This document shows positions 1 through 51,633 of a stretch of DNA of 51,633 bases, piece by piece. The position numbers and the translations under genes are program-made. Below the pieces are notes generated by a model. That model had not been told where the DNA came from. It saw only the letters and a program-made list of their open reading frames with translations, and ran no database searches. The stretch is from IMG/VR virus record IMGVR_UViG_3300030329_004387, positions 1 through 51,633 of that record; one strand, written 5' to 3'. Positions within the stretch are counted from its first letter, which is position 1. Every line of letters starts with the position of its first letter. This stretch comes from a virus (Duplodnaviria; Caudoviricetes).

Positions 1-24
1 CAATAGGATAAGGAGTAGGGATAA

Positions 25-555
25 TAGCTTGAGTGTGAGAGCAAGAGCGTATTCCAGTATTATGGTTAATCCTTTAGTAATAAAGGGCGACACCAGAAAT
101 ACCATATTATTATGATATCTCAGTCATAGTTTATAGTATTAAGCGAAGTATTTACTATCTTAATAGGATAGCAAGCTACATTTACCGTTTGTCAACTAAA
201 ATAAGATAAACTAAAGATAGTTAAATCTATTTGAAAAACAGCAATGACGATTAGAAGCAAAAGGTTCTAGTACTTAAATCTCTTGAAATACCAGAGAGCA
301 TATATGACCTCAAGTTTTATATGTGTTGTAGCCAAAGTACTTATTGGGGAGGCATCTTCAATAAGCTATGAGTAACTGCTGAGATAATCTAATCGATAAG
401 AGTGGTGATCTATAATCACTGAACCTGCTAGGATACTATTCGCAAGAGTAGTGGATAAGGACAAAACCTACCATTTGAGCATAGAGAATGCTAACGTGTG
501 GGAACATAGTCCGAAAGTCTTAGTATCCGATAGTCTAATCTCAACTATCGAAGGA
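25..555 (+). ncRNA. Candidate large ornate structured ncRNA (GOLLD/ROOL-like class)
   Basis: ORF-free ~530 nt. GNRA-capped hairpins at 71-86 (GTAA) and 434-453 (GCAA). Long-range helix 116-129 with 366-386. Terminal hairpin 528-550 with loop CTAATCTCA. Confidence 0.7.
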
Positions 556-578
556 TTTTTAATCAATTGGAGAATATT

Positions 579-731
579 ATGGAAATAGTATTTTGGGTAA
601 TGATGGGTATGGGTTTGGTTTTCTTTGGTATAATTATCAAATTATTAGATAAATATGGTACTAAAGTGGACAGATCAATACATCATGATTCAAGACCTGG
701 ATCATATTATGAAATAAGTAATCGTAAATAA
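579..731 (+). CDS. Small membrane protein (50 aa), not in ORF track
   Basis: GGAG SD then ATG; hydrophobic N-terminus MEIVFWVMMGMGLVFFGIIIKLL. Confidence 0.7.
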   Translation: MEIVFWVMMGMGLVFFGIIIKLLDKYGTKVDRSIHHDSRPGSYYEISNRK

Positions 732-740
732 GGAGATAAA

Positions 741-1010
741 ATGGGTTATAATAATAAATTAAAACTAGATACAACAATGTTACAAAGTAATACAGCACAT
801 CATTTAGTGCAATTTATACAGCTACAAAGAGATACCATAAAAAGATTATTAGCACATTATGATGCTAAAAGTGATACTGGCCTTAAAGTTAAAGATATAA
901 ATATTAGAGATCTTGACGATAATTTTGAATATATTGTAAATAAACATTTAGATGCAGTCCATAAAAGAATGGGAACAAATATATTTAATAAAAATGATGA
1001 TGATGAATAA
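741..1010 (+). CDS. Hypothetical early protein
   Basis: TAAGGAG SD; 89-aa ORF. Confidence 0.75.
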   Translation: MGYNNKLKLDTTMLQSNTAHHLVQFIQLQRDTIKRLLAHYDAKSDTGLKVKDINIRDLDDNFEYIVNKHLDAVHKRMGTNIFNKNDDDE

Positions 1011-1030
1011 TTAAGCTATTGACTGGTAGC

Positions 1031-1068
1031 TAGGGAGTTGTTATACAAAGGCCCATTGCAGCTCCCTA
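1031..1068 (+). promoter_or_regulatory. Intergenic stem-loop (processing/stability element)
   Basis: TAGGGAGTTGT 1031-1041 pairs with GCAGCTCCCTA 1058-1068; no U-tract. Confidence 0.55.
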
Positions 1069-1083
1069 AATTTAGGAGGAATT

Positions 1084-1239
1084 ATGGGATATTTAAGTAA
1101 AAGGACATGGGGAAGATCTTTGATTTACTATTGTCCTGTTAATAAGAAAGTATGGCAGTTTAATAAAGATGGAAGTTATAAAATCTATCATGATATGCCT
1201 ACTTATGGATTACCTAGAAAAGTAATGGAGGATAAATGA
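1084..1239 (+). CDS. Hypothetical protein (51 aa), not in ORF track
   Basis: AGGAGG SD; MGYLSKRTWGRSLIYYCPVNKKVWQF...; ATGA overlap with the next gene. Confidence 0.75.
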   Translation: MGYLSKRTWGRSLIYYCPVNKKVWQFNKDGSYKIYHDMPTYGLPRKVMEDK

Positions 1240-1442
1240 AAAAAATATTAAAGTATTTAACAATACCAACAGTATTAATTACAGCAATTATATTTGTTGC
1301 TAAATGTGATGGAACAAAGAAGGCTAGTAATAATATTACAACTTATAAAAGCACTGGATCAAAATATGATGAAGGATCACCTCAAGATTTAATACATAAA
1401 TCACATCCGCTTTTTCCTAAAAATACTGTAGATGATGAATAA
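1236..1442 (+). CDS. Small membrane-anchored/exported protein
   Basis: GGAGG SD; N-terminal hydrophobic segment followed by Cys. Confidence 0.7.
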   Translation: MKKILKYLTIPTVLITAIIFVAKCDGTKKASNNITTYKSTGSKYDEGSPQDLIHKSHPLFPKNTVDDE

Positions 1443-1444
1443 GC

Positions 1445-2010
1445 TTAGTCCAACCAATACTTACGAGCCAATTGAGGCGGTCATGTTATTGGGTAGGGAT
1501 GATGGCCTGGATATTTTCGAGAGCATCTTGGTGGAAGATAGCTAACCATTATATCAATAAGGGCTGGGGGACGACATGGCTGATCACTTAAGACACCTCA
1601 CAAATAACAGATGGATCGCCCCAAAGAATTACCACAATGGATCGTTGTGGCATTAATTATATATGCAGACTGGTTTAACGAGAGGTGAGTGTCGACTATA
1701 GACTCTGTCAGTGGCCTATGGAGTATATATAATAGGATATGTATCAAATAAAAGAAATCATACCTAGCCTCATGGATGGCAATCCGTGGACGAAGTTGTA
1801 AAGTTTTTAGGCGATATAGTAGTAATATAACTATAAAATGAATAATATACATGTGTGGGAATATCCTTCATTACTACACCACACACTAGTTTATATTTGT
1901 AGGTTGTTGCCGTAATAAACCATGGACCCTACATAAGACCTGGCTGGCATACCCTGGGCAGAACACTTCGAGCTCGAGCGGTGCTTATGCAATGTATGCT
2001 GCGCTTTTTA
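1445..2010 (+). ncRNA. Candidate structured ncRNA region (one large or several RNAs)
   Basis: No credible + strand ORF and higher GC than its flanks. Helices 1478-1487/1573-1582, 1565-1569/1619-1623, 1594-1599/1682-1687, 1656-1664/1725-1733, 1771-1777/1782-1788, 1852-1858/1879-1885. Ends in a stem plus T-run. Confidence 0.6.
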
Positions 2011-2031
2011 TAAAATAATGGAGACAAAACC

Positions 2032-2220
2032 ATGAATGATAAATGGGAAGAAGTACCTGATGAGGATTTATGGGAAGATGGTGAATTATCACCTGGAGAA
2101 GTTCAATATAAGATTATTAAAAATGTCTTAGAAACAGGTAATTGGAAGTTAGTAAGAAGACGAGAATGGAATCCTATAGATGCTAAAAAGAAACATAAAC
2201 AAACACCAACAGTATTATAA
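2032..2220 (+). CDS. Hypothetical protein
   Basis: GGAG SD; 62 aa. Confidence 0.7.
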   Translation: MNDKWEEVPDEDLWEDGELSPGEVQYKIIKNVLETGNWKLVRRREWNPIDAKKKHKQTPTVL

Positions 2221-2229
2221 GGAGAAAAG

Positions 2230-2529
2230 ATGACTGAATTAAATGGTAAGAAATATGATTTAATGAACGCAAAAGAAAGAACTGATTATTGGACTGATTT
2301 TGCAGCTGATAAATTAGTAGGTAAGAAAATAATTAAAGTAGAATATTTTAGTAATGGAGAAGCTGAAGAATGTATGTGGTATTCTAGGCCATTATGCTTT
2401 CAATTAAATGATGGCACATGGGTATATCCTATGAGAGATGATGAAGGCAATGATGGTGGTGCTATGGCATACATTGGTGAAAAAGCTAACGAAACATTTC
2501 CAGTACTAGGAATTGAAAAGGAAGAATAA
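2230..2529 (+). CDS. Conserved-looking phage hypothetical protein (DDEGNDGG motif)
   Basis: TAAGGAG SD; motif PMRDDEGNDGGA recalled from other phage early proteins. Confidence 0.8.
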   Translation: MTELNGKKYDLMNAKERTDYWTDFAADKLVGKKIIKVEYFSNGEAEECMWYSRPLCFQLNDGTWVYPMRDDEGNDGGAMAYIGEKANETFPVLGIEKEE

Positions 2530-2539
2530 GAGGTATCTT

Positions 2540-2827
2540 ATGAAGATGAAAGAAAGAGTACAAGATTTCTTGGATGAGATAGGTTACGATTTAGGTTATA
2601 ATGAAAATTTATTACCTAAAATAGAAGACTTAGTAATTGTAGAAAAATACAATATACCTGTATGGGAATATATGGGTTATAGATCTGAAAAGAGTTTTTA
2701 TACTCGAACTAAACCGAGTGCTCTAGCTATTAAAGAAGTAATAGAAAAATATGGAATGTTAGAACGAGAATATTGGAGTAAAGATGATAAAAGACTTACA
2801 AGATTCGGAAAATATGATGAAGAATGA
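2540..2827 (+). CDS. Hypothetical protein
   Basis: Start moved to ATG 2540 after a GAGG SD. Confidence 0.7.
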   Translation: MKMKERVQDFLDEIGYDLGYNENLLPKIEDLVIVEKYNIPVWEYMGYRSEKSFYTRTKPSALAIKEVIEKYGMLEREYWSKDDKRLTRFGKYDEE

Positions 2828-2969
2828 TTTCGAAGAATTGGAGTGGTATAGCGTGTGCTGTACTGCTCCACCTTTATATGATTTGCATGATAATGGTGAA
2901 TATGAACCTTTAGGGATTTGTATGCACTGTAGAGATAATACAACTTTTGAATTATTAAAGGAGAAATAA
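2814..2969 (+). CDS. Small zinc-ribbon protein
   Basis: SVCCTAP...GICMHCRD; start moved to ATG 2814. Confidence 0.7.
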   Translation: MMKNDFEELEWYSVCCTAPPLYDLHDNGEYEPLGICMHCRDNTTFELLKEK

Positions 2970-3097
2970 TGCCAATGCCCAATCACTGTGTTGAATGCGA
3001 TAAACCTGCTCTAGTAACACATGACGGGGTTCCTTATTGTATTAAACACTGGAGAGAAAAAGAAAAGGAGGTCAGTAATGACAAAGATAATAGATGA
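2969..3097 (+). CDS. Zinc-finger microprotein (42 aa), not in ORF track
   Basis: AAGGAG SD; MPMPNHCVECDKPALVTHDGVPYCIKHW (CxxC...CxxH). Confidence 0.65.
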   Translation: MPMPNHCVECDKPALVTHDGVPYCIKHWREKEKEVSNDKDNR

Positions 3098-3353
3098 AAT
3101 AAGAACTAGAATTTCAGATTTAGATAGTATTGATGATTTAAATATTATAAGAGATATTATTTCAAATCAAAGAAAATATCTAGCTCAGAAAAATGCTTTT
3201 GGTTTAATAAAAGGCGACAAAGTTAGAATAGTAGGTTCTGGTAAAATTGATGAAGGCTTTATAGAGAAAATTAATAGAACTAGAGCTGTAGTTATGGTAG
3301 GAGATGTAGGTTGGAATGTTCCTTTTGAAATGATAAGGAAAGTTAATGAATGA
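3078..3353 (+). CDS. Hypothetical protein with KOW/SH3-like C-terminal barrel
   Basis: AGGAGG SD before ATG 3078; LIKGDKVRIVGSG...GFIEKINRTRAVV. Confidence 0.7.
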   Translation: MTKIIDEIRTRISDLDSIDDLNIIRDIISNQRKYLAQKNAFGLIKGDKVRIVGSGKIDEGFIEKINRTRAVVMVGDVGWNVPFEMIRKVNE

Positions 3354-3409
3354 GGAATATTGGTTAGATAAAGTAGATGTATGGATAGAAAATCAAATTA
3401 AAGGAGATT

Positions 3410-4036
3410 ATGATGACGGAAGAAAATCAAAAATCAGTGGAAAAATCGTCAGAACCCGCAATTGGGTCACAAGAATGGGTAAAAGATTGGATGCACAGAA
3501 GAAAAGTGCACAGAATGAGCAAAGCACAGTCACTAAAAGACTTAGCAGCATATCTAAAAGATCTCGGATATAAATATATAAGAGTATGGTATGAAGGAGC
3601 TGGTGATAGTGGTGAATGTTTTGAAGCAGAAGGTTGGAAAAAAGAAATAAATCTTGAAAAGAAAGATCATAGAGGTTGTTGGCCCGATGTATATGAATCT
3701 AAACCTTGGAATCATAATAAAGAAGAAGATTTTGATGAATGGAAAGGTATGACTAGAAATCAAAAAGATCTAGAAGAATCTTATGAACTATTTAGAAAGA
3801 ATCATCCAGATCAAAATCTTCAATCTGAATTACATTATGAACTTGTAGAACTTGTAGATTATGATTGGTATAACAATGAAGGTGGACAAGGTGAAGTAGT
3901 ATGGGATCTAGAGAAAGAAGAATTCCGTGTAGATGGACAACAAAATAGATATGCAGCTGTAGATGTAAAAGAAACATACTTTATGGATGGTAAAAATCCT
4001 GAAGTTTGGCATGGTGATGAGGTTTATGAAAGATGA
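3410..4036 (+). CDS. DUF6878-like protein
   Basis: Motifs YEGAGDSG and DWYNNEGGQG; AAGGAG SD. Confidence 0.7.
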   Translation: MMTEENQKSVEKSSEPAIGSQEWVKDWMHRRKVHRMSKAQSLKDLAAYLKDLGYKYIRVWYEGAGDSGECFEAEGWKKEINLEKKDHRGCWPDVYESKPWNHNKEEDFDEWKGMTRNQKDLEESYELFRKNHPDQNLQSELHYELVELVDYDWYNNEGGQGEVVWDLEKEEFRVDGQQNRYAAVDVKETYFMDGKNPEVWHGDEVYER

Positions 4037-4380
4037 AAGCCTTTAATCATTGTAAATCAAGTGTAAAATACTTTGGTGGTAAAGAAATGGATTATCATCA
4101 AATACATGCATGGTTTGATAAAAGTAAGGATCATTATGGCGATATTAGACATCGTGCTTTAAGACATCATACACAAGGTATAGCAGAATGTCAATTATGG
4201 TTTGGAATAACAATAAAGAACTCTGATGGTAAAGATATACCAGTACGTTCTATAGCAGAACAACATATAAGAGAGGATCTAGGCTTTATTCCTACAGTTC
4301 AAGATTGGCTTAAAGAGATCAAACCAAAACCTTGGATGGCAAGTACTAAGAAGAATACTAAGAAGATGAATCTAATGTAA
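4033..4380 (+). CDS. DUF6915-like His-rich protein
   Basis: H..SS...FGG...DY..IH.WFD.SK....D.RHRALRHH..GI and VR.IAEQH..EDLG..P...DW pattern. Confidence 0.75.
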   Translation: MKAFNHCKSSVKYFGGKEMDYHQIHAWFDKSKDHYGDIRHRALRHHTQGIAECQLWFGITIKNSDGKDIPVRSIAEQHIREDLGFIPTVQDWLKEIKPKPWMASTKKNTKKMNLM

Positions 4381-4385
4381 AATTA

Positions 4386-4682
4386 AGGGAACAATGTAGC
4401 GTGGATATCCTGACATCTAACTAAAAGCAACGTGTTGGACTTGTTCCCTAATAAATTACAAGTATGTAACTAGTTTAGTAGCAGTCCTGAGAAGTTACAC
4501 TAAGTTTATTCCAGGAACTTTATATAAGCGTGCAATAAGACCATTAGCGTAAGCTTCGGCAGTACTATTATAAAGCACTACTATTAAACGAAAAAAAAGC
4601 TTGTATAAATTTAGGGAGGCAGTGCGTAACCTGCAGGTAGACGAATGATCATAAGCTTCGCATCATTTACTGTCTCCTTAAA
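4386..4682 (+). ncRNA. Three tandem closed-stem structured RNA cassettes
   Basis: Closing stems 4386-4394/4441-4449, 4457-4463/4599-4605 and 4610-4623/4669-4682, joined by short AT linkers. Confidence 0.6.
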
Positions 4683-4686
4683 TAAC

Positions 4687-4715
4687 TTGGAAAGTTTGTC
4701 CGCTTTTAGTAAATT
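4687..4715 (+). promoter_or_regulatory. Sigma70-like promoter for the replication operon
   Basis: TTGGAA-N17-TAAATT upstream of the ERF gene. Confidence 0.5.
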
Positions 4716-4741
4716 ATAACCCCCATTAGAAGGAGAAATCA

Positions 4742-5206
4742 GTGGAAGAAAAGAATGAAATCAAAGGGATAGCTATCCCTAAAGCAGTATTTAGTGAACG
4801 AAGACAAGAAATATGGAAATCAAATCAATTAGATAAATTAGGAGAAGCATTAGCTAAAGCACAAGGTGAAATGAAAGGTGCTAAAAAAAGCAGTGTTAAT
4901 CCATTCTTTAAATCTAATTATGCTGATCTACATACAGTAATAGAGTCTTCATTCCCATTTCTAAGTAAATATGGATTATCTGTAATACAAGGAAATGATA
5001 GTGATGAAAAATCATTTTATGTAACTACTATGTTGTTGCATAATTCTGGTCAATGGATTAAATCAAAATTGAAAATGCCAATAACTAAAGCAGATGCACA
5101 AGGAGTAGGAGCTACTATTACTTATGCTAGAAGGTTTGCTTTATCTGCAATGGTAGGTATTGCTCAATATGATGATGATGGTGAATCGATAACTAATCAT
5201 AAATAA
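4742..5206 (+). CDS. erf: ERF-family ssDNA annealing protein
   Basis: ALAKAQ...NPFFKSNYADL; H.SGQWI; QGVGATITYARRFALSAMVGI...DDDG. GTG start with AAGGAG SD. Confidence 0.9.
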   Translation: MEEKNEIKGIAIPKAVFSERRQEIWKSNQLDKLGEALAKAQGEMKGAKKSSVNPFFKSNYADLHTVIESSFPFLSKYGLSVIQGNDSDEKSFYVTTMLLHNSGQWIKSKLKMPITKADAQGVGATITYARRFALSAMVGIAQYDDDGESITNHK

Positions 5207-5215
5207 GGAGAATGT

Positions 5216-5773
5216 ATGGCAATTAAAACAATGTCAGCTTCCACAGGAGGAAGTAAATTCGAAGAAGGATGGCATCAAGTTAATATAACTAAAGCAGAAT
5301 ATGGAAAGTATGAAGGAGATGTTCCTGGTACTGACAAAAACTATTTAGATATATGGTTTGAAGATTATCCTGATAATATGAATCTTCGTGTATATGAAGT
5401 ATTCAACAAAACAACTAATGAAGAGTTCAAAGTTGCTAACATATTCAAATATGCCAATGCTGGTATAGTTGGTGTGTTAAAAGATCCAAATGGTAAGCAT
5501 CCATTAATTCAATTTGATGATGAGCCTAAAGGTTTAATAGGTAAAACTATAAATATCTATATATATAAAGAGAATAAAACAGGTAATAATTATTCTCGTA
5601 TATTTGATAATATAGCACCTATTGTACAAGAAGGTGAACATTTATCATTTAAAGCTACAGATGTAGATTCAATTAAATCTGGAGTTGAGAAAAGAGTAAA
5701 AGGAATGTTAGAGAAAACAGCAGCTACAGCTAATGGAGTTGCTCAATCTGAACCATTTGCTAATCAATTTTAG
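5216..5773 (+). CDS. Probable single-stranded DNA-binding protein (OB-fold, DUF669-like)
   Basis: Follows ERF; FEEGWHQVNITKAE N-terminal motif; aromatic C-terminus. Confidence 0.55.
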   Translation: MAIKTMSASTGGSKFEEGWHQVNITKAEYGKYEGDVPGTDKNYLDIWFEDYPDNMNLRVYEVFNKTTNEEFKVANIFKYANAGIVGVLKDPNGKHPLIQFDDEPKGLIGKTINIYIYKENKTGNNYSRIFDNIAPIVQEGEHLSFKATDVDSIKSGVEKRVKGMLEKTAATANGVAQSEPFANQF

Positions 5774-5885
5774 GATGACCTGGATTAGTCGGGTTTACTA
5801 ATATCCTAAATATTCTGTTGGGAATCAGTAGCGAAATGCGGGTAGGACAACACGGGTGTCGTGTCGGAATAATTAGGTAAACTTA
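5769..5885 (+). promoter_or_regulatory. Structured intergenic leader with alternative pairings
   Basis: Stems 5769-5776/5803-5810, 5777-5783/5789-5795 and 5811-5817/5865-5871; alternative 5791-5802/5872-5884. Confidence 0.45.
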
Positions 5886-5896
5886 AAGGAGAGAAA

Positions 5897-6193
5897 ATGA
5901 CAGTAAGAGAACATATTACAAGAGAGTTAGAAAACTTAGAAAACTCACCAATAAATACATTCAGAACATCAGATATACAAGAATTATCATTTGAAGGAAA
6001 GATGGAATTTGGTAAGTATTTAGGCAGTCCTGGAACATATACTAGAGAGTTTAGAAGAATGAGAACTGATGGTATATTAGTAGTAGATAAACTTAATAGA
6101 AAAGAAAGACAACAAGTTTGGAGACTGATAAATGTTGGAAAAATAGAAGATCATTTAGATGATCATATTGATTATTCAGATTTACCATTTTAA
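5897..6193 (+). CDS. Hypothetical protein, possible winged helix, acidic DLPF tail
   Basis: AAGGAG SD; SPGTYTREFRRMR helix; C-terminal DYSDLPF. Confidence 0.7.
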   Translation: MTVREHITRELENLENSPINTFRTSDIQELSFEGKMEFGKYLGSPGTYTREFRRMRTDGILVVDKLNRKERQQVWRLINVGKIEDHLDDHIDYSDLPF

Positions 6194-6202
6194 GGAGATA
6201 AT

Positions 6203-7936
6203 ATGATTAAAGAGTATGCATTTGGATTAGCTAATAGGCATCATTTTGGAGATGTAAGTGATGTTGAGAAATACGCAGGTATGGCTCAAGATACATTTAT
6301 GTCTTTATGGGATTATGATGCTCATGTAGTTGATTATGTTAAAGAAAAAGGCGGTTTATCTGGATATGATGGTATGTTATATATGCCAGATGAATTTATC
6401 TTAGATGTTGATGGAACTAATCCTAAACAAGCTAAAGATAAAACTATAGCATTGACTATAGAATTAGATGATTTATGTATACCTTTTCGTATATATTTCT
6501 CAGGAACAGGATTTCATTTAGGAATACCAGGCGATGCTTTCAGATGGAAGCCATGTCCAGACTTACATTTAAAAGTCAAGGATGAATTAAAAGCTAGAGG
6601 TATTTATGAATGGGCGGATCCATCAGTTTCTGATAAAACTAGAATCATCAGAGTTGTAAATACATTAAATAGTAAATCTAAATTATGGAAAATACCTATA
6701 AGTTTAGAAGAATTGCATAAACCAATAGAAGATATACAAGAGCTAGCTAAAACGAAAAGAGCAATTAATAAATGGACTACATTGGAATGTGAACCTATAT
6801 TTGATGTGTTGGAAAGAAAAAGTAAAGCAAGTGATAAAAAGTTTGAATCAATATCATTAGGAAAGAATCCTGATCCTGTGTGGTATCCATGTATTCAAAA
6901 AATGATGGAAGGCACAGCTCAAGGTTCAAGGCATCAAATAGCATTGCGTATTGGTGCGTTTCTAAGATGGAGATATCCAGAACATGTTGTAAGACTTGTA
7001 ATGGAAGATTGGCGACAAAGAGTAGATATTGCTTCACATCCTTTTAGTAAAGCTGAAATGGATAAAATAGTTACTGATTGTTATGAAGGCCATAATGGTA
7101 ATGGTTATAATTATGGATGTAGTGATATTCATATGGATAAACATTGTCAATCAACTTGCAGATTGTATAAATCAAAAGTATCACAAAACACTATGGATGC
7201 AAAAACTATGGAAAAAGAATTAGTTAACTTTTTAACTAGAAATCATAATCCAATAGATATAGGAGCTCCATGGGGACAAAAATTTCCTGTATATCCAGGT
7301 GAAGTAGTTATATTACAAGCTCCACCTAAATCTATGAAAACAATGTTGTTACAGAATTTAGTTAATAGATTCAAACGTAATACATATTTCATGGAAATGG
7401 AAATGAGTCCAAGGCAAATGTGGATGCGATTTGTTATGATAGAAAATAAATGGTCCGAAGAAGAACTAAAAGACTATTATAGCAAATATGCAAATGGAAT
7501 TAGTAAGGATTTTGATTGGTTGACAGTGGACTATAGTAGTTGTTATCCACAAGAGTTGAGTAAAAGAATTCTAATGTTACCAAGAAAACCTGAAATAGTA
7601 GTTGTAGATCATATGGGATTATTTAAATCCCAAAAGCATGATAATAATATGAAAGTAGAGGAAGTTTCACAATCATTAATGGAACTTGCTGTTCAGAATA
7701 ATATTATAGTGTTTGCTGTATCAGAAATAACTAAATCAGCTTTTACAGAGGGTATGAATATAGCTTCATCTAAAGGTTCATTTAGAGTTGCATATAATGC
7801 TAATAAAGTATTATCACTAACACCATTTAAAGATGATAACAATTTAATTAAAATGTTAAAGTTAGAATGTACAGCTAATAGAGAAAAAGAAAACCTTGAC
7901 CTGCAATTACCAGTAAATAATTCAGTGATAGGATAA
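6203..7936 (+). CDS. AEP primase-polymerase / Cys-rich PriL-like domain / RecA-fold (DnaB-like) helicase fusion
   Basis: AEP motifs ILDVD, FSGTGFH, DKTRIIR; Cys cluster PCI...GC...HC...C; Walker A-like APPKSMKT; Walker B IVVVDH. Confidence 0.85.
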   Translation: MIKEYAFGLANRHHFGDVSDVEKYAGMAQDTFMSLWDYDAHVVDYVKEKGGLSGYDGMLYMPDEFILDVDGTNPKQAKDKTIALTIELDDLCIPFRIYFSGTGFHLGIPGDAFRWKPCPDLHLKVKDELKARGIYEWADPSVSDKTRIIRVVNTLNSKSKLWKIPISLEELHKPIEDIQELAKTKRAINKWTTLECEPIFDVLERKSKASDKKFESISLGKNPDPVWYPCIQKMMEGTAQGSRHQIALRIGAFLRWRYPEHVVRLVMEDWRQRVDIASHPFSKAEMDKIVTDCYEGHNGNGYNYGCSDIHMDKHCQSTCRLYKSKVSQNTMDAKTMEKELVNFLTRNHNPIDIGAPWGQKFPVYPGEVVILQAPPKSMKTMLLQNLVNRFKRNTYFMEMEMSPRQMWMRFVMIENKWSEEELKDYYSKYANGISKDFDWLTVDYSSCYPQELSKRILMLPRKPEIVVVDHMGLFKSQKHDNNMKVEEVSQSLMELAVQNNIIVFAVSEITKSAFTEGMNIASSKGSFRVAYNANKVLSLTPFKDDNNLIKMLKLECTANREKENLDLQLPVNNSVIG

Positions 7937-7941
7937 ACAGT

Positions 7942-8004
7942 TGAAAGAGATGTAAGTCCCGAATGTCCTAGCTATATGCTGAATGACCTAGGCATTCTCT
8001 TTCA
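7942..8004 (+). promoter_or_regulatory. Intergenic stem-loop with internal direct repeat
   Basis: TGAAAGAGA 7942-7950 pairs with TCTCTTTCA 7996-8004; GAATG(T/A)CCTAG at 7961 and 7981. Confidence 0.5.
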
Positions 8005-8021
8005 TACAAATAGGAGAGAAT

Positions 8022-8834
8022 ATGAATCCATATCAAGAAATAAGAAAAGTACCATTAGATTATAGTGGTATACAATCATCAGCTTATTCCGTTCAAAGAT
8101 TAGATGAAGAAAAAGGATGGAAAGAAGCGGGAGTGGTAGGAGCACATTATATGTTATTACCAAACCAAGAAGTAAAAGATATTGCAAGTGATATAGTTGA
8201 GTCAGCTTATATAGATTTTGAATTAGACAAAGAGTTCTTTAATGGTAAGAATTTTATGTTATCGTATAAAGCTGTAGATAGTATAGCAACTGTTGATCAT
8301 ACTGCAAAAGATGAAGATATAGATAAGTTAAATCTAGGTATTCAATTTTGGAATAGTTATGACGGTTCAAGATCATTTGGATTTTCATTAATGCTGTATA
8401 GATTAATATGTACTAATGGAATGATGAGTAAGCAATATCTACAGAACAATAGATTTAGACATGCTCCTGGTTCTGAAGATTGGAATACACAGTTAGAATC
8501 TATGGTGCATCTTATAAATGCTACTCAAGATGGAGATAATAATAGTGTAAATACTATGATTAATGGTATTAAAGAGCTAAATGATTATAGAGTTACATCA
8601 AAGAATTTAGGCAATATTAGGCACAATTTCCTTAAAGATATACCAACAGGTGTATGGGGTGAAATAACTGATAAATTCCTAGATCCTAATGGCGAATACT
8701 ACTCAGATACTAATGGTTGGGGATTACTTAATTCTGCTACAGATATATTGTGGCATAAGAAGAAACCAACACTTGCATCATATAATCAAAATGCTGTTAT
8801 AACAGATGGTTTAATTAACGCAATATGTGCTTAA
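8022..8834 (+). CDS. DUF932/DUF945-family protein
   Basis: NSYDGS...YRLICTNGM motif; W.L.N..T near the C-terminus. Confidence 0.85.
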   Translation: MNPYQEIRKVPLDYSGIQSSAYSVQRLDEEKGWKEAGVVGAHYMLLPNQEVKDIASDIVESAYIDFELDKEFFNGKNFMLSYKAVDSIATVDHTAKDEDIDKLNLGIQFWNSYDGSRSFGFSLMLYRLICTNGMMSKQYLQNNRFRHAPGSEDWNTQLESMVHLINATQDGDNNSVNTMINGIKELNDYRVTSKNLGNIRHNFLKDIPTGVWGEITDKFLDPNGEYYSDTNGWGLLNSATDILWHKKKPTLASYNQNAVITDGLINAICA

Positions 8835-8857
8835 TTAGAAGCGGATGATACGTCGGA

Positions 8858-9014
8858 AAATTAAGAGAGCCAATAACTGGTCCTGTAAGAATGTGGACTC
8901 ATTCATCGCGTTGAATGTAGGGTTCGAATCCCTTGTCTTACATCTTGTATGGGTTTTATCCCTACTAACACATCTAGCGGACAAGAAAAGGAATATGTGA
9001 GGCTCTCTTAATTT
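8858..9014 (+). ncRNA. Structured RNA containing a tRNA-like domain
   Basis: Perfect 14-bp closing stem 8858-8871/9001-9014; acceptor-like stem 8884-8890/8936-8942; T-arm AGGG-TTCGAAT-CCCT 8919-8933. Confidence 0.7.
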
Positions 9015-9042
9015 AATAAATAATAATATTAGGAGAATAAAA

Positions 9043-9132
9043 ATGGCTAAATTACCTAAAGAACTAAAGATATTTCGAAAAATAGTTAGAAAAGTAAACA
9101 GATTGATTTGGGGAAAGAAAAAGAGAAAATGA
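9043..9132 (+). CDS. Basic microprotein (29 aa), not in ORF track
   Basis: AGGAG SD; MAKLPKELKIFRKIVRKVNRLIWGKKKRK; ATGA overlap with the next gene. Confidence 0.6.
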   Translation: MAKLPKELKIFRKIVRKVNRLIWGKKKRK

Positions 9133-9221
9133 AAATTGGAATTTGTATGAATTGTAAGCACCCTATGGCATTTGGAGAATGTAATAATAAATGTCCTAAT
9201 TGCAATTTTGACTATGGTTGA
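9129..9221 (+). CDS. Cys-rich zinc-finger microprotein; TGA at 9219 may be recoded (extends to 9350)
   Basis: MKIGICMNCKHPMAFGECNNKCPNCNFDYG then TGA; frame stays open to TAG 9348-9350. Confidence 0.7.
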   Translation: MKIGICMNCKHPMAFGECNNKCPNCNFDYG

Positions 9222-9261
9222 GAAATAGAAGTATCTCGTGAAGATATAAAGGAGAGAAAAA

Positions 9262-9618
9262 ATGACAAGAAAAAAGATGGGAACATTGATAAAAAAGATA
9301 TTCCTGAAAATTCAAGAAACAAGAGAGTCTGGGCAGAAAGAATACGCTAGAGATATAGATAATGCTTTTGCTAATTTTGAAAGAATTGGTAAAAATTTAA
9401 ATATAACTAGAGAAAAAGTATTGCTAGTATATCTGTTAAAACATATTGACGGTATTTGTTCATATGTTGAAGGACATGAAAGTCAGAGAGAAGATGTAAG
9501 AGGAAGATTAACTGATGCTATAGTATATCTTTGTTTATTATGGGGGATGTGTGATGAACCTATATATCCTGGAAAGTCTAAACATTACTATAGAAGGTTA
9601 AAAAATGAGATTAACTGA
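9262..9618 (+). CDS. All-alpha nucleotide-modification-associated / NTP pyrophosphatase-like protein (Nmad1/DUF1599-like)
   Basis: GQKEYA...FANFE...LLKH...E...GRLTDAIVYLCLL pattern. Confidence 0.6.
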   Translation: MTRKKMGTLIKKIFLKIQETRESGQKEYARDIDNAFANFERIGKNLNITREKVLLVYLLKHIDGICSYVEGHESQREDVRGRLTDAIVYLCLLWGMCDEPIYPGKSKHYYRRLKNEIN

Positions 9619-9766
9619 ATATTTTCATTTTATAACAAGAACAGACATAGGAATAGCTCATAATCCTAAAGAAAATGAATATACACATTTTACACCTTGG
9701 ACAATACATAAAAGGGAAAGATACCTTTATCAATGTATGTTACGAGGTAAAACACCTGTTAAATAA
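9605..9766 (+). CDS. Hypothetical protein (53 aa), not in ORF track
   Basis: ATG overlapping the upstream gene end; fills the operon gap. Confidence 0.55.
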   Translation: MRLTEYFHFITRTDIGIAHNPKENEYTHFTPWTIHKRERYLYQCMLRGKTPVK

Positions 9767-9777
9767 AAGGAGGCAAT

Positions 9778-9927
9778 ATGCCAACAAAAAAGAAAGTTGA
9801 GAAAAAAGAACCAGAAGTAAAGGCAATTCATATAAATGAAATATGGAATGTCATTGAAGAAATGCAGAAAAATATAAATCATATTAATGATAAAATATCA
9901 AGAATATCAAGTAGACTAGGAATATAA
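9778..9927 (+). CDS. Hypothetical coiled-coil protein (49 aa), not in ORF track
   Basis: AGGAGG SD; MPTKKKVEKKEPEV...RLGI. Confidence 0.7.
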   Translation: MPTKKKVEKKEPEVKAIHINEIWNVIEEMQKNINHINDKISRISSRLGI

Positions 9928-9936
9928 GGAGAAATC

Positions 9937-10221
9937 ATGGGAAAGAAAAAACCAACAATGAATGAAATGAAAAATGTAGTAACTAATTTAATAATGCATG
10001 TTAATACTATTGATAAGCATTTACAAAAAATGGATACTGCTGTTTTCAACTATATTAAATTCAAAGGTGATGAAGAAGGATATATAGAGTATATGACTAA
10101 AATAACAAAGGAGAAATCAGATGAAATTTCAGGAAAGAGCAATAAAGGAAATAGAAGAACTAAAAATGAAGCTAAAGATACAAGAAATGAAGTTTCAAAA
10201 GACGACTCAGGAGTTAAATGA
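9937..10221 (+). CDS. Hypothetical protein
   Basis: TAAGGAG SD. Confidence 0.7.
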   Translation: MGKKKPTMNEMKNVVTNLIMHVNTIDKHLQKMDTAVFNYIKFKGDEEGYIEYMTKITKEKSDEISGKSNKGNRRTKNEAKDTRNEVSKDDSGVK

Positions 10222-10387
10222 TTATATAGCAGCTTTAGAATCTGAAAAGATAGTTAGAACTAAATCAAATAATGTAAATAAAATATTATCTGAAGCAGAT
10301 GAAGCATTGAAAAGATATAACATGAAATTAAAAAAAGAAGGAGAAAAATATGCCAAGCAAAAACAAAGCAAGAGGAAACAGACTTGA
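10121..10387 (+). CDS. Hypothetical coiled-coil protein
   Basis: AAGGAG SD; heptad pattern. Confidence 0.65.
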   Translation: MKFQERAIKEIEELKMKLKIQEMKFQKTTQELNDYIAALESEKIVRTKSNNVNKILSEADEALKRYNMKLKKEGEKYAKQKQSKRKQT

Positions 10388-10706
10388 AAGATTAGTAGTT
10401 AATCAGGCTAAAGAAGCAGGTCTAAGTGCTATTAGAGCATATGCTAGTAATGGCATGTCTTTAGGTGAAGCTGAAGATGTAGATGTTAAAATAGATCAAT
10501 ATAAAGGTCAATGTAAGATGCGTAAAAAGATTGCGTCCTTTATGAAACCTCCTGAAAGTTGTGATATAGCTCTAATTAAAGAAGATAGAGAAGATACTTT
10601 AGTTGTTATAAGATATCCTGATTTTCTAAAAATGTTAATTGATTTAAATGGATATAGTAATATGGCTTCAGATCTTGAAGAGCAACTAAGGGAGGCGCAA
10701 GAATGA
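10350..10706 (+). CDS. Holliday junction resolvase (PD-(D/E)XK, Hjc-like)
   Basis: SKNKARGNRLER...DV.I...QCK motif. Confidence 0.8.
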   Translation: MPSKNKARGNRLERLVVNQAKEAGLSAIRAYASNGMSLGEAEDVDVKIDQYKGQCKMRKKIASFMKPPESCDIALIKEDREDTLVVIRYPDFLKMLIDLNGYSNMASDLEEQLREAQE

Positions 10707-10879
10707 ACTATTATGAAAAAGAAAAAAGAGCAATGCAAAAAAGCATGTTAAAGTTGTCTCACTTTCTTTTGTCAGCTATTAATGTGGTTGATAAAACGAA
10801 TTTTCAGGAAACTTTACATCTAATCGATAAACAAACGCAGAATATACGAAGAAAATTTACAAACTATTATAATAAATAA
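10703..10879 (+). CDS. Hypothetical protein (58 aa), not in ORF track
   Basis: GGAGG SD; ATGA overlap. Confidence 0.6.
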   Translation: MNYYEKEKRAMQKSMLKLSHFLLSAINVVDKTNFQETLHLIDKQTQNIRRKFTNYYNK

Positions 10880-10883
10880 ATAT

Positions 10884-10916
10884 AGGGGGTGTCCGTTGCT
10901 CCTGGATGCCCCTTTA
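10884..10916. terminator. Terminator hairpin between convergent arms
   Basis: GGGGTGTCCG/TGGATGCCCC stem flanked by A/T runs at the strand switch. Confidence 0.75.
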
Positions 10917-10917
10917 T

Positions 10918-13900
10918 TTAAAAATTAGCTAAACTTAATAAAGCTCTATCTCTAGTTCTTCTACCTCTTCCTCTATCTCTTCCTCTTCTTCTTCTTCTTC
11001 TTTTTGATCTAGGATCTTCTACTTTTGTCTCAGGTAATATATTTATACCTTCAGCAATACCTGGTGATTCTTCATCTCCATATATAAGACCCATTCCTTT
11101 ATCTACTGTAGCTTTTCTCCAATTAGTAATCCATTTAGGCTTATACATACCAGTTTCAATTCTAAAGGCTTTATCACTTTGCCCTTTAGCTATTGCAGGA
11201 ATAGTTTTCCAAGCAGTTCTAGCTCCTTGTATATTAAATATTCTTGCTACTTGATACCACCATTGCGGATCATCGGGATCATAATTTAAATTTCTATGTT
11301 CTTCATATTCTTCACCAGTCAAATCCATAAAATCAGTTAATTCAGCAATAGTTAATAAATCGCTGACAAAAGGTCCTAAATTACCTGTTATAGGGTTTTT
11401 TCCATAATAAGCTGAATAATGCTTAATTTGAGCTTTTTCATCTCCATCATGATTCCAATTATTTACATAATCAAGTAATTTTTTAGCTTCTTCTATTATC
11501 GGATTATCTATTAAACCACTAGGTGAACTTCTATCAGCTAAAGACATAGTCCCATCTTTTAAATATTTATCTTCATCAAATGGAGTATAGCCAAATGCAG
11601 ATGCCATTCCACCTATATCATAATCACTTACTAAAGCTACTAATGCAGGCATCAATGAATATAAAGACATTAATCTCATGCCTTGTTGAATTGCAGGATT
11701 AATAATCATCTTTTTACCTTTTTGATTTAAGGCTCTATTTCCCATTGCTAATGGATCTTCAACAGTAAATTTAAAACCTTTTACATCTCTAGCCATATCT
11801 CTTAATATATTGTATTGTAAATCAAAAAATGCAAATTTAAAATGTTGGAATTGTCCAATAACTTGACCTGCTCCCATTCCAGTGCCTCTTTGAAGTACCT
11901 TAGCTTTCGCCCAGTTATCATAATCAAAGTGAAGAGTTTTAACCATTTCAAATGCTTGATTACCTGATATTTTTTCTATATAATCCCAAAGCTGTTCCAC
12001 TGTAGGCTCTTTGCCATTTCTTTCAAAAAGTTGTTTTCTATGAAATTCTAATCTATTAGATTCTGCTGTAAATGAATGAGCAAATTGCATTTTAAATGTT
12101 TTAAGTCTATTTGCATTTTCAGCCCATTGTTGAGAACCAACTTTGCCTAGAATAGTATATTTAGAACTCCAATCAGCTCCTTTAGCCATACCTTCAGCTA
12201 TTTTCTTCAAGGTATTACCTTTTTCTAAAACAAGTTTACCTTGTCCATCTACTCCAAATCCTGGTGGAATTAACATAACATCTAATGAGCCTCCTGTAGC
12301 AGCAGAAATACTTGCTCCTTCAGCTTTTTCTCCAATCATCATACCAAATCTTTTTAATTGCCTATTATACATCATTGAATTTGTTATTTCTGCACCTTCA
12401 TACATACGAGAAGTAGTAGTATAAAATTCTTCAGTAATTCTATAACCTCTTTTACCGAACATAACCCAATTTAACAAACCTTGTGTTCTATTTTTTATAC
12501 CACTTTTAAAACTAAAACCTAATTTTGAAATGTATTCAAATGAATTAATTATTCTAACAGCGTGATCTAAATTACCTGTTGGAGCACCATTATTCATTAA
12601 TGCACTATCTTTGATTTCAGTAAGCATATCTAATAAGTAAGTAGCATGTTCGGCTATTTTAACCTTGCCTTTACCGTGTTCATTTCTTCTTACAGCATCT
12701 ACTAAATGAGCTGCAACAGATGAAAAACTATGATTTATTCTAGATCTCATATTAAATGAAGCAACATCATGTACATATTTATTTAAATAATATATTGGAT
12801 CTAATGCTACCCAAGCATCTGTACTGCCCTTTTGCTTTAATCTATTGCTTATTGCTTCTACTGATAAACTATTTTCTATTTCTCTTTGAATATCTGATGC
12901 CTGTTTTCCTTTATAGCCAGGATTATTTCTATCTTTAGCAAATTGCACTAAATTAGACATCATATCAGTTAATTCTATTACATAATCTGGAGAATACTTA
13001 GTTATTGATTTTTCACCATTTGCTCTAACTCCTATTGCAGTTAAAGGATTTCCATCAGAATCCTTTTCTTGTAATACATAAGGTCTTTTTGTTCGAGTTT
13101 TTGGATCATATATATAAAAATCTTTTGGATTTGCTGCTGTTATAATGCCATTTTCATTTCTATATTGATTGCTAAGAGTACTTTTATCAATATTACTTTG
13201 TATTAAAAGAGACTCTATTTGCTGACTAATTGTTTCATAAGCTTTTATAAGAGTTTTTTTAGTAGGATCTGATTCAAGTAAACCTTCTATTGTTCTTCTT
13301 GCAGCAATAGAGCCATTTAATAAATCTTTCATACTATCCATTCTTAATATATCCCAAGCTTGTCTAACTTTATGCTCTGCTGGAGTTTCTGGTTGAGTTT
13401 TAAATGTAAGCAAATCATTGAATCTTCGCAACATTTGACCACCTACTGGATCTCCTTCACCTCCACTGCCTAAATGATCTTTAAGGGCATTTAAAGCCTT
13501 TAATTGCTCTTTTGAACCTGGCTTAGAAACTAATAATTCTCTTTCTAAATTTTGAAAATATTTATATTGTTCTTTAGAATAAGTTTTACCTGCCGCTATA
13601 TTTAATGGATGTGTTGGGTCTAAAAACATTTCAAACATACCATCAGTCATTTTTTTAATATGTTTTGCACCATCTTTAAGTAGTTTTTGATTATAACTAA
13701 CAGCTTCTCCTACTTGAGTAACAAAATCTTCTCCACCTTTAAATCCTTTTGCTAAAACTTTTGGTAGCTTAAAATAGGTCTCAAAATAGCCAGCTTGTTT
13801 ACCTAGTTTAGGTAGAAATTCCTTTTTTATAGCTTTTGAAAAAATTTCTATATCTTTAGGGTTAAGCCTTATTGTTGCAACATCAAATTCTGTTCTTGTA

Positions 13901-14070
13901 TACTTTTTCCAAAGCCATTGAAATGTTTCTCTATCTGTCCATCCCATTTCTTTTGCATAAGGATTTTTCATCCAATCTCGAACATTCTTATCTTTCATTA
14001 AAGTCTTAAAATTTTTTCTTTGCTCTTTGGAATCTATATTAGTTCCAGGCATACATGCGCCACCAGCCAT
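10918..14070 (-). CDS. Large internal virion (ejection) protein, Arg-rich C-terminus
   Basis: 1050 aa, last in the ejection cluster; GQFQHFKFAFF-type motif; RRRRRRGRDRGRGRR tail. Confidence 0.65.
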   Translation of the reverse strand: MAGGACMPGTNIDSKEQRKNFKTLMKDKNVRDWMKNPYAKEMGWTDRETFQWLWKKYTRTEFDVATIRLNPKDIEIFSKAIKKEFLPKLGKQAGYFETYFKLPKVLAKGFKGGEDFVTQVGEAVSYNQKLLKDGAKHIKKMTDGMFEMFLDPTHPLNIAAGKTYSKEQYKYFQNLERELLVSKPGSKEQLKALNALKDHLGSGGEGDPVGGQMLRRFNDLLTFKTQPETPAEHKVRQAWDILRMDSMKDLLNGSIAARRTIEGLLESDPTKKTLIKAYETISQQIESLLIQSNIDKSTLSNQYRNENGIITAANPKDFYIYDPKTRTKRPYVLQEKDSDGNPLTAIGVRANGEKSITKYSPDYVIELTDMMSNLVQFAKDRNNPGYKGKQASDIQREIENSLSVEAISNRLKQKGSTDAWVALDPIYYLNKYVHDVASFNMRSRINHSFSSVAAHLVDAVRRNEHGKGKVKIAEHATYLLDMLTEIKDSALMNNGAPTGNLDHAVRIINSFEYISKLGFSFKSGIKNRTQGLLNWVMFGKRGYRITEEFYTTTSRMYEGAEITNSMMYNRQLKRFGMMIGEKAEGASISAATGGSLDVMLIPPGFGVDGQGKLVLEKGNTLKKIAEGMAKGADWSSKYTILGKVGSQQWAENANRLKTFKMQFAHSFTAESNRLEFHRKQLFERNGKEPTVEQLWDYIEKISGNQAFEMVKTLHFDYDNWAKAKVLQRGTGMGAGQVIGQFQHFKFAFFDLQYNILRDMARDVKGFKFTVEDPLAMGNRALNQKGKKMIINPAIQQGMRLMSLYSLMPALVALVSDYDIGGMASAFGYTPFDEDKYLKDGTMSLADRSSPSGLIDNPIIEEAKKLLDYVNNWNHDGDEKAQIKHYSAYYGKNPITGNLGPFVSDLLTIAELTDFMDLTGEEYEEHRNLNYDPDDPQWWYQVARIFNIQGARTAWKTIPAIAKGQSDKAFRIETGMYKPKWITNWRKATVDKGMGLIYGDEESPGIAEGINILPETKVEDPRSKRRRRRRGRDRGRGRRTRDRALLSLANF

Positions 14071-14085
14071 ATTATCTCCTTTTTT

Positions 14086-17000
14086 TTACCAACATGATCT
14101 ATCAAGCTCTCTAAAATAATCCATTACATCACCTTTACCTGCTTCTGTACCATGATATATCTTACTTCTATAAGTATGAAGAGGCTCAAATATATTTCCT
14201 CCTTTAAATGAATAATCATTTATACTGCCCCACATCTTATTAACTACATTAGTAACAATATGTGCGGGAGGAGCTCCATCTAAACTTGTAACAGTCATAT
14301 CTACAGTCGTTCTATATAATTCAAAAGGATCTAAAAAATAAGACCCCATTAAATAATCTGATGCTATTTTTACAGCATCTTTATTCAAGTTGACATCTGT
14401 CATAAAACTAGGCATTTCTTTCATTGGAGGAAGTAATCTAAAATCACTCATTTCTCTAGTAATTCTTTCAAAAGCAAAAACATCACCTTTTAATGAAGGA
14501 TCATACTCTCTTATAAAAGCCTTTTTAAATCTATCATTTATTGTTTGATACCAATCTTTAGCAGTAGCAGAATCTATTACTCTACTTCCTTGACCATCCA
14601 TAGCTCTTTGTAGAAATTGAAATACTAATGACTCATTTCTTTTATTTGAATTAAATTTAGGAGTTAGACTTGAACTCTTTCTTAAATCATTTCCTACAAT
14701 ATGAAAAACATTCCTATCTGCTCTTGGAGTTAAAAGCATATGGATGAATTGTTGCTGCATTATAGTTCCATAAGGTCCCCCTAAATCTCTAGCCATATCA
14801 ATATAATCCATTAATATTTGCAAATCCTTTTCAGCAGCTAATCCAAATCTTGCCGCATCTTTAGGTCTAGATGGGTCAATTACTTGATTTTCTCTTGCAT
14901 TTAAAGCTTCATTAAATCGTTCTACTAATTCATTCAATCTAAATTCATCTACTTTATCTACTCTTCTATCTAATCTAGCAAAAGCATTATGCATAGCTCT
15001 TCTTACTCTAGCTGTATTATCAAAACCCATTTCCAATCTTTTAGGATTCTTAACTATAACATCTCCCGCTCTCCAAGTAACCTTTTCACCAGGCTTAAAA
15101 AGCATCATTTGTTCTGCTCTTTTTTTATCACCTTTACCTACTAGTCTAAAAATACCTATAGTATCATTTTTGTATACTCTAGGTTTTTTACTATCATATT
15201 TTTCAGGTTTATGCATATGATATATAGTATTAGGGTCATTGACCTGTTTATTGAATTCTAAAATAATTGCATTATATTTATCGCCTTCTGATTTCCAATA
15301 TCTATAAACAGCAGTATCCTCTTTGCCTCTAGATACCAAGTCTTTTAAAACATCATTTACTTGGTCTAATTTATACTTAATAGTAGACACGGTTAATATT
15401 TTAGTTTGATCGTTTAAAATGCCATTAATAGCTTTATTTACATTATCAGGAGTAGCTTTTGTAATTCCTGCTAAAATTTGACCTAAACCATCATCTATAG
15501 AAGGTATACCATTTTTAAATATATTAGAATTTAATTGCTTTCTCAAGCTTGATAACGCTACTATTATAGGAAGTTCAGATCTAGCGGCTGTATTAGATGA
15601 ATTAAAATGATTATCTCCTAAGAAGTGTAATAATGGATCTACAGTACTTCTAAGTTCATTACCTACTAACTTGCCAGAGTCTTTATCCCAGCGATAGCCT
15701 GTCATTTTAATAGTATTTAAAATATTCTCATATCTATTAACCATTTCAAAAGCTGACATTTTTCTTGAAGTTCCATCTGTAAAATGATCCATCATTAAAT
15801 TTAAATTATGCAATTCGCCTAAAGGTTGTATAATACCCTGTCTAATTTTTTTATGTATTAACTGACCTTCAGTAGACATTGCATCAAAAGATACCTTTTT
15901 TCCTACTTTATCTTGTATCCCTTGATATTGCCATATTTCAAGAAAACCTAAATCTTTATTTTCCCATATAAGCTTATCTAATTGTATATCTCTAATATCT
16001 TGAGGTTTTTTATATATATCAATAGTAGCCTTTATTAATCTTTTCATATATTCTAAAGATTGAACTAATTCCATACCATCTTTAAGAGCTATTTTATATC
16101 GAACTCCTTTTATATCATTTACTTGAAAACCTAATTCTGGTCCTATTTGGAATCTATCAGTTCTATTTTTGCCACCTTTTTGCCATCCAGGAAGAAATAT
16201 ATCTCCTTCTCTAACAGAGTAATATTGAAGCATTGTAGATAATACTGAAACTTGTCGAATAAGCGAACCTCTTTTTGCATCTAAAAATTTTATAGTATCT
16301 GTATATTGCCCTTGATTTCTATCTAAACCTACTTCAATTAATGCTCTTTCAAATAAAGCATCTGTAGATTGCTGATATCCAGAAACATTATACATCTCTT
16401 TAATAACCCTGCCAGGCAATGTAAACATACTTGCAGATTTATCTAGATCAAAATCAGCATCTTGAGGATCAATAACATCTAATAAATTCATTTCACTAAC
16501 AGGTCCACGTCTTTTATCTAATAATTTTTCAACTCTTGTAATAACCCAATCGTTTATACCTGCTTTAGGTTGTCTTAAATCAACTTTACCTAAATGTATT
16601 TGAGAATACATATGCTTTTTATCTTTTCGTCCTGATGCTAATAAATTATATGCAGCATCTGGATTATTCTTACCATTTAAATGAGAATCTAATATATATT
16701 CAGTAAATTCATTTTTATATTCACTTCTTGTACCATTTAACATCATAGCCAAGTCACCTACTGTCGTAATACCTTCATCAATTTTAATCCATTCAATTAA
16801 TGATTTCATATCTGCTTCTAAAGCTTTTTCTAATCTATTTATAGCGTTAGCATTTTCTTTTATTGCTATCTTAGTGCTTAAATGTTGTCCAATAACTGTA
16901 AGAGTGCCATCGGGATTTAAGGAGACAGCAAAATCATTTCCTTCAATATCCTTTCCAAGACGTTCTAATTTATTTTCTTTTACAAAATCTTTAGTCACTT

Positions 17001-20000
17001 TAAATATGAAAGTCAAACTTTCATTTTTATTTGGCTGGAAGGCTACAGAGCCTGTACCAGAATCTCTTGTCATCATAAAATGATCAAGAGGAGTAGTCCA
17101 TTCTTTGCCAGACATACCTGAACCACCGAAACTATATTGAACACCTTCATATCTTACAGGCATACTTAAACCACCAGCAGGTTGCATAACAGAATAAGAA
17201 CCATTTTTTACAGCAGATGTTATTAAATTCCTATTTCCCATATACTCTGAAGTAACCATCTTATCTATATTAGGAGCCATAAATTCAAACAAAGGAAGTC
17301 CATCTACTGCTAATACAGCTTCAACTCCTGTAACCTTACCAATTTGGTCACCTGTTTCTTTTTGTCCCATTAATAGCTTGGAAGTAATTTCTTTATATGA
17401 AAAAGGATTACTTTCTGCAGCCATAGCTGCGAATCTTTGAACCATATCTGCTGTAGTATCATGAATTTTTGTTATACTATTTAAATCTTTTAATGATTGA
17501 TTTGAAAGTAAGTTTGCAAAGCCTGCTGACATTGTAGCATCATGTGTGCCACTAATAGATTTGATAAAAATAGATTCTCTATCTACTAAAAAGATGTTAT
17601 CCATTGTTTCTACAGCCATTCCACCTCTAGTTTGGATTTTTCTAGATACAGCGGGTCCCCATGGAGCATTTGTAAAGATTCCAACATCTCTTAAATTTTC
17701 AAAAGTCATCCAATCAGTGCCTCTCATAGGCTTGAATGAACCTATATCTACACCAGGACTTTCGATTAAGCCTGTTTGAGGATTATATCTTCTATGCTCT
17801 TTATGAGAACTTTCAAATCCTATAGCATCTACCATATATTCACCATTTCTATTTTGCATAATTTTGTCCATTACGGGATGCCAAGCATAAGCAGTTTTTC
17901 CTATATGAACCTCTATAGCACCTGTTTCATTATTAATTTTATGATGATATTCAATAGGCTTTATAGCTACATTAAATCCTATAATTTTTTCACCTATAAC
18001 ATCACCTTTATCATTAACTTTATCTCCCCATATAAACCATTCTCTTGTAGCTCCTTTAGCAACTAATTCAGAAATCATTTCAGGCATACTTAAAAACTTT
18101 GATCCATTCATAACAGATGCAGCTAATTTGTCATGATGCTTTAAAATGTTCTCGATAAATTCATTTCTTTCTCTTCTAGACATATTAGGATTATTTCTTT
18201 TTAATTGCTCTTTTAAAACTTCTCTGCTAATATTTGAACTATTAAAAAAGCCTTTTGAATCTCCCTTCTCATCAAAAAACTGCAAATCTCTACGTGGTTT
18301 AGTTTTTCCTTGAGAATCAAACATATGATTAGCAAATATATCATAGGCTTCCCACATCTTGCTATTTTTATCTAAAAATCTCGGTAAATACTCTCTTGTA
18401 AAATGTAAAGCTCTATCTGATAATGATAAGCCGCTTCTAGAATTATCTAATTTAATATACTTTAAAGCTTGCAACTGTTCAACAATAGTTGATTCCCCTT
18501 TAGCTACTTTCATTAAATCAAATCCTTTTGCATGCATTAATCTAGCAATTTGAACAAGATTGATTGCTTCAGAGTTCTTTAAATCAAGGGGAGTCATAAC
18601 TCCTTGTTTATTAAATTCTGCATTTGGAACATGTTTTTTGATATAATCTTGCACCATAAGGTTTAAATCATAATCTGATTTTTTAGGATTGTGACTTCTA
18701 AATAAAGCTACTAAATCTTTTCTTAGTTTTGATTGTGGATCTCTAAAATTCTCTAAAATTCTAGGTTTAACAATAGTTGGCATTAAAATAGATGTTTTCT
18801 CATCTAATTGAATAAACATAAATTGAGTAGAACCATCTTTACCTACACTTGTTTTTTGTAAATTTTGATATAAGTCAATTAATTCAGCATCTCCAGTTTT
18901 CAATAATTCTTTAGAATTTATATCTACAAAAGCACCATCTGCTAATTTTTGTTCTAATTCCAAACGAGCTTCAGGAGTCATTTTAGAAGTAAATCCTTTA
19001 CCAGTACCATATCTTCCACCTAATAATATCATAGTACCCATATCGGTATTTAATCCTAATGTTTCGGCTAATAAATTCAAACCCCTATTCCAATTAGATG
19101 TAGTAGTATTGTCGATTGTTAATCTTCCGTTTTCATAAATACCTATAGGCATTTTTTTCGATGCCAAGGCTGCTTGTACAACATGATAAGTATCTAAAAC
19201 AAAATCTTCATATGTACCAGGAAGTTTTTTATCTTTAATTTGAGATTTTAATATAGTATCAATTTTTACTTTTTGAGCTTTAATTATAGGCTCTATTACA
19301 ACATCTACATAATCTTTAACAGTAAAGGTGCCATCTATTACTTTTTGAAGTCCTTTTTCTATAACTGCATATTCTCTAGTGCCTATAGGAGGATTTTTAA
19401 TCCCAAAACTATCTAAAATTTTTCTAGGATTATAAATAAGATTGTCAATAAAATCAGTTGTTAAATTCCATTTTGTTTCATACTGCTGTTTACTTATACT
19501 AGTATTTCCTGAGTGAGGCCTATTGCTTCTATCAACTAAAGATAAACTATTTACTTGATTTTGTATATAATTATCTACATCTAGAATACTATCTATTCTT
19601 AAAGTTTCATTTCTTTCAGACATGGCTTCTATAACATACTCTTGCATTTGTTTTCGCCAATTTTTAATTGATTCAGGAGTTATTCCTTTATTTGTAAACA
19701 TTAAATTTGTTAATTCACTAAGCTTTTGAGAGCTATCTATAAAAGAACGTAAACCTATATGATCTCTATTTTGTACTAATAAAGTAAAAATTTGGTCTAA
19801 GTTAGCAGCATCTCTTGCAAGTTTAACCATTTCATTTTCCAAAGTTTCATTTATAACTTTACCTTCATTGATAGCTGCTTCGTTCTGTTTATCAACTAAT
19901 GCTCTTATTTCTGCAACAGATACACCTAATTCTTGAGCTTTTCCATGCAAATCAATTAAATCAACATGAGCAATTCTATCAGCTCTATTAATCATTTCAG

Positions 20001-23000
20001 AAACTTCTTGAATAAAATCATTACGCATTAGAGGATCTATATTTACATCTAATTTTGCATCTACGAAATTTATAGCATTACCTTTCTTATTTAAAGCACT
20101 CCTTAATGGATTTTCTACTTTAGATTCATATTCATTAATCAGATTTTCTAATCTAGTATATTCAGAAGAGTTTTTAATAATGCTAGGATCAGACAATAAA
20201 GTATCTCTTAAAGCTTGAGCAGACCTAAGATTTAAAGCTCCATCTCTTTTGATGGCTACTAAACTATCTTTATGTAATGCCATGATAACAATCTGCTTTA
20301 ATGATGTTGATATATTAGGATTGCCTGTTAATTCTCTAACAAATCTTTGACTAACAAATTGTAAAAATGAATTAAATTCTTGAGGATTTGTTAAAACATT
20401 CCCTATATTTTTTGTTATTTCATCTTTTATAGCCGTTAATTCTCCTACATCTATTTCTTTTCTAGATACTTTCCCAGAACTATCTAAATTCAATAATTCT
20501 AATGTTCTATTTAATTGATTATAAAAAGCATTTAAATCTTTATCTTTTCCAGATAAATCAATTTCTTTTAATGATCCATCAGTAAGTTTTTCTATAATTC
20601 TAAATGATACATTTCCACCTAATTTATTCTTTAAAAATGAAAACAATAATTTAGCTTCTCTAGTACCACCTTCTGCACCTGTAAAACTAAAATAAGCCTG
20701 TTCATTTCTTCTATATCTATGAGCGCTTTGAATTGAATGCCATAAAGGCACTGCTGCTAGCATTTGGGGATCTAAAAATCCATCCTTATTATTCCAAGTA
20801 GGTATTTTTTGTCTCCAATTAGCTTCTTTCCCAGGACCTGAATTATAAATCATTTCATGTATATTTTCAGTATTTTTATTATATAAATCTAAAAATTCAG
20901 CTCTATTTCCTTCTGCAAGTATATCTTTCCCGCTATATTTTCTTCCATTAGTGCTATATTCGATAACTCCTGTATTTTTACCAGCATGCAACATACCTAT
21001 AAGCGTTTGAGCTGCATCATAATACGGCTTAGCTCCAGCATCTACATGTGTTTTTAGAGTGTGTAAAGCATCTCCTACACTTTCATGAATTACAAGTCTT
21101 CCATTTACTATTGAAGCATCATCAGCTAATCCTAATGTTTTTAATGATTTCCATATATGATCAACTAACATTTTTTCAGCTTCAGCTGCAATTTTTATTG
21201 TATTTCCCTGCACTTGATCTTCTAAATGAGAATAAGTATCCATAGTTAATTTTTGACCATTTGGCAATTGAAGATCTTTAAATCCTTGCACAAAAGCTAA
21301 GGCTTCTTCTTTTGTCATATCTGTAATTACTTTACCACTTTGTCCAACCCCAGCTAACTTTGATATTCTTTCAGCTAATAAATTTAATTCAAGTAAATCG
21401 CTAGCCTCTTTCTTTAATTCTGCAGCTTTTTCCGTATTACCAGCTTGATTTTCTTTTTGAATTTCTTTTTGAATTCTATCTATTTCATTTTTAATATGCA
21501 CATTCCAATTATCTAATTCAGGTTTATCTTTTTGTTTATTTGCAACTTGTAAAAAATCAGCTTCTTTAAGTTCTTGATTTTGTTTAGCAGAAATCATTTT
21601 CTCCCTTACTATATCAACAATCATTTTTACATCTACTGATCGATTAATAGCTTCATTATTCAATTTTTCCATTGCTTCAGATACTTCTAAATGAGCATAT
21701 CTATTATATAGCTCTAATCCATCCTTATTTTTTTGCAATTTTTCCATTGCTTTTAAAAACTTAGATATTTCATTACCTTCCATTTGAAAACCTGATTCAG
21801 CGTAAAATCTTTTTGTAGGAGTTCGGCCAAATGCATCAACTTCCTTCATACTTTCTATATCTCTAATCTTATTAACATCTTTAGTTCTATTGAAAATACT
21901 TTCACCTTCTTTTTTGCCTCCTTTAAAAACTACACCATCACCTTTAATTTGAAATCTTCCAAAATTCTTACCACCTTTCATATAAAGCATACCTATCCAA
22001 TGATCGGCTATCACTTTATCCATAGGATATTCATCTGTAAATAAGTATCCATTATCATAAGCATCTTTATATGCAGCATAATTCATAGCAAAAGAACCTG
22101 CAGAAGCACGTGTAAATGAACCTATTCCATCTCTTCTAATCTCTCCCATAATAGTTTTCATTAAACCAGGTGTATCACTTTTTACAACTTTAAGCATATC
22201 CTCTAATATCTTTCTATCCTTAACACTAGTCTTTGTTGTTTGGCTTAGTCCTGCCAACCAAGCTTTAGAATATCCTCTAACGCTTCCAAAAATTTCATCA
22301 GCCGTTTTTCCAGAACTAATAACAATAGAATTCATCATTCCTTTTAATTGTTCATTGCTATATGAAGCTGCAGATTTAAATCTAGTTTTAATTAATTTAG
22401 CAAGAGTTCCTATATCGGCAACCATACCGCTATGTCCAAATTGTACTTGTTTACCACCAGGAATATATCTAATAGGAGCTAATATAGCACCTGTTTTCAT
22501 TCCATGCATAGTTCTTTCATACCAATGCTGATATCCCCACTGATCTTCAGTTAAGCCATACATTTCAGCAGCCATATCTCCAGTCTCTCCTACCACAGTA
22601 TCCCAAACTCCAAGTAAGGCTGCTTCATACACAATATCGCCTATAAGTTGAGATGTTTTGGTATTCAAACCAGTTCTCATACTTATACTGTAAGCCAAAG
22701 AATGTCCAAAATGCTTGTTTAATGATTCAGCAGACTCTTGCATAACAGTATTAACAATTTTAGCTAATTTCTCGCTTCCTGGCTGTAATTTGGTTAATTT
22801 AGAAAGACTTTGAGTTACTTCTTCTGCCACTTGTTTATTAATATTTTGATTAGCTAATGGATTATGCACTAAAGATCTTCTAGCTGAAGCTAGTGGATTT
22901 AATATGCCTAAAGGACCTTTATTCCACCATTTTAAAGACTTAATCTCAGATTTAGTGCCTTTTTTAAGAAGTTCTCTGGTAGTTTTTATAGTCTCTCTTA

Positions 23001-23565
23001 CAGCTCCTTCTGAAATGGCCTCAAAACCTTCTTCTGCAAGTTTTTTAGTAGTTTGCTTAGTAGCAAGTTTTACACCTGCTCCCGCACCTTTAGATAACGC
23101 TCCTAAACCCTTTCCTACAGCACCAATACCTGTAAGAATACCTGCTCCAGTACCTAGAGCATATCCTATTCTACCAGCCCAAGACTCATCTTTCCAATCT
23201 TGAGAACCAAAATATTCAGCGCTAATATCAGGTCCTCCAGAAGCCTCAGAAGCAATATCTATAACAGTGGGAACCATAAAAGTCTCTCCAAATCCCCATA
23301 CAGCGTTACCTAAAAAATCTGTAAGAAAGTTGCTATCTGCCCAACCATAAGAAGCTGAACTTTTAGGCTTACCTGTAACCTCTTCTCCAGGCCCCATTTT
23401 TCTTCTTTGCCATTTTAATGGTTCGCCTGTAGCCCAATCTTGATTTAAAGAATCCCAGGTGGGACGCTCCTCCCCCTCTTCTATGTCCTCTTCTACTTCA
23501 TTTTCTAAAGCTCTTAAAGCATCTTGCTTTCTTTTCCAATCGTCATAATCTCTATAAACGCTCAT
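14086..23565 (-). CDS. Giant virion protein containing a two-barrel DNA-dependent RNA polymerase (crAss/phi14:2 gp66-like)
   Basis: RQP at 16567-16575, then DADFDLD at 16441-16461, matching the beta-prime R.P...NADFDGD arrangement; located in the ejection cluster. Confidence 0.8.
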   Translation of the reverse strand: MSVYRDYDDWKRKQDALRALENEVEEDIEEGEERPTWDSLNQDWATGEPLKWQRRKMGPGEEVTGKPKSSASYGWADSNFLTDFLGNAVWGFGETFMVPTVIDIASEASGGPDISAEYFGSQDWKDESWAGRIGYALGTGAGILTGIGAVGKGLGALSKGAGAGVKLATKQTTKKLAEEGFEAISEGAVRETIKTTRELLKKGTKSEIKSLKWWNKGPLGILNPLASARRSLVHNPLANQNINKQVAEEVTQSLSKLTKLQPGSEKLAKIVNTVMQESAESLNKHFGHSLAYSISMRTGLNTKTSQLIGDIVYEAALLGVWDTVVGETGDMAAEMYGLTEDQWGYQHWYERTMHGMKTGAILAPIRYIPGGKQVQFGHSGMVADIGTLAKLIKTRFKSAASYSNEQLKGMMNSIVISSGKTADEIFGSVRGYSKAWLAGLSQTTKTSVKDRKILEDMLKVVKSDTPGLMKTIMGEIRRDGIGSFTRASAGSFAMNYAAYKDAYDNGYLFTDEYPMDKVIADHWIGMLYMKGGKNFGRFQIKGDGVVFKGGKKEGESIFNRTKDVNKIRDIESMKEVDAFGRTPTKRFYAESGFQMEGNEISKFLKAMEKLQKNKDGLELYNRYAHLEVSEAMEKLNNEAINRSVDVKMIVDIVREKMISAKQNQELKEADFLQVANKQKDKPELDNWNVHIKNEIDRIQKEIQKENQAGNTEKAAELKKEASDLLELNLLAERISKLAGVGQSGKVITDMTKEEALAFVQGFKDLQLPNGQKLTMDTYSHLEDQVQGNTIKIAAEAEKMLVDHIWKSLKTLGLADDASIVNGRLVIHESVGDALHTLKTHVDAGAKPYYDAAQTLIGMLHAGKNTGVIEYSTNGRKYSGKDILAEGNRAEFLDLYNKNTENIHEMIYNSGPGKEANWRQKIPTWNNKDGFLDPQMLAAVPLWHSIQSAHRYRRNEQAYFSFTGAEGGTREAKLLFSFLKNKLGGNVSFRIIEKLTDGSLKEIDLSGKDKDLNAFYNQLNRTLELLNLDSSGKVSRKEIDVGELTAIKDEITKNIGNVLTNPQEFNSFLQFVSQRFVRELTGNPNISTSLKQIVIMALHKDSLVAIKRDGALNLRSAQALRDTLLSDPSIIKNSSEYTRLENLINEYESKVENPLRSALNKKGNAINFVDAKLDVNIDPLMRNDFIQEVSEMINRADRIAHVDLIDLHGKAQELGVSVAEIRALVDKQNEAAINEGKVINETLENEMVKLARDAANLDQIFTLLVQNRDHIGLRSFIDSSQKLSELTNLMFTNKGITPESIKNWRKQMQEYVIEAMSERNETLRIDSILDVDNYIQNQVNSLSLVDRSNRPHSGNTSISKQQYETKWNLTTDFIDNLIYNPRKILDSFGIKNPPIGTREYAVIEKGLQKVIDGTFTVKDYVDVVIEPIIKAQKVKIDTILKSQIKDKKLPGTYEDFVLDTYHVVQAALASKKMPIGIYENGRLTIDNTTTSNWNRGLNLLAETLGLNTDMGTMILLGGRYGTGKGFTSKMTPEARLELEQKLADGAFVDINSKELLKTGDAELIDLYQNLQKTSVGKDGSTQFMFIQLDEKTSILMPTIVKPRILENFRDPQSKLRKDLVALFRSHNPKKSDYDLNLMVQDYIKKHVPNAEFNKQGVMTPLDLKNSEAINLVQIARLMHAKGFDLMKVAKGESTIVEQLQALKYIKLDNSRSGLSLSDRALHFTREYLPRFLDKNSKMWEAYDIFANHMFDSQGKTKPRRDLQFFDEKGDSKGFFNSSNISREVLKEQLKRNNPNMSRRERNEFIENILKHHDKLAASVMNGSKFLSMPEMISELVAKGATREWFIWGDKVNDKGDVIGEKIIGFNVAIKPIEYHHKINNETGAIEVHIGKTAYAWHPVMDKIMQNRNGEYMVDAIGFESSHKEHRRYNPQTGLIESPGVDIGSFKPMRGTDWMTFENLRDVGIFTNAPWGPAVSRKIQTRGGMAVETMDNIFLVDRESIFIKSISGTHDATMSAGFANLLSNQSLKDLNSITKIHDTTADMVQRFAAMAAESNPFSYKEITSKLLMGQKETGDQIGKVTGVEAVLAVDGLPLFEFMAPNIDKMVTSEYMGNRNLITSAVKNGSYSVMQPAGGLSMPVRYEGVQYSFGGSGMSGKEWTTPLDHFMMTRDSGTGSVAFQPNKNESLTFIFKVTKDFVKENKLERLGKDIEGNDFAVSLNPDGTLTVIGQHLSTKIAIKENANAINRLEKALEADMKSLIEWIKIDEGITTVGDLAMMLNGTRSEYKNEFTEYILDSHLNGKNNPDAAYNLLASGRKDKKHMYSQIHLGKVDLRQPKAGINDWVITRVEKLLDKRRGPVSEMNLLDVIDPQDADFDLDKSASMFTLPGRVIKEMYNVSGYQQSTDALFERALIEVGLDRNQGQYTDTIKFLDAKRGSLIRQVSVLSTMLQYYSVREGDIFLPGWQKGGKNRTDRFQIGPELGFQVNDIKGVRYKIALKDGMELVQSLEYMKRLIKATIDIYKKPQDIRDIQLDKLIWENKDLGFLEIWQYQGIQDKVGKKVSFDAMSTEGQLIHKKIRQGIIQPLGELHNLNLMMDHFTDGTSRKMSAFEMVNRYENILNTIKMTGYRWDKDSGKLVGNELRSTVDPLLHFLGDNHFNSSNTAARSELPIIVALSSLRKQLNSNIFKNGIPSIDDGLGQILAGITKATPDNVNKAINGILNDQTKILTVSTIKYKLDQVNDVLKDLVSRGKEDTAVYRYWKSEGDKYNAIILEFNKQVNDPNTIYHMHKPEKYDSKKPRVYKNDTIGIFRLVGKGDKKRAEQMMLFKPGEKVTWRAGDVIVKNPKRLEMGFDNTARVRRAMHNAFARLDRRVDKVDEFRLNELVERFNEALNARENQVIDPSRPKDAARFGLAAEKDLQILMDYIDMARDLGGPYGTIMQQQFIHMLLTPRADRNVFHIVGNDLRKSSSLTPKFNSNKRNESLVFQFLQRAMDGQGSRVIDSATAKDWYQTINDRFKKAFIREYDPSLKGDVFAFERITREMSDFRLLPPMKEMPSFMTDVNLNKDAVKIASDYLMGSYFLDPFELYRTTVDMTVTSLDGAPPAHIVTNVVNKMWGSINDYSFKGGNIFEPLHTYRSKIYHGTEAGKGDVMDYFRELDRSCW

Positions 23566-23578
23566 ATTTTATCCTTAT

Positions 23579-26206
23579 TTAAAAATCTATACCGTAATGC
23601 TGCGCTAATGCCCTTACAATATCGTATTTATCTTTCTCATTGAAATCATATTCACCAGAGCTATATACTTCTCCATTAGAAATTGTGTACTTTTTATCAG
23701 CAGCTCCTGCATTATAATTCATTATACCATCGATATATCTATACTGGACATCACTCGCAATTTCATCAGCAATTTTATTAATTTTATCCCAAGAACCTGG
23801 ATAATGATCTTTAATTAATTGCACATATTGTTGATCTGGATTCACCCCTACAGTTTCTCCAAATTCAGACTCTTTCCAAAAATTAGGAAACCAAACAGAG
23901 CCGTCTTGATCAATTAAATTATTCCATTCTAATCTTAAAACATCATAATAAGCTTCATAATAAGGACTATTGTCATGAAACATATGGCCCCCTCCCATGG
24001 CATTAAATATAGACCAATTCTCTCTTTTAATTGGTTTATTATAACCATCAAGTTGAATATGAGAAGATAAATGAACACCTTCAATTCCGTAATTATATTC
24101 ATTTCTTTTAACAGTTCCATCCCACATACTATTTAATATTATCTTAATTTTTTGAGGATCGGATTTTACTGAATAACCATAGCGCATATCTCCTGCTCCC
24201 GTTACAACTCCGCCCCAAGAAGCTGATTTTACATTTTTTTGATGCGCATTGTAAGTTACTGATAAAGTAGGTATTACTGCAGCCCACATATCATTAGGCA
24301 TATCATATAATGTATCAATTACTTGGTCGTATTGATTGATAACCCAATCTTGAGTATCCATGGAACTTCCAGATTTAACTTTAAAATTACCTTCTTTAGA
24401 TCCTGTATATTCAAAATACAATTTTTCACGAGGATCTGTAACTACCCTCACTAATTTACCATCATAATCCCTTAGTATTCCATGTTCATAATTTGAATTC
24501 TTATCGTATATATAATCATCATTAACTATATGCTGATCTTCAGTTAATTCATAATTAGGAGAACTTTTAGGAGCATAAACATAGGCAGGACTATCTTCTT
24601 TTACATTTTCAGGAGCATTACTTACAATAGGATCAGGTATCCCATCTTTATTCATATCTAATGCATCAATTATTCCATCAGCATTAGTATCTATTCCATG
24701 TTCCTCTTTCAATACATCGTAATAAAGTGCTTTACTATAATCTATTCCATGTTCATAATCTGTGTCCCCTATTACAGGACTGCTTGCACTTTGAGATTGT
24801 TTTAATTTTAACTCTATTTTTTGTTCATCTTCAAATTTCTCTATATCTTTATCTCTTTCACCTATCTTTTGATTCAAGAACAATATAGACTCATCTTTAA
24901 TATCTTCGCCTACACTCATTAAAGTAGATATTCTTTCTTTATAAGTGTCCCAATCCCATTTAGTAAATTCAACAACCATATCTTGGAAAGATCCAAAATC
25001 ACCTATTATTTTATTATACTCTTTTTGAATATCTTCAGGCCATCCTTTGTAATCCATACCTAAATTATTTTGTTGAACTTTATTTAAGAAAGTCGTCATA
25101 CCTTTCTCATGCCCTACTTGATAAAAGTATATTTCTTCAAGAGCATCAATAAAAGGTATTGCATTTCTTAAATCATCACCTTCTATCATAGAGCTATAAT
25201 AAGATTCAACCCCTAATATTAATTTATTAGCAAAAGCTAAATTTACAGCATTATTATCGTCACCAAGTAATCCCGTAAATCCTTGGGCTAGTTTTATTTT
25301 CTGTTCATCTACATCTTCTCTTGCACCTTGTATAAATTCTATTGCACCTTCGTCTGTCAAATCATAACTTGCTTCTAAATCAGATAATTCCATTATTTGA
25401 CGCCTAAGAGGAGCAAGGTTTGAAGTAGCTATACTTCCAACTATAGGATCCAATATAGCTGTTATTCCTACATGTAAATCGTTTATATATTCAGCAGTAT
25501 TAAAAGATGGATCATCTAAATCTTTTGTAGCATAATTTTCTTTCTTAACCCTTAAACCTTCTAGTATAGCTGAATCTAATGTTTGATTTAATTCAACTAA
25601 TGTGGTATCAATCCCAGCTCTTCCCTGCGTTATAGTATTCTCAATATAATCAGGTATTTTCTCATCAGCCTTAAGATTTAAAGCTAATTTTAATTTAGCA
25701 TCATCCCATGTCTTGCTTTTTTCATCGTAACCAAAGTCTCCATAATCCCATCTTTCATCGCTCATTCCACCTTTGAAAGTCAAACCTTCTCCAGTAAAAT
25801 GTTCCTTAACCTTATTTACTACTTGTAATTTTTTATCTATCTGTTGTATAGCAGAGCTTAAATTGGCATTTTTTGTTTTAATATTATTTATCTCACTTTC
25901 ATAAGTATCTAATATTGGAGATTTTACATTATCTAATAATTGTATAGAGTTAGAAGCGTCATAATCATCTAAAGAATTTAATACTCCAGTAATATTAGCG
26001 AATTCTTGATTTTTCTGATTAAAAGTTTCTTGCAACTCAAATTCTTTTCTTTGTTCGTGACTTAATTGGCTTCCAAGTACTTTGGATTGCGCATTTAAAT
26101 CCATTTGAAGCATAGCCAACATTCTATCTGCCTCATCTTGTTTTTCTTCTCTAGTATCTCTAATTTGTTGTGATAAAAAAAGTAATATATCCGATAATTC
26201 TGCCAT
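23579..26206 (-). CDS. Internal virion/ejection protein, acidic, with DxDxDG Ca-binding motifs
   Basis: N-terminal coiled coil; DTNADGIID and DMNKDGIPD; genomic position. Confidence 0.6.
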   Translation of the reverse strand: MAELSDILLFLSQQIRDTREEKQDEADRMLAMLQMDLNAQSKVLGSQLSHEQRKEFELQETFNQKNQEFANITGVLNSLDDYDASNSIQLLDNVKSPILDTYESEINNIKTKNANLSSAIQQIDKKLQVVNKVKEHFTGEGLTFKGGMSDERWDYGDFGYDEKSKTWDDAKLKLALNLKADEKIPDYIENTITQGRAGIDTTLVELNQTLDSAILEGLRVKKENYATKDLDDPSFNTAEYINDLHVGITAILDPIVGSIATSNLAPLRRQIMELSDLEASYDLTDEGAIEFIQGAREDVDEQKIKLAQGFTGLLGDDNNAVNLAFANKLILGVESYYSSMIEGDDLRNAIPFIDALEEIYFYQVGHEKGMTTFLNKVQQNNLGMDYKGWPEDIQKEYNKIIGDFGSFQDMVVEFTKWDWDTYKERISTLMSVGEDIKDESILFLNQKIGERDKDIEKFEDEQKIELKLKQSQSASSPVIGDTDYEHGIDYSKALYYDVLKEEHGIDTNADGIIDALDMNKDGIPDPIVSNAPENVKEDSPAYVYAPKSSPNYELTEDQHIVNDDYIYDKNSNYEHGILRDYDGKLVRVVTDPREKLYFEYTGSKEGNFKVKSGSSMDTQDWVINQYDQVIDTLYDMPNDMWAAVIPTLSVTYNAHQKNVKSASWGGVVTGAGDMRYGYSVKSDPQKIKIILNSMWDGTVKRNEYNYGIEGVHLSSHIQLDGYNKPIKRENWSIFNAMGGGHMFHDNSPYYEAYYDVLRLEWNNLIDQDGSVWFPNFWKESEFGETVGVNPDQQYVQLIKDHYPGSWDKINKIADEIASDVQYRYIDGIMNYNAGAADKKYTISNGEVYSSGEYDFNEKDKYDIVRALAQHYGIDF

Positions 26207-26215
26207 AATTGCCCC

Positions 26216-27805
26216 TTAAAATAAATTGTCCCATGTACTAGAATGATCTCTTGCATATTTCCATTGATCATACATGTCTTCTAATTCTGTTTGTCTAGAT
26301 GCCATTTGGTTACTTAAATCTCTTGTGTATTTATCATAAGCATTTCCAAATGCAAATTCCAATCCTTCTTCTCCTTTTGAGAAACTGTCTTGTAATCTTT
26401 TCATGGCAGTTTCTTTCATAGTTTCAACGCTGCCACTATATAAACCTCTTGTTTTCTTTTGAGCCGCTCCTATTTGTTGGCTTAAATCACCAGCAGCAGT
26501 GCCAAATTCACTTGACATATGCTTTACTTTCTGAGCATAGTCACCTCTTAAGGCTTTTAAATCTTTCTGAGTTTGAACTCCAGCTTTATCATAAGTTTCT
26601 CCTATTTGCTGTCCCATTCTACCACCTCTTGCTCCAGAACCTGCGCCACCTAACATTTTTGCTTCTTTTTTATACTTTTTAGCTGCCTTATTTGCTCCAG
26701 CAATCCAATCTACAGCCATTAAAGCTGCTGCTGCCCATCCAATACCAGGTATAGCCATTCCAGCCATCATTGCGGCAGAACCTACGCCACTTAATATTTG
26801 ACCAGCTGTCCCAAAGCCTGTTTGACCTGTTTGAAATCTTCTTATACCAGTTTTAACATCAAAATAAACTGGATTTGTTTTATCATCCCAAGCACCTTTT
26901 CTTCCATGTTTTTGAGCATGTTCTTTTGAAGTATCTATAAGTCTTTGCTCAACTTCAGATCTAGAGCCAAAAAGACCACTTTCTAGCTCATATAATTCAC
27001 TAGCAGTCACCCAAGCTTTTTCACCTCCAACAGTTGTTAAATAACTATCTTCTGTTGTATAATCTCTCGCCCCAGTCTTTTTATCTACAGTATATTCTCC
27101 AAACTGCTTTGCATGATCACCAAGTACAGTGCTTTTCCCACTTTCATCGAATTCAACTCCCCAATATGTACCTGGTTCATGCATCCCAGTCTTTTCATCT
27201 ACATAAGGAGTACCCTTTATTCCATAATGATAGTCGGTAGTTATTGCGGAAGTATCAAATTTACCTGTTTTAGGATCTATATGCTTAGCAAAACCCTTCA
27301 TTTTACTTCTATCTGTTATAAGCTCTCCTGAACTATTAAACTCGTTAAATTGAGAACTATCTACAGCATATAATCTTTCAAGAGATTTCATATCATGCAT
27401 ATCACTGAATTGTGAATAAGGCATACCAGTTGAATCATCAAATATAAAGTCATCTATACCTGAGCCGCCTTCACCGTGAACACTAGGTCCTGCTTTTTTA
27501 TAAGCAGCCATTTGAGACATAGAAATACTTGCTACATAAGGATTATTTTGATCATTTACACCTGTTTTAAAATACATGCTAGTTTCTTTATCAAAACCCC
27601 ATCCCATATCGCTAGCAAATTCAGTTAATTCAGTTTCTGCTTTTTTAGTTTTAGCTACTTCGCCACTCATACTAACTACAGCCATTATAGCTGCTGAGGC
27701 TTTCTTTCGTCTAGCTTCGTCTAATTTAAATTGTTTATCTTCTCTTGCTGTATCTCTTGCAGCAGCTCTATAATATGTGCTTGATGTACTGGTAGTAGAA
27801 GCCAT
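26216..27805 (-). CDS. Ejection/pilot protein with Gly/Ala-rich membrane segment
   Basis: GQILSGVGSAAMMAGMAIPGIGWAAAALMAV followed by a helical region. Confidence 0.65.
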   Translation of the reverse strand: MASTTSTSSTYYRAAARDTAREDKQFKLDEARRKKASAAIMAVVSMSGEVAKTKKAETELTEFASDMGWGFDKETSMYFKTGVNDQNNPYVASISMSQMAAYKKAGPSVHGEGGSGIDDFIFDDSTGMPYSQFSDMHDMKSLERLYAVDSSQFNEFNSSGELITDRSKMKGFAKHIDPKTGKFDTSAITTDYHYGIKGTPYVDEKTGMHEPGTYWGVEFDESGKSTVLGDHAKQFGEYTVDKKTGARDYTTEDSYLTTVGGEKAWVTASELYELESGLFGSRSEVEQRLIDTSKEHAQKHGRKGAWDDKTNPVYFDVKTGIRRFQTGQTGFGTAGQILSGVGSAAMMAGMAIPGIGWAAAALMAVDWIAGANKAAKKYKKEAKMLGGAGSGARGGRMGQQIGETYDKAGVQTQKDLKALRGDYAQKVKHMSSEFGTAAGDLSQQIGAAQKKTRGLYSGSVETMKETAMKRLQDSFSKGEEGLEFAFGNAYDKYTRDLSNQMASRQTELEDMYDQWKYARDHSSTWDNLF

Positions 27806-27807
27806 GA

Positions 27808-28005
27808 TTAATCCTTTGTAGTTTTAACTTCAGTATAAAGGGATGTCCCTTCTACATTAGTTTTTTGAAAAAATTTACCACTCATGTGGTCTTTAATTAT
27901 TTGAGTCACATTTGGTCTCCGACTTTCAACTGTAGCTTTATTAGACCTAATACCAACTCTCTTTGCATTAACATGCAAATCTTTTCTTTCTTGTTTACTT
28001 CTCAT
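27808..28005 (-). CDS. Small virion-module protein
   Basis: GGAG SD; ATGA overlap with the upstream gene. Confidence 0.65.
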   Translation of the reverse strand: MRSKQERKDLHVNAKRVGIRSNKATVESRRPNVTQIIKDHMSGKFFQKTNVEGTSLYTEVKTTKD

Positions 28006-31000
28006 TTTATTATTCTCCCTCTAAATATTATTGAAATATCTCCTATAGACATATCTAAAGGAGCATTGCCATCATCATGAGGCAAACCACCCCCTGGTGA
28101 AGCTGTTGTTGTTTTTGACATTAATTTTAATTGTATCCATTTTCCTCTAGCTCCTGATAATTTAAGTTCATTTAAACCATCACCATTAGGCAACCAAATA
28201 CCATTATCTGAACCGCTATCTACGTCAACTAAATCATCCCAATATGTTGTTAGAGTTTCATTTGTTCTCCAATATAACCTCATATTATTAGCTTTACCAT
28301 TAGTGAGTGTTATATTTACTTTATAAAACTTTTTATTTTGAGCAATATTCCCTAAACTGATTTTACCTGTTTCTAAATGAACAGCATTAGATTGACAGTT
28401 AGCTTCAGAATTAGTAAATCCTAACGCATAATACTTTCCTGCTTGCTCAAAGAAAGAAAATCCATTCTTACCATTCACCACATTGGTATCAGGTTCAACA
28501 TTAAATGGAGATGGAGGTTCAACTCTTCCAACCCAAGATTGTGTTACAAAGCTATAAAAATAGACTTTTGTAGCACTTATCCATACATATAATATACTCC
28601 TATTTGCGTCATATCCAATAGCACAATTTTCAGGATCTACTCCTAATGATTGAACTCTTAAATCTTTTAAAGATTGTAATTGTTCCCCATCAAAGAAATA
28701 AACCCCTGCATTATTAATGAATGCAACGCCTTCACCTACCTTGCAAACTTGTTTTGCACTAGCTATTCCCATATGATCCATAGTAGCTTCTAAAAACTCA
28801 ATATCTCCTGCTACATTAACAATAACTAATTTTCTTTCAGTGAAAACAAATAATCTATCAGCTGATGTTACTAAATGAATAATCTTATCACCACCTAATT
28901 CTAAGTCAATAAATAAATTATCAGGAAATCCAGCAGCTTTACCAGAAGCTGACTTTAATATGAGAGAATCATTATAATATGTAGTAGCATCATCTTTAGT
29001 GCTATCAAATCCAATTATTTCTATTCTTCTACTAGTACTGGTTACATTTTCATTTGCTAATCCTGCACTATCACCATTAAGTTTTTGAACCGAAATTCTA
29101 TTATTTGAATAATTTCCAAATTTTCCTGCACCACCTGTGCAATCCTTACTAAGAAGAAGTCCATTTGCATTACCTGCAGTTGAAATACTAAAACCACCAC
29201 CATTCATCGTATCTCCATTAAAATACCAACAATTACCTTGGCTTCCATTATCATAAAATCCTTTTGTCATCTTGTTTTGAGCAGTCATTACATGAGTACC
29301 TCCAACATATTCACTAGCTGCGCCAGTACCATTAGCTGTTATTAACGTAACCTGCCTAGTAGTGCTATCTACTGTAAGACCACCACCATCAGTAGCCGTA
29401 ACATCAACATAATCCTCACTTCCAGCAGCTATTGCATCAGTTCTCTGTGTATTTATTGCTTCACGAACACGCTGCTCTCTTGTTTGTTGATCTACAGTTC
29501 CATCCAAACTAATACATATTCTACCAGATCCATCCACATGAGGCTTTCCATTTGTAGATGCAGCTAATGTAGTATTAACAACGAATGTTATACTTTTTCC
29601 TCTCACATCTTCCATTACAATTTCACCTTTTTCAGCACCTGCATTACCAGCACCAGCTACAATACTCCATGATGATAAGCCTCCTCCAGCTTCTGTGCCT
29701 CTTTTTCCAGAACTTCCGATACCAGTAATTTTAAAGTATCCATTATTTTCATCTTCAGCAAATCCTGATAAACTAATTATTTGACCAACTTCAAAACCCT
29801 GCTCCGACATATCACATCTTACTATGCCAGCTGGTGTTCTTTGATAGCCAGTAAAATAATAATTATAATCACCTAATGTAGTAGATGTAAAATCATCATG
29901 AAATAAAATATAATCATCGCTACCTCCATTATCTACAACTTGTACAGAGTATCTAGCACTACTGTAAGTTGCACTATTGTCCTTACCTAAAAATGCAATA
30001 GAGGCTTTATCTGCAGCAACATTTCCTATATAAGCTTGCCTTCCTACTACAGCTGCAGTATTCCAAAGAGCATTAATAGTTTCTACTCCATAAGGATAAC
30101 CTGATTCAAGTTCATATGTAGATATTACAGGAGGATCATCAAATACTGCTGAAACTAAATTTAATTCAGTTCCCCCTGATCCAGTTCCCCAAGGGGTAAA
30201 TTCAGCAGCTCCTGCCTTTTTAAAACCTTTCGAATAGTCATATTCTCCAATTAAATATTTACTACCAAGTCCATGTCCAGAACTATCTGTTTCTGTATAA
30301 TATAATTTGCCATAAAATGGATCATCTGATGAACTTTTCTTAACAACAACCTCATGCTGATAATTAACACCAGAATATATAGAATTTCCGTAAGTACTTC
30401 CGTATTCATAAGGTATAGATTCAATACCATTAGATATTCTAGTAGAATAAAATTTAAAATATCTTTGATCCCATCCAAAAGTAGCAGGTCTAGAAAAACT
30501 AAACTCTCTAAGTCTAACTGTCTCTTTTTCTCTCATATCTATATTATGATCAATTCTAGGTATAAAAATCCAATTTCTAGTATTAGAAGCAACATAATTT
30601 GCTCCCGTATGAGTAGCACTTTCCCAAGTAAGAACTATACGAGCAAATCCCTTGTCTGCTCCAGCTTCTGTAATCATAGCAGGTGTTATTACCCATTGTT
30701 TCATATTATCATCATTACTTGAACCATCATAATTATTTATATTTAAATCACCTTCTTCAATATCAGCAATAATAAAAATATTCTCTAAATGACTCATATC
30801 TGTCACATAAAGCTCTATATTTATAGATTGACCTTCCCAAGCAGGTACTCTTGACATATCTGAATCTGTTATATTTGCGTAATTACCATATCCTCCATTT
30901 TCAACAGTTCCTGCGTTTGTTGTTTCAAAATTGCCTACTTTAAAAACTAATCCAAGTAAATCGTTCTGTTGATCAGAGGCTACATCCGCTATAGCAGTGG

Positions 31001-32252
31001 CAGCATTTTGACCAGCAGAATCTACTGAGCAATATTTAGTATCACCAACATTAGTCCATACAAAAAAGTCTAAATCTTGTACATTGGCTTCAGATAACTC
31101 AGTAGTAGCTCCAGTACCAGTTCCATCTATAGCCTCAATATGTGTTCCACCAGTTATTTCAGGAGCTAAATCAATTAAACTAGGACTAGTAGTATCTACA
31201 TGGTCTTTTTTTACTCCAAATATATGAGCACCATAATCCTTTATCCAAACATCTGTAATAGGTTGCATATGTTCATCAGTAGTTACTGTAGTATTTTCAA
31301 ACCAATAATCTACATGTTGTCCAAGTCTTCCGCTTCCAGATTGATTATTATCTCGAACAGAAGATATAAATCTAGAGGCTCCGCAATTAAAGGCAGTAGA
31401 GCCTAATGCTGCTGACCCATCTCTAAATTCTGAACCAAATAATATTCCTTTTTTATTTCTACCGTTAATAGAAGCATTAGCACCCAAAAACAGAATAGCC
31501 TCCACATCAAGTGTAGAAGGCTCTATACTAAAATCAAATCCATCTACTTCAGCATCCATTTCTAATGTTTGAGAGGTTCCATTTAGTAAGACAGTAGAAG
31601 TCTTATTAAAAGCTCCTCTATTTGGAGAAATTGAATGATAATCTCCATTAGCTGACCAATTTACGTCATCTCCAATTTTATAAATACCTACATTTTGATA
31701 TAATATATCGTCATAATATAAAATTCTTTCTGCAGTAGCATCAGCAGAAGCATTAATAGATAAACCTAATGCTGGATTCACGACTCCTAATTGCCCATTT
31801 CCAGAGTATGAGTCATTCATATATATAGAATTCACTCTAAATGTTTTTGTATTACTATTAGCACCACTAGGATTCTGAAATACAACATCATCATTTACTG
31901 CATGTCCTGTTCCACCATCAACAATTTTAAAATTAGCGCCTACATTATTGCTCGATACAGTGCATATAATTTTCATTCCAGTTCCACTACCACTTGTTGA
32001 ATGTTGTAGAAAAGGAACATTATATGTACCATCTGTCCAAGCAGCTGTTTCCGTGCAAGTAGCACCTACAGCACCTGTAAGCGATATAATTTGAGGATGT
32101 TCAGCTGTAATCTTTCCTCTCATATCAAGAAGCATATTCTTACATTCTACAACCTCATCCTTCCCTTCTCCAACAGTTATAATATCTGTTAAATCAGAAT
32201 CAATATTAATACCGCCTGCAAATCCATTTACTATAATAGCGTCTTTAGGCAT
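28002..32252 (-). CDS. Tail nozzle/stabilisation protein (P22 gp10 / crAss muzzle-like beta-propeller with insertions)
   Basis: N-terminal F.GGIN...N motif; C-terminal propeller features and LETGKISLG...K.F; ATG start at 32252. Confidence 0.7.
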   Translation of the reverse strand: MPKDAIIVNGFAGGINIDSDLTDIITVGEGKDEVVECKNMLLDMRGKITAEHPQIISLTGAVGATCTETAAWTDGTYNVPFLQHSTSGSGTGMKIICTVSSNNVGANFKIVDGGTGHAVNDDVVFQNPSGANSNTKTFRVNSIYMNDSYSGNGQLGVVNPALGLSINASADATAERILYYDDILYQNVGIYKIGDDVNWSANGDYHSISPNRGAFNKTSTVLLNGTSQTLEMDAEVDGFDFSIEPSTLDVEAILFLGANASINGRNKKGILFGSEFRDGSAALGSTAFNCGASRFISSVRDNNQSGSGRLGQHVDYWFENTTVTTDEHMQPITDVWIKDYGAHIFGVKKDHVDTTSPSLIDLAPEITGGTHIEAIDGTGTGATTELSEANVQDLDFFVWTNVGDTKYCSVDSAGQNAATAIADVASDQQNDLLGLVFKVGNFETTNAGTVENGGYGNYANITDSDMSRVPAWEGQSINIELYVTDMSHLENIFIIADIEEGDLNINNYDGSSNDDNMKQWVITPAMITEAGADKGFARIVLTWESATHTGANYVASNTRNWIFIPRIDHNIDMREKETVRLREFSFSRPATFGWDQRYFKFYSTRISNGIESIPYEYGSTYGNSIYSGVNYQHEVVVKKSSSDDPFYGKLYYTETDSSGHGLGSKYLIGEYDYSKGFKKAGAAEFTPWGTGSGGTELNLVSAVFDDPPVISTYELESGYPYGVETINALWNTAAVVGRQAYIGNVAADKASIAFLGKDNSATYSSARYSVQVVDNGGSDDYILFHDDFTSTTLGDYNYYFTGYQRTPAGIVRCDMSEQGFEVGQIISLSGFAEDENNGYFKITGIGSSGKRGTEAGGGLSSWSIVAGAGNAGAEKGEIVMEDVRGKSITFVVNTTLAASTNGKPHVDGSGRICISLDGTVDQQTREQRVREAINTQRTDAIAAGSEDYVDVTATDGGGLTVDSTTRQVTLITANGTGAASEYVGGTHVMTAQNKMTKGFYDNGSQGNCWYFNGDTMNGGGFSISTAGNANGLLLSKDCTGGAGKFGNYSNNRISVQKLNGDSAGLANENVTSTSRRIEIIGFDSTKDDATTYYNDSLILKSASGKAAGFPDNLFIDLELGGDKIIHLVTSADRLFVFTERKLVIVNVAGDIEFLEATMDHMGIASAKQVCKVGEGVAFINNAGVYFFDGEQLQSLKDLRVQSLGVDPENCAIGYDANRSILYVWISATKVYFYSFVTQSWVGRVEPPSPFNVEPDTNVVNGKNGFSFFEQAGKYYALGFTNSEANCQSNAVHLETGKISLGNIAQNKKFYKVNITLTNGKANNMRLYWRTNETLTTYWDDLVDVDSGSDNGIWLPNGDGLNELKLSGARGKWIQLKLMSKTTTASPGGGLPHDDGNAPLDMSIGDISIIFRGRIIK

Positions 32253-32391
32253 TATCTTCCTCAATTTCTTTGGGAGAGGTGTATACGAGTGTCATTGATG
32301 TATCATTAACTATGTCAGTATGTGAAGGAGGTGATGAGAACGACCTCTCCCAAAAGTTTTTAGGTATTGTTATATAACCTACTAAAGTCAT
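32245..32391 (-). CDS. Hypothetical protein (48 aa), not in ORF track
   Basis: TAATG coupling to the upstream gene; overlaps the start of the next gene. Confidence 0.45.
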   Translation of the reverse strand: MTLVGYITIPKNFWERSFSSPPSHTDIVNDTSMTLVYTSPKEIEEDNA

Positions 32392-32549
32392 TATTTTTTA
32401 TCTTTAGGCTTCAACATTTCAAATATTGGCTTAATAATTGAATCTAAAAGTATATCGTCTTTTTTAGAAGGGCTAATTTTTATAACTTTTTCTAAAATCA
32501 TAAAACCTAATAAGCACCATTCCCAATTACTCGCTATCCATTCACTCAT
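32391..32549 (-). CDS. Small holin-like membrane protein (52 aa), not in ORF track
   Basis: MSEWIASNWEWCLLGFMILEKVIKISPSKKDDILLD; SP...DD motif typical of small phage holins; AGGAG SD. Confidence 0.7.
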   Translation of the reverse strand: MSEWIASNWEWCLLGFMILEKVIKISPSKKDDILLDSIIKPIFEMLKPKDKK

Positions 32550-32803
32550 TTGCTATCTCCTTTTCTTTTTTGTCTTCTTTTTTTTCTTCTCATTCTAGGC
32601 GTTTCCTTTCTTTTGGCTTTACAGCCACATTCTAAACAAACCCAATCTGCCACAGGATGAGAATCTTTTTTCAAACTTTTCACTTCTTTCTTTAATTCTT
32701 TAATCTCTCTATGATGTTTTCTTGCAATTCTTTTATCATCTGCTTTTTCAATTGCTTCCATTATTTTACCTAATAAAAACTTTACTATCAAACCTTGTAT
32801 CAT
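32546..32803 (-). CDS. Hypothetical protein, CxxC and basic tail
   Basis: Coiled coil, KDSHP, CLECGC, RRKKRRQKRK. Confidence 0.7.
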   Translation of the reverse strand: MIQGLIVKFLLGKIMEAIEKADDKRIARKHHREIKELKKEVKSLKKDSHPVADWVCLECGCKAKRKETPRMRRKKRRQKRKGDSK

Positions 32804-32804
32804 A

Positions 32805-34397
32805 TTAATATCCTTTTAACACCTCATTGATCATCTCGTCATCTTTATTTATATCAAATCCTCCAGAGTTATTAATACTATTTGTAGGTTCTTCTTTTGG
32901 AGCAATCTCAGAACCATCAGAACTTAAACTATAAAATTCTAAAAGTCCATCTAATTCGCCTTCTTCTAAATAATACCTATCATAAATAGGTATAGGTTTT
33001 CCTATTGTATTTACTATATGAACTCCCATATCATAAAAATTATTTACTTCTTTTGAATCTTGAAATGCACCTGAACCTGTGGGATCAAAATCATAAGAAT
33101 CATATATAGCAAAATAATATCCATTCTCATCTTTACTTAATATCTGAGTAAACCCTCCAATATCGACAGAAGTATTATATAAAGCAATGCTTTGTTTAGG
33201 AACATCTGCATCAGTAATGTGAGTATCTGAATTAAGATTCCCATACAGTGAATCACCTGCTATATTTTCAGATCCAATAATTAAAGGCTCTCCAGTTTGT
33301 AAAAGTTTTACAAGATTTGCTCTAGTATTATTATAACGATCACCAGTTTTATGTTCATCAAGTAAAAATAAACTTCTATGATAATTTGCTAGATTTTCTC
33401 CTAATTCTATTATCTTTGATTTATGATTTATTTCTTTTTCTTTTAACCATTGCTCTTTCTGACTTAATTTTATTGATGGATCTATAAACAACTTATCACT
33501 TTCATTTAATAAATAATTTTGAAAGTCTGCATAGCTCATATCTTCAAAAACTTCTTCTGAATTATTTGCAAAAGCTAAATAATTTCCTGAACCTTCAATT
33601 ATTGTATTTACAAAATCCTCATCTCTCATATGTGGTTTAAATCCACCAAATTCACTAAATTCATCTATAGAATAATAAGTTATATTTCCCTTATTATGTT
33701 CAAGACTAGGATGCATACTTAGATCTTTATGTATTTTATGCAAAGATTTTACATCAAAGTCATCTGAAGGATGATATTGAGAAGGTTCTAGTATATTTTC
33801 AGACCTTTGTAAATATATAGATAATATATCTACATCTCTACCATTTTTAGTAAATCTTTGATTTTCTTCCGTATATCCTGCAAAATCGAAATTACTCGAT
33901 GCTTGATGTGTCATTATAGGAGTAAATCCTTTATAGTGGCTATCAGTAATTATATGTGACGGAGTTTCTCCTGAGGAATATATTAACCATTGATTTGATA
34001 CATCCTCCCAGCTTCTATTTTTTTCCCAGCCTAAAGATAATATATTATAAGCAAAATCATCAATAGGTCCACCTTTTACATCTAATGTAGGAAGAATTGC
34101 TGAAGCTATACTTGATCCAGTTTGATACGCCTTTCTTTTTAAATTATATGGGAAATTTGTAATTACATCAGGTATCCCATCTTGATTATTATCAATACTT
34201 TCAGAGAATAAATTTAAACTTTCCAAAAAAGGAACATCATTTGAGTCTTCTAAAGAATTTAATGCCTGTTCATTTTTATTACTAATCTGTTCGAGATAAT
34301 TTCCAGAGTGCTTAGGATTATTTTCATCTATCTCTACCACTTTATCATTAGTAGGATCAAAAGAAATTTTATTTAATATTTTATCGTATATACCCAT
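32805..34397 (-). CDS. Acidic hypothetical protein, possible virion cargo
   Basis: 530 aa; DNNQDGIPD; C-terminal YDSYDFDP...GKPI.IYDRYY. Confidence 0.7.
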   Translation of the reverse strand: MGIYDKILNKISFDPTNDKVVEIDENNPKHSGNYLEQISNKNEQALNSLEDSNDVPFLESLNLFSESIDNNQDGIPDVITNFPYNLKRKAYQTGSSIASAILPTLDVKGGPIDDFAYNILSLGWEKNRSWEDVSNQWLIYSSGETPSHIITDSHYKGFTPIMTHQASSNFDFAGYTEENQRFTKNGRDVDILSIYLQRSENILEPSQYHPSDDFDVKSLHKIHKDLSMHPSLEHNKGNITYYSIDEFSEFGGFKPHMRDEDFVNTIIEGSGNYLAFANNSEEVFEDMSYADFQNYLLNESDKLFIDPSIKLSQKEQWLKEKEINHKSKIIELGENLANYHRSLFLLDEHKTGDRYNNTRANLVKLLQTGEPLIIGSENIAGDSLYGNLNSDTHITDADVPKQSIALYNTSVDIGGFTQILSKDENGYYFAIYDSYDFDPTGSGAFQDSKEVNNFYDMGVHIVNTIGKPIPIYDRYYLEEGELDGLLEFYSLSSDGSEIAPKEEPTNSINNSGGFDINKDDEMINEVLKGY

Positions 34398-34399
34398 AA

Positions 34400-34645
34400 T
34401 TACCCCTTATCAATACCAAGCCAAGTCAATATAACACCTATTACAACAGTTATAGTAGAGCCTATAGCTTTAATAGCTGTTATAGAACTTTCTGTTTCTC
34501 TAACTCTACCATTTATTTTAGTTAACTGCTCTTTTACTTCAGACATATCTTCTTTAATATGCTCTATATCTCCACCTATTCTTATTAAATGCAGAGTAAC
34601 ATCTGTCCTATATTCATCAACTCTTTTAGTACTTTTTGTTTTCAT
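34400..34645 (-). CDS. Coiled-coil plus C-terminal TM protein (XhlA/holin-like)
   Basis: KINGRVRETE followed by a hydrophobic C-terminus. Confidence 0.65.
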   Translation of the reverse strand: MKTKSTKRVDEYRTDVTLHLIRIGGDIEHIKEDMSEVKEQLTKINGRVRETESSITAIKAIGSTITVVIGVILTWLGIDKG

Positions 34646-34934
34646 TTCTTTCCTGCATTCTTAAAAATTTATCTTTCAAGCCATTACCACTTAGAGAAGC
34701 TATAACCTCAACTAATGTTTTATAACTATTCTCTAATCCTTTTTGCTCTAGTTGCATTTTCTTTTGTTGATCTATCAGCTTTATGATTATACCTTCAACC
34801 CTAGTAAAGGATTCTCTTAACTCTTTTTGTAGTTCGTCCTGTATAAACTTATTTTGCTTTTGTATAAACCACCAAAATGCCGCTGCTACTACAAGGGGAA
34901 CGCCATATTGCTCTAATATTTGTAACCAATCCAT
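34626..34934 (-). CDS. Holin-like protein (N-terminal TM plus coiled coil)
   Basis: QYGVPLVVAAAFWWFI. Confidence 0.65.
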   Translation of the reverse strand: MDWLQILEQYGVPLVVAAAFWWFIQKQNKFIQDELQKELRESFTRVEGIIIKLIDQQKKMQLEQKGLENSYKTLVEVIASLSGNGLKDKFLRMQERNENKKY

Positions 34935-34936
34935 TC

Positions 34937-35716
34937 CTAACCCTCAATTAATTCTCCCCATAAACTAGTTCGACCATTTATCATTTGTATTATATGAACA
35001 GTAAATAAACCGCCCTTATAAAAATCAACTATTGCAAAAGCATGAGACCAATTTATATTTCTATGATCTAGCCAATCATTTGACTTTGGACTCATATCCT
35101 TTAAACATCCTATACTCCATGCAGATTTTGGTCCATCCATATGAGTCATAGAATGCTGTTGTAGATCATGCCAGTGGCCATACATTATATTGCAACCCAT
35201 TTTTCTTAAATGATTTGCCGCATGATATTGACCACCAAACTGATGACCGTGATAAAAATATAATTTACCTATTTTAAGATGCTTGCCAAAAGGATAATAC
35301 TTATATCCTCTATCAGACAAATTAACGGCATTAGCAAACTTGTATTGAGGTATGTAAGGATATTTGTCAACCGCATAATTAAGCCAATTATCATGATTTC
35401 CCTCTGTTATATACCTTTCCTTGCAATTTGCCTTATCAAGGGATTCATCTATCATATCCATCCCTTTATTAACATCTTTTACATCTTTATCAAAGCTCTC
35501 TATTAAATACTCTAAAGGCGGAGCTTTTTTCCTTTTAAACTTCCATGCTGAAAAAGCATTCCATTCTCCAACATCTCCCAAATCTATATAAGCATCTGGT
35601 TTTACTATTTCTATTGTTTGTTTTAAACAATTAATAGCTTTTTGATCGTGCAAGGGGAAATGTTTATCTGGAGTAACAATAACTCTTTTAACAACCCCTT
35701 TATCAATTTTAGGCAT
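34937..35716 (-). CDS. Calcineurin-like metallophosphoesterase
   Basis: PDKH, DLGD, GNHD, HGH, GHWH motifs. Confidence 0.9.
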   Translation of the reverse strand: MPKIDKGVVKRVIVTPDKHFPLHDQKAINCLKQTIEIVKPDAYIDLGDVGEWNAFSAWKFKRKKAPPLEYLIESFDKDVKDVNKGMDMIDESLDKANCKERYITEGNHDNWLNYAVDKYPYIPQYKFANAVNLSDRGYKYYPFGKHLKIGKLYFYHGHQFGGQYHAANHLRKMGCNIMYGHWHDLQQHSMTHMDGPKSAWSIGCLKDMSPKSNDWLDHRNINWSHAFAIVDFYKGGLFTVHIIQMINGRTSLWGELIEG

Positions 35717-35760
35717 ATAGCCTCCAATTTATTATTGTTGTGCCTTTTAAGGACTTTTTG

Positions 35761-35964
35761 CTATTTTCCTGATCCTTTTGTTCCGTAAGCTTTCTTCTTA
35801 TTGATATTAGATTTCATCTTTCTTCTAGGATTAGCCTTTCCCTTAACTGGTGCTCCATATGTTTTTGCTCTAACACCTGCTTTTTTTGTTCTTGATAAAG
35901 ATAGAATAGCAGGCCTACCACCACTTTTTCCACTGCTACTATAACCTTTTTTCCTTTTTGCCAT
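35761..35964 (-). CDS. Small highly basic protein (possible DNA-condensing/core protein)
   Basis: K/R/G/S-rich with no acidic residues; AAGGAG SD. Confidence 0.65.
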   Translation of the reverse strand: MAKRKKGYSSSGKSGGRPAILSLSRTKKAGVRAKTYGAPVKGKANPRRKMKSNINKKKAYGTKGSGK

Positions 35965-35992
35965 TTCTGACTCCTTTGTTTTTATTATTAAA

Positions 35993-36343
35993 TTATTTGC
36001 CTATATAAGCCATTATATAACTAGTAGCGTTATGCGACTTAACCAGATCAAAAGCTCCATATACAACATCCCCATTTACTAATGTAACGGGATTTGAGCC
36101 AGTATAAGAACCAGCGCCTGTTCCACCTAATGATAAATCTTCTCCTGGCGTAATAGATCTTGCTTCTACTTCTGCATCTGCATCTACTATTTTTAAAGCA
36201 ACAAAATATTTTACATCTGCAGCTACGCCACTTCCCGCTGTTACTGTTCCATTATTTACCATTATAAATCCATTTTGACCTAATGCTATTCCTGATAGCT
36301 CTTCAGCCGAAAACTCTCTTATTCCTTTATGTGTATCTGTCAT
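35993..36343 (-). CDS. Tail-associated small beta protein (paralogue A)
   Basis: LGQNG...FVAL...GDVVYGAF...MAYIG. Confidence 0.65.
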   Translation of the reverse strand: MTDTHKGIREFSAEELSGIALGQNGFIMVNNGTVTAGSGVAADVKYFVALKIVDADAEVEARSITPGEDLSLGGTGAGSYTGSNPVTLVNGDVVYGAFDLVKSHNATSYIMAYIGK

Positions 36344-36894
36344 TATTTATATCCTTTTTCTATTATTGCTATACTATAGTCACCTGCTCCCGAATGACTT
36401 TTTTCTATTGCTATTCTTGAAAACTTCCCAAAAATATGGTCACCATGAGCTACTTCCAAAAAACTAACCTGTCCACTTAAATGGGATAAATAATCAGGAT
36501 AATAGCCTGGAGTTACTCCTTGAGCAGAATAACGAGAAAAGTGACTACTTGCTTTTGCAGCCCCATCATAAGGCTCCCAAGCTTTTGCTGTTATCCATGT
36601 TCCCATGGCTAGCGAAACTGGTGGTGCAGCACTTACTAAACTATCACGACTTAAACTGAGTACTGAGTAAAAAAAATCTACTTCAGGATAAAAAAAGGTG
36701 CCTGTAGTATTATCTGCAGATGTGTTCCTTCCACATTCCCGACCAGCTATATGCTCTTGATATACTCTTGTTCCTACTCCATTGAATCCATCTACATGAG
36801 ATGTTAAAAGATCAGTACCTCTGAACATAACCATTATTTTTCCTGTTTGTCCAGACTCTAAAGCTGTATGTGCTAATGGGGTTAATACTCTCAT
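36343..36894 (-). CDS. Tail-associated protein (paralogue B, with insertions)
   Basis: SGQTG...GDHIFGKF...IAI. Confidence 0.6.
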   Translation of the reverse strand: MRVLTPLAHTALESGQTGKIMVMFRGTDLLTSHVDGFNGVGTRVYQEHIAGRECGRNTSADNTTGTFFYPEVDFFYSVLSLSRDSLVSAAPPVSLAMGTWITAKAWEPYDGAAKASSHFSRYSAQGVTPGYYPDYLSHLSGQVSFLEVAHGDHIFGKFSRIAIEKSHSGAGDYSIAIIEKGYK

Positions 36895-37346
36895 TAATAT
36901 ACCGTTGTTTCCTCTAATGATACATTATCCCAATAACAAGATTTACCACTTGTAGATGTTACTAATCTTAAATAAATACTTGAGCTAGTAGGTATAACAT
37001 TAGCGGTATGAGTGCTAGTAGATCCTGCGAAACCTTCATCAATCAAATCTACTCCTCCATCAGTATTGCCTAATTGTAAGACACCTCCTGTTTGTGTAGA
37101 TCCACCTACATGATAAAACTGAATACTAAAAGTATAAGTAACGCCAGGAGTAACACTAAGGGTCTTACTAGCATAACCGTCAGCCGATGTAGCTTCTACT
37201 CTCATTCTTTTACTTGCATTTAAAAGAGTTGCATTAGTAGTCCCAAAACCTCCAGTCCCAGAACCAAAAAGTTCTTCATATGAAGGCATTAATTGTCTAT
37301 GTTCTGGTTTTGAAGTTATATTATTTGCTAATCCTAAATTTGGCAT
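36894..37346 (-). CDS. Short tail fibre/appendage with carbohydrate-binding-like jelly roll
   Basis: MPNLGLANNI leader; VTPGVTYTFS...WDNVSLEE. Confidence 0.6.
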   Translation of the reverse strand: MPNLGLANNITSKPEHRQLMPSYEELFGSGTGGFGTTNATLLNASKRMRVEATSADGYASKTLSVTPGVTYTFSIQFYHVGGSTQTGGVLQLGNTDGGVDLIDEGFAGSTSTHTANVIPTSSSIYLRLVTSTSGKSCYWDNVSLEETTVY

Positions 37347-37348
37347 AA

Positions 37349-37699
37349 TTATCCTATATATGCTATTAGCGTTCCTGCACTATTTAAATCAATTTCAGTC
37401 CAACGGCCATAGATAGTAATACCTTTAGGGAAAGTATTGCTAGCGTCTATTTGAGTCCCTCCTGTGCCACCACCTGTTGCAGCTGCTTCAGTATTAGCCC
37501 ATCTGTCAGAATCTTCTGCTATTAGACCTCCTGATGCATCTAATGTTGTATCTGCTAAAAATGTTATAGCTACAAATACACTACCTGCAGGTGCTACTAC
37601 AGCTGTATTAGTGTCAACAAATACACACCCTGCTTGCCCCAAACTAGCATTTTGAGCTTCTTGTATAGTGTATTTCTGTAATCCTTCAGCTTTACTCAT
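37349..37699 (-). CDS. Tail-associated small beta protein (paralogue C)
   Basis: LGQAG...FVAITF...GITIYGRW...IAYIG. Confidence 0.65.
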   Translation of the reverse strand: MSKAEGLQKYTIQEAQNASLGQAGCVFVDTNTAVVAPAGSVFVAITFLADTTLDASGGLIAEDSDRWANTEAAATGGGTGGTQIDASNTFPKGITIYGRWTEIDLNSAGTLIAYIG

Positions 37700-37708
37700 T
37701 CATTCTCC

Positions 37709-38470
37709 TTATCTTGTCATTCCGAAACCTATTGATCTATAAGTTCCATATTTTCTATCACTTGCTGCTTTTTCTACAGCTCTTCTAAATTCTCTTAAAA
37801 AATACTCTCTTCTTTCCATTTCTCCCATATCTTCCATCATTTTGGCTTTAATAAAATAAACTATAGCAGATGCTTGTTGATGAGACACATCTAATTCAAA
37901 TGATTCATCTATCATTGCTGAGACATCATAATGCATTGTAACTGTTTCCTCAAAATCTGTCCATGATGCATTATCGCCTGAATATGATGTATCTAAAACA
38001 ATTATATCACCTGTACCACCACTATTTGCAAAAGAATCAATCTTATGCAATCCATTAAACCTTCCAGCATTAGATAATACTATATAATTTCCTGCATCCA
38101 TAGTAGTATCGTAATTGCGAACGTCAGGTCCTTTAAGTTGTAAATTTCCACTACTAGAAGCTCTATATTTTGCTAAATCTGTATGTTTTGTATCTGTTCT
38201 ATTTATTTTATAATTAAGAACATATGTATATTCTATCTCTAAGCCATCTGCAATATCTTCTATAGGACTTACATATTTACCATAATTTTCTATGCTACTG
38301 CTAGAACCTGGTATCCATGTACCTCCAGCTGCTTCGCAATCAGCTTTATTATTATGATTCCCAACAGTGCAATGAGCTACTGCTAATCTACCACCTCCTC
38401 CTGAAGGTGATTGTTCTAATATGGCTATTTGGTTACCTTTATTTTTGTATGCAAATTTTTTAGACGCCAT
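37709..38470 (-). CDS. Head-tail adaptor/ring protein, C-terminal part with beta insertion
   Basis: C-terminal AIVYFIKAKM.ED...YF..F helical motif. Confidence 0.55.
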   Translation of the reverse strand: MASKKFAYKNKGNQIAILEQSPSGGGGRLAVAHCTVGNHNNKADCEAAGGTWIPGSSSSIENYGKYVSPIEDIADGLEIEYTYVLNYKINRTDTKHTDLAKYRASSSGNLQLKGPDVRNYDTTMDAGNYIVLSNAGRFNGLHKIDSFANSGGTGDIIVLDTSYSGDNASWTDFEETVTMHYDVSAMIDESFELDVSHQQASAIVYFIKAKMMEDMGEMERREYFLREFRRAVEKAASDRKYGTYRSIGFGMTR

Positions 38471-38741
38471 CTGTATCCTCTATTATAGGTTCTGGAATCA
38501 TTCTAGGTATACTTTTATATGTATCATCAGTATTATCATGATGCTTACATCTAATATCTATTACCTTTACTAATTCATTAGGTAAATCATAAAATCTTTT
38601 ATCTTTAGTAATATCAAATCTTTCTCTTCTAATATTAATTTCTGTTAAAGAATTCATTTCAGCTAAAGCATCTTTTATAAATGCTATAGCTCTACCTGTA
38701 CTATTTATACCTGCTCTCTCCATAATTTCTTTTATTTTCAT
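38460..38741 (-). CDS. Head-tail adaptor/ring protein, N-terminal part
   Basis: FIKDAL.E...RFYDLP.ELVKV..I motif. Confidence 0.55.
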   Translation of the reverse strand: MKIKEIMERAGINSTGRAIAFIKDALAEMNSLTEINIRRERFDITKDKRFYDLPNELVKVIDIRCKHHDNTDDTYKSIPRMIPEPIIEDTDGV

Positions 38742-38743
38742 AA

Positions 38744-39424
38744 TTACCCCTGTTGTGGAGCTTGTGGTTGCTGTGCTGGAGGTGGCGACATTAAACCAAA
38801 AGCTGTATTATAATTTTGTTCTATTGTTACAAGCGATGGTTGTATTGCTTGTACTAATTCTATATCTTCTTCTGTTCCTGCATAATAAGCCATAATTGAC
38901 TCTAAGCATTTTTTAGCTGCATATAATACAACTAAGTATTCGTATTGGCCTGGAAAATTATCAATTAGATCGTGATTATAAGCTAAAGTAGGATAAGGGA
39001 CAGTAGTTACTATAGCTTTATTTACTGTGCCATCACTAGGTTCAGGTAATACAAAAAGTTTTGCATTTAATACATGATAAACTGGATTAAATTTACTTGC
39101 ATAACTTAAACTCTCAGTATCTGTAGCTCGAAATCTTAAATCAGACGTTATTCTTGTGCAAGGTTCTAAATTATTAGCTGATGTTCCATCTGCTCTTACA
39201 ACCGATATTATTAATCCACTTTCAACTGGATGCCCATTAGCATCTGAAATAGTAGTTGAAGTTGTAAAATTAGCTAATGCTTCAGGTTTACCTACAGATA
39301 ATCTTTCAATTACTTCTTTTGCTCCATCTGTCAACCATTGGCTTACTTCAGCCTGAGTTGGAGCTGGTTCTGTACCTAATGTAAAATTAATCATTCCTTG
39401 TATTTGTGTTTGAAAATCTGCCAT
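38744..39424 (-). CDS. Head-tail adaptor/ring protein
   Basis: QWLTDGAKEVI...KLFVLPEP...FP.QYEYLVVLYAA; position after the capsid genes. Confidence 0.65.
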   Translation of the reverse strand: MADFQTQIQGMINFTLGTEPAPTQAEVSQWLTDGAKEVIERLSVGKPEALANFTTSTTISDANGHPVESGLIISVVRADGTSANNLEPCTRITSDLRFRATDTESLSYASKFNPVYHVLNAKLFVLPEPSDGTVNKAIVTTVPYPTLAYNHDLIDNFPGQYEYLVVLYAAKKCLESIMAYYAGTEEDIELVQAIQPSLVTIEQNYNTAFGLMSPPPAQQPQAPQQG

Positions 39425-39439
39425 ATTTTTCCTTAATTC

Positions 39440-39479
39440 ATCCTGCCCCCTAGAAGAGAAATCTAATAGGAGACAGGAT
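39440..39479 (-). terminator. Stem-loop after the capsid gene block (terminator or stabiliser)
   Basis: 12-bp stem with G-U pairs on the minus strand; no clear U-tract. Confidence 0.5.
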
Positions 39480-39487
39480 TATTATTT

Positions 39488-39832
39488 TTAGTGTACTGTT
39501 CCTGCTAAACCATACCAATATCCAGTTGTTCCGTCAGAAAACCATTTACATAAAACAATGTTTTCAGCACTAACATCCCAAGTTGAATATCCTTTGATCA
39601 CAGCATCATTTGCAGCATTCTTGATAGTTAAATCATTACTGCCTGAATCGATAATTAACAAACATTCCTGTCCATTCCATTCGCCATCAGAAAGTAATAA
39701 TATACCACTAGAAGCTGTAGTGACTTTTACAAGACCTTTTGCAGTAACATCAGCACCTGTAGTAGCTACAGCGGTTACTGAAGATATCTCTTGATCATCT
39801 ACATGTTTAGCCGATACTTTAACTTTTGCCAT
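39488..39832 (-). CDS. Small virion protein
   Basis: Beta-rich; DG...GQ motif; in the capsid block. Confidence 0.6.
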   Translation of the reverse strand: MAKVKVSAKHVDDQEISSVTAVATTGADVTAKGLVKVTTASSGILLLSDGEWNGQECLLIIDSGSNDLTIKNAANDAVIKGYSTWDVSAENIVLCKWFSDGTTGYWYGLAGTVH

Positions 39833-39840
39833 ATTATCTC

Positions 39841-40392
39841 CTAACTGTTATGGATAGAAGAGTCACATTGAACAAATACAGCGATTACAGTTGCTGCACC
39901 AGTTGCAGCAAGATCTTGATTAATCGGTGTAAATTCAAAGTGAACAGTTCTACCAGCTGCACTATATAAGGAACCTGCAACAACTGACGCTTCAGAGGTT
40001 GCTGCTCCACTACCTAAAGAAGCATTAGCTGCAACAGACTGCCCATTACTAAGTACATATAAAGGAATATTAGCAGCTAACGATAAGTCAGCTCCATCTA
40101 ATATTGCTTTTTGAGTCATTAGTTGAGCGCCTCCAGCGGCTGTGCCTAAGCAAAAATCAAGCTCATCACTTCCATTATTACCAGTAGTTAGTGTGCTTTG
40201 AGGAACTATAATCAGATCTTTTAACCAAGAATTTGCAGGTTGTGCAAAAGTTCCTTGAGTAGTTGCAGCTGCAGTAGCAGTAATAGCACCGCTAGATGCT
40301 TTTACAACAGTTAACCCAAGTTGTCTTTGCAAATCCTTACATTCTTCTATATGATCGCCATGTTTATTCATACCATATTGTGGAATTCCCAT
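39841..40392 (-). CDS. Capsid decoration/cement-like protein
   Basis: Directly after MCP; MGIPQYG.NK start; Ala/Thr/Gly-rich beta protein. Confidence 0.6.
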   Translation of the reverse strand: MGIPQYGMNKHGDHIEECKDLQRQLGLTVVKASSGAITATAAATTQGTFAQPANSWLKDLIIVPQSTLTTGNNGSDELDFCLGTAAGGAQLMTQKAILDGADLSLAANIPLYVLSNGQSVAANASLGSGAATSEASVVAGSLYSAAGRTVHFEFTPINQDLAATGAATVIAVFVQCDSSIHNS

Positions 40393-40404
40393 ATTGTTAT
40401 CCCC

Positions 40405-41904
40405 CTATGTCCACAGAGCATGAGTTTCTGGACAACAGAATTCCATGCCTGCTTCAGTTAAGATTTGATCTACTCTACGATCGACCCCTGAGTTCTCTAA
40501 AGTTTGAACTCCTACGTAGACTGAAGTGTCTCTATTTATACCATTACCAACAAGTGGTCTGTATGCAGCATATTTCATATTGATACCAATCATTTTAACG
40601 TTAGTACCATCTAAATGAACATTTCTTGCTACATTCATGTCACCATATATAGTAGAAATAGTTGTTATATCAATACCAAACACTTTTTTCTTTCCAGACA
40701 TTGCGAAATCAGCATTAAAGTTAGGTGAAATCTCTAAGTTATTAGAGAAGTATCCAGATAATTTATGTAGCCAATTATAAACTGCTGTAGAACAGAAGAA
40801 TATAGTTGCACCTGCATTATTATATCTTGGATCTAACATTGCTGATAAATCATCAAGAAAGTCATCTTGTGTTTTAGTTGCTGTATTTAAACTAAAAGCA
40901 TTGCCATATTGAGATATAAAGTTTACAGCACCTTCAGTAGTTGTACCTACCGCTGATTGTTGTCTGCCAAACAATAAAGATTGTTCAATATCCCATTTAT
41001 GTTCAATTAACTTTTCTTTCCAGATTCTAGCCCACTCATTGCCTTCATACTTAAGAACAGTTGCTCTATCTGTATTATTCATCACTGCTGATGTTTTCCA
41101 GATTTGAGTTTGTCCAGAAGCTGTTGCCCATGGTTGGTCTGCCCAAGTTTCAGGATATCCAGTACCCGCATCAAATGATGTACCTACTACATAACATTTA
41201 AAAGGTTCTAAATATTCTTGTGATTGAGCTATTTCTGTACTACCTGAAGCTAATCCAGCACCACTGTCTGCAATAGTATCCATTGAATCTAAGTAATAAG
41301 CTGTTGCTCCTGATCCTTTTACGCAAGTTGCATTAACTATTGCATAATTAGCTGTGTTTAAATCAACTGAATTTACTTTCCATAACTCATAATCAGTAAC
41401 TGAATTAGCATTTGCTGTGTTAGTTCCTATTTTGATTAATTGTCCAGGAAGGAAGAATTTAGGTTGAGTTCCAGCTGTGTCAGCTTTGTAGTCTACAGCT
41501 TGTCCTTTAATATTTGACATATTGCCTTCATTATTATAGTCAGTAAAGAACTTAAAGCTAAAAATACTTGATCCAGCTGTTGCTGTATGTCCTGCATCAG
41601 GTTCGCCTGCTGGGGCTACTTCTGCCGCTGTACCTACTTTTAAGATATAAGCATATCTTTTTGTGTAAGACGATCTTCTTTCAGTAAATTTGAAATTCGG
41701 ATCATCCGTTGGTTTTTTAGAAACCATGCTCAAAAAGCGAAAAAACGGGTCTTGAGCTAAATTCAATTCTGATACCATGTCTCCGAAATTATATTTTCTT
41801 CGCAGGGCACCAGTCTGAAGTGCATTATCCTCAGTACCAGTTAAGACGCCATGACCAGGGTCGCTATATAGGCTATTGCCGCCTATCAAATTGCTATCTG
41901 CCAT
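40405..41904 (-). CDS. Major capsid protein (DUF5309/SU10-like HK97 fold)
   Basis: DPFFRFL, QTQIWKT, EHKWDIEQSLLFG, DQILTEAG.E...PETHA; follows the scaffold. Confidence 0.88.
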   Translation of the reverse strand: MADSNLIGGNSLYSDPGHGVLTGTEDNALQTGALRRKYNFGDMVSELNLAQDPFFRFLSMVSKKPTDDPNFKFTERRSSYTKRYAYILKVGTAAEVAPAGEPDAGHTATAGSSIFSFKFFTDYNNEGNMSNIKGQAVDYKADTAGTQPKFFLPGQLIKIGTNTANANSVTDYELWKVNSVDLNTANYAIVNATCVKGSGATAYYLDSMDTIADSGAGLASGSTEIAQSQEYLEPFKCYVVGTSFDAGTGYPETWADQPWATASGQTQIWKTSAVMNNTDRATVLKYEGNEWARIWKEKLIEHKWDIEQSLLFGRQQSAVGTTTEGAVNFISQYGNAFSLNTATKTQDDFLDDLSAMLDPRYNNAGATIFFCSTAVYNWLHKLSGYFSNNLEISPNFNADFAMSGKKKVFGIDITTISTIYGDMNVARNVHLDGTNVKMIGINMKYAAYRPLVGNGINRDTSVYVGVQTLENSGVDRRVDQILTEAGMEFCCPETHALWT

Positions 41905-41906
41905 TT

Positions 41907-42013
41907 GTCTATCTCCGTTTTATTTAACCTTCTCTCAGCTGTACACATGTACCTTCGAGTAAGGCAGTTAAGTTCAGATAGACTAAATTTTTATTGTTGT
42001 TATAAGTCTATCC
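41907..42013 (-). promoter_or_regulatory. Structured MCP translational leader
   Basis: 41976-41984 can pair with either the SD/spacer region 41907-41914 or the scaffold stop region 42005-42013. Confidence 0.55.
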
Positions 42014-42922
42014 AAACAAGTTATCAACACCGTCACCAAAGTCAACGATTTGATCAAAAACCTCTCTATCAGCAGATTTTTGGCCTCCTTGACTATTGGC
42101 TCCACTAGCAGAAGTAGGTATGCTTCGAACATTTTTCATTTGGTTCATCATATCCTTTTTAGTACTTTGAGCAACATTTGCAGCTGTTTTTTCTTTATTT
42201 AGAATGTAATGAACATCATCTAAAGTCATTCTATGCTTTTTAGCTTTTTCCTTAAATGCAAGAAATTCATCTTCAGACATATTATTCTTTTTTCTAAATT
42301 CAATTTCCTGATCTTTCATAGCTTTAGCCTTTTGCATTTCAGCAGATTTCTTTTTTTCAGCATCAGTCATTGCATTAATTCTTTGCTGAACTAAACCATC
42401 TACATGTGCATTCATAAGCTTTGCGCTATCAGAATCAGGATCAGTCATTGCTTCTTGTTGATCAAAGATAAAATCTTCTCCAAGATTTAATTTTTCTTGA
42501 ATAGATTTTGCAGGAGAACCACCATTTACTAAATATTCTCTAACATGTTCTACTAATCCACTATCTTCTTTCATCGCTTCAAGAACAGGTACAAATTTTT
42601 CAACTTGTTTATACTGCTCTCTCCACTTGACAGCTTCTCTACTACTATCTTTGTAGCGTTTTTCCCAGTCAGTGCCGCCTTTCTGTACTCTGGGACTATT
42701 CACCACTTTATTGGAGCCTTGGTTGGTACTAACATCTTGTTTAGATGTATTCGAACTAAGGGTTGCCTCAGTGTCTACTATACTACCATTTACTTGGTTG
42801 TCTAGGGCATCGAAAAACTCTTTAGAGCCTGCATTCTTTGATTGCTTAGAAACATTTTGAATATTGTCTCCTTGCATTCCTATTGGAGCAGGGTTACCTT
42901 TAGTTTTTTGGGTTTTTGCCAT
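42008..42922 (-). CDS. Capsid scaffolding protein
   Basis: Between portal and MCP; DWEKRYKDSSREA coiled coil; low-complexity ends. Confidence 0.8.
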   Translation of the reverse strand: MAKTQKTKGNPAPIGMQGDNIQNVSKQSKNAGSKEFFDALDNQVNGSIVDTEATLSSNTSKQDVSTNQGSNKVVNSPRVQKGGTDWEKRYKDSSREAVKWREQYKQVEKFVPVLEAMKEDSGLVEHVREYLVNGGSPAKSIQEKLNLGEDFIFDQQEAMTDPDSDSAKLMNAHVDGLVQQRINAMTDAEKKKSAEMQKAKAMKDQEIEFRKKNNMSEDEFLAFKEKAKKHRMTLDDVHYILNKEKTAANVAQSTKKDMMNQMKNVRSIPTSASGANSQGGQKSADREVFDQIVDFGDGVDNLFG

Positions 42923-42946
42923 TTTATCCCCCTTTTTTATTGTTGT

Positions 42947-42976
42947 AAGTTATTCAGATTTCTCTGAATTTTCCAA
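42947..42976 (-). promoter_or_regulatory. Sigma70-like promoter for scaffold/capsid
   Basis: TTGGAA-N18-TAACTT; resembles the 4687 promoter. Confidence 0.4.
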
Positions 42977-45253
42977 ATCTTTTTTTGAATTAACTAATGC
43001 ATCATTTTGACGCTGCTGTATTAAGTTAGCATTATTTCCTAAAGTACCTCTCAATAATTTCTGTTTACCTTGAGTTTCTATTAACTCTTTAGTCATTCCA
43101 GATTTAACTTCTTCTTTCTTTTTATTGATCTCAACTTCAGCATCTTTAACCTTACTCTTAATACCTGCTTGAACAAGTTGTCTTGAAAGAGTTTCAATTG
43201 TACCTTCTTTATCTGATAAGGCTTCTTGCATTTGTTGTATTTGTCCTTGTAATTGAGAATATAAGCTCTTACGCTCAACGATTTTATCTTTATGTTTTAA
43301 ATCAGTTTCAGCTAAGACAGCTATATCATCTACTACACCTAATTGCATTAATTGTTTTAATTCTTCTAAATAAGCCCATCTATTTACTGGCAATGTTGAA
43401 CCTGATATAATTCTAATGTCAAATTTATGAGCTGTAATATCCATAGATTTTCCAATAGCTTCTCCCATATCATTATAAATAGGTATATTCATTTCCTGAG
43501 TTTTGCCTTCTTGTATAGCACTAGGCTGTATAATTCTAAATCTTTTTTGAGCAGTATAAACTGATTGACAGAACTGCAAAATAACTTGACCTAATTGTTT
43601 TAAAGCAGGTTCTATACAGCTACCCATCCATTGTTTAATTCTTCTAGTTCCATATTCATCCATAGCCAACATACCTCTATAAGTTTCCCCAGCTCCAGCT
43701 GAATCTCCCATCATAGAGCTGTATATACCAGCTAAATACTCCATATCCATTTTACCTTCCTGCACGATCTGAAAAAAGGCACTTGATAATGGAGCAGGCA
43801 TTACTGGAGTAGGTCTTTCAACTCCTGGTCTGATGGGCAGTAATGCTCCTGGAGCTGAAGAATATTTTTCCCACAATTCTGCATCAATACTACCTTCTTC
43901 ATACATCCATCTTAAAGAACTCCCTAAAGAAGCATTATGCACCATTATTTGATGAGCTTTATTAATTTCTTGCTGTTTCCCTATTAAAGGTGCTACAGCA
44001 CTTAATGGATAAGGCGTTCCTGTCCATTTGTAATTAAAAGGAATTATAGGATAATCCTGAATTGTTTCAGGTAAAGTTTGTTCATAAAGAACTTTATCAC
44101 CTGCCATGCAAGTTTGCTTAATTCTAGATTGATAAAAAGGTACTGCCTCTATTACATTTTTAGCAACATCTTCATCTTCCATCATAACATTATATTGCTT
44201 TTCAGCAATGATAACATTTTCTACTTTAGATGCTTCTTGCTGTAATTTAGACATACATTGTTGTTTATAAGTCTCTAATTGTTGAGACATTAATTCTAAG
44301 GCTTTCTTCTTCTCAAGATCATATCTTTCTGGCAACATTTCACCAGCTTGAACAGCTTCCATCATTTGTTTGTCTGATTCAAGAAACTGAACTTGCATCT
44401 CTTCTTGCATTTCTGCAACCTGCTTATCACATTGTTGCTGTATTTGCATTAAAACTTCTTTTGAAGGAGGGACTCTATAAAATAAATTTACGTATGGTAA
44501 TTTTATTTTTTCATATACTTCAAAAAATTCACATAATTCATCTTCAGAACCATCAGGATTAATTGCCATGCTAGCATCTTGTGTATGATCATTAAAATTA
44601 AATAATTTTTGGTCTAAGTTACCCATATCTCTAACTGAATAAGAATGTTGACTTTGATCGTCACTGCTTGCGCTTTTTATTTTTCTTGCATGATCAGGGA
44701 ATAGTTTAATTAAGTGATTCTTGGGTAAAACTTTTCGTATTGTAATAAAAGCTGCATCTCTAAATAACATATCTCTTGATTTAGGATCTATGTAAACATC
44801 AAATGGCTCTGGTTGAGTTAATGTAACTTCTCCCATACCATTATCAGCATCTTTGTCAACAGAAACAAGCATATAGCCTACTCCTTTTGTCACAGCATCG
44901 TTTATAGTGTTATTATATAGTGTAGATCCATTTGAATTCGCCCAAACGTAATCTGTTAAGTCAGATATAACTGCTGCTACATCTGAATCAGAGCCATCAA
45001 CTCCAATAGCTTGCCATCTAGGGTCATTAGAAGTAGCATAAAAATTAAGCATTTCAACTACAGGAAGAATTCTGTTTATTGTAAAAGTAGGCATCCCCTG
45101 TTCTTCTAAAGATTTCTTTTCAATAGAAGTTAATTGTTCATCATGAGCAAATTCATACCCTTGTGTATTAATATGTTCCCATTGCTTTCTTGTCCAATTA
45201 TTAGATAAATTATATAATAATCTAATTTCATCTGCTCTTTTTTTACGTGCCAT
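42950..45253 (-). CDS. Portal protein (P22-like)
   Basis: P..TINRI.P, YIDP.SRD, YPIIPF, Q.EINK, DI.I..G...P; C-terminal coiled-coil barrel. Confidence 0.88.
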   Translation of the reverse strand: MARKKRADEIRLLYNLSNNWTRKQWEHINTQGYEFAHDEQLTSIEKKSLEEQGMPTFTINRILPVVEMLNFYATSNDPRWQAIGVDGSDSDVAAVISDLTDYVWANSNGSTLYNNTINDAVTKGVGYMLVSVDKDADNGMGEVTLTQPEPFDVYIDPKSRDMLFRDAAFITIRKVLPKNHLIKLFPDHARKIKSASSDDQSQHSYSVRDMGNLDQKLFNFNDHTQDASMAINPDGSEDELCEFFEVYEKIKLPYVNLFYRVPPSKEVLMQIQQQCDKQVAEMQEEMQVQFLESDKQMMEAVQAGEMLPERYDLEKKKALELMSQQLETYKQQCMSKLQQEASKVENVIIAEKQYNVMMEDEDVAKNVIEAVPFYQSRIKQTCMAGDKVLYEQTLPETIQDYPIIPFNYKWTGTPYPLSAVAPLIGKQQEINKAHQIMVHNASLGSSLRWMYEEGSIDAELWEKYSSAPGALLPIRPGVERPTPVMPAPLSSAFFQIVQEGKMDMEYLAGIYSSMMGDSAGAGETYRGMLAMDEYGTRRIKQWMGSCIEPALKQLGQVILQFCQSVYTAQKRFRIIQPSAIQEGKTQEMNIPIYNDMGEAIGKSMDITAHKFDIRIISGSTLPVNRWAYLEELKQLMQLGVVDDIAVLAETDLKHKDKIVERKSLYSQLQGQIQQMQEALSDKEGTIETLSRQLVQAGIKSKVKDAEVEINKKKEEVKSGMTKELIETQGKQKLLRGTLGNNANLIQQRQNDALVNSKKDLENSEKSE

Positions 45254-45266
45254 TAAATTCTCCTGT

Positions 45267-45770
45267 TTATTTTATCAACTCTTCTAATTTATCCCATTCT
45301 ATATCAACATCTTCATGGGGTTCACCTAATATATTATGTTTAAAGTTTTCATCCCCAATCTTTTCAACATGCGCCAATTCATGTATTAAAGTTCCCATAG
45401 GATTTTTAGAGGCATCATAGTCAACCCAAATAGTATCAGAAACTCCTGGGCTATGTCCATAGGCGGTAAAGCCTTCCATGCCATATAAATCACCTGAATA
45501 TAAAACTAATTGATCTGTATCTAATTTATTCTGTATATACTCTAAAGCATTTACATTCTCTCCAAAATCTCTTGTAATTGATTCAGAAGTATTTCCTGGA
45601 TATTCAAAAGAAACCAAATTATCATAATTATCAAACAGATGCGATAAATCAATATTTTTTAAAATTTCTTGTTCTTCAAAAGATAATTCTAAAGGTTTAG
45701 GCTCTTTAATTTTTGTTTTATAATAAGGCTTTGCCCCAAAAAGCCAATAAGGATCATTTAGTTCAGACAT
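45267..45770 (-). CDS. Zincin-like metallopeptidase domain protein
   Basis: TLIHELAH (HExxH); start moved to ATG 45770 with GGAG SD. Confidence 0.6.
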   Translation of the reverse strand: MSELNDPYWLFGAKPYYKTKIKEPKPLELSFEEQEILKNIDLSHLFDNYDNLVSFEYPGNTSESITRDFGENVNALEYIQNKLDTDQLVLYSGDLYGMEGFTAYGHSPGVSDTIWVDYDASKNPMGTLIHELAHVEKIGDENFKHNILGEPHEDVDIEWDKLEELIK

Positions 45771-46194
45771 TTTTATCTCCATTAACAATTCTTATTCTAG
45801 GACTCTCTATACTTTTAGCTATCTTAATACTATCTAAATCCTTAAAATGTTTTTTTATATTATTATCAGCTTCTTTCATAGAGCTATAAGAATCATATAT
45901 TCCAAAATGCTCATTTTTTTCAAGCAGTAAATCAACTTCAGATTCAGAAAGATCTTTACCGTATTTTTTTGTAGGATATAAAATCCATTTAGTTGGATTA
46001 TCTAAATCATCTGTATCATAAGAAGTTTTTATATTTGATCCTTCAGCTTCTTCCTGTAAAGTCTCTGCGGGAAATGTATCAAAATCCAATGGCAAAGTCC
46101 CGCTATATTTAAATCCGTAATCTATCCTAATAGGATTATCGACTTCAGAAATAAATTCCATTATTTCCCTTTCTACAGTATTCCAAATTTTCAT
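45763..46194 (-). CDS. Hypothetical acidic protein
   Basis: 143-aa ORF in the operon. Confidence 0.7.
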   Translation of the reverse strand: MKIWNTVEREIMEFISEVDNPIRIDYGFKYSGTLPLDFDTFPAETLQEEAEGSNIKTSYDTDDLDNPTKWILYPTKKYGKDLSESEVDLLLEKNEHFGIYDSYSSMKEADNNIKKHFKDLDSIKIAKSIESPRIRIVNGDKNV

Positions 46195-46200
46195 AAGACT

Positions 46201-47265
46201 TTATTTAAATATATCTTCGTTATCAATATCTTTTAATTTATTAATAATATCAACTTCATCCTGTGTTCTTGTATGATATTCTTTGCCTTGCCACATAAAA
46301 GTAGGGACATCTTCTTTTTCCATTCCCAAGGTAGATCGACCTCCTCTAGAATGTTTGAATTGTTTTCCAAAATTAGCATATTCTAATACACCATCTTCAG
46401 TTACATTAATACCTTGTCTACCTAAATACTCATGTAACATTGCAAGTTTATGCTGATCGCCTGTACTAGGATAATCTACGCCCTCTTTACCTACAACTCT
46501 ATCGCTTACTTCGGTATAATATTCTTGTAATGACATACCTGGTGAACCAGAAAAATTTAATTCACTTGAAAGACTGATATTTTCTCCAGCAAGACCTCTA
46601 TTTGCTAAATCTTCCTCATCCATATATTTCTCATCCCAAGTAACCCCTGCTCCTTGAGCTACTTCTTCATCAGACAAATAACTAGTATCTCCTTGAAAAC
46701 TATATGTCGTATCATCATATTGCCCTCTAGATAAATCCTTTTCTTTTTCAAGCGTAGCCAACATGCCCTCAAACTTATCTCTAGCTCTGTATTCTAAATC
46801 ATCCTCACGACTACCTCCTGTTGCAGATGAGCCTTCTAAAGGTACTAATGCTCCAGTTTTAGGATCTATAATAGAGTAATCTCCAGTTTCATCACTTTTA
46901 TACATTGTGTATGGAGCATTTTCATCATGCCATAAATAATCTTCTTTAGCAATATTTTCATCCATTACAAAGTTTCCTTCGGCATCATAAGTTCCAGGAA
47001 GAAAATCTCCAAAAGGAGAAATATCCCATTGACCCATAGGCGTATAACCTTCAAAATCTTGTGCACCTTGTATTGCTGCAGCCTGTCGATCAACTTCACC
47101 CTGAACACCACCTCCGCCTGAATAATCCACTCCTATATCAAAACTATAGTCTGGGACAACTTCTTCTAGTTCACTTGCTGCAGTTATAGGCTCAATATTG
47201 CCTTCAAATATATTTTCATCATCAGCAGGCAATAAACTTCCTACATCTATATCTTCTTGTACCAT
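46201..47265 (-). CDS. Highly acidic protein with C-terminal F.W.GK.Y.T motif, possible virion cargo
   Basis: AAGGAG SD; TFMWQGKEYHT. Confidence 0.7.
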   Translation of the reverse strand: MVQEDIDVGSLLPADDENIFEGNIEPITAASELEEVVPDYSFDIGVDYSGGGGVQGEVDRQAAAIQGAQDFEGYTPMGQWDISPFGDFLPGTYDAEGNFVMDENIAKEDYLWHDENAPYTMYKSDETGDYSIIDPKTGALVPLEGSSATGGSREDDLEYRARDKFEGMLATLEKEKDLSRGQYDDTTYSFQGDTSYLSDEEVAQGAGVTWDEKYMDEEDLANRGLAGENISLSSELNFSGSPGMSLQEYYTEVSDRVVGKEGVDYPSTGDQHKLAMLHEYLGRQGINVTEDGVLEYANFGKQFKHSRGGRSTLGMEKEDVPTFMWQGKEYHTRTQDEVDIINKLKDIDNEDIFK

Positions 47266-47275
47266 CTTTACTCCT

Positions 47276-48832
47276 TTATGCTGTTACCCAGCTTTTTGCT
47301 TTCGGTTTCTTTTTATACCATCCACTCTTTCCTTCATGCATACCTTGAGGTGGATGAGCATATTTACATGCATAAGCCAAGGCATCTATTGTATCATCAT
47401 GAGCCATACGAGGCCCAAAAGTCATTATTTCTCTATGAAGATCATACTGAGTTTTTTTAATATGAACCTGGCCGACTGAGAATCTTTGAGCCATTATTTC
47501 TTGTATTCGATCTCTTTTACTCATTCTGTTACCAGGTTTTTCTTCCTTAAAAGGAATAATAAATTCATTTCTTCTACGCATTTCAGCTCTAATAGCTTGA
47601 AATACTGGTTTACTCATTGTAGTATCTTCTATTGTAAAAAGCGTAGGGTTGTAAAATTTTGCATATTGAAATATGTGATCTACAATACCCTTTTTATCAG
47701 TTCCAGGAATGCCCATGACAGGAAGTGTCCTATCCCTAATATAATCCAAGACATATATATTATTGTCGGGGGTAACAGCGATAGCAATAATAACGGAAAA
47801 GTCAGAATTACGCCTAGCAGAATCAGTTGCTGGATCAACACCGATAAAAATATTACACGGTTTCTGATCGTCTCCGTCAGGTAAAATGTACGATATCCCG
47901 TTTTCTTGATCATTTATAAACTTACCATCCCAGTACTTTATATGATCCCTATTAAATATAGAGTCTTCTTCACTTTGGACTTCCATCATATATTCTTGAT
48001 AGAATTTTTGAGGAGTTCCAGAGTCTTGATAAAACTTTTTCTTTCTTTGCATCTCTTTATGACCAAACCATGAAGGCCATAATGGAGTTCCATCCTCTTG
48101 TAAAGCTTTATGTGTTATAACTTTCCAGCTATAATCTTCTTTTTGCTTCTTTGATAATTCATATCCTGTTAAAATCTTCTGTATAAAGGCATCATAGTGA
48201 ACTGGAGTCCCATTTATTCTAAGCCTGCCTGTTTTCGGTTCCAAGGCAGGAAATACGACTGCTGTAACAAGATTTGAGATTTTGGATCTAGATTCTGGTG
48301 TGATTGTATTGTTCTCATCTTCAAAGTCATCAAGAACAATAAGATCGTACCGCTTATGAAGCTTAGCACCACCACGAATACCAGAAAGATTAGACTTAGA
48401 AATAAGTTTGCAGCCATTTTTAAGCTCAATATCATCCTCTGTCCATTTTCTCCCTTTTAAATCACCAAAATAATATCTTATCTTGTCATTGTATTCTATA
48501 TGATACTTTATATAGTCAAGATTAGGTACTGATATCTTACTAGAAGCAGCTACCCATCCATAAAATAAAGGATCATCCTTACTAAAGCAAAAATCATGCA
48601 TTATATTACATTTAGTTAACACGGTTTTACCATGTCCCCTAGGCAATATAACTGCTAGTTGCCTTACATCTAAATTAGAAAGAGCGTCTGCAACCTCATA
48701 ATGAAAGAAAGGTGTTTCAGAACGCATAAAATCTTCAGGTAGAAACAATTTTCCAAATGCTATAAGGTCACTATATGCTAATTGGAGCTCTTCTTCGGCT
48801 TTATTTATATTATTTAAGTTAATATTTGCCAA
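47276..48832 (-). CDS. terL: Terminase large subunit
   Basis: PRGHGKT Walker A, LIVLDDFE Walker B, GTP motif, GVDPA and HDDTIDA nuclease motifs; TTG start. Confidence 0.93.
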   Translation of the reverse strand: MANINLNNINKAEEELQLAYSDLIAFGKLFLPEDFMRSETPFFHYEVADALSNLDVRQLAVILPRGHGKTVLTKCNIMHDFCFSKDDPLFYGWVAASSKISVPNLDYIKYHIEYNDKIRYYFGDLKGRKWTEDDIELKNGCKLISKSNLSGIRGGAKLHKRYDLIVLDDFEDENNTITPESRSKISNLVTAVVFPALEPKTGRLRINGTPVHYDAFIQKILTGYELSKKQKEDYSWKVITHKALQEDGTPLWPSWFGHKEMQRKKKFYQDSGTPQKFYQEYMMEVQSEEDSIFNRDHIKYWDGKFINDQENGISYILPDGDDQKPCNIFIGVDPATDSARRNSDFSVIIAIAVTPDNNIYVLDYIRDRTLPVMGIPGTDKKGIVDHIFQYAKFYNPTLFTIEDTTMSKPVFQAIRAEMRRRNEFIIPFKEEKPGNRMSKRDRIQEIMAQRFSVGQVHIKKTQYDLHREIMTFGPRMAHDDTIDALAYACKYAHPPQGMHEGKSGWYKKKPKAKSWVTA

Positions 48833-48880
48833 TTATTCTCCAAATCTGCATTATAAAATACAAAAACTTGCAATTATATA

Positions 48881-49411
48881 CTATATTTTTTCAGTTTCTG
48901 TTGTTTTTCTTTCCACTCTGTCTAGAAAATCGCTTTTTTCTGCAACAAAGTCTCTTAAATCATCAACTTTGCCACTTGGAGGCATTGTATTTACATCTTC
49001 TTTTATTGTAATATTTTCAGATGACACAAATAAAGGAGCACTTATATCTTCTATGCTTTTTCTAGCTAAGAAATTTTCTGCTTCAAGTTCATTTTCAGCT
49101 GTTTCAGCTCCTGCTCTTATAAGTTGATTTGAAAGAAAGTCCTTAGGATAGTCTTCAGATAAAGAAACCATTCTTCCATTTAAGGTTTCCAATCCTTCTT
49201 GCTTGGGAGTCGGAAGAGAGTCTTCATGTTGGTACAAACCCCAATCTCCACTATTAACTAATTTTGTTAACGTACCACTAGCCTGTCCTAATCTATATAA
49301 TGCTCCATCAGTACCTCTAACTAAATAGAAAGTTCCGAATTTATCTGTACTAGGAGGACCTAAATAAGTAGATACTCCTATATAACTATCTTTTGTTCCT
49401 GATTCTGCCAT
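48881..49411 (-). CDS. Hypothetical acidic protein
   Basis: TAATG coupling with the endolysin gene. Confidence 0.7.
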   Translation of the reverse strand: MAESGTKDSYIGVSTYLGPPSTDKFGTFYLVRGTDGALYRLGQASGTLTKLVNSGDWGLYQHEDSLPTPKQEGLETLNGRMVSLSEDYPKDFLSNQLIRAGAETAENELEAENFLARKSIEDISAPLFVSSENITIKEDVNTMPPSGKVDDLRDFVAEKSDFLDRVERKTTETEKI

Positions 49412-49806
49412 TACTTTTTCCTTAATTCAAAATGTGGAAAATCATCAAATTTATTATCTTGTACCTTGAAGTTCATGTTCCAGTCTCCTCCCCAGCGAAG
49501 AGTAATACCCATCCTAGCAGCCACCCCAAGCACGAACCCAGCAAAAAGTGTCTGACGCTCTCTGTCAGCCCAATCCACGGGGTAAGGAGTAACATCAACA
49601 GCACGACTAGGCTTTGTATTATGCCTACCAAAAGGGTAACGGACTTTAGTCTTTCCTTCTTTGAATAATTGTTCCTGTCTTCTTTCATCTCTGTGACCTT
49701 CTAGTACACTACAATCTATATATTTAATTACTTCATTAAATACTTTTTGTAGATCTTCATGACAGGTAGAAAGTCTTTGTTTGCTTTTTTTTCCAAAATA
49801 TGGCAT
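49411..49806 (-). CDS. Endolysin, peptidase M15 (L-Ala-D-Glu peptidase-like)
   Basis: EGHR...Q, RHN...SRAVD, RWGGDW, D.PHFEL. Confidence 0.9.
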   Translation of the reverse strand: MPYFGKKSKQRLSTCHEDLQKVFNEVIKYIDCSVLEGHRDERRQEQLFKEGKTKVRYPFGRHNTKPSRAVDVTPYPVDWADRERQTLFAGFVLGVAARMGITLRWGGDWNMNFKVQDNKFDDFPHFELRKK

Positions 49807-49807
49807 A

Positions 49808-50542
49808 TTATTTATCCGAAATTTCTTTTGGTCTTTCAGCTTCTTCTATTTGCTTAGCATCAAAGCCTTGAAAAACGGCACCAGAAATTTGCGTTACCTT
49901 TGTTTGATTCTTGTCTTCTAAATCCATTATATCTGATAACTTAAAGAGCGCTTTTAATTTAGTCTCATCCTTTTCAGATGACATAGCTATAGTATTAATA
50001 TGTCTTAAAACGCTTGTTTCGTTTATACCTAGTTCTTCTAATACTGGTTTTAACTCTTCTTTCATAGCTGTCCTTATCCTTGTTGTTTTAATTAATTGTC
50101 CAGCACGCAATCCTGCATAGTGCGGGTCATTAGTCGGAAATGCCTTTAGATACGCCATGCGAGCATCCATTCCAGATGCTAAATACTGGACAAAAATTTC
50201 CTCACGGGATGTTAAATTATTCCTGTCCTCTAATATTTGGTTCCTTTCGACATTACCTCCAAAACTATATATATTAACTCTTTTAGAGGTATCCAACTTT
50301 GTCTTATCAGAAACTAAAAAAGTACCAGTACAGGTACCTATATATCTTACTTCTCTATTCTTACCTTTTGGCTTGATCATCTTGCCTTCTCTTAATATCT
50401 GAATTATACATCCATCATCTGCAAGAACCCAATCAGATAAGCAGCCATCCCGCCAATTCTTTTTGTAAACTAAATCTTTTGGTATTTCTTCCTTACTATC
50501 AAATACCGTATTATTAACCTTATTAACTATATAATGTCTCAT
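49808..50542 (-). CDS. terS: Probable terminase small subunit
   Basis: LT.REE.F..Y...G.....AY..AF HTH; KLKAL..L oligomerisation helix; upstream of terL. Confidence 0.65.
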   Translation of the reverse strand: MRHYIVNKVNNTVFDSKEEIPKDLVYKKNWRDGCLSDWVLADDGCIIQILREGKMIKPKGKNREVRYIGTCTGTFLVSDKTKLDTSKRVNIYSFGGNVERNQILEDRNNLTSREEIFVQYLASGMDARMAYLKAFPTNDPHYAGLRAGQLIKTTRIRTAMKEELKPVLEELGINETSVLRHINTIAMSSEKDETKLKALFKLSDIMDLEDKNQTKVTQISGAVFQGFDAKQIEEAERPKEISDK

Positions 50543-50572
50543 CTAATACTCCAAATCCCGTCAGGGTTTTGG

Positions 50573-50776
50573 TTATGTTATTCCAAGAGTATTGCCTTCC
50601 AAATCACTCAACATATCAGCCAATTCCTCAGGAACAACTAAATCTTCACCATCAATATTTAAAGTAGCATTACCTTCATTCTCCATGTATTCAGATAGAT
50701 GTAATACTTCTTTACTAGCTTTATCAATTACGATCTTTAACTTATAAATATGTATATCTGGTTTCTTATCAGCCAT
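50573..50776 (-). CDS. Hypothetical protein, first gene of the late operon
   Basis: AGGAGG SD. Confidence 0.7.
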   Translation of the reverse strand: MADKKPDIHIYKLKIVIDKASKEVLHLSEYMENEGNATLNIDGEDLVVPEELADMLSDLEGNTLGIT

Positions 50777-50789
50777 AGTGCCTCCTGGA

Positions 50790-51021
50790 TATAGTTAGCC
50801 CCTGTAAAAGACTAAGTCTAATTTTAAAATATTAACTTTAAATTTCCCCAGAGCCAGTTATTCTCTCCCATACTCAAGTTTATATTAAAGCAGTTTTTAT
50901 CGGTTATCGGGGACAAACCCTTGATCCTATTTGGAGGGCAACCCAACTTCTGACCCAATATAGCAGAACGATTCGCACGTGTACTAACTGGGTGATAGCT
51001 AAAAAATCATAACTACCGATA
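50790..51021 (-). ncRNA. Structured 5-prime leader RNA of the late operon
   Basis: Multibranch domain closed by 51015-51021/50898-50904 at the predicted start site; a second domain carries the GAGTATGGGA..AATAACTGGCTC motif. Confidence 0.55.
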
Positions 51022-51025
51022 TTGA

Positions 51026-51055
51026 AATATAACTAAGGATAAAGAATAAAAACAA
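51026..51055 (-). promoter_or_regulatory. Sigma70-like late-operon promoter
   Basis: TTGTTT-N18-TATATT; predicted +1 near 51019-51020. Confidence 0.5.
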
Positions 51056-51076
51056 GAGGTTTTAAAAATTGTAGCA

Positions 51077-51190
51077 TTTTGGTGTGTGCTCTTTTATGAA
51101 ATGGTGTACCCCTTAACAGGGTTTTTGGTTATCACTTTTTAGTTGTTTTTGGTTTGAGATTTTTTGGTTTATGATGTTATTTTTTAGAGT
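51077..51190. repeat. T-tract repeats TTTTT(G/A)GTT
   Basis: Copies at 51122, 51136, 51146, 51161; partial copies at 51077 and 51181. Confidence 0.6.
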
Positions 51191-51218
51191 ATATTCTAAT
51201 AATTAAGGAGCATAGTTA

Positions 51219-51464
51219 ATGGCTGATAGATATCAAAAGAGTCAGATAGCTAAGCAATTTAATAGGAATAGTGACATTGAGATTAGCACTGAAAGACGTG
51301 AGCAAATCATGGGGTTAGCCCTAGCTCATGCTGCTTCTGGTAATGATCATATGTTTCAATTACTGTTTAACACAGTAGCTAAGACTACGACTCAAGCTGA
51401 GTTGCAGGCTGATATAGCAGAAACTAAAGCACTTGTCGCTGGACTTATTAAACAGCTTAAGTAA
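51219..51464 (+). CDS. Hypothetical protein, probably the first early gene
   Basis: TAAGGAG SD; 81 aa. Confidence 0.75.
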   Translation: MADRYQKSQIAKQFNRNSDIEISTERREQIMGLALAHAASGNDHMFQLLFNTVAKTTTQAELQADIAETKALVAGLIKQLK

Positions 51465-51633
51465 ATCATCTGGCTATGACTATTTGCATGCAAAATCATG
51501 CGAAAGATTCGGGGTGTGGTGAGCCTGGCAACAGAAATTCACTTATTTACCTTATTATTATATATATATTATTACTATGATCTTGTGAGCACAATGGATT
51601 TGGATTTTATATTTATATATTCCCCACTCTTTG

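Follow-up and report, generated by a model that had tools for sequence, protein, structure and literature searches.

How does a phage with half the genome of crAss-like phages, no recognisable DNA polymerase and un-crAss-like ribosome-binding sites come to carry a crAss-type RNA polymerase (RNAP) in a giant protein? The window, i.e. the whole stretch of DNA analysed here, is the entire IMG/VR record IMGVR_UViG_3300030329_004387 (51,633 b; CheckV 91%; class linear) and covers nearly all of the genome of an uncultured marine podovirus. An earlier reading of the letters (the sequence-only reading) had described two arms, a giant RNAP-motif protein among ejection genes, AGGAG Shine-Dalgarno (SD) sites, TTG...TAnnTT promoters and no DNA polymerase, and had proposed a different, minimal lineage with a non-Bacteroidota host. 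Four of its five observations were borne out, the promoters being the exception; its interpretation is supported as to the separate lineage and the lack of a DNA polymerase, while the host assignment is likely only. We put at roughly two in three the probability that the window belongs to an undescribed marine podophage lineage whose giant protein is an ejected early RNAP, which uses the host DNA polymerase and whose host is probably not a member of the Bacteroidota.

The two-arm organization is apparent both from the ORF strands and from the GC skew. Plus-strand ORFs extend over 567/741..10879 and minus-strand ORFs over 10918..50776, with an extra plus-strand ORF at 51219..51464, and the skew lies between +0.18 and +0.40 across 1-10 kb and is negative beyond 10 kb. 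A marine origin is indicated by giant homologues with TARA names, and two runs labelled as marine metagenomes contain 0.95 and 0.92 of the window's sampled words.

The giant protein of 3159 aa (14086..23565, minus strand) is a putative virion-delivered RNAP on the grounds of its ORF, homologues and fold. It consists of a conserved N-terminal part, including a glycine-rich hydrophobic stretch at ~aa 130-165, the RNAP domain at ~aa 1750-2650 and a C-terminal part. Neither a Pfam nor a PHROG family was matched, PDB searches by sequence and by profile gave no match, and hhalign of its RNAP against gp66 of phage phi14:2 reached a probability of 0.8%; as judged from the model, kinship shows in fold and motif only. 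The AlphaFold2 model of aa 1750-2650 (15616..18318, minus strand; pLDDT 72.9, pTM 0.72) predicts a two-barrel (double-psi beta-barrel) RNAP domain. Foldseek with this model placed phi14:2 gp66 (6vr4_A) in the top row (E 1.5e-3, probability 0.97; no row at E <= 0.001), and RNA polymerases accounted for 49 of the best 50 rows listed. With VIA-align, Z was at least 8 for 13 of the 998 chains aligned. The best values were obtained with QDE-1 (Z 11.3, rmsd 5.7, 396 aligned) and RDR2 (Z 11.1), followed by gp66 (Z 10.3, rmsd 5.4), whose 530 residues made the longest alignment; P74 gp62 gave Z 8.1 and multisubunit RNAPs at most 6.1.

A catalytic-type motif, D-A-D-F-D-L-D (aa 2369-2375; 16441..16461, minus strand), takes the DFDxD form described for crAss RNAPs, which reads DFDID in gp66 (10.1101/2020.03.07.982082). 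Among 38 homologues of 2541-3227 aa, the 22 full-length ones aligned all keep this motif, as do 17/17 domain sequences, and P2367 to S2377 are invariant or nearly so in both sets. Other invariant residues are K1869, P1870, K1890, T1891 and A1892, from the region of the first barrel, and R2331 and P2333, from that of the second. The catalytic loop is poorly modelled (pLDDT < 50 at model residues 618-623), and catalysis is argued from the invariance of the aspartate motif and its neighbours in sequences that diverge to 22-50% identity. We regard fold and motif as established, and on the model residues 1750-2650 are assigned to the single-chain two-barrel RNAPs of the QDE-1/crAss gp66 class. The sequence-only reading was thus right about the motif, while 'among ejection genes' describes the position of the giant, whose large neighbours matched no family.

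Whether this domain acts as an early transcriptase is a separate matter, since it might instead prime replication, copy RNA or persist as a structural relic in an ejection protein. Its best structural neighbours, QDE-1 and RDR2, are RNA-dependent enzymes, and no early promoter motif was found in our searches. QDE-1 is described as having both DNA- and RNA-dependent activity (PMC9508822), and the published account of gp66 likewise reports no common motif upstream of its early transcripts (10.1101/2020.03.07.982082). Given the invariant aspartates, and a position and gene context as for gp66, a proven early transcriptase according to the same account, we consider such a non-transcribing role rather improbable and retain the early RNAP.

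We regard the gene content as established. The minus-strand late arm runs in the order small terminase, endolysin, large terminase (TerL), portal, SU10-type capsid, adaptors, tail/ejection proteins, the 3159-aa giant and the 1050-aa protein. An endolysin of 131 aa and a small terminase of 244 aa lie at 49411..50542 (phrog_465, E 2.4e-38; PF03592, E 6.8e-08), TerL at 47276..48832 (phrog_38, E 1.1e-79), a P22-type portal at 42950..45253 (PF16510, E 1.2e-56; phrog_156) and the major capsid protein of SU10 type at 40405..41904 (PF17236, E 3.5e-20; phrog_1328). Two head-tail adaptor-like proteins of 93 and 226 aa (38460..39424) matched PF24175 SU10_adaptor with 25.8 and 18.8 bits, neither of which reaches the cut-off of 27. 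The metallophosphoesterase (34937..35716; phrog_221, E 6.7e-24) occupies a place matching that of g075, its counterpart in phi14:2. Large late proteins of 875, 529, 65, 1420, 85 and 530 aa (23579..34397), partly conserved in relatives, matched no family in Pfam and PHROGs scans and are presumed from their position to be tail or ejection proteins. The final gene of the arm (10918..14070) encodes a 1050-aa protein with an arginine-rich C-terminus, kept in 4/4 relatives compared, and its place is that of phi14:2 g065, an 'RNAP-associated' virion protein. A zincin HExxH motif has been reported for gp65 (10.1101/2020.03.07.982082), and none was found in the 1050-aa protein. As an atlas lead, LPD39 occurs in 28% of the members of one cluster similar to the latter.

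On the plus strand, 141..547 corresponds to the conserved 3' half of a GOLLD-like large non-coding RNA (RF02032); it scores 112.6 bits at E 6.6e-29 (gathering threshold 150), and the match spans model positions 1-416. The same model exceeded its threshold in two relatives (G003, 173.4 bits; G005, 153.1 bits), and the MFE z was -3.95 for 1-566. Since the match begins 141 b into the contig, the variable 5' half may be cut. At the other end of the record, a non-coding element 5' of the first plus-strand ORF (51049..51160, plus strand) is conserved at 74-80% blastn identity in G001, G003 and G004. Within it lie an A/T-rich box, a GC hairpin with a T run behind it, and GTTATTTTTGATTT; the element is a candidate for an early promoter or a regulatory region. 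The TTG...TAnnTT promoters did not rise above chance. The loose form TTG-N16-21-TAnnTT occurred 130 times in the window versus 149.5 +/- 10.6 in shuffles, and 6 times in 21 upstream regions versus 3.4 +/- 1.9 (at least 6 in 28/200 shuffles), while TTTG-N17-21-TAnnTTTG occurred 4 times versus 2.52 +/- 1.64 (at least 4 in 20/100 shuffles). Sigma-70-like sites in 1-11200 numbered 45 versus 61.3 +/- 7.8 in shuffles, and these searches yielded no promoter motif for either polymerase.

The plus arm encodes an Erf-type annealing protein and an SSB-like protein (4742..5773; PF04404, E 7.4e-25; phrog_378, E 8.3e-05), a 577-aa primase-helicase (6203..7936) and, at the arm end, a RusA-like Holliday junction resolvase (10350..10706; phrog_244, E 3.4e-07). 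In the primase-helicase, an AEP primase-polymerase domain (~aa 58-203) precedes a DnaB-like helicase (aa 365-512), with matches to PF03796 (E 2.5e-10), phrog_16345, phrog_19 and DnaB in the PDB. Residues D68, D70, S100, G101, G103 and H105, forming DxD and SGxGxH motifs, are invariant, and rows 2-11 of a wide VIA-align search were AEP catalytic domains, headed by the LigD polymerase domain (Z 8.1, rmsd 3.7, 132 aligned). No DNA polymerase was found among 52 ORFs in Pfam and PHROGs scans, and six-frame searches of the window with PF00476, PF00136, PF03175 and PF07733, covering the PolA/PolB/PolC check that the sequence-only reading had suggested, gave none either. Its phrase 'minimal, without DNA polymerase' extends to the group, as PolA/PolB were absent from 35/35 relatives' records, including all 13 rated at least 90% complete; we regard this lineage-wide absence of recognisable DNA polymerases as established, with the qualification introduced by the AEP fold.

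That fold means that some polymerase capacity is possible, and the phage might make its own DNA with the AEP domain or an unrecognised ORF as replicative polymerase, so that 'no DNA polymerase' would be true for the classical families only. The invariant motifs, the presence of Prim-PolC and the phage NrS-1 primase-polymerase (Z 4.4) alongside LigD among the structural neighbours, the many ORFs without any family, and an unexplained early protein of 670-701 aa in G004 and G005 would be in keeping with it. However, confidence in the AEP model is low (pLDDT 58.5), its Z of 6-8 is middling by the tool's own note, and the fold cannot separate a primase from a polymerase. Moreover, Erf, SSB, helicase and RusA are a gene set known from lambdoid phages that use the host polymerase. 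We hold self-sufficient replication to be unlikely and favour use of the host enzyme.

A polymerase in sequence missing from the record, which the sequence-only reading had raised against itself, was sought in the relatives. The linear class, the CheckV value, the GOLLD match so close to the contig start and the lack of a terminal repeat in the record are compatible with incompleteness. Yet G003, G004 and G005 are circular permutations of the window's gene order, each with its break at another place, which makes it unlikely that a missing piece hides a polymerase, and none of the three has one of family A, B or C. PolA/PolB were also absent from one relative's record with direct terminal repeats, and the longest contig on record with an identical giant (52,694 b) exceeds the window by only 1,061 b. 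About 1 kb may be absent at the window ends; that a DNA polymerase lies in the absent part is hardly credible.

SD usage is also established. A core (GGAG, GAGG or AGGA at -20..-4 of crude ORFs) precedes 44/58 window ORFs (76%) versus 9.9% of random positions, and exact AGGAG precedes 21/58 versus 1.5%, in agreement with the SD sites first noted on most genes. The same method gave 61% in Vibrio phage ICP2 and 9% (10/114) in phi14:2. Such strong AGGAG sites point to translation by Shine-Dalgarno pairing, and hence to a host that is probably an SD-using bacterium outside the Bacteroidota. The proposal of a non-Bacteroidota host is therefore likely by the SD contrast, an indirect kind of evidence, although the MAG labels of relatives conflict (Marinimicrobia, Jacksonbacteria and a Poseidoniales archaeon) and pin down no host.

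The window belongs to a lineage of marine podophages of ~50-61 kb that is coherent and abundant and has not been described before. Of 1.84 billion proteins searched, 124 representatives matched at E<=1e-3, and IMG/VR contributes 35 loci. The primase-helicase is found in 645 clusters, many on 45-58 kb contigs, and of the 13 relatives with a completeness rating of 90% or more, 12 measure 49.6-61.0 kb. TerL, portal and capsid searches retrieved no close GenBank phage: TerL shows at most 26% identity to any of them, the portal gave three weak tblastn matches only among phage records, and the capsid protein none against 50,697 phage records. In the TerL phylogeny, a check proposed by the sequence-only reading, the lineage groups as a separate clade with SH-aLRT 100 and falls outside the rows of Schitoviridae and Zobellviridae, supporting the claim of a different lineage.

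Taken as a whole, these data suggest the following course of infection. The giant would be packed in the capsid together with its large neighbours, as argued by analogy from the gene order shared with phi14:2, and ejected into the cell along with the DNA. It would then transcribe the early plus arm from the conserved element at ~51.05-51.16 kb, across the small ORF, the GOLLD RNA and numerous further small ORFs. The early and middle gene products (Erf, the SSB-like protein, the AEP primase fused to the DnaB-type helicase, and RusA) would recruit the host replicative DNA polymerase, because the phage has none of family A, B or C, and the late arm would be left to the host RNAP. This scheme resembles phi14:2, for which gp66 and its two neighbours are reported as virion proteins, with early genes transcribed by gp66 and middle and late genes by the host RNAP (10.1101/2020.03.07.982082).

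Among known phages, the Zobellviridae (ICP2, cobaviruses) are likewise two-armed marine podoviruses with genomes of 40-50 kb and provide the best TerL tblastn matches (~25% identity), but the window's TerL falls in a separate clade, its portal and capsid have no match among them, and ICP2 encodes a DNA polymerase and lacks a giant RNAP protein. The N4 virion RNA polymerase is T7-like, not two-barrel, whereas the folded part of the window's giant matches two-barrel enzymes; the window also differs from the Schitoviridae (N4-like) in a TerL outside their three rows, a genome ~20 kb smaller and the lack of a DNA polymerase. Both are of podovirus type, with distantly similar TerL proteins (24-25% identity) and a giant protein of ~3,000-3,500 aa at the late-arm end, presumably ejected with other proteins (PMC13434306). 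In Thermus phage P23-45, a two-barrel RNAP is reported to be fused to a giant protein of the virion, which enters the cell (10.1101/2022.12.01.518664). The non-virion RNAPs of this type, P74 gp62 and P32 gp64, match the window's domain at Z 7.7-8.1; this system differs by its siphovirus tape-measure fusion, a structural match weaker than that of QDE-1 or gp66, and its genome context. QDE-1 and RDR2, which tie with gp66 within 1 Z and have an active site of the same aspartate-triad type, are cellular enzymes (900-1400 aa; 8-12% identity) outside any virion context, and their match does not indicate the template used by the window's enzyme.

The closest parallel is phi14:2 (Crassvirales, Steigviridae; gp66 = PDB 6VR4), and the window might be a reduced, genuine member of the Crassvirales infecting marine Bacteroidota, with hallmark proteins diverged past sequence recognition. 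The two-arm layout, the late-arm order, the long structural alignment with gp66 and a low GC in both (0.327 vs 0.296) speak for it. However, no sequence kinship with Crassvirales was detectable: phmmer gave 0 matches to phi14:2 at E<=10, blastp and small profiles nothing below 0.001, and hhalign of the two TerL proteins a probability of 14.5%. Crass_capsid (664.8 bits) and CrAss_Ring_1 (250.8 bits) match phi14:2, whereas no window protein matches Crass-specific Pfam families at E<=0.01. The window lacks IHF, a DnaG-type primase and a DNA polymerase, which a review lists among conserved crAss features, and differs from phi14:2 further in size (51.6 vs 100.4 kb), SD usage (76% vs 9%), the absence of PolA/PolB, RNR and other nucleotide metabolism genes, an AEP instead of a DnaG-type primase, an SU10-type instead of a Crass-type capsid, and a giant of 3159 instead of 2180 aa. 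Membership in the Crassvirales thus appears very improbable, and we maintain a separate lineage. What the two phages do share is a very large late protein containing a two-barrel RNAP in a single chain, with a motif of the DFDxD type; the order TerL, portal, a protein of ~300 aa and capsid, then metallophosphatase, large proteins, RNAP and a last large protein; and a late arm, with the metallophosphatase in it, convergent with a replication arm carrying RusA. Long non-coding stretches lie among the early genes of the window, and highly transcribed intergenic RNAs are reported for phi14:2 (10.1101/2020.03.07.982082). By analogy, the window phage may well work like crAss phages at entry.

The giant protein of 3159 aa encoded at 14086..23565 (-) harbours, in its residues 1750-2650, a predicted single-chain two-barrel RNA polymerase of the QDE-1/gp66 class, gp66 being the RNA polymerase of the crAss-like Cellulophaga phage phi14:2 (PDB 6VR4). 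We base this assignment on structural matches obtained with Foldseek and VIA-align. The AlphaFold2 model of residues 1750-2650 was built with 24 sequences, the remaining 2,258 residues of the giant lying outside the model, and reached a pLDDT of 72.9 and a pTM of 0.72, with strands at residues 95-140 and 571-631 of the model and the aspartate-bearing loop modelled at pLDDT under 50. The top Foldseek row was gp66 itself (6vr4_A; E 1.5e-3, probability 0.97, no row at E <= 0.001), and 49 of the 50 rows listed were RNA polymerases, the other being a proteasome chain. When VIA-align was run on the best 998 Foldseek chains, all the top 12 rows corresponded to single-chain two-barrel polymerases, headed by QDE-1 (Z 11.3, rmsd 5.7, 396 aligned), maize RDR2 (Z 11.1) and gp66 (Z 10.3, rmsd 5.4, 530 aligned, model 1-901 on chain 908-1787), three enzymes that tie within 1 Z. 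The non-virion RNA polymerases of Thermus phages scored Z 8.1 (P74 gp62) and Z 7.7 (P32 gp64), and the large subunits of multisubunit RNA polymerases at most Z 6.1. Two double-psi beta-barrels could be recognised in the model, the first bearing the conserved basic residues K1869 and K1890 and the second the aspartate triad.

Conservation within the lineage falls on the same residues. The aspartate motif, D2369-A-D-F-D-L-D2375 (DFDLD at aa 2371-2375), is contained in a stretch from P2367 to S2377 that varies little or not at all across 22 aligned homologues, and the same holds for K1869, P1870, K1890, T1891, A1892, R2331 and P2333. This conservation was seen again when the domain alone was aligned for 17 sequences taken from IMG/VR loci. 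In all, 38 proteins of 2,541-3,227 aa, several of them bearing TARA ocean names, match giant residues 1750-2650 (E <= 0.001) with identities of 22-50%. The claim of the sequence-only reading that the giant carries an RNA polymerase motif is therefore sustained by an invariant DFDLD and by the predicted fold. Known sequences gave no such match: phmmer of the giant against PDB sequences returned nothing, its profile detected no polymerase among them, Pfam assigned no RNA polymerase family to it, tblastn of the domain against 50,697 phage records found nothing, and the domain profile, compared by hhalign with residues 604-2180 of gp66, reached a probability of 0.8%. A 'QDADFDLDK' match in Wza proteins, obtained in the PDB sequence search, was discarded as a chance short match.

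The giant is placed near the end of the late arm of a compact genome. The record of 51,633 b is classed as 'linear' with a CheckV completeness of 91%, and its GC content stays at 0.29-0.37 along the full length; the repeat search revealed no terminal overlap or terminal repeat and no notable repeat family. As previously proposed, the genome consists of two arms, with plus-strand ORFs from ~567 to 10,879, minus-strand ORFs from 50,776 to 10,918 and an extra plus-strand ORF at 51,219-51,464, and the GC skew changes sign at ~10 kb, where both arms converge. Pfam and PHROGs scans of the 52 window ORFs showed that the minus arm, in the order of its transcription, begins with the small terminase and an endolysin, followed by the large terminase (TerL; phrog_38, E 1.1e-79), a P22-type portal (PF16510, E 1.2e-56), a 304-aa protein, an SU10-type capsid protein (PF17236, SU10_MCP, E 3.5e-20), two SU10-adaptor-like proteins with weak matches, a metallophosphoesterase (phrog_221, E 6.7e-24) and, upstream of the giant, large proteins of 530, 1420, 529 and 875 aa without any family. 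The giant and a 1050-aa protein (10918..14070, -) close the arm. Many small ORFs are found in the plus arm, together with genes for Erf (PF04404, E 7.4e-25), an SSB-like protein, a 577-aa primase-helicase (6203..7936, +), a DUF932 protein and RusA. No integrase or repressor family was matched among the 52 ORFs. The last 30 residues of the 1050-aa protein (window 10918-11010, -) are extremely arginine-rich (RSKRRRRRRGRDRGRGRRTRDR...) and could serve for nucleic-acid binding or as a packaging or ejection signal; in the Atlas this protein matched only unnamed viral clusters, besides a weak LPD39 lead.

No DNA polymerase was recognised in this gene set, as the sequence-only reading had noted. Six-frame searches, in which control genomes did match, detected no PolA (PF00476) in the window and no PolB, protein-primed PolB or Pol III alpha (PF00136, PF03175, PF07733) in any of five records, namely the window and four relatives. 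PolA and PolB were likewise absent from all 35 IMG/VR records of relatives, among them 13 with a completeness rating of 90% or more and one carrying direct terminal repeats. A Pfam scan of the two relatives that are 100% complete, covering 65 proteins no shorter than 120 aa and excluding four boundary-spanning ORFs, found no DNA polymerase either. A polymerase gene could be concealed in sequence missing from a record with 91% completeness. Such concealment is very unlikely, since a recorded contig of 52,694 b with the identical giant exceeds the window by only 1,061 b, both window ends lie within a non-coding stretch, and the relatives cover the circle: gene-by-gene comparison showed that G003, G004 and G005, three fetched genomes of relatives, break at differing points of one circular gene order, and therefore each of them spans the whole circle.

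A true lack of the gene does not necessarily imply that every polymerase activity is borrowed. In the 577-aa protein, residues D68, D70, S100, G101, G103 and H105 are invariant in ten of ten sequences, and we take them to be the DxD and sGxGxH motifs of archaeo-eukaryotic primases (AEP). Its structural model is of low confidence (pLDDT 58.5); in an unbiased wide VIA-align search of 48,161 chains, rows 2-11 were AEP catalytic domains (Z 5.8-8.1) superposed on model residues 58-203, with the LigD polymerase domain as the best AEP match (Z 8.1, rmsd 3.7, 132 aligned); the small subunits of eukaryotic and archaeal primases scored Z 6.8-7.6. Both the predicted catalytic fold and the motifs thus place this protein among the AEP enzymes, its C-terminal part being DnaB-like, and Pfam gave no match to a DnaG or Toprim family in the window proteins. 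Since some AEP enzymes extend DNA, a DNA polymerase activity made by the phage itself may reside in this domain.

Translation signals were compared with a single script on crude ORFs, scoring a Shine-Dalgarno (SD) core (GGAG, GAGG or AGGA) 4-20 b upstream. The core precedes 44 of 58 ORFs in the window (76%, background 9.9%), 32-41 of 56-70 ORFs in the four relatives (46-70%, background 8.9-11.2%) and 42 of 69 in Vibrio phage ICP2 (61%, background 10.1%), but only 10 of 114 in phi14:2 (9%, background 7%), so that the contrast between the window and this Bacteroidota phage is sharp and controlled. Exact AGGAG occurs upstream of 21 of the 58 window ORFs versus 1.5% at random positions. The core counts agree with the proposal that most genes are led by SD sites. 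The TTG...TAnnTT promoters proposed at the same time did not withstand comparison with shuffled sequences, in which none of the patterns tried was in excess: sigma-70-like sites were rarer than chance (45 vs 61.3 +/- 7.8), a Bacteroidota-style pattern stood at chance level (4 vs 2.52 +/- 1.64) and the original loose pattern was at or below chance.

Because of this SD usage, with 76% in the window and 61% in the Vibrio phage vs 9% in phi14:2, the sequence points away from a Bacteroidota host. The presence of a peptidoglycan endolysin and bacterial-type replication genes points to a bacterium. Labels of metagenome-assembled genomes (MAGs) would suggest other assignments: the TerL scan of GTDB returned one relative, on a 21-kb contig (L049) of a MAG labelled Poseidoniales archaeon, and proteins of other relatives (P0034, P0039) are filed under Marinimicrobia and Jacksonbacteria. 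We rejected these labels as evidence of host, since three incompatible names on phage-sized contigs point to composition-based binning, likely mis-binning, and not to hosts. In MAGs, the relatives lie on contigs that are short or of phage size; for one cluster, a contig of 222 kb is recorded. A scan of GTDB species genomes for the giant returned no relative.

The head of the early arm carries non-coding elements of its own. A GOLLD-like RNA (RF02032) extends over window 141-547 (+), covering model positions 1-416 with 112.6 bits against a gathering threshold of 150 (E 6.6e-29), and its variable 5' half may run beyond the contig start. GOLLD or GOLLD-like matches were found in three of the five records examined, the window included, the other two being G003 (L043:2604-3013, -; 173.4 bits) and G005 (L039:4902-5284, +; 153.1 bits); two pieces of G001, a further relative, gave none, and G004 gave none that reached the gathering threshold. 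In the work consulted, GOLLD is described in phages and prophages, frequently near tRNAs, as an RNA whose 3' region is conserved and whose 5' region varies, with a marine example downstream of a Met-tRNA (10.1101/2024.12.08.627333). Since phage and prophage GOLLD RNAs near tRNAs had already been described, the window element, as judged by its covariance match, would belong to a known RNA class, here in a compact and well-defined phage context. A tRNA-Met (CAT) occurs in the early region of G004 (L038:3902-3975, -), the same region that holds GOLLD elsewhere; no tRNA gene was found in the window or in three other relatives. Directly downstream of GOLLD in G003, an 82-nt element (L043:2509-2590, -) scored 62.3 bits with the tmRNA model (gathering 47), matching only the tmRNA ends, with acceptor stem, T arm and discriminator-like end and no mRNA-like part; by its sequence it is a putative free-standing tRNA-like domain of tmRNA type. 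Window 51436-51546 gave only a faint alpha_tmRNA match (E 0.14).

Upstream of the first plus-strand ORF, a non-coding element at window 51049-51160 (+) retains 74-80% nucleotide identity in G001, G003 and G004, and is far better conserved than the proteins. It contains an invariant A/T-rich box TTTTAAAAATT.T.G.ATTTT, a GC hairpin with a T run behind it, and GTTATTTTTGATTT. Its role may be that of a promoter for early genes, a replication origin or a site for packaging. The stretches 1443-2031, 4381-4741, 5774-5896 and 50777-51218 had no Rfam match and unremarkable folding z-scores (-1.7 to +1.6). Another non-coding stretch, 8835-9030, includes a tRNA T-arm-like GGGTTCGAATCCC around 8921-8935; its MFE z-score is -2.08, parts of it are 91-97% identical in locus L020, and neither ARAGORN nor Rfam made a call on it.

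The early region is hypervariable among co-occurring strains, whereas TerL is 76-89% identical across G001, G003 and G004. Contigs from four marine runs covering window 1-3000 form a strain mosaic of many short pieces at 90-99% identity with small skips; in one run, 19 b are inserted behind position 176. A conserved early trio encoding a 670-701-aa protein, a 303-aa JAB-domain protein and a ThiF-family protein is present in G004 (37823-41548, -, i.e. L037:17823-19384 plus an ORF spanning L037/L038) and G005 (L039:6720-10555, +) and absent from the window, with an AAA_24 ATPase and a PD-(D/E)XK nuclease nearby. The 670-701-aa protein had no match in Pfam, PHROG, PDB or the Atlas.

The lineage itself is both large and distinct. 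Among 1.84 billion proteins, the polymerase-domain profile recovered 124 representatives at E <= 1e-3, most of them giants of this family, ~3,000 aa long and bearing the domain at ~1620-2530, or pieces of such giants; an alignment-based scan of IMG/VR yielded 35 loci, where a single-protein scan had given none. The primase-helicase matched 645 clusters at E <= 1e-5, of which the best 120 are 74-100% identical, many of them on 45-58 kb contigs. Twelve of the 13 relatives at least 90% complete measure 49.6-61.0 kb, the remaining one 82.9 kb. Two runs labelled marine metagenome, one of which may be the sample of origin, contained 0.95 and 0.92 of the words sampled from a 10-kb stretch, and one metatranscriptome run 0.16. 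Against GenBank phages, TerL reached at most 26% identity, its matches being Schitoviridae, Zobellviridae and an Alicyclobacillus phage; the portal had only three weak matches among phage records and the capsid none, and megablast of 25 kb against phages returned no match. A TerL tree of 16 rows (the window, five relatives, phi14:2, and nine phages among the 25 best-listed of 647 matching records) resolved the six rows of the lineage as a clade of their own (SH-aLRT 100), apart from the Schitoviridae (3 rows, SH-aLRT 100) and Zobellviridae (4 rows) clades, a placement whose deeper forks are weak (70) and unreliable given the long branches. The separate lineage anticipated by the sequence-only reading is in line with this tree; its observation was largely right and its interpretation is largely supported. 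No description of such a group was found in the literature consulted, although marine viral-cluster catalogues may list it. The window probably represents a separate lineage of phages that import their own two-barrel RNA polymerase.

From these elements we infer every step of the following course of infection. By analogy with gp66, whose function has been shown experimentally, the giant would be packed into the head, the N4 ejection machinery, as described in PMC13434306, offering a second analogy for its packaging. It would be ejected together with its large neighbours, and a glycine-rich hydrophobic stretch near aa 130-165 could aid in crossing or sitting in the membrane. The polymerase domain would then start transcription of the plus arm, with the 51049-51160 element as the best candidate for the entry point. 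Replication would combine the phage primase-helicase, Erf, SSB and RusA with a host polymerase, and late genes would be read by the host RNA polymerase.

On a broader reading, to which we give roughly one chance in three, these phages would constitute an undescribed, family-level and globally abundant group of marine podophages, the first outside Crassvirales and Bacteroidota hosts shown to deliver a two-barrel polymerase of the QDE-1/gp66 class. The polymerase would be embedded in an ejection protein as large as that of N4, replication would depend fully on the replisome of the host, and a GOLLD nanocage RNA would be among the earliest transcripts. In that case, the bring-your-own two-barrel polymerase strategy would be older and wider than the crAss lineage, and the proposed phage origin of eukaryotic RNAi polymerases would gain a second phage anchor, the predicted enzymes of this lineage being as near in fold to those polymerases as gp66. 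The known range of the two-barrel class would be widened, and ~100 diverse sequences would provide a second, independent set for tracing the origin of QDE-1-type polymerases. The phage might represent a minimal natural system that begins infection with a single packaged enzyme and borrows all else from the host. With the conserved GOLLD-like RNA at the head of the early arm, an RNA class whose function is unknown finds a place in a compact and defined phage setting. Because these phages are frequent in marine metagenomes, the identity of their host and what they do to it are relevant to the ecology of marine microbes.

Two known systems invite comparison. A giant, presumably ejected polymerase recalls the N4-like Schitoviridae, whose giant virion protein contains a T7-like single-subunit RNA polymerase domain; Pfam matched no RNA polymerase family in the window giant, its folded residues 1750-2650 resemble two-barrel enzymes, and the window TerL falls outside the Schitoviridae clade. 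Crassvirales offer the closer parallel, with hallmarks described in PMC10136315 as eight conserved structural genes including IHF, PolA or PolB, Bacteroidetes hosts, and a universally conserved primase akin to Bacteroidetes primases. By Pfam, the window contains neither IHF, DnaG-type primase nor nucleotide-metabolism genes, and no family A or B DNA polymerase. Whereas phi14:2 scores 664.8 bits with Crass_capsid (PF23898) and 250.8 bits with CrAss_Ring_1 (PF24228), window proteins match neither at E <= 0.01, the capsid being of SU10 type instead. Comparison of the window proteins with phi14:2, one crAss genome of 167 ORFs, gave no phmmer hits at E <= 10 and nothing below 0.001 with blastp and five-genome profiles, and hhalign of TerL aligned 38 columns around Walker A only (probability 14.5%). 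The study of gp66 (10.1101/2020.03.07.982082) describes an enzyme that enters the cell along with the DNA and transcribes early genes, whose transcripts are presented as lacking a common upstream motif, middle and late genes being read by the host RNA polymerase; both gene products adjoining gp66 are reported there as virion proteins, in some phages fused with the polymerase, and one of them, gp65, is said to carry a zincin domain, whereas the 1050-aa last protein of the window and its four homologues have no HExxH in a motif search. By the features tested, the window stands outside Crassvirales, although its entry appears crAss-like. Its late arm shares the gene order of phi14:2, in whose annotation a plus-strand replication arm including RusA converges with a minus arm of TerL, portal, a 374-aa protein, capsid and, further on, a metallophosphatase, a 1340-aa protein, a 1797-aa protein, the RNA polymerase (2180 aa) and a last 1421-aa protein. 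With Crassvirales it further shares a large late protein with a DFDxD motif and a predicted two-barrel fold, and the same device would be found in a genome of half the size, without crAss sequence kinship, with an SD-based translation signal and no DNA polymerase.

Follow-up and report, generated by a model that had tools for sequence, protein, structure and literature searches.

What kind of gene occupies the very start of an uncultured virus genome when no sizeable protein can be read from it? The genome in question is an entire virus record from IMG/VR (51,633 bp; annotated as linear, with an estimated completeness of 91%), which was analysed over its full length (hereafter, the window). 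Between positions 1 and 566, it holds no ORF longer than 45 aa (ORFs of 30 aa or more considered), and the first-pass annotation had read positions 25–555 as a large structured non-coding RNA, being either a short variant of GOLLD, a family reportedly described by Weinberg in 2009, or a new class. The structured, non-coding character of this stretch is borne out: its + strand folds with a minimum free energy of −132.4 kcal/mol, against −111.4 ± 6.0 for shuffled sequences (z −3.52), and is better than all 100 shuffles, while its − strand reaches a z of −2.18 only, with 2 shuffles out of 100 as good. The RNA is assigned to the + strand because G-U pairs are frequent. The 3′ end at about 550 also stands, but not the 5′ end at 25, as homology extends to base 1 and past the contig start. 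Altogether, window positions 1 to about 550 (+) very probably represent a phage GOLLD RNA minus its 5′ quarter, which belongs to a divergent, compact subclade.

Family assignment and the Rfam cut-off

A default Rfam scan of the window, based on gathering scores, returned nothing. When matches were instead taken by E-value, the GOLLD model (RF02032) aligned over its whole length (model 1–416 of 416) with positions 141–547 (+), at 112.6 bits and an E-value of 2.8e-30, in agreement with the family resemblance proposed in the first-pass annotation. The default scan missed this match because its 112.6 bits lie under the gathering cut-off of RF02032 (150 bits), which is an operational rule and not a biological feature. 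In the alignment, 12 positions of the model's first hairpin are lost to a 19-nt gap, which falls in model 1–62 and to which we return below. As for ROOL, there is no gathering-score match in the window and none at E-values up to 10 in 1–2200, where the search at that threshold yielded GOLLD and three chance-level small-RNA matches only.

Related phages were identified through the terminase. Such relatives number at least 600 in IMG/VR, of which the best 80 (78–93% amino-acid identity) were retained; GOLLD was searched for in 50 of these best 80 and found in six (137–176 bits). With 6 of the 50 records carrying it, and two of the six searched records whose completeness is 90% or higher, GOLLD is accessory in the lineage. 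The six copies have in common a 20-nt motif (motif B), made of a GUAUG-GUAA-CAUAC hairpin and the letters AAUA, which ends exactly at the window start. Scanning for motif B led to 17 related loci on uncultured marine phage contigs, and the 11 new records that were searched (L133 not among them) all match GOLLD, at 88–171 bits. When the window is included, 17 uncut copies could be scored: they range from 112.6 to 176.1 bits, nine of them pass the 150-bit cut-off, and the window copy is the lowest. For comparison, we assembled a canonical set of 33 viral loci found by a degenerate pattern derived from conserved 3′-domain blocks. All 33 match RF02032, 32 of them passing at 198–340 bits, whereas the clade reaches 113–176 bits; the remaining locus is cut by a contig end.

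At face value, a score under the Rfam cut-off and the lack of any blastn match for window 1–600 in the GenBank phage collection might point to a large RNA of a new class, without relation to GOLLD. This reading is barely credible, and we count it as already refuted: the full model aligns at an E-value of 2.8e-30, the helices and the invariant terminal loop are the same as in GOLLD, and sibling copies exceed the cut-off. Judged by its sequence, the RNA is a divergent, compact member of the known family GOLLD. It shares with the family the complete 3′-domain model: both have the hairpin with an A-rich loop, followed by an A-rich linker, a long-range helix and GNRA hairpins, and both end with the UAAUCUCA loop. 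A variable 5′ domain upstream, partly recognisable in some canonical GOLLDs, would be a further resemblance. The titles and abstracts covered by a literature search mention no compact GOLLD subclade in marine phages of about 50 kb. The sub-cut-off score thus means that GOLLD is overlooked by routine annotation in an abundant lineage of uncultured marine phages.

Covariation and architecture of the RNA

The window was aligned with 15 relatives at 51–80% identity, after two duplicates (L124 and L128) and one cut copy (L132) had been dropped. The RNAalifold consensus contains 134 pairs, 96 of which show compensatory change. In this structure, 94.4% of the cells are paired, compared to 75.9% in shuffled alignments and 33.4–42.4% when the partners are slid by 1–3 columns; pairs with changes on both sides number 96, against 57.3 (shuffled) and 24–36 (slid), and the covariation score amounts to 0.556, against 0.214 (shuffled) and 0.064–0.106 (slid). 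On any of five measures, none of 500 shuffles attains the observed value, and the margin is large even though the structure was derived from the tested sequences themselves, which is a bias in its favour. Of the 88 consensus pairs lying wholly inside the window, 86 are formed; strands 1, 11–16, 243–247 and 423–425 are orphans. In all 17 relatives, the likeness with the window extends from base 1 through the terminal hairpin (1–550, +), after which a ribosome-binding site (RBS) and unrelated first ORFs follow.

The distal 5′ domain (1–140, +) lies outside the Rfam model and is supported by covariation. It begins with orphan 3′ strands (1–16, +): base 1 closes the cut GNRA hairpin of motif B, and positions 11–16 have their partner upstream of the contig, in a six-pair helix of which three pairs are compensatory in the relatives. 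Next come a helix (18–23/50–55), a GNRA hairpin (70–87) and a hairpin at about 110–129. The GNRA hairpin had already been noticed in the first-pass annotation (71–86), and it is retained in the 15 relatives, with 96.9% of cells paired and both-side changes at four of six pairs. In contrast, the long-range helix once drawn between 116–129 and 366–386 is paired in just 66% and 56% of cells, and its 5′ arm is better explained by the local hairpin, which has six compensatory pairs out of eight and a score of 0.394 (at most 0.193 when slid).

The Rfam model begins with a hairpin (141–190, +; model 1–62) made of an inner stem (145–159/167–179) and an A-rich loop (160–166). The 19-nt gap disrupts the outer stem of this hairpin, and helix 11 has 9 of 12 pairs compensatory. 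It is followed by an A-rich inter-domain linker (191–242, +; model 63–136, unpaired), which varies in both length and sequence among relatives, and by AAUGA (243–247, +), the orphan 3′ strand of the helix closing the linker (helix 12), whose five pairs are all compensatory in the relatives. The core of the 3′ domain (248–395, +) is delimited by the long-range helix 248–255/388–395 (helix 13, marked as a pseudoknot in Rfam; eight of eight pairs compensatory), which encloses hairpins and a junction (328–379) reduced to a single hairpin. With respect to GOLLD membership, the 3′-domain helices are maintained by compensatory change. The junction is three-way in the Rfam consensus, with two neighbouring hairpins (model 232–265); in the cmscan alignments of the window and of four relatives, one of these is deleted or replaced, in contrast to the canonical locus L007, which has both.

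Further downstream (404–524, +; helices 19–24) are a hairpin (404–420) and a helix (427–433/518–524) that encloses a GNRA hairpin (434–453) and a second hairpin (459–512), the latter with a 33-nt insertion specific to the window. The GNRA hairpin at 434–453 is another element of the first-pass annotation that holds in the 15 relatives (96.9% of cells paired; both-side changes at five of eight pairs), but the pseudoknot suggested between 431–438 and 521–528 does not, being paired at shuffle level (52.1% vs. 50.9%); residues 431–433 pair with 518–520 instead, in a well-supported helix. Finally, the terminal hairpin (528–550, +) has a stem with seven of seven pairs compensatory, carries the loop UAAUCUCA and is followed by a U-rich tract. 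The model ends with GUAaUCUCA, and the loop is conserved as in the model (GUAAUCUCA), window 535–543 reading CUAAUCUCA; T536, A537 and T539–A543 are invariant in the 16 rows of the alignment. A kissing contact between this loop (539–543) and a 5′ loop (36–40) had been proposed to close the molecule. It would pair in 82.5% of cells, but none of its five pairs is compensatory; positions 539–543 never vary while the 5′ side does, and the contact finds no backing from covariation.

In the relatives, about 380 nt lie upstream of the linker, with covariation, and the window has only the last ~190 nt of them. A covariance model built from window 1–140 and its equivalents (R1) matches six of the 33 canonical loci at E-values from 1.5e-4 to 0.07, with three at about 2e-4 and three at 0.07, always on the GOLLD strand and 243–306 nt before the 3′-domain pattern or abutting the Rfam match. 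The 27 other loci give nothing, which fits the lower conservation published for the 5′ region. With nhmmer, a profile of the whole 5′ part finds 3 of the 33 canonical loci (E-value about 5e-10), and one restricted to the 5′ part held by the window finds none of the 33.

The contig start and the 19-nt gap

The window opens on the last letters of the motif B hairpin, whereas the relatives remain conserved for another 176–204 nt upstream of the equivalent of its base 1. There, their conserved part starts with a small covarying tetraloop hairpin (in UUCG, GCAA and GUAA versions), beyond which they are unrelated. With 20 nt of flank ahead of this first motif counted in both figures, the RNAs of the relatives measure 715–842 nt (median 739). 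Allowing up to 3 mismatches, no occurrence of the 5′ motif was found in the window, and the non-coding tail at the opposite contig end (51465–51633, +) is devoid of homology to the missing 5′ part. Moreover, a 26-nt stretch from the window start has no match in viral or metagenome contigs, and this search yielded no contig spanning the break.

Public sequencing runs, all of them marine when they match the stretch, were compared with window 1–2200. In the RNA library X3, a metatranscriptome contig of 637 nt (record 17) has 137 nt ahead of window base 1, and from its position 138 on corresponds to window 1–481 without any other letter than a 19-nt insert. Both this contig and the DNA run X2 have these 19 nt behind window 176 (junction 176/177, +), and all 15 aligned relatives also have letters there, the gap in the window row of the alignment (A3) spanning columns 498–516. 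The contig from X2 begins at window 25, the best-matching DNA run (X1) is fragmentary in the GOLLD region, and X5 contains only fragments of relatives that are 90–95% alike. The gap removes the 5′ strand of the five-pair helix closing the linker, the 3′ strand of which remains at 243–247; in our own reading of the register, the insert of X2 and X3 contains UCAUU, the exact complement of these positions.

Compared with its relatives, the window therefore misses about 175–200 nt of the 5′ domain since the contig starts inside the RNA, and, sequence against sequence, the size of about 530 nt is a product of the contig start and not a demonstrated short variant. The idea of a short GOLLD-like variant thus loses its ground, as relatives span 715–842 nt and the X3 contig runs longer upstream by 137 nt. 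The real RNA of this phage would be about 740 nt long. The truncation would be an assembly artefact at a variable spot, and the 19-nt gap is probably one too. Two relatives (L133 and L123), otherwise divergent, have a nearly identical insertion of ~80 nt at the equivalent of window 23/24, inside the helix 18–23/50–55, which is why we regard this region as a variable spot where assemblies break. More generally, when a contig opens directly on a "short variant", truncation should be the first suspicion.

As the deposited copy lacks both the ~175–200 nt at its 5′ end and the 19 internal nt, the gene could nevertheless be damaged in this very genome. One would then be dealing with a true decayed GOLLD remnant, its 5′ part lost, 19 nt deleted and its function gone. 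Such a remnant would agree with the absence of both pieces from the deposited sequence, with an Rfam score that ranks last among the 17 copies scored, with a GOLLD that is dispensable in the phage group (6 of 50 related records) and with the fact that neither 176/177 nor the window start is bridged among the listed X1 contigs. We nonetheless deem it very unlikely, since 86 of the 88 internal pairs are intact and the orphan strand 243–247 still complements the X2/X3 insert (in the same reading of the register), while the X3 contig, identical over 481 nt, has the 19 nt and the 137 nt upstream. Furthermore, one X1 contig (record 3) starts at 177 and its six preceding letters disagree with the window, which is what another sequence at that place would produce, and the record is rated 91% complete. 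An RNA cut by assembly thus remains our preferred reading.

Genomic setting, neighbours and possible function

The GOLLD RNA of the window is phage-encoded, as are the other members of the family, its record containing a terminase, a portal, a major head protein and an endolysin among the late genes of the − strand. It immediately precedes the early/replication block of the + strand (~567 to 10,700; Erf, primase-helicase, RusA-like), opened by a 54-aa ORF (567–731, +; GGAG at 570–573), and this position, just 5′ of the first ORFs of the block, is common to the lineage, whose uncultured marine genomes measure ~48–55 kb. In contrast, many canonical copies reside in records of 100–480 kb. The terminase points to no named relative, the best identity with cultured phages being just 25–26%. 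A host clue was sought with motif B in species genomes and discarded: its sole match, in Marinilabilia rubra, compares with about two expected by chance, and the locus has no GOLLD match and a weak R1 match (16.6 bits, E-value 0.031).

No tRNA gene was detected in the window, which excludes the upstream flank of the RNA, and the missing tRNA neighbour mentioned in the first-pass annotation would thus be an effect of the contig end. Among the relatives, a tRNA-Met ends where the RNA begins in L129, a 90-nt tRNA with anticodon UUA (tRNA-Stop according to ARAGORN) abuts the 5′ end of the RNA in L132 (648–737, −), and a tRNA-like element (a match to the Rfam tmRNA model) ends at the RNA start in L131. 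In L122, a tRNA-Met is found ~310 nt upstream of the RNA, and in the closest relative (L137) a 54-aa ORF precedes it instead. Some relatives are thus like GOLLD in having the RNA directly 3′ of a tRNA-Met or of another tRNA-like element, and there is no tRNA array within the window as deposited. Having a tRNA or tRNA-like gene ending at the RNA start in three relatives provides a concrete idea for the formation of the 5′ end.

Other tRNA genes were observed around GOLLD loci. Unusual tRNAs lie near GOLLD in L124 (7760–7836, +) and L130 (3313–3389, −), one of them, with a four-base anticodon call (tata), being located ~760 nt downstream. The canonical locus L007 (340 bits) has a tmRNA gene (4386–4803, +) at ~700 nt from GOLLD and, from ~4 kb on its other side, ten tRNA genes (9849–12948, −), a classic tRNA-island context unlike that of the window. 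Separately, a conserved AT-rich motif (motif A, ATATATATACCAACTTATAC and variants) occurs 630–975 nt upstream of motif B in six relatives: L115 (~700–734), L120 (362–396), L119 (681–715), L117 (349–386), L118 (2852–2880, −) and L116 (3068–3125, −). The window does not contain it, even with 3 mismatches allowed, and it may be the early promoter of the phage group.

According to the published description, the 5′ region of GOLLD varies whereas its 3′ region is conserved in all members; both phages and prophages encode the RNA, frequently in the vicinity of tRNAs, and its expression reportedly increases in the course of phage lysis (bioRxiv 10.1101/2024.12.08.627333). The same source describes env-38, a marine GOLLD of 833 nt located 3′ of a tRNA-Met, as a closed 14-mer cage of D7 symmetry, in which the caps are formed by the 5′ domains and the rings by the 3′ domains, the linker pointing inward, and proposes a role in encapsulating or sequestering cell components, such as tRNAs or ribosomes, in lytic growth (bioRxiv 10.1101/2024.12.08.627333). 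The clade is more compact than env-38 (~715–842 nt, median 739 as delimited, vs. 833). Large ornate RNAs forming RNA-only cages also include the phage-associated ROOL, which is distinct in sequence and fold according to the same source, and without Rfam match in the window at gathering scores; OLE is likewise a large ornate homo-oligomer (bioRxiv 10.1101/2024.12.08.627333), but it is bacterial, dimeric and protein-associated, and has no Rfam match here either.

The RNA of this phage may be transcribed rightward together with the early genes, its 5′ end being possibly set, in the relatives, by processing of the abutting tRNA. By analogy with env-38, its 5′ part would fold as a cap domain and its 3′ part as a ring domain, and the RNA might self-assemble into a multimeric cage, made of RNA only and enclosing the A-rich linker, so that a cage-type assembly could be expected here by homology. 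In X3, the contig carrying GOLLD has a depth of 60, against at most 8 for the other pieces, and no listed contig covers 482–1481, although contigs cannot rank expression and presence among those of an RNA library is no proof of transcription.

Alternatively, the main role of the RNA might be in cis: as a structured leader, it would control or stabilise the early transcript instead of forming cages as a free molecule. Indeed, in the window as in the relatives, the last hairpin is followed within ~15–35 nt by an RBS and by the beginning of a first ORF that varies, and no intrinsic terminator-like site was found in 1–1600. Yet the RNA is conserved while the downstream ORF differs among relatives, a fold of 740 nt and 25 helices far exceeds known leaders, and the RNA is homologous to GOLLD, of which env-38 assembles alone into a cage. 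A cis-acting leader is hence an improbable explanation, and the free cage-type RNA remains the one that we favour.

The clade consists of natural compact variants (715–842 nt, with one fewer junction hairpin), which could reveal the contacts that assembly requires. If the lost junction hairpin were one of the subunit-bridging loops of env-38, these RNAs might adopt a different stoichiometry or an open shell, the abutting tRNA might serve as a processing signal for release or as cargo, and the RNA might form, with the element described below, some 1 kb downstream, an RNA-based module heading the early genes; we offer this picture as a speculation, itself rather doubtful.

Further into the window, positions 1443–2031 (+) are ORF-poor, with a G+C content of 0.40–0.43 in a genome at ~0.30, and contain a conserved core (~1580–1900) also present in five other distinct loci: L122, L123, L135 (of which L128 is a duplicate), L138 and L139. 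A scan with a 25-nt motif retrieved six loci, two of them in records without GOLLD match (G095 and G034). RNAalifold on six sequences yields 36 pairs, 13 with compensatory change, and highlights a covarying hairpin at window 1632–1650, also listed as terminator-like, whereas an invariant seven-pair hairpin near 1852–1885 lies just before the next RBS in relatives. No Rfam match was obtained for this element at E-values up to 10, and, despite the conservation, the minimum free energy of 1443–2031 is not better than that of shuffles (z −0.39). Pieces of it (1482–1670 and 1734–1793) appear in the RNA-library run X3. It is possibly an undescribed structured RNA.

Two additional features of the genome deserve mention. 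Three very long ORFs of the late block, at 14086–23565, 28002–32264 and 10918–14070 (−), encode 3159, 1420 and 1050 aa, respectively, and belong to no PHROG family at an E-value of 1e-5. Finally, an island of ~50 nt (2037–2090), at the start of ORF 2032–2220, accumulates a summed contig depth of 69 in X1 and 362 in X2, against ~8 (X1) and ~84 (X2) in the adjacent sequence, and numerous contigs diverge on either side of it. Being common to L123, L124, L128 and L130, the flanks of which differ, it looks like a conserved junction of mosaic modules.

What the first reader, a model, noticed from the sequence alone, without database searches (positions are those of the whole stretch)
8872..9000. Same internal-loop motif in two RNAs, circularly permuted
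Here AATAACTGG-TCCT (8872-8884) faces AGGA-ATATGTGA (8989-9000), with the molecule opened on the far side. In the late leader (minus strand, 50875 to 50851) the two strands occur in the opposite order, joined by 3 nt: GAGT-ATGGGA-GAG-AATAACTG-GCTC. The core TATG(T/G)GA / AATAACTGG is kept while the flanking stem changes compensatorily (AGGA/TCCT versus GAGT/GCTC). Inference: a protein-binding or catalytic RNA module. The early RNA could titrate a factor acting on the late-operon leader, or both could be antitermination elements. I know no described family for it.
Basis: partly seen in the sequence, partly recalled or inferred. Interest (0 to 1): 0.8.

Follow-up and report, generated by a model that had tools for sequence, protein, structure and literature searches.

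The report
Shared permuted motif in two phage RNAs
Two conserved structured RNAs of an uncultured marine phage, one between early genes and one leading the late operon, carry the same short irregular-helix motif wired in opposite strand order, and neither RNA belongs to any catalogued RNA family.

Summary
Every stated coordinate is correct. Both halves of the motif lie in RNA elements that are conserved with covarying helices.

- **Early RNA (8857-9014, +).** It belongs to a widespread marine-phage intergenic RNA family, with 70 further distinct copies found. The family has a covarying helix P1, an almost invariant internal loop (AA[U/C]AACUGG facing [A/U]UAUGUGA), a helix P2 and a hypervariable distal "cargo".
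- **Late leader (about 50788-51020, -).** It is a multi-helix RNA in which 25 of 37 predicted pairs show compensatory changes. One hairpin is capped by UAUGGGA-N3-AAUAACUGG.
- **What is shared.** UAUG(G/U)G and ACUGG sit next to a helix in the same polarity, with strand connectivity swapped. I estimate chance at no more than about 0.005.
- **Catalogues.** Rfam 15 has no match for either RNA.

- The two RNAs occur independently: of 30 genomes, 8 have both, 14 only the early RNA, 4 only the late hairpin and 4 neither.
- Downstream genes are diverse.
- No window protein tracks the motif.

My best reading, at about 0.4, is an autonomous module that docks a host factor. A new self-cleaving ribozyme is not excluded. 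Function is untested.

The parts
8857..8871 (+). Early RNA, P1 5' strand
   Evidence: Pairs with 9001-9014. In the family alignment, 10 of 12 P1 pairs show changes on both sides. The 100% paired figure for P1 is partly by construction, because I set the outer P1 limits by extending paired positions.
8872..8880 (+). Module, 5' loop strand AAUAACUGG
   Evidence: Nearly invariant in 52 family members chosen by the other half.
8881..8884 (+). P2 5' strand UCCU
   Evidence: Pairs with 8989-8992. Invariant in alignment A2. Replaced by a different 6-bp helix in L017:468-523.
8885..8988 (+). Hypervariable distal 'cargo'. In this window it includes a T-loop-like hairpin at 8919-8933.
   Evidence: Family interiors run from a 4-nt loop (L108) to more than 150 nt. 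In DNA run X1, contigs sharing the flanks carry at least 9 different interiors between about 8889 and 8987.
8989..8992 (+). P2 3' strand AGGA
8993..9000 (+). Module, 3' loop strand AUAUGUGA
   Evidence: 52-53 of 53 at each position, but this half was the search pattern for that set. It is also kept in copies found through the 5' half.
9001..9014 (+). P1 3' strand
51026..51058 (-). Conserved promoter-like block (CTCTTG ... TATATT) upstream of the late leader
   Evidence: Conserved columns 1-33 of alignment A1. The consensus promoter scan did not call it, so its role as a promoter is inference.
50788..51020 (-). Late-operon leader RNA: multi-helix 5' domain, hairpin domain, a variable hairpin, then CAGGGG before the ribosome-binding site
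   Evidence: 25 sequences aligned. Of 37 predicted pairs, 25 show compensatory changes.
50827..50896 (-). Late hairpin domain: Pa, UAUAA, stem S, module, S', GAAAU, Pa'
   Evidence: In 22 sequences, 97% of cells are paired, 11 of 12 pairs are compensatory and 0 of 500 shuffles do as well. Model R2 scores the window at 85.7 bits.
50854..50872 (-). Module in permuted order: UAUGGGA-GAG-AAUAACUGG, capping stem S (50873-50875 with 50851-50853)
50968..50980 (-). Small hairpin of the late leader. Its loop reads GCGA/GCAA/GAAA/GAGA across relatives and its 3-bp stem covaries (ACG/CGU, ACU/AGU, ACC/GGU).
   Evidence: Read by eye from alignment A1. No formal pair count was made.
50573..50776 (-). First gene of the late operon (67 aa), followed by terS, endolysin and terL

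Best explanation
Both sites are real RNA elements that share one compact structural module. Next to a Watson-Crick helix, the strands UAUG(G/U)G(A) and (A)A(U/C)(A/N)ACUGG face each other.

The module probably forms an irregular helix. Read outward from the adjoining helix, the layers would be U.G, A.G, N.U, G-C, (G/U).A, G.N and A-U. This pairing scheme is inferred, not shown. The far end can be an open helix (P1 in the early RNA) or a 3-5 nt cap or small inserted hairpin (late leader). That is why the two copies look circularly permuted.

My commitment is that the module is an autonomous docking site for a factor that every host cell supplies. Candidates are a host protein such as an endoribonuclease, RNA polymerase or another RNA-binding protein. 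On this view it is not one half of a phage-specific early/late circuit.

The early-family RNA would then be a portable, horizontally spreading unit: P1, module, P2 and variable cargo. It is either embedded in early polycistronic mRNA or, in a few phages, looks like a stand-alone small RNA. The late leader uses the same module as one domain of a larger regulatory or structural 5' UTR.

Shown: conservation, covariation, permuted topology, intergenic sense orientation and independent occurrence. Inferred: the pairing scheme, the existence of a binding partner and any effect on processing, stability or termination.
For: - Early family: 70 distinct copies plus the window. In 39 aligned copies, 93.6% of cells are paired, 15 of 21 pairs are compensatory and 0 of 500 shuffles do as well.
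- Minimal members keep only P1, the loop and a 3-6 bp P2 hairpin (L108; L017:468-523). So the module, not the cargo, is the constant part.
- Late hairpin: 11 of 12 pairs are compensatory. Divergent leaders put a small hairpin or a 26-nt insert between UAUGGG and (G)UACUGG (L335, L336 and L099). This gives the same two-helix topology as the early RNA.
- The third base of UAUGGGA is U, A or G but never C in 22 leaders. That fits a position opposite the U of CUGG.
- All 70 early copies are intergenic, and 63 of 66 upstream ORFs lie on the same strand.
- Downstream genes are diverse: primase-helicase, DUF932, a family I judged radical-SAM-like by eye, small ORFs, or none. That argues against a gene-specific regulator.
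- The two RNAs occur independently.
- No window protein tracks the module. Genome G014 shares 1 of 54 window ORFs yet holds the RNA at 80.7 bits. This points to a host factor or an RNA-only activity, and to horizontal spread.
- Some copies have a promoter-like block upstream and P1 followed by a U-run (L131, L213).
Against: - No binding partner has been identified and no experiment exists.
- The host is unknown.
- Variation differs between the two contexts. The early strand varies at U/C of AA[U/C]AACUGG and keeps the next A. The late strand keeps the U and varies the next base (A/U/G). The two modules may therefore not be functionally identical.
- The early strand has U where the late strand has G (UAUGUGA against UAUGGGA), consistently.
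- The permuted, late-type form was found only inside the late-leader family.
- Loci were collected with exact patterns, so invariance of the pattern half is partly by construction.
- Only contigs, not raw reads, were available from RNA libraries, so transcription and RNA ends are not shown.
Confidence: 0.4

Rival explanations
1. The module is the core of a new small self-cleaving ribozyme. An internal loop sits between two helices, either of which may be open or closed.
For: - The profile resembles that of known small ribozymes. That comparison is from recall.
- The tiny core is nearly invariant, the helices covary and an optional stem is hypervariable.
- Connectivity is circularly permuted.
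- Distribution is sporadic and independent, with several copies in some contigs (L154, L200, L204, L133, L161 and L017).
- No phage protein partner emerged.
Against: - Known natural ribozymes need more tertiary architecture than one internal loop, and minimal members have only P1, the loop and P2. This point is from recall.
- No Rfam ribozyme model matches even at E up to 10.
- No read-end evidence is available.
- The prior for a new ribozyme class is low.
Confidence: 0.12
2. A phage-encoded factor binds both RNAs, and the early RNA titrates it away from the late leader or both act as its antitermination sites.
For: - The same module sits in an early transcript and in the late leader of one genome.
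- A 29-aa ORF rich in Lys/Arg follows the early RNA (9043-9132). A homologue follows the RNA in L154 and L191.
- By logic this resembles the putL/putR RNAs of phage HK022, which share sequence and lie in two operons (PMC9378689, passages read).
Against: - Four genomes have the late hairpin without the early RNA, and 14 have the early RNA without the late hairpin.
- No window ORF is shared by all module-bearing genomes apart from core proteins that module-less genomes also have.
- The basic ORF follows the RNA in only 3 of 71 copies, and tblastn found it in none of the 29 genomes (such a short query is hard to detect).
- Early copies lie mid-operon or late in the operon and can be multiple.
Confidence: 0.08
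3. The resemblance is coincidental. The two conserved RNAs have unrelated loops that happen to share ACUGG and UAUGNG.
For: - The two contexts differ in which positions vary.
- G against U at the fifth base of the 7-mer is fixed in each family.
- The two RNAs do not co-occur.
Against: - At least 10 of 11 helix-adjacent bases match in the same polarity. The estimate is 1.4e-5 per comparison and at most 0.0055 for 400 comparisons.
- In this window the full 9-mer is identical.
- Divergent late leaders adopt the two-helix topology of the early RNA.
Confidence: 0.15
4. The module is an RNA-only stabilising or insulating element with no specific partner. For example, a rigid irregular helix could protect mRNA ends or block Rho or exonucleases.
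For: - Position is intergenic and independent of the neighbouring gene.
- P1 is followed by a strong U-run in 6 to 8 of 69 copies (6 with at least 7 T in 9, 8 with at least 6).
- Relatives carry other, unrelated hairpin elements in the same slot.
Against: Simple stability does not need about 17 invariant unpaired-looking bases kept across phages whose TerL is only 28-40% identical.
Confidence: 0.15
5. The early element acts as a single-stranded DNA hairpin on the lagging-strand template, for example as a priming or origin signal for the nearby gp4-like primase-helicase.
For: - It sits in the replication module next to SSB, primase-helicase and DUF932 genes.
- The invariant UGGUC matches a T7-type primase recognition word (recalled, not tested).
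- Always lying on the sense strand also fits the lagging-strand template.
Against: - The late copy lies in a 5' UTR between a promoter-like block and a ribosome-binding site.
- G.U pairs are frequent in P1.
- L017:468-523 lacks GUC.
- Contigs from RNA libraries cover the element, which is weak evidence.
- Genome G014 has the RNA but no detectable homologue of the window primase-helicase.
Confidence: 0.05

Closest known systems
HK022 putL/putR antiterminator RNAs
   Same: Cis-encoded structured RNAs with shared sequence sit in two operons of one phage. They act without a phage protein and contain functionally important non-canonical pairs (PMC9378689, abstract and passages read).
   Different: put is about 70 nt with two stem-loops in a V shape and a triplex. 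Here there is a single irregular helix, and a minimal member is 51 nt with one hairpin. Early copies lie far from the promoter and can be multiple. No antitermination was tested.
Circularly permuted small self-cleaving ribozymes (hammerhead types I-III, twister P1/P3/P5, hairpin)
   Same: Small invariant core, covarying helices that may be open or closed, optional variable stems, and scattered copies in phage-like DNA. This comparison is from recall.
   Different: No Rfam ribozyme model matches. There is only one internal loop, and cleavage is untested. The likeness of AAUAACUGGUCCUGU to hairpin-ribozyme loop B and its substrate is recalled only.
RNase III processing hairpins of T7-like phages
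   Same: Intergenic hairpins with an internal loop occur in both early and late transcripts, just after a stop codon and before the next ribosome-binding site. This comparison is from recall.
   Different: Loop sequence is conserved far more strongly across unrelated phages. In the late leader the module sits directly under the cap, which is a poor geometry for RNase III. Not tested.
Y RNA / 6S / CsrB-type RNAs (conserved protein-binding stem plus variable loops)
   Same: A conserved basal stem with an irregular region, plus a variable distal part. The window's cargo holds a T-loop-like hairpin.
   Different: No Rfam match. No partner protein is known. The RNA is mostly embedded in mRNA.
Candidate structured RNAs of IMG/VR viruses (Fremin, Bhatt and Kyrpides 2023, PMC10690425)
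   Same: Same data source, and the same kind of object: covarying intergenic viral RNAs.
   Different: The main text (outline and passages read) describes neither RNA nor a permuted shared motif. The list of 10,006 candidates is in supplements I could not open, so either family may already be listed there.

Membership tests
Any Rfam 15 family | Covariance-model score at or above the family's gathering score | tested here: not met
   0 matches on the window and only a tRNA on 6 family loci. At E up to 10 there is only noise on 8700-9150 and 50700-51250 (best 16.9 bits against a threshold of 68) and nothing on L150.
tRNA / tmRNA | Cloverleaf or tmRNA fold detected by ARAGORN | tested here: not met
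   0 genes in the window. Only the 13-15 nt T-loop-like piece at 8919-8933 matches fragments of the models.
Hairpin, hammerhead and twister-type ribozymes | Family covariance model and catalytic core | tested here: not met
   No ribozyme family was listed even at E up to 10. Self-cleavage itself cannot be tested here.
Kink-turn | 3-nt bulge followed by tandem G.A / A.G pairs next to the C helix | tested here: not met
   The 3' strand ends GA next to P1. The opposing strand reads AAU-AA, so it has no G at position 1b. The late form has no C helix at all. The consensus is recalled.
11-nt GAAA tetraloop receptor | CCUAAG facing UAUGG in register | tested here: not met
   UAUGG and UAA are present. 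The partner strand reads AAUAAC-UGG and is offset by 3-4 nt from the helix, and there is no CC to pair with GG. The consensus is recalled.
HK022 put RNA | About 70 nt, two stem-loops, placed downstream of an early promoter, binds the RNA polymerase beta-prime zinc-binding domain | tested here: not met
   The architecture differs: a single helix, with a minimal member of 51 nt. Activity on RNA polymerase cannot be tested here.
Intrinsic terminator | G+C-rich hairpin followed directly by a U-tract | tested here: not met
   No terminator-like site in 7800-11000 or 50400-51633. At least 6 T in the 9 bases after the P1 core occurs in 8 of 69 copies.
Gene-specific cis-regulator (riboswitch-like) | Consistent downstream gene class and an expression platform | tested here: not met
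   For the early family, downstream genes are diverse or absent and the spacing is variable. For the late leader the gene context is consistent (upstream of the late operon), but no ligand or switch was identified, so that case is inconclusive.

The most novel reading that the evidence does not exclude
The UAUG(G/U)GA / AAUAACUGG irregular helix is the active core of a previously unknown, permutable small ribozyme. Equally novel, it could be a new sequence-defined RNA recognition module. Either way, it spreads horizontally among unrelated marine phages as a portable cassette with exchangeable cargo hairpins and has been built into a large late-operon leader RNA.
Probability: 0.12. Interest if true: 0.92.

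Novelty: new variant of a known kind. Interest (0 to 1): 0.68.

Why it matters
If confirmed, this yields two abundant, uncatalogued RNA families of marine phages and a short, sequence-defined RNA module that works in either strand connectivity.

- The module is only about 17 constant bases between two arbitrary helices, so it is small enough for direct biochemical tests such as cleavage, probing and pull-down.
- Its near-identity across phages that share almost no proteins suggests a portable RNA cassette that uses something universal in the host.
- That bears on how uncultured marine phages process or control long operon transcripts.
- It could also add a new entry to the small set of recurrent RNA motifs.

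Tried and rejected
- **Single-sequence folding of the late leader:** no better than shuffles.
- **DNA search of GenBank phages:** no match for either region or for a canonical family member. One search used wrong coordinates and is void. TerL is at most 26% identical to cultured phages, so no host could be assigned.
- **Prokaryote genome scan with a 19-mer:** 3 stretches, of which only 1 is a real family member, on a contig of a Flavobacteriales metagenome-assembled genome. This is too little to name a host.
- **Sequencing runs:** only contigs were served. Contigs from RNA libraries cover 8719-8867, 8866-9001, 8964-9115 and 9333-9504. They cannot show transcription, strand or RNA ends, and parts without cover mean nothing.
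- **Loose gapped pattern for the early type:** swamped by chance, with 3 of 108 distinct matches having P1 of at least 5 bp.
- **Descriptor scan for late-type modules elsewhere:** 37 hits against 4-11 in shuffles, and all the excess belongs to the leader family.
- **GNRA/UNCG tetraloops in predicted cargo hairpins:** not enriched, at 4 and 1 against shuffled means of 3.15 and 0.25. I therefore dropped this as an argument for RNA over DNA.
- **Promoter and terminator scans:** uninformative.
- **Phyletic profile of 54 window ORFs over 29 genomes:** no candidate partner. The widely shared 259-aa protein is a metallophosphoesterase that also occurs in two module-less genomes.
- **Literature:** a search by sequence strings found only unrelated primers.
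- **Considered and rejected by inspection:** kink-turn, 11-nt receptor, integron attC-like site, short peptide coding in the late loop (a 1-nt length change in L040 breaks the frame), and start-stop AUG-UGA use (absent in the late form).

Full report
**Setting.** The window is a single IMG/VR virus record of 51,633 bases, estimated 91% complete, with 32.7% G+C.
- Genes on the + strand from 1 to about 10.7 kb form an early/replication module: an Erf-like annealing protein, SSB, a 577-aa primase-helicase, a DUF932 protein and a RusA-like resolvase.
- The minus strand from 50776 down to 10918 carries a small ORF, terS, endolysin, terL, portal, major head protein and tail genes.
- The phage is marine, judging by the DNA holders. 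It has no close cultured relative: there is no DNA match in GenBank phages and TerL is at most 26% identical.

**The observation.**
- On the + strand a 14-15 bp helix (8857-8871 with 9001-9014) encloses AAUAACUGG (8872-8880), UCCU, about 104 nt of interior, AGGA and AUAUGUGA (8993-9000).
- On the minus strand, GAG-UAUGGGA-GAG-AAUAACUGG-CUC spans 50875-50851.
- Within the window alone this is unremarkable. The 9-mer occurs 3 times against 0.67 expected, with 4 of 100 shuffles reaching 3. The 7-mer class occurs 26 times against 17.9 expected. The late region alone folds no better than shuffles.

**The early RNA is a member of a large family.**
- Flanks of the DUF932 gene in 25 related viral loci showed the same element in several relatives. 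P1 covaried, the two loop strands were invariant and the interior was completely different.
- In an alignment of 39 copies, 93.6% of cells pair, 15 of 21 pairs change on both sides and 0 of 500 shuffles do as well. Ten of 12 P1 pairs covary. The outer limits of P1 were set by pairing in my script, so 100% pairing there is partly by construction.
- P2 (UCCU/AGGA) is invariant in that set. A second copy in L017 (468-523) has AGAUAA/UUAUCU instead. L108 has only UCC-UGUA-GGA. So P2 is a helix without a sequence requirement, and the smallest member is 51 nt.
- In 53 matches of model R1, from loci selected by the 3' half only, the 5' strand reads A, A, U45/C7, A, A, C, U, G48/A3/C1, G51/A1.
- The interior is hypervariable. 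In one DNA metagenome (X1), contigs sharing the flanks carry at least 9 different interiors between about 8889 and 8987, and 19 contigs show the commonest joint.
- All 70 copies are intergenic, and 63 of 66 upstream ORFs are on the same strand.
- The copies sit at different intergenic slots of the replication module. Downstream genes are diverse.
- Eight of 69 have at least 6 T in the 9 bases after the P1 core. Two of these (L131, L213) also have a promoter-like block upstream.

**The late leader is also a conserved RNA.**
- Upstream of terS, the closer relatives keep a roughly 270-nt block.
- Twenty-five sequences align. The block begins with a conserved promoter-like CTCTTG...TATATT. RNAalifold predicts 37 pairs, of which 25 show compensatory changes, including two long-range helices.
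- The hairpin domain (50827-50896) has the order Pa, UAUAA, stem S, module, S', GAAAU, Pa'. In 22 sequences it is 97% paired and 11 of 12 pairs are compensatory.
- Model R2 finds it at E of 3.7e-12 or better in the window and 26 of 80 terS loci, and weakly in 3 more.
- More distant terS relatives go from promoter straight to the ribosome-binding site and have no leader.
- A pattern scan found 42 further leader-family copies among 109 distinct matches. The rest look like chance.

**Is it the same module?**
- The late consensus is S-UA(U/A/G)GGGA-G-N2-3-(A/U/G)(A/U)U(A/U/G)ACUGG-S'.
- Divergent leaders keep only UAUGGG and (N)ACUGG. Between them they place a mini-hairpin (L335, L336) or a 26-nt insert (L099). 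This reproduces the two-helix topology of the early RNA.
- Shared between families are UAUG.G on the strand leaving the helix and ACUGG on the strand entering it, with an offset of 0-1 nt.
- From window composition, matching at least 10 of these 11 bases has probability 1.4e-5 per comparison, and at most 0.0055 for 400 helix-end comparisons (my own model).
- Differences exist. The fifth base of the 7-mer is U in the early RNA and G in the late. The positions that vary in the 9-mer also differ.
- I put about 0.8 on a real shared motif.
- A plausible pairing is U.G, A.G, N.U, G-C, (G/U).A, G.N and A-U. The third base of the late 7-mer is U, A or G but never C, as expected opposite U. This scheme is inference.

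**What it is not.**
- Rfam 15 has nothing for either RNA. ARAGORN finds no tRNA or tmRNA.
- By inspection it is not a kink-turn and not the 11-nt tetraloop receptor. Both consensus sequences are recalled.
- It is not a terminator in this window.

**How it may work.** The titration circuit is disfavoured.
- Among 29 fetched genomes, 21 have the early RNA and 11 the late hairpin. Seven have both, 14 only the early RNA, 4 only the late hairpin and 4 neither. With the window added, 8 of 30 have both. Twenty of the 29 were chosen for holding the early RNA.
- In the sets not chosen by RNA, both single states still occur.
- tblastn of 54 window ORFs over the 29 genomes shows no protein that follows the module. 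G014 shares 1 of 54 ORFs with the window, yet its RNA scores 80.7 bits.
- The one widely shared accessory protein is a metallophosphoesterase that also occurs in two module-less genomes.
- The module therefore acts on its own or with a host factor, and the early cassette moves horizontally.
- I commit, at about 0.4, to a docking site for a host factor acting on the RNA that carries it.

**Known work.**
- The put RNAs of HK022 are the nearest in logic but differ in architecture (PMC9378689, abstract and passages read).
- A 2023 catalogue of 10,006 candidate viral RNAs from the same database may list these families.
- A full-text search for the motif strings found only unrelated primers.

**Verdict.** Function is open and cheaply testable.

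Noticed in passing
window 50788-51058 (-): The whole late leader is a large multi-helix RNA absent from Rfam. It has a promoter-like block, a 5' domain closed by AUCGGU/ACCGAU and GUUGGG/CCCGAU helices, a small hairpin whose loop varies among GNRA sequences (50968-50980), the module hairpin, a variable hairpin and an invariant CAGGGG. It deserves study in its own right.
   Followed up: partly
window 8919-8933 (+): The cargo of this window's early RNA contains AGGG-UUCGAAU-CCCU, a T-arm-like hairpin. It gives only 13-15 nt fragment matches to Rfam models. A contig from an RNA library (X19) is identical over 8866-9001 but differs upstream.
   Followed up: partly
window 9043-9132 (+): A 29-aa ORF with 11 Lys/Arg and a strong ribosome-binding site directly follows the early RNA. 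Its end overlaps a 37-aa ORF with four cysteines that looks like a zinc ribbon (my reading; no Pfam or PHROG match). Homologous basic ORFs follow the RNA in L154 (second copy) and L191.
   Followed up: partly
L005, L006, L016, L018, L019, L022-L024, L009, L014, L011, L012 (just downstream of the DUF932 gene): Relatives that lack the early-family RNA in this slot carry other long hairpin-like elements there. Some open with a similar GAGAG.../...CUCUC base. These may be further intergenic RNA classes.
   Followed up: no
L154, L169, L187, L218, L223 (cargo) and L009 about 3330-3420: One cargo sub-domain, a GAUGAC/GUCAUC hairpin with a 17-18 nt loop, recurs in several early-family members with different P1 helices. 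It also occurs inside a different intergenic element in L009. This suggests that RNA modules are shuffled.
   Followed up: no
window 34937-35716 (-): A 259-aa metallophosphoesterase (phrog_221) sits among the late structural genes. It is 53-95% identical in 27 of 29 genomes, including genomes that share almost nothing else with the window.
   Followed up: partly
window 8877-8883 (+): The invariant UGGUC equals a T7-type primase recognition word (recalled), and a gp4-like primase-helicase gene lies nearby at 6203-7936. By my rough estimate this could well be chance.
   Followed up: no
L330 6173-6265 (-): The only real family member found in 185,579 prokaryote species genomes lies on a 26.7-kb contig of a marine Flavobacteriales metagenome-assembled genome. 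It may be a phage contig binned with the genome.
   Followed up: no
window 14086-23565 (-): A single 3159-aa ORF lies in the late operon and had no family assignment in my scans.
   Followed up: no
L630 (G020) 5937-6084 (-) and 7892-7965 (+); L603 (G009) 10541-10612 (-), 13700-13833 (+), 17432-17526 (+): In two more distant genomes the early-type RNA and the late hairpin lie within 2-7 kb of each other on opposite strands. This mirrors the divergent early/late layout of the window.
   Followed up: no

Follow-up and report, generated by a model that had tools for sequence, protein, structure and literature searches.

The question raised by this locus is whether the TGA codon at positions 9219-9221, which closes a 30-codon open reading frame (ORF) for a small putative zinc-ribbon protein on the + strand of a viral genome, is a stop like any other or is decoded by a part of the ribosomes that reach it, and, if it is decoded, as which amino acid. 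The original prediction had taken it for a selenocysteine (Sec) codon standing at the place of an expected Cys. The window denotes here the whole stretch of DNA that was analysed, 51,633 nucleotides in length. In the window and its relatives the invariance of the TGA, a covarying hairpin 3' of it, an open frame beyond it, length changes that preserve this frame and the ordinary use of TGA as a stop elsewhere are all established. Recoding of some kind at TGA 9219-9221 is probable, and the best explanation, which is offered tentatively, is programmed site-specific recoding in which the UGA would be decoded as selenocysteine through the SelB of the host. The original claim of Sec insertion thus fares unevenly: site-specific decoding of the UGA is well supported by comparison of the homologous sequences, whereas Sec itself is the leading candidate for the residue, with no alternation between Cys and Sec among the relatives. 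Translation past the UGA, Sec as the inserted residue and a host equipped with selABCD are inferred from these observations.

The phage and the neighbourhood of the zinc-ribbon ORF

The viral record of 51.6 kb has a GC content of 32.7% and is about 91% complete. An early and replication module (Erf, an SSB-like protein, a DnaB-like helicase, DUF932 and a RusA-like resolvase) occupies the + strand, and the structural genes, comprising the small and large terminase subunits, the portal and a head protein, lie on the - strand; no integrase was found. The phage has no close cultured relative and no DNA match in the phage collection, and its TerL is at most 26% identical to those of cultured phages. 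Contigs from four sequencing runs, two of which are possibly the source of the window itself, list no difference between positions 9106 and 9386.

The zinc-ribbon ORF runs from the ATG at 9129 to 9218 on the + strand and has the pattern C-x2-C-x8-C-x3-CPNC-x5-TGA, just as originally described, with five Cys at residues 6, 9, 18, 22 and 25 that form two CxxC knuckles (C6/C9 and C22/C25) and leave C18 in addition. Immediately upstream lies a basic ORF of 29 aa (9043..9132, + strand), the C-terminal RL(I/V)WG..KKRK of which recurs in relatives. Its TGA at 9130-9132, an ordinary stop 87 nt 5' of the candidate site, overlaps the zinc-ribbon ATG as ATGA, and this overlap indicates that the zinc-ribbon ORF is translationally coupled to the 29-aa ORF. 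Downstream, in frame +1 relative to the zinc-ribbon ORF, a Shine-Dalgarno (SD) sequence (AAGGAGAG, 9249-9256) and an ATG at 9262-9264 begin a 118-aa gene of phrog_6802, of unknown function (9262..9618, + strand). The 118-aa gene occurs in 67 viral loci, in only two of which the zinc-ribbon ORF precedes it.

Alignments of 11 and of 19 homologues show no change at any of the five Cys, entropy over the codon positions of the ORF (0.72/0.61/1.08) is at its maximum at position 3, and the synonymous share of changes is highest in the ORF's own frame. Pfam and PHROGs returned nothing significant for the protein; its read-through forms give weak matches to the Pfam zinc-ribbon families Zn_ribbon_3, UPF0547, Zn_Ribbon_1 and A2L_zn_ribbon, at 9-13 bits against cut-offs of 25-29 (E 0.1-1). 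Models of 19 read-through sequences made with AF2 reach a mean pLDDT of 71, with about 78 over the ribbon and about 58 over residues 31-40. A Foldseek search of the PDB gave no match at E 0.001 or better, and its highest-ranking hits, all of them weak, belong to zinc ribbons from archaeal ribosomal proteins, RNA polymerase subunits and Nop10. Four Cys, in place by residue 25, would already complete such a ribbon. A second class of metal protein was considered from the spacing of the Cys: C-x2-C-x5-C is the spacing of WhiB-like Fe-S proteins, and C22-x2-C25-x5-residue 31 reproduces it, yet no match to Pfam Whib was obtained at E up to 10 for seven read-through products.

A tRNA-like domain had also been reported upstream of the gene. 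A T-arm-like piece does lie at 8919-8933, about 190 nt 5' of the zinc-ribbon ORF, but ARAGORN recognises neither a tRNA nor a tmRNA there, and the piece is not linked to the gene: among the loci, the T-loop pattern of the piece at 8884-8942 matches only the window and the near-identical L072. Being confined to the window's own lineage, the piece is unrelated to the zinc-ribbon ORF.

An invariant TGA and a covarying hairpin

Homologous DNA was collected through the 118-aa gene (67 loci) and through alignments of the small protein to viral contigs and to metagenome contigs. The window and 32 further loci reduce to 23 distinct sequences (L008 and L088 are the same contig), and in 23 of 23 a TGA follows directly on the last Gly. 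Homologues with TAA or TAG at this site, which had been named as a finding that would tell against the original prediction, do not occur in the set. As a control, the 118-aa gene ends in TAA 24 times, TGA 22 times and TAG 12 times among 58 distinct sequences, and TGA makes up 23% of the stops of ORFs of at least 100 aa in related loci.

Protein relatives were sought by an exhaustive profile search of 1.84 billion representatives and by word-indexed searches of 5.8 billion clusters at near and at longer lengths. They yielded 32 different relatives, of which 17 have W at residue 31, one has L there and the other 14 stop at residue 30; some lineages are known from proteins alone, called with W at this residue. 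The W stands for a TGA called under code 4, as several comparisons indicate: P0031 equals the read-through of the DNA locus L085 except at residue 31, the second W of P0001 coincides with a TGA seen in L068, and the cluster of P0009, the DNA of which was not found in viral contigs, includes 42-aa members that end exactly before the W. The exception with Leu at the site, P0038, is read as an error-laden or decayed copy: two otherwise invariant residues, C22 and G30, are missing from it as well, and its only source is one contig of 682 nt. The expectation, drawn from small proteins ending in CPNCG-x4-C, that the UGA would fall at a sixth Cys and alternate with Cys among homologues found no support, as Cys stands at residue 31 in 0 of 32 proteins and a Cys codon at the site in 0 of 23 DNA sequences. 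Neither TGY nor TGG is found at the site in either set.

Beyond the TGA the frame is open in the window for 42 codons (9222..9350, + strand) up to a TAG at 9348-9350, as had been noted. The extension takes in the SD of the 118-aa gene and the 29 codons at its start, which are read in the -1 frame of that gene. No stop interrupts frame 0 on the way to the following start codon in 19 of 19 sequences, and the frame stays open beyond that start; frames 1 and 2 hold 0-6 and 1-3 stops. By shuffling, an open frame 0 has a chance of 0.05-0.44 per lineage, and these values are not simply multipliable, since the lineages share ancestry. The distances from TGA to ATG are 34, 40, 43, 46, 49, 67 and 73 nt, all of them 1 mod 3, and this phase holds ahead of at least three different downstream genes; the proteins P0033-P0036 would imply a further form longer by 21 nt. 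About six independent length changes were counted, every one a multiple of three, for which the chance is (1/3)^6, or about 0.001.

The first ten residues of the extension show conservative replacements, and entropy after the TGA is 0.87/0.82/1.11 by codon position, again highest at position 3; a crude comparison of synonymous with non-synonymous changes does not set frame 0 apart (0.081 vs 0.094 and 0.061). The extension varies in length from 10 to 73 residues, with one lineage having just 10, and past about 10-20 residues it is not homologous between lineages. Its long overlap with the next gene is not counted as evidence, since 24 of the 62 loci that lack the ORF also show at least 31 open codons in the -1 frame of the 118-aa gene. 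Two other ways of using the downstream sequence were set aside: a +1 frameshift into the next gene would meet 2-6 stops in the +1 frame of the window and of 7 of the 18 other sequences, and a separate ORF beginning after the TGA has an ATG in some lineages and none in the window or the L008 lineage.

The sequence just 3' of the TGA is itself conserved. Its first 27 nt align without gaps across the homologues, L101 excepted, and between some lineages they are better conserved than the ORF. Within them lies a hairpin at 9231..9247 (+ strand) with arms 9231-9236 and 9242-9247, a CGUGA loop at 9237-9241 and a G-U outermost pair, which begins 9-11 nt past the UGA in every lineage even as the stem sequences differ. 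Much of the stretch over which substitutions were counted after the TGA is also constrained by this stem. Pairing is possible in 77% of cells across 20 sequences, against 41-59% when the 3' partners are slid; the 59% found at a slide of -2 is partly due to one clade whose pairing is displaced by two columns. The stem has a covariation score of 0.323, compared with at most 0.176 for slid partners, a value that 0 of 500 shuffles attained or exceeded when set against the 0.323. Both sides change at four of the seven stem pairs, pair 23-35 being C-G in 10 sequences, U-A in six and U-G in three. The stem is weak: the window's hairpin has an energy of -2.3 kcal/mol, homologues range from -0.8 to -8.2 kcal/mol, single-sequence folds are no better than shuffles (z -1.0 to +0.2), and RNAalifold predicts no consensus pair. 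Conservation past the TGA, which the original prediction had asked of the homologues, is therefore present both as this covarying hairpin and as the frame 0 left stop-free in every sequence compared, with the difference that the conserved element is not the hairpin first proposed. That earlier pairing, GAGA (9220-9223) with TCTC (9234-9237) (9220..9237, + strand), does exist in 75% of cells and competes with the conserved hairpin for CUC, but it shows no compensatory change, and 500 of 500 shuffles reach its scores across 20 homologues, which neither supports nor refutes it.

A hairpin of such geometry follows about 1% of window positions, and among the 18 sites in the window where a TGA is followed by one, only the TGA at 9219 is flanked on each side by an open stretch exceeding 20 codons. 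When 436 kb of DNA from the window and the loci was searched with a covariance model built on the UGA and hairpin, the 19 known sites alone were recovered, at 34-61 bits; the next best match scores 20.7 bits, and neither of two weak matches that were inspected lies at a TGA. As the model is confined to the known sites, the hairpin is not a repeated regulatory site. It accompanies the ORF ahead of at least three different downstream genes and is missing from loci that have the 118-aa gene and lack the ORF, so that it does not belong to the 118-aa gene as a 5' element. Two further candidates for the region were rejected: the Rfam family 'freshwater-2' matches 9189-9264 with 18.1 bits (E 2.6), far from its gathering score of 49.9 and largely through the SD-AUG part, and a -35/-10 promoter over the TGA is at odds with a preceding T that is not conserved in the alignment as judged by eye.

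These observations can be set against the alternative of a plain stop, under which the 30-residue zinc-ribbon protein would be the only product, the hairpin would serve as a protein-binding site, an RNA processing site or an mRNA stability element with the UGA as a part of the motif, and the open frame and its phase would be fortuitous. Such an account suits a ribbon that is finished at residue 25 and the 14 of 32 relatives that end at residue 30 in code 11 gene calls; it is also in keeping with substitution counts that show no clear preference for frame 0, with a long overlap that is nothing special in loci of this kind and with the low AF2 confidence over the extension, and a small fold of nucleic-acid-binding type that is co-inherited with a hairpin fits autoregulation. 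However, it leaves unexplained the roughly six length changes that all preserve the frame, the fact that frame 0 alone is stop-free, and the restriction of the site to TGA while the stop of the neighbouring gene drifts freely. A plain stop is considered rather unlikely.

Selenocysteine and the alternatives for decoding

In the preferred reading, that of programmed Sec insertion, most ribosomes would end at the UGA and release the 30-residue zinc-ribbon protein, while a fraction would decode it and continue in frame for 42 codons to the TAG at 9348-9350. The likeliest decoder would be a selenocysteyl-tRNA carried by the SelB of the host, which the hairpin at 9231-9247 would recruit; the distance of this hairpin from the UGA and its loop, beginning with G followed by G or U, are about what the model of the bacterial SECIS (bSECIS) element asks for. 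Sec is taken as the leading mechanism on account of this hairpin, which agrees with the greater part of the rules published for bacterial SECIS elements.

These rules were taken from the legend of Fig. 2 in PMC13188914 and measured on the 23 sequences. In the model an upper stem of 4-16 bp carries an apical loop of 3-9 nt, one of the first two loop nucleotides is a G, usually with G or U next to it on the 3' side, 16-37 nt separate the UGA from the apical loop, and the minimum free energy (MFE) is -7.5 kcal/mol or lower (PMC13188914). The sizes of loop and stem agree in 23 of 23 sequences (loops of 3-6 nt, stems of 4-7 bp), and a loop G followed by G or U is seen in 22 of 23, including the CGUGA of the window; the one departure is L093, where a C-A mismatch interrupts the usual stem. 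The spacing from UGA to loop is 16-19 nt in 21 of 23, 15 nt in the window and 14 nt for the best contiguous hairpin of L093, values to be read with the caution that the counting convention of the model may differ from the one used here. The gap from the UGA to the stem in the minimal element of E. coli fdhF equals the 10-11 nt seen here. Stability is where the fit is poorest, since the MFE of 45 nt is -3.6 kcal/mol in the window and reaches -7.5 kcal/mol in eight of the 23 sequences.

Several observations count against Sec, namely the lack of a Cys form, the weak stem, the lack of an Rfam match and the lack of a redox motif. Cys homologues exist for nearly all selenoproteins (PMC13188914); of the marks by which a selenoprotein gene is recognised along with its bSECIS element, the in-frame UGA with a continuing frame is present at this site and the Cys homologue is absent. 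The Rfam models for SECIS and tRNA-Sec give no match at gathering score in the window, none at E<=10 in 8780-9300 and none at E<=5 in eight loci. Residue 31 stands outside any CxxU/UxxC redox motif and would not be needed for a ribbon that four Cys already complete, and it may be speculated that it would form a selenylsulfide with C18 or act as a metal ligand.

The machinery for Sec insertion would have to come from the host, as no phage-encoded tRNA-Sec or suppressor tRNA was found across the record by ARAGORN, Rfam or RF01852. Relatives of the TerL (58-65% identity) are binned in three metagenome-assembled genomes (MAGs) with discordant labels, Poseidoniales, Dehalococcoidia and Methanosarcinales, of which only the Dehalococcoidia-labelled one has a SelB above the cut-off (350 bits) together with a near-threshold tRNA-Sec. 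The other contigs of this MAG have 45-59% GC against 36% for the phage contig, a mismatch that makes the binning uninformative on the host of the phage. Sequencing runs that contain the phage DNA are exclusively marine or seawater metagenomes, and Actinomarina is an abundant marine group with a GC content near that of the phage. A 2026 preprint (10.64898/2026.04.03.716425) reports Sec machinery for each of 84 complete Actinomarina genomes and for no Pelagibacter. The Actinomarina data make a Sec-using, low-GC marine host of such a kind possible, and are taken no further than that.

If the UGA is decoded, it may also be decoded with no involvement of SelB. In leaky read-through, a near-cognate tRNA (e.g. 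Trp) would enter at the UGA while the hairpin, at the mRNA entrance, slows termination, and the leak would fix the ratio of the short to the extended zinc-ribbon protein, as in Qbeta. The invariant TGA, the frame that stays open and the length changes by whole codons speak for this account equally, the absence of both TGY and TGG forms is what a required ratio of short to long product predicts, a hairpin that is weak for a SECIS is no difficulty, and no Sec machinery has to be assumed in the host. What speaks against it is the loop, in which G followed by G or U recurs in 22 of 23 sequences, exactly what the SECIS model needs; we know of no bacterial or phage read-through signal that requires a hairpin at such a distance with such a loop. 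A function for the long form is moreover hard to see, because the tails are not homologous between lineages. Leaky read-through independent of SelB is regarded as rather unlikely, about as much so as a plain stop. One consideration does not separate it from Sec insertion: the missing TGY and TGG forms fit two products made in a fixed ratio, and a need for such a ratio favours neither mechanism.

Reassignment of TGA throughout the phage or its host (NCBI code 4 or 25), for which the W called in 17 relatives could be cited inasmuch as some pipelines chose code 4 for AT-rich contigs, has a negligible chance of being correct and is already contradicted, in line with the original prediction that TGA is a true stop elsewhere, by window ORFs of up to 3159 codons (code 11) that contain no internal TGA, by the stops of the 58 window ORFs of at least 50 aa (TAA 39, TGA 12, TAG 7), by TGA stops that mostly lie in ATGA overlaps and have read-through extensions of 0-14 codons in 10 of 12 cases, and by the lack of any suppressor tRNA, tRNA or tmRNA found by ARAGORN in the window. 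Since TGA is a stop elsewhere in the phage, recoding at 9219-9221 would be site-specific.

Returning to Sec insertion, a more particular form of it can be put forward with less assurance than the mechanism as such, in which the ORF represents a selenoprotein family that these marine phages have of their own, one that adds an obligatory Sec to a 30-residue zinc ribbon and relies on a minimal SECIS hairpin to engage the SelB of the host. The site might in addition serve as a switch that sets early gene expression by the selenium or SelB status of the host, an idea that arises because no Cys form is found and because the read-through frame always spans the ribosome-binding site of the next early gene.

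Relation to known proteins and recoding systems

Full-text literature searches returned no paper on a phage selenoprotein, the matches being papers on eukaryotic viruses and general reviews; supplementary lists of predicted marine selenoprotein families could bear on this novelty. The words phage, virus and viral are absent from a 2026 review of the prokaryotic selenoproteome (PMC13188914), and a study of ocean data reports few or no viral sequences in the families it examined, save three metalloprotein families (PMC9402790). If the Sec reading is true, the gene would be the first from a phage for which use of the host's selenocysteine machinery is shown, and it would provide a selenoprotein family with no Cys counterpart along with a natural minimal SECIS in AU-rich RNA. 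If the decoding is instead independent of SelB, the site would count among the rare cases in which a double-stranded DNA phage programmes read-through of a stop by means of a defined RNA signal. The unit of ORF, UGA and hairpin measures about 130 nt and is small enough for direct reporter work.

In comparing the protein to small zinc-ribbon and rubredoxin-knuckle proteins, two CxxC knuckles, which in zinc ribbons lie about 12-15 residues apart, are common to both, the second of them CPxCG, and the phage ORF differs by its invariant fifth Cys (C18). To our knowledge, no member of those zinc-ribbon families has a recoded stop.

The site resembles bacterial selenoprotein genes such as E. coli fdhF in having a conserved in-frame UGA with a continuing frame and, 3' of it, a small stem-loop with G followed by G or U at the start of the loop. 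It departs from them in being borne by a phage, in having no Cys homologue and in lying outside any known redox motif. The phage stem is also short and AU-rich and too weak for the stability cut-off in 15 of 23 sequences, among them the window; past the hairpin comes a variable tail that overlaps the next gene, and the element has no Rfam SECIS match.

A phage precedent for a leaky UGA is the RNA phage Qbeta, in which read-through extends the coat protein to the A1 protein. Common to both would be a UGA kept leaky in a phage gene, with a short and a long product expected. In Qbeta, however, the extension is a long, conserved and functional domain, whereas here it is short or non-homologous, and we know of no requirement for a downstream hairpin in Qbeta read-through.

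Selenoproteins of viruses are represented by the glutathione peroxidase homologues of poxviruses, eukaryotic-virus proteins that are captured host enzymes and depend on SECIS elements in the 3'-UTR. What the phage site would share with these is a virus gene that uses the Sec machinery of its host, for which it is here a candidate; unlike them, it is a 30-codon phage ORF that has no cellular homologue and carries an element of the bacterial type.

Presence and absence of the small ORF and its relatives

The presence of the cluster holding the small zinc-ribbon ORF (9129-9218, + strand), whose TGA at 9219-9221 is the candidate recoding site, is patchy among the related loci, and contigs assembled from sequencing runs X2, X3 and X4 agree with this pattern. 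In window coordinates, these contigs have junctions at 9008/9337 or 9009/9605, indicating that some related phages from the same waters are without the small-ORF cluster, or are also without the neighbouring 118-aa gene (9262-9618, + strand). Of the 67 viral loci that carry the 118-aa gene, 21 (within the set L002-L033 and L039) have a different Cys-rich ORF in the stretch some 200-450 nt ahead of it. This ORF spans 73-90 codons from stop to stop, encodes two CxxC pairs and has TAA or TAG as its stop codon; it resembles an alternative small zinc protein positioned near the same place in the genome.

Among the database protein relatives of the small ORF, P0038 is the only one that reads Leu at the TGA position. 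This protein is also without the invariant residues C22 and G30 and comes from a single 682-nt contig; the sequence probably represents a decayed copy or one that carries many errors.

Giant ORFs and related contigs in MAGs

About a third of the genome is taken up by three giant ORFs, all on the (-) strand: one of 3159 codons (14086-23565) with no Pfam match, and two of 1420 codons (28002-32264) and 1050 codons (10918-14070), for which neither a Pfam nor a PHROG match was found. Phage contigs related to the window (L102, L103 and L104), with large terminase subunits (TerL) 58-65% identical, are found inside metagenome-assembled genomes (MAGs), two of them labelled as archaea and one as a Dehalococcoidia bacterium. 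The phage contig placed in the Dehalococcoidia MAG is about 20 points off the other contigs there in GC content, which suggests that it was mis-binned.

Possible non-coding elements near the small ORF and the 118-aa gene

Upstream of the small ORF, a 208-nt intergenic gap holds a tRNA-like piece (8884-8942), in which the two arms of an inverted repeat of 7 bp (8884-8890 and 8936-8942) surround a T-arm look-alike composed of AGGG, TTCGAAT and CCCT at 8919-8933. ARAGORN made no call for this piece, and Rfam gave only a 13-nt match to the tmRNA T-loop at 6 bits. Among the loci it is present only in L072, near-identical to the window, and one contig from run X4 has several small insertions at this position.

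Several lineages share a conserved, GC-rich stretch of about 40 nt, starting with GCGGGTAGG and finishing with GGGATATAAA, ahead of the first gene of the cluster (about 1150-1190 in L082; directly upstream of the 118-aa gene in L034 and L037). This stretch may act as a promoter or form a structured leader.

Over the TGA region, the Rfam match of 9189-9264 to the freshwater-2 RNA is not significant (18.1 bits against a gathering score of 49.9; E 2.6). The GAGA/UCUC stem of the original prediction (9220-9237) is paired in this match, and the freshwater-2 motif likewise terminates in an SD and AUG.
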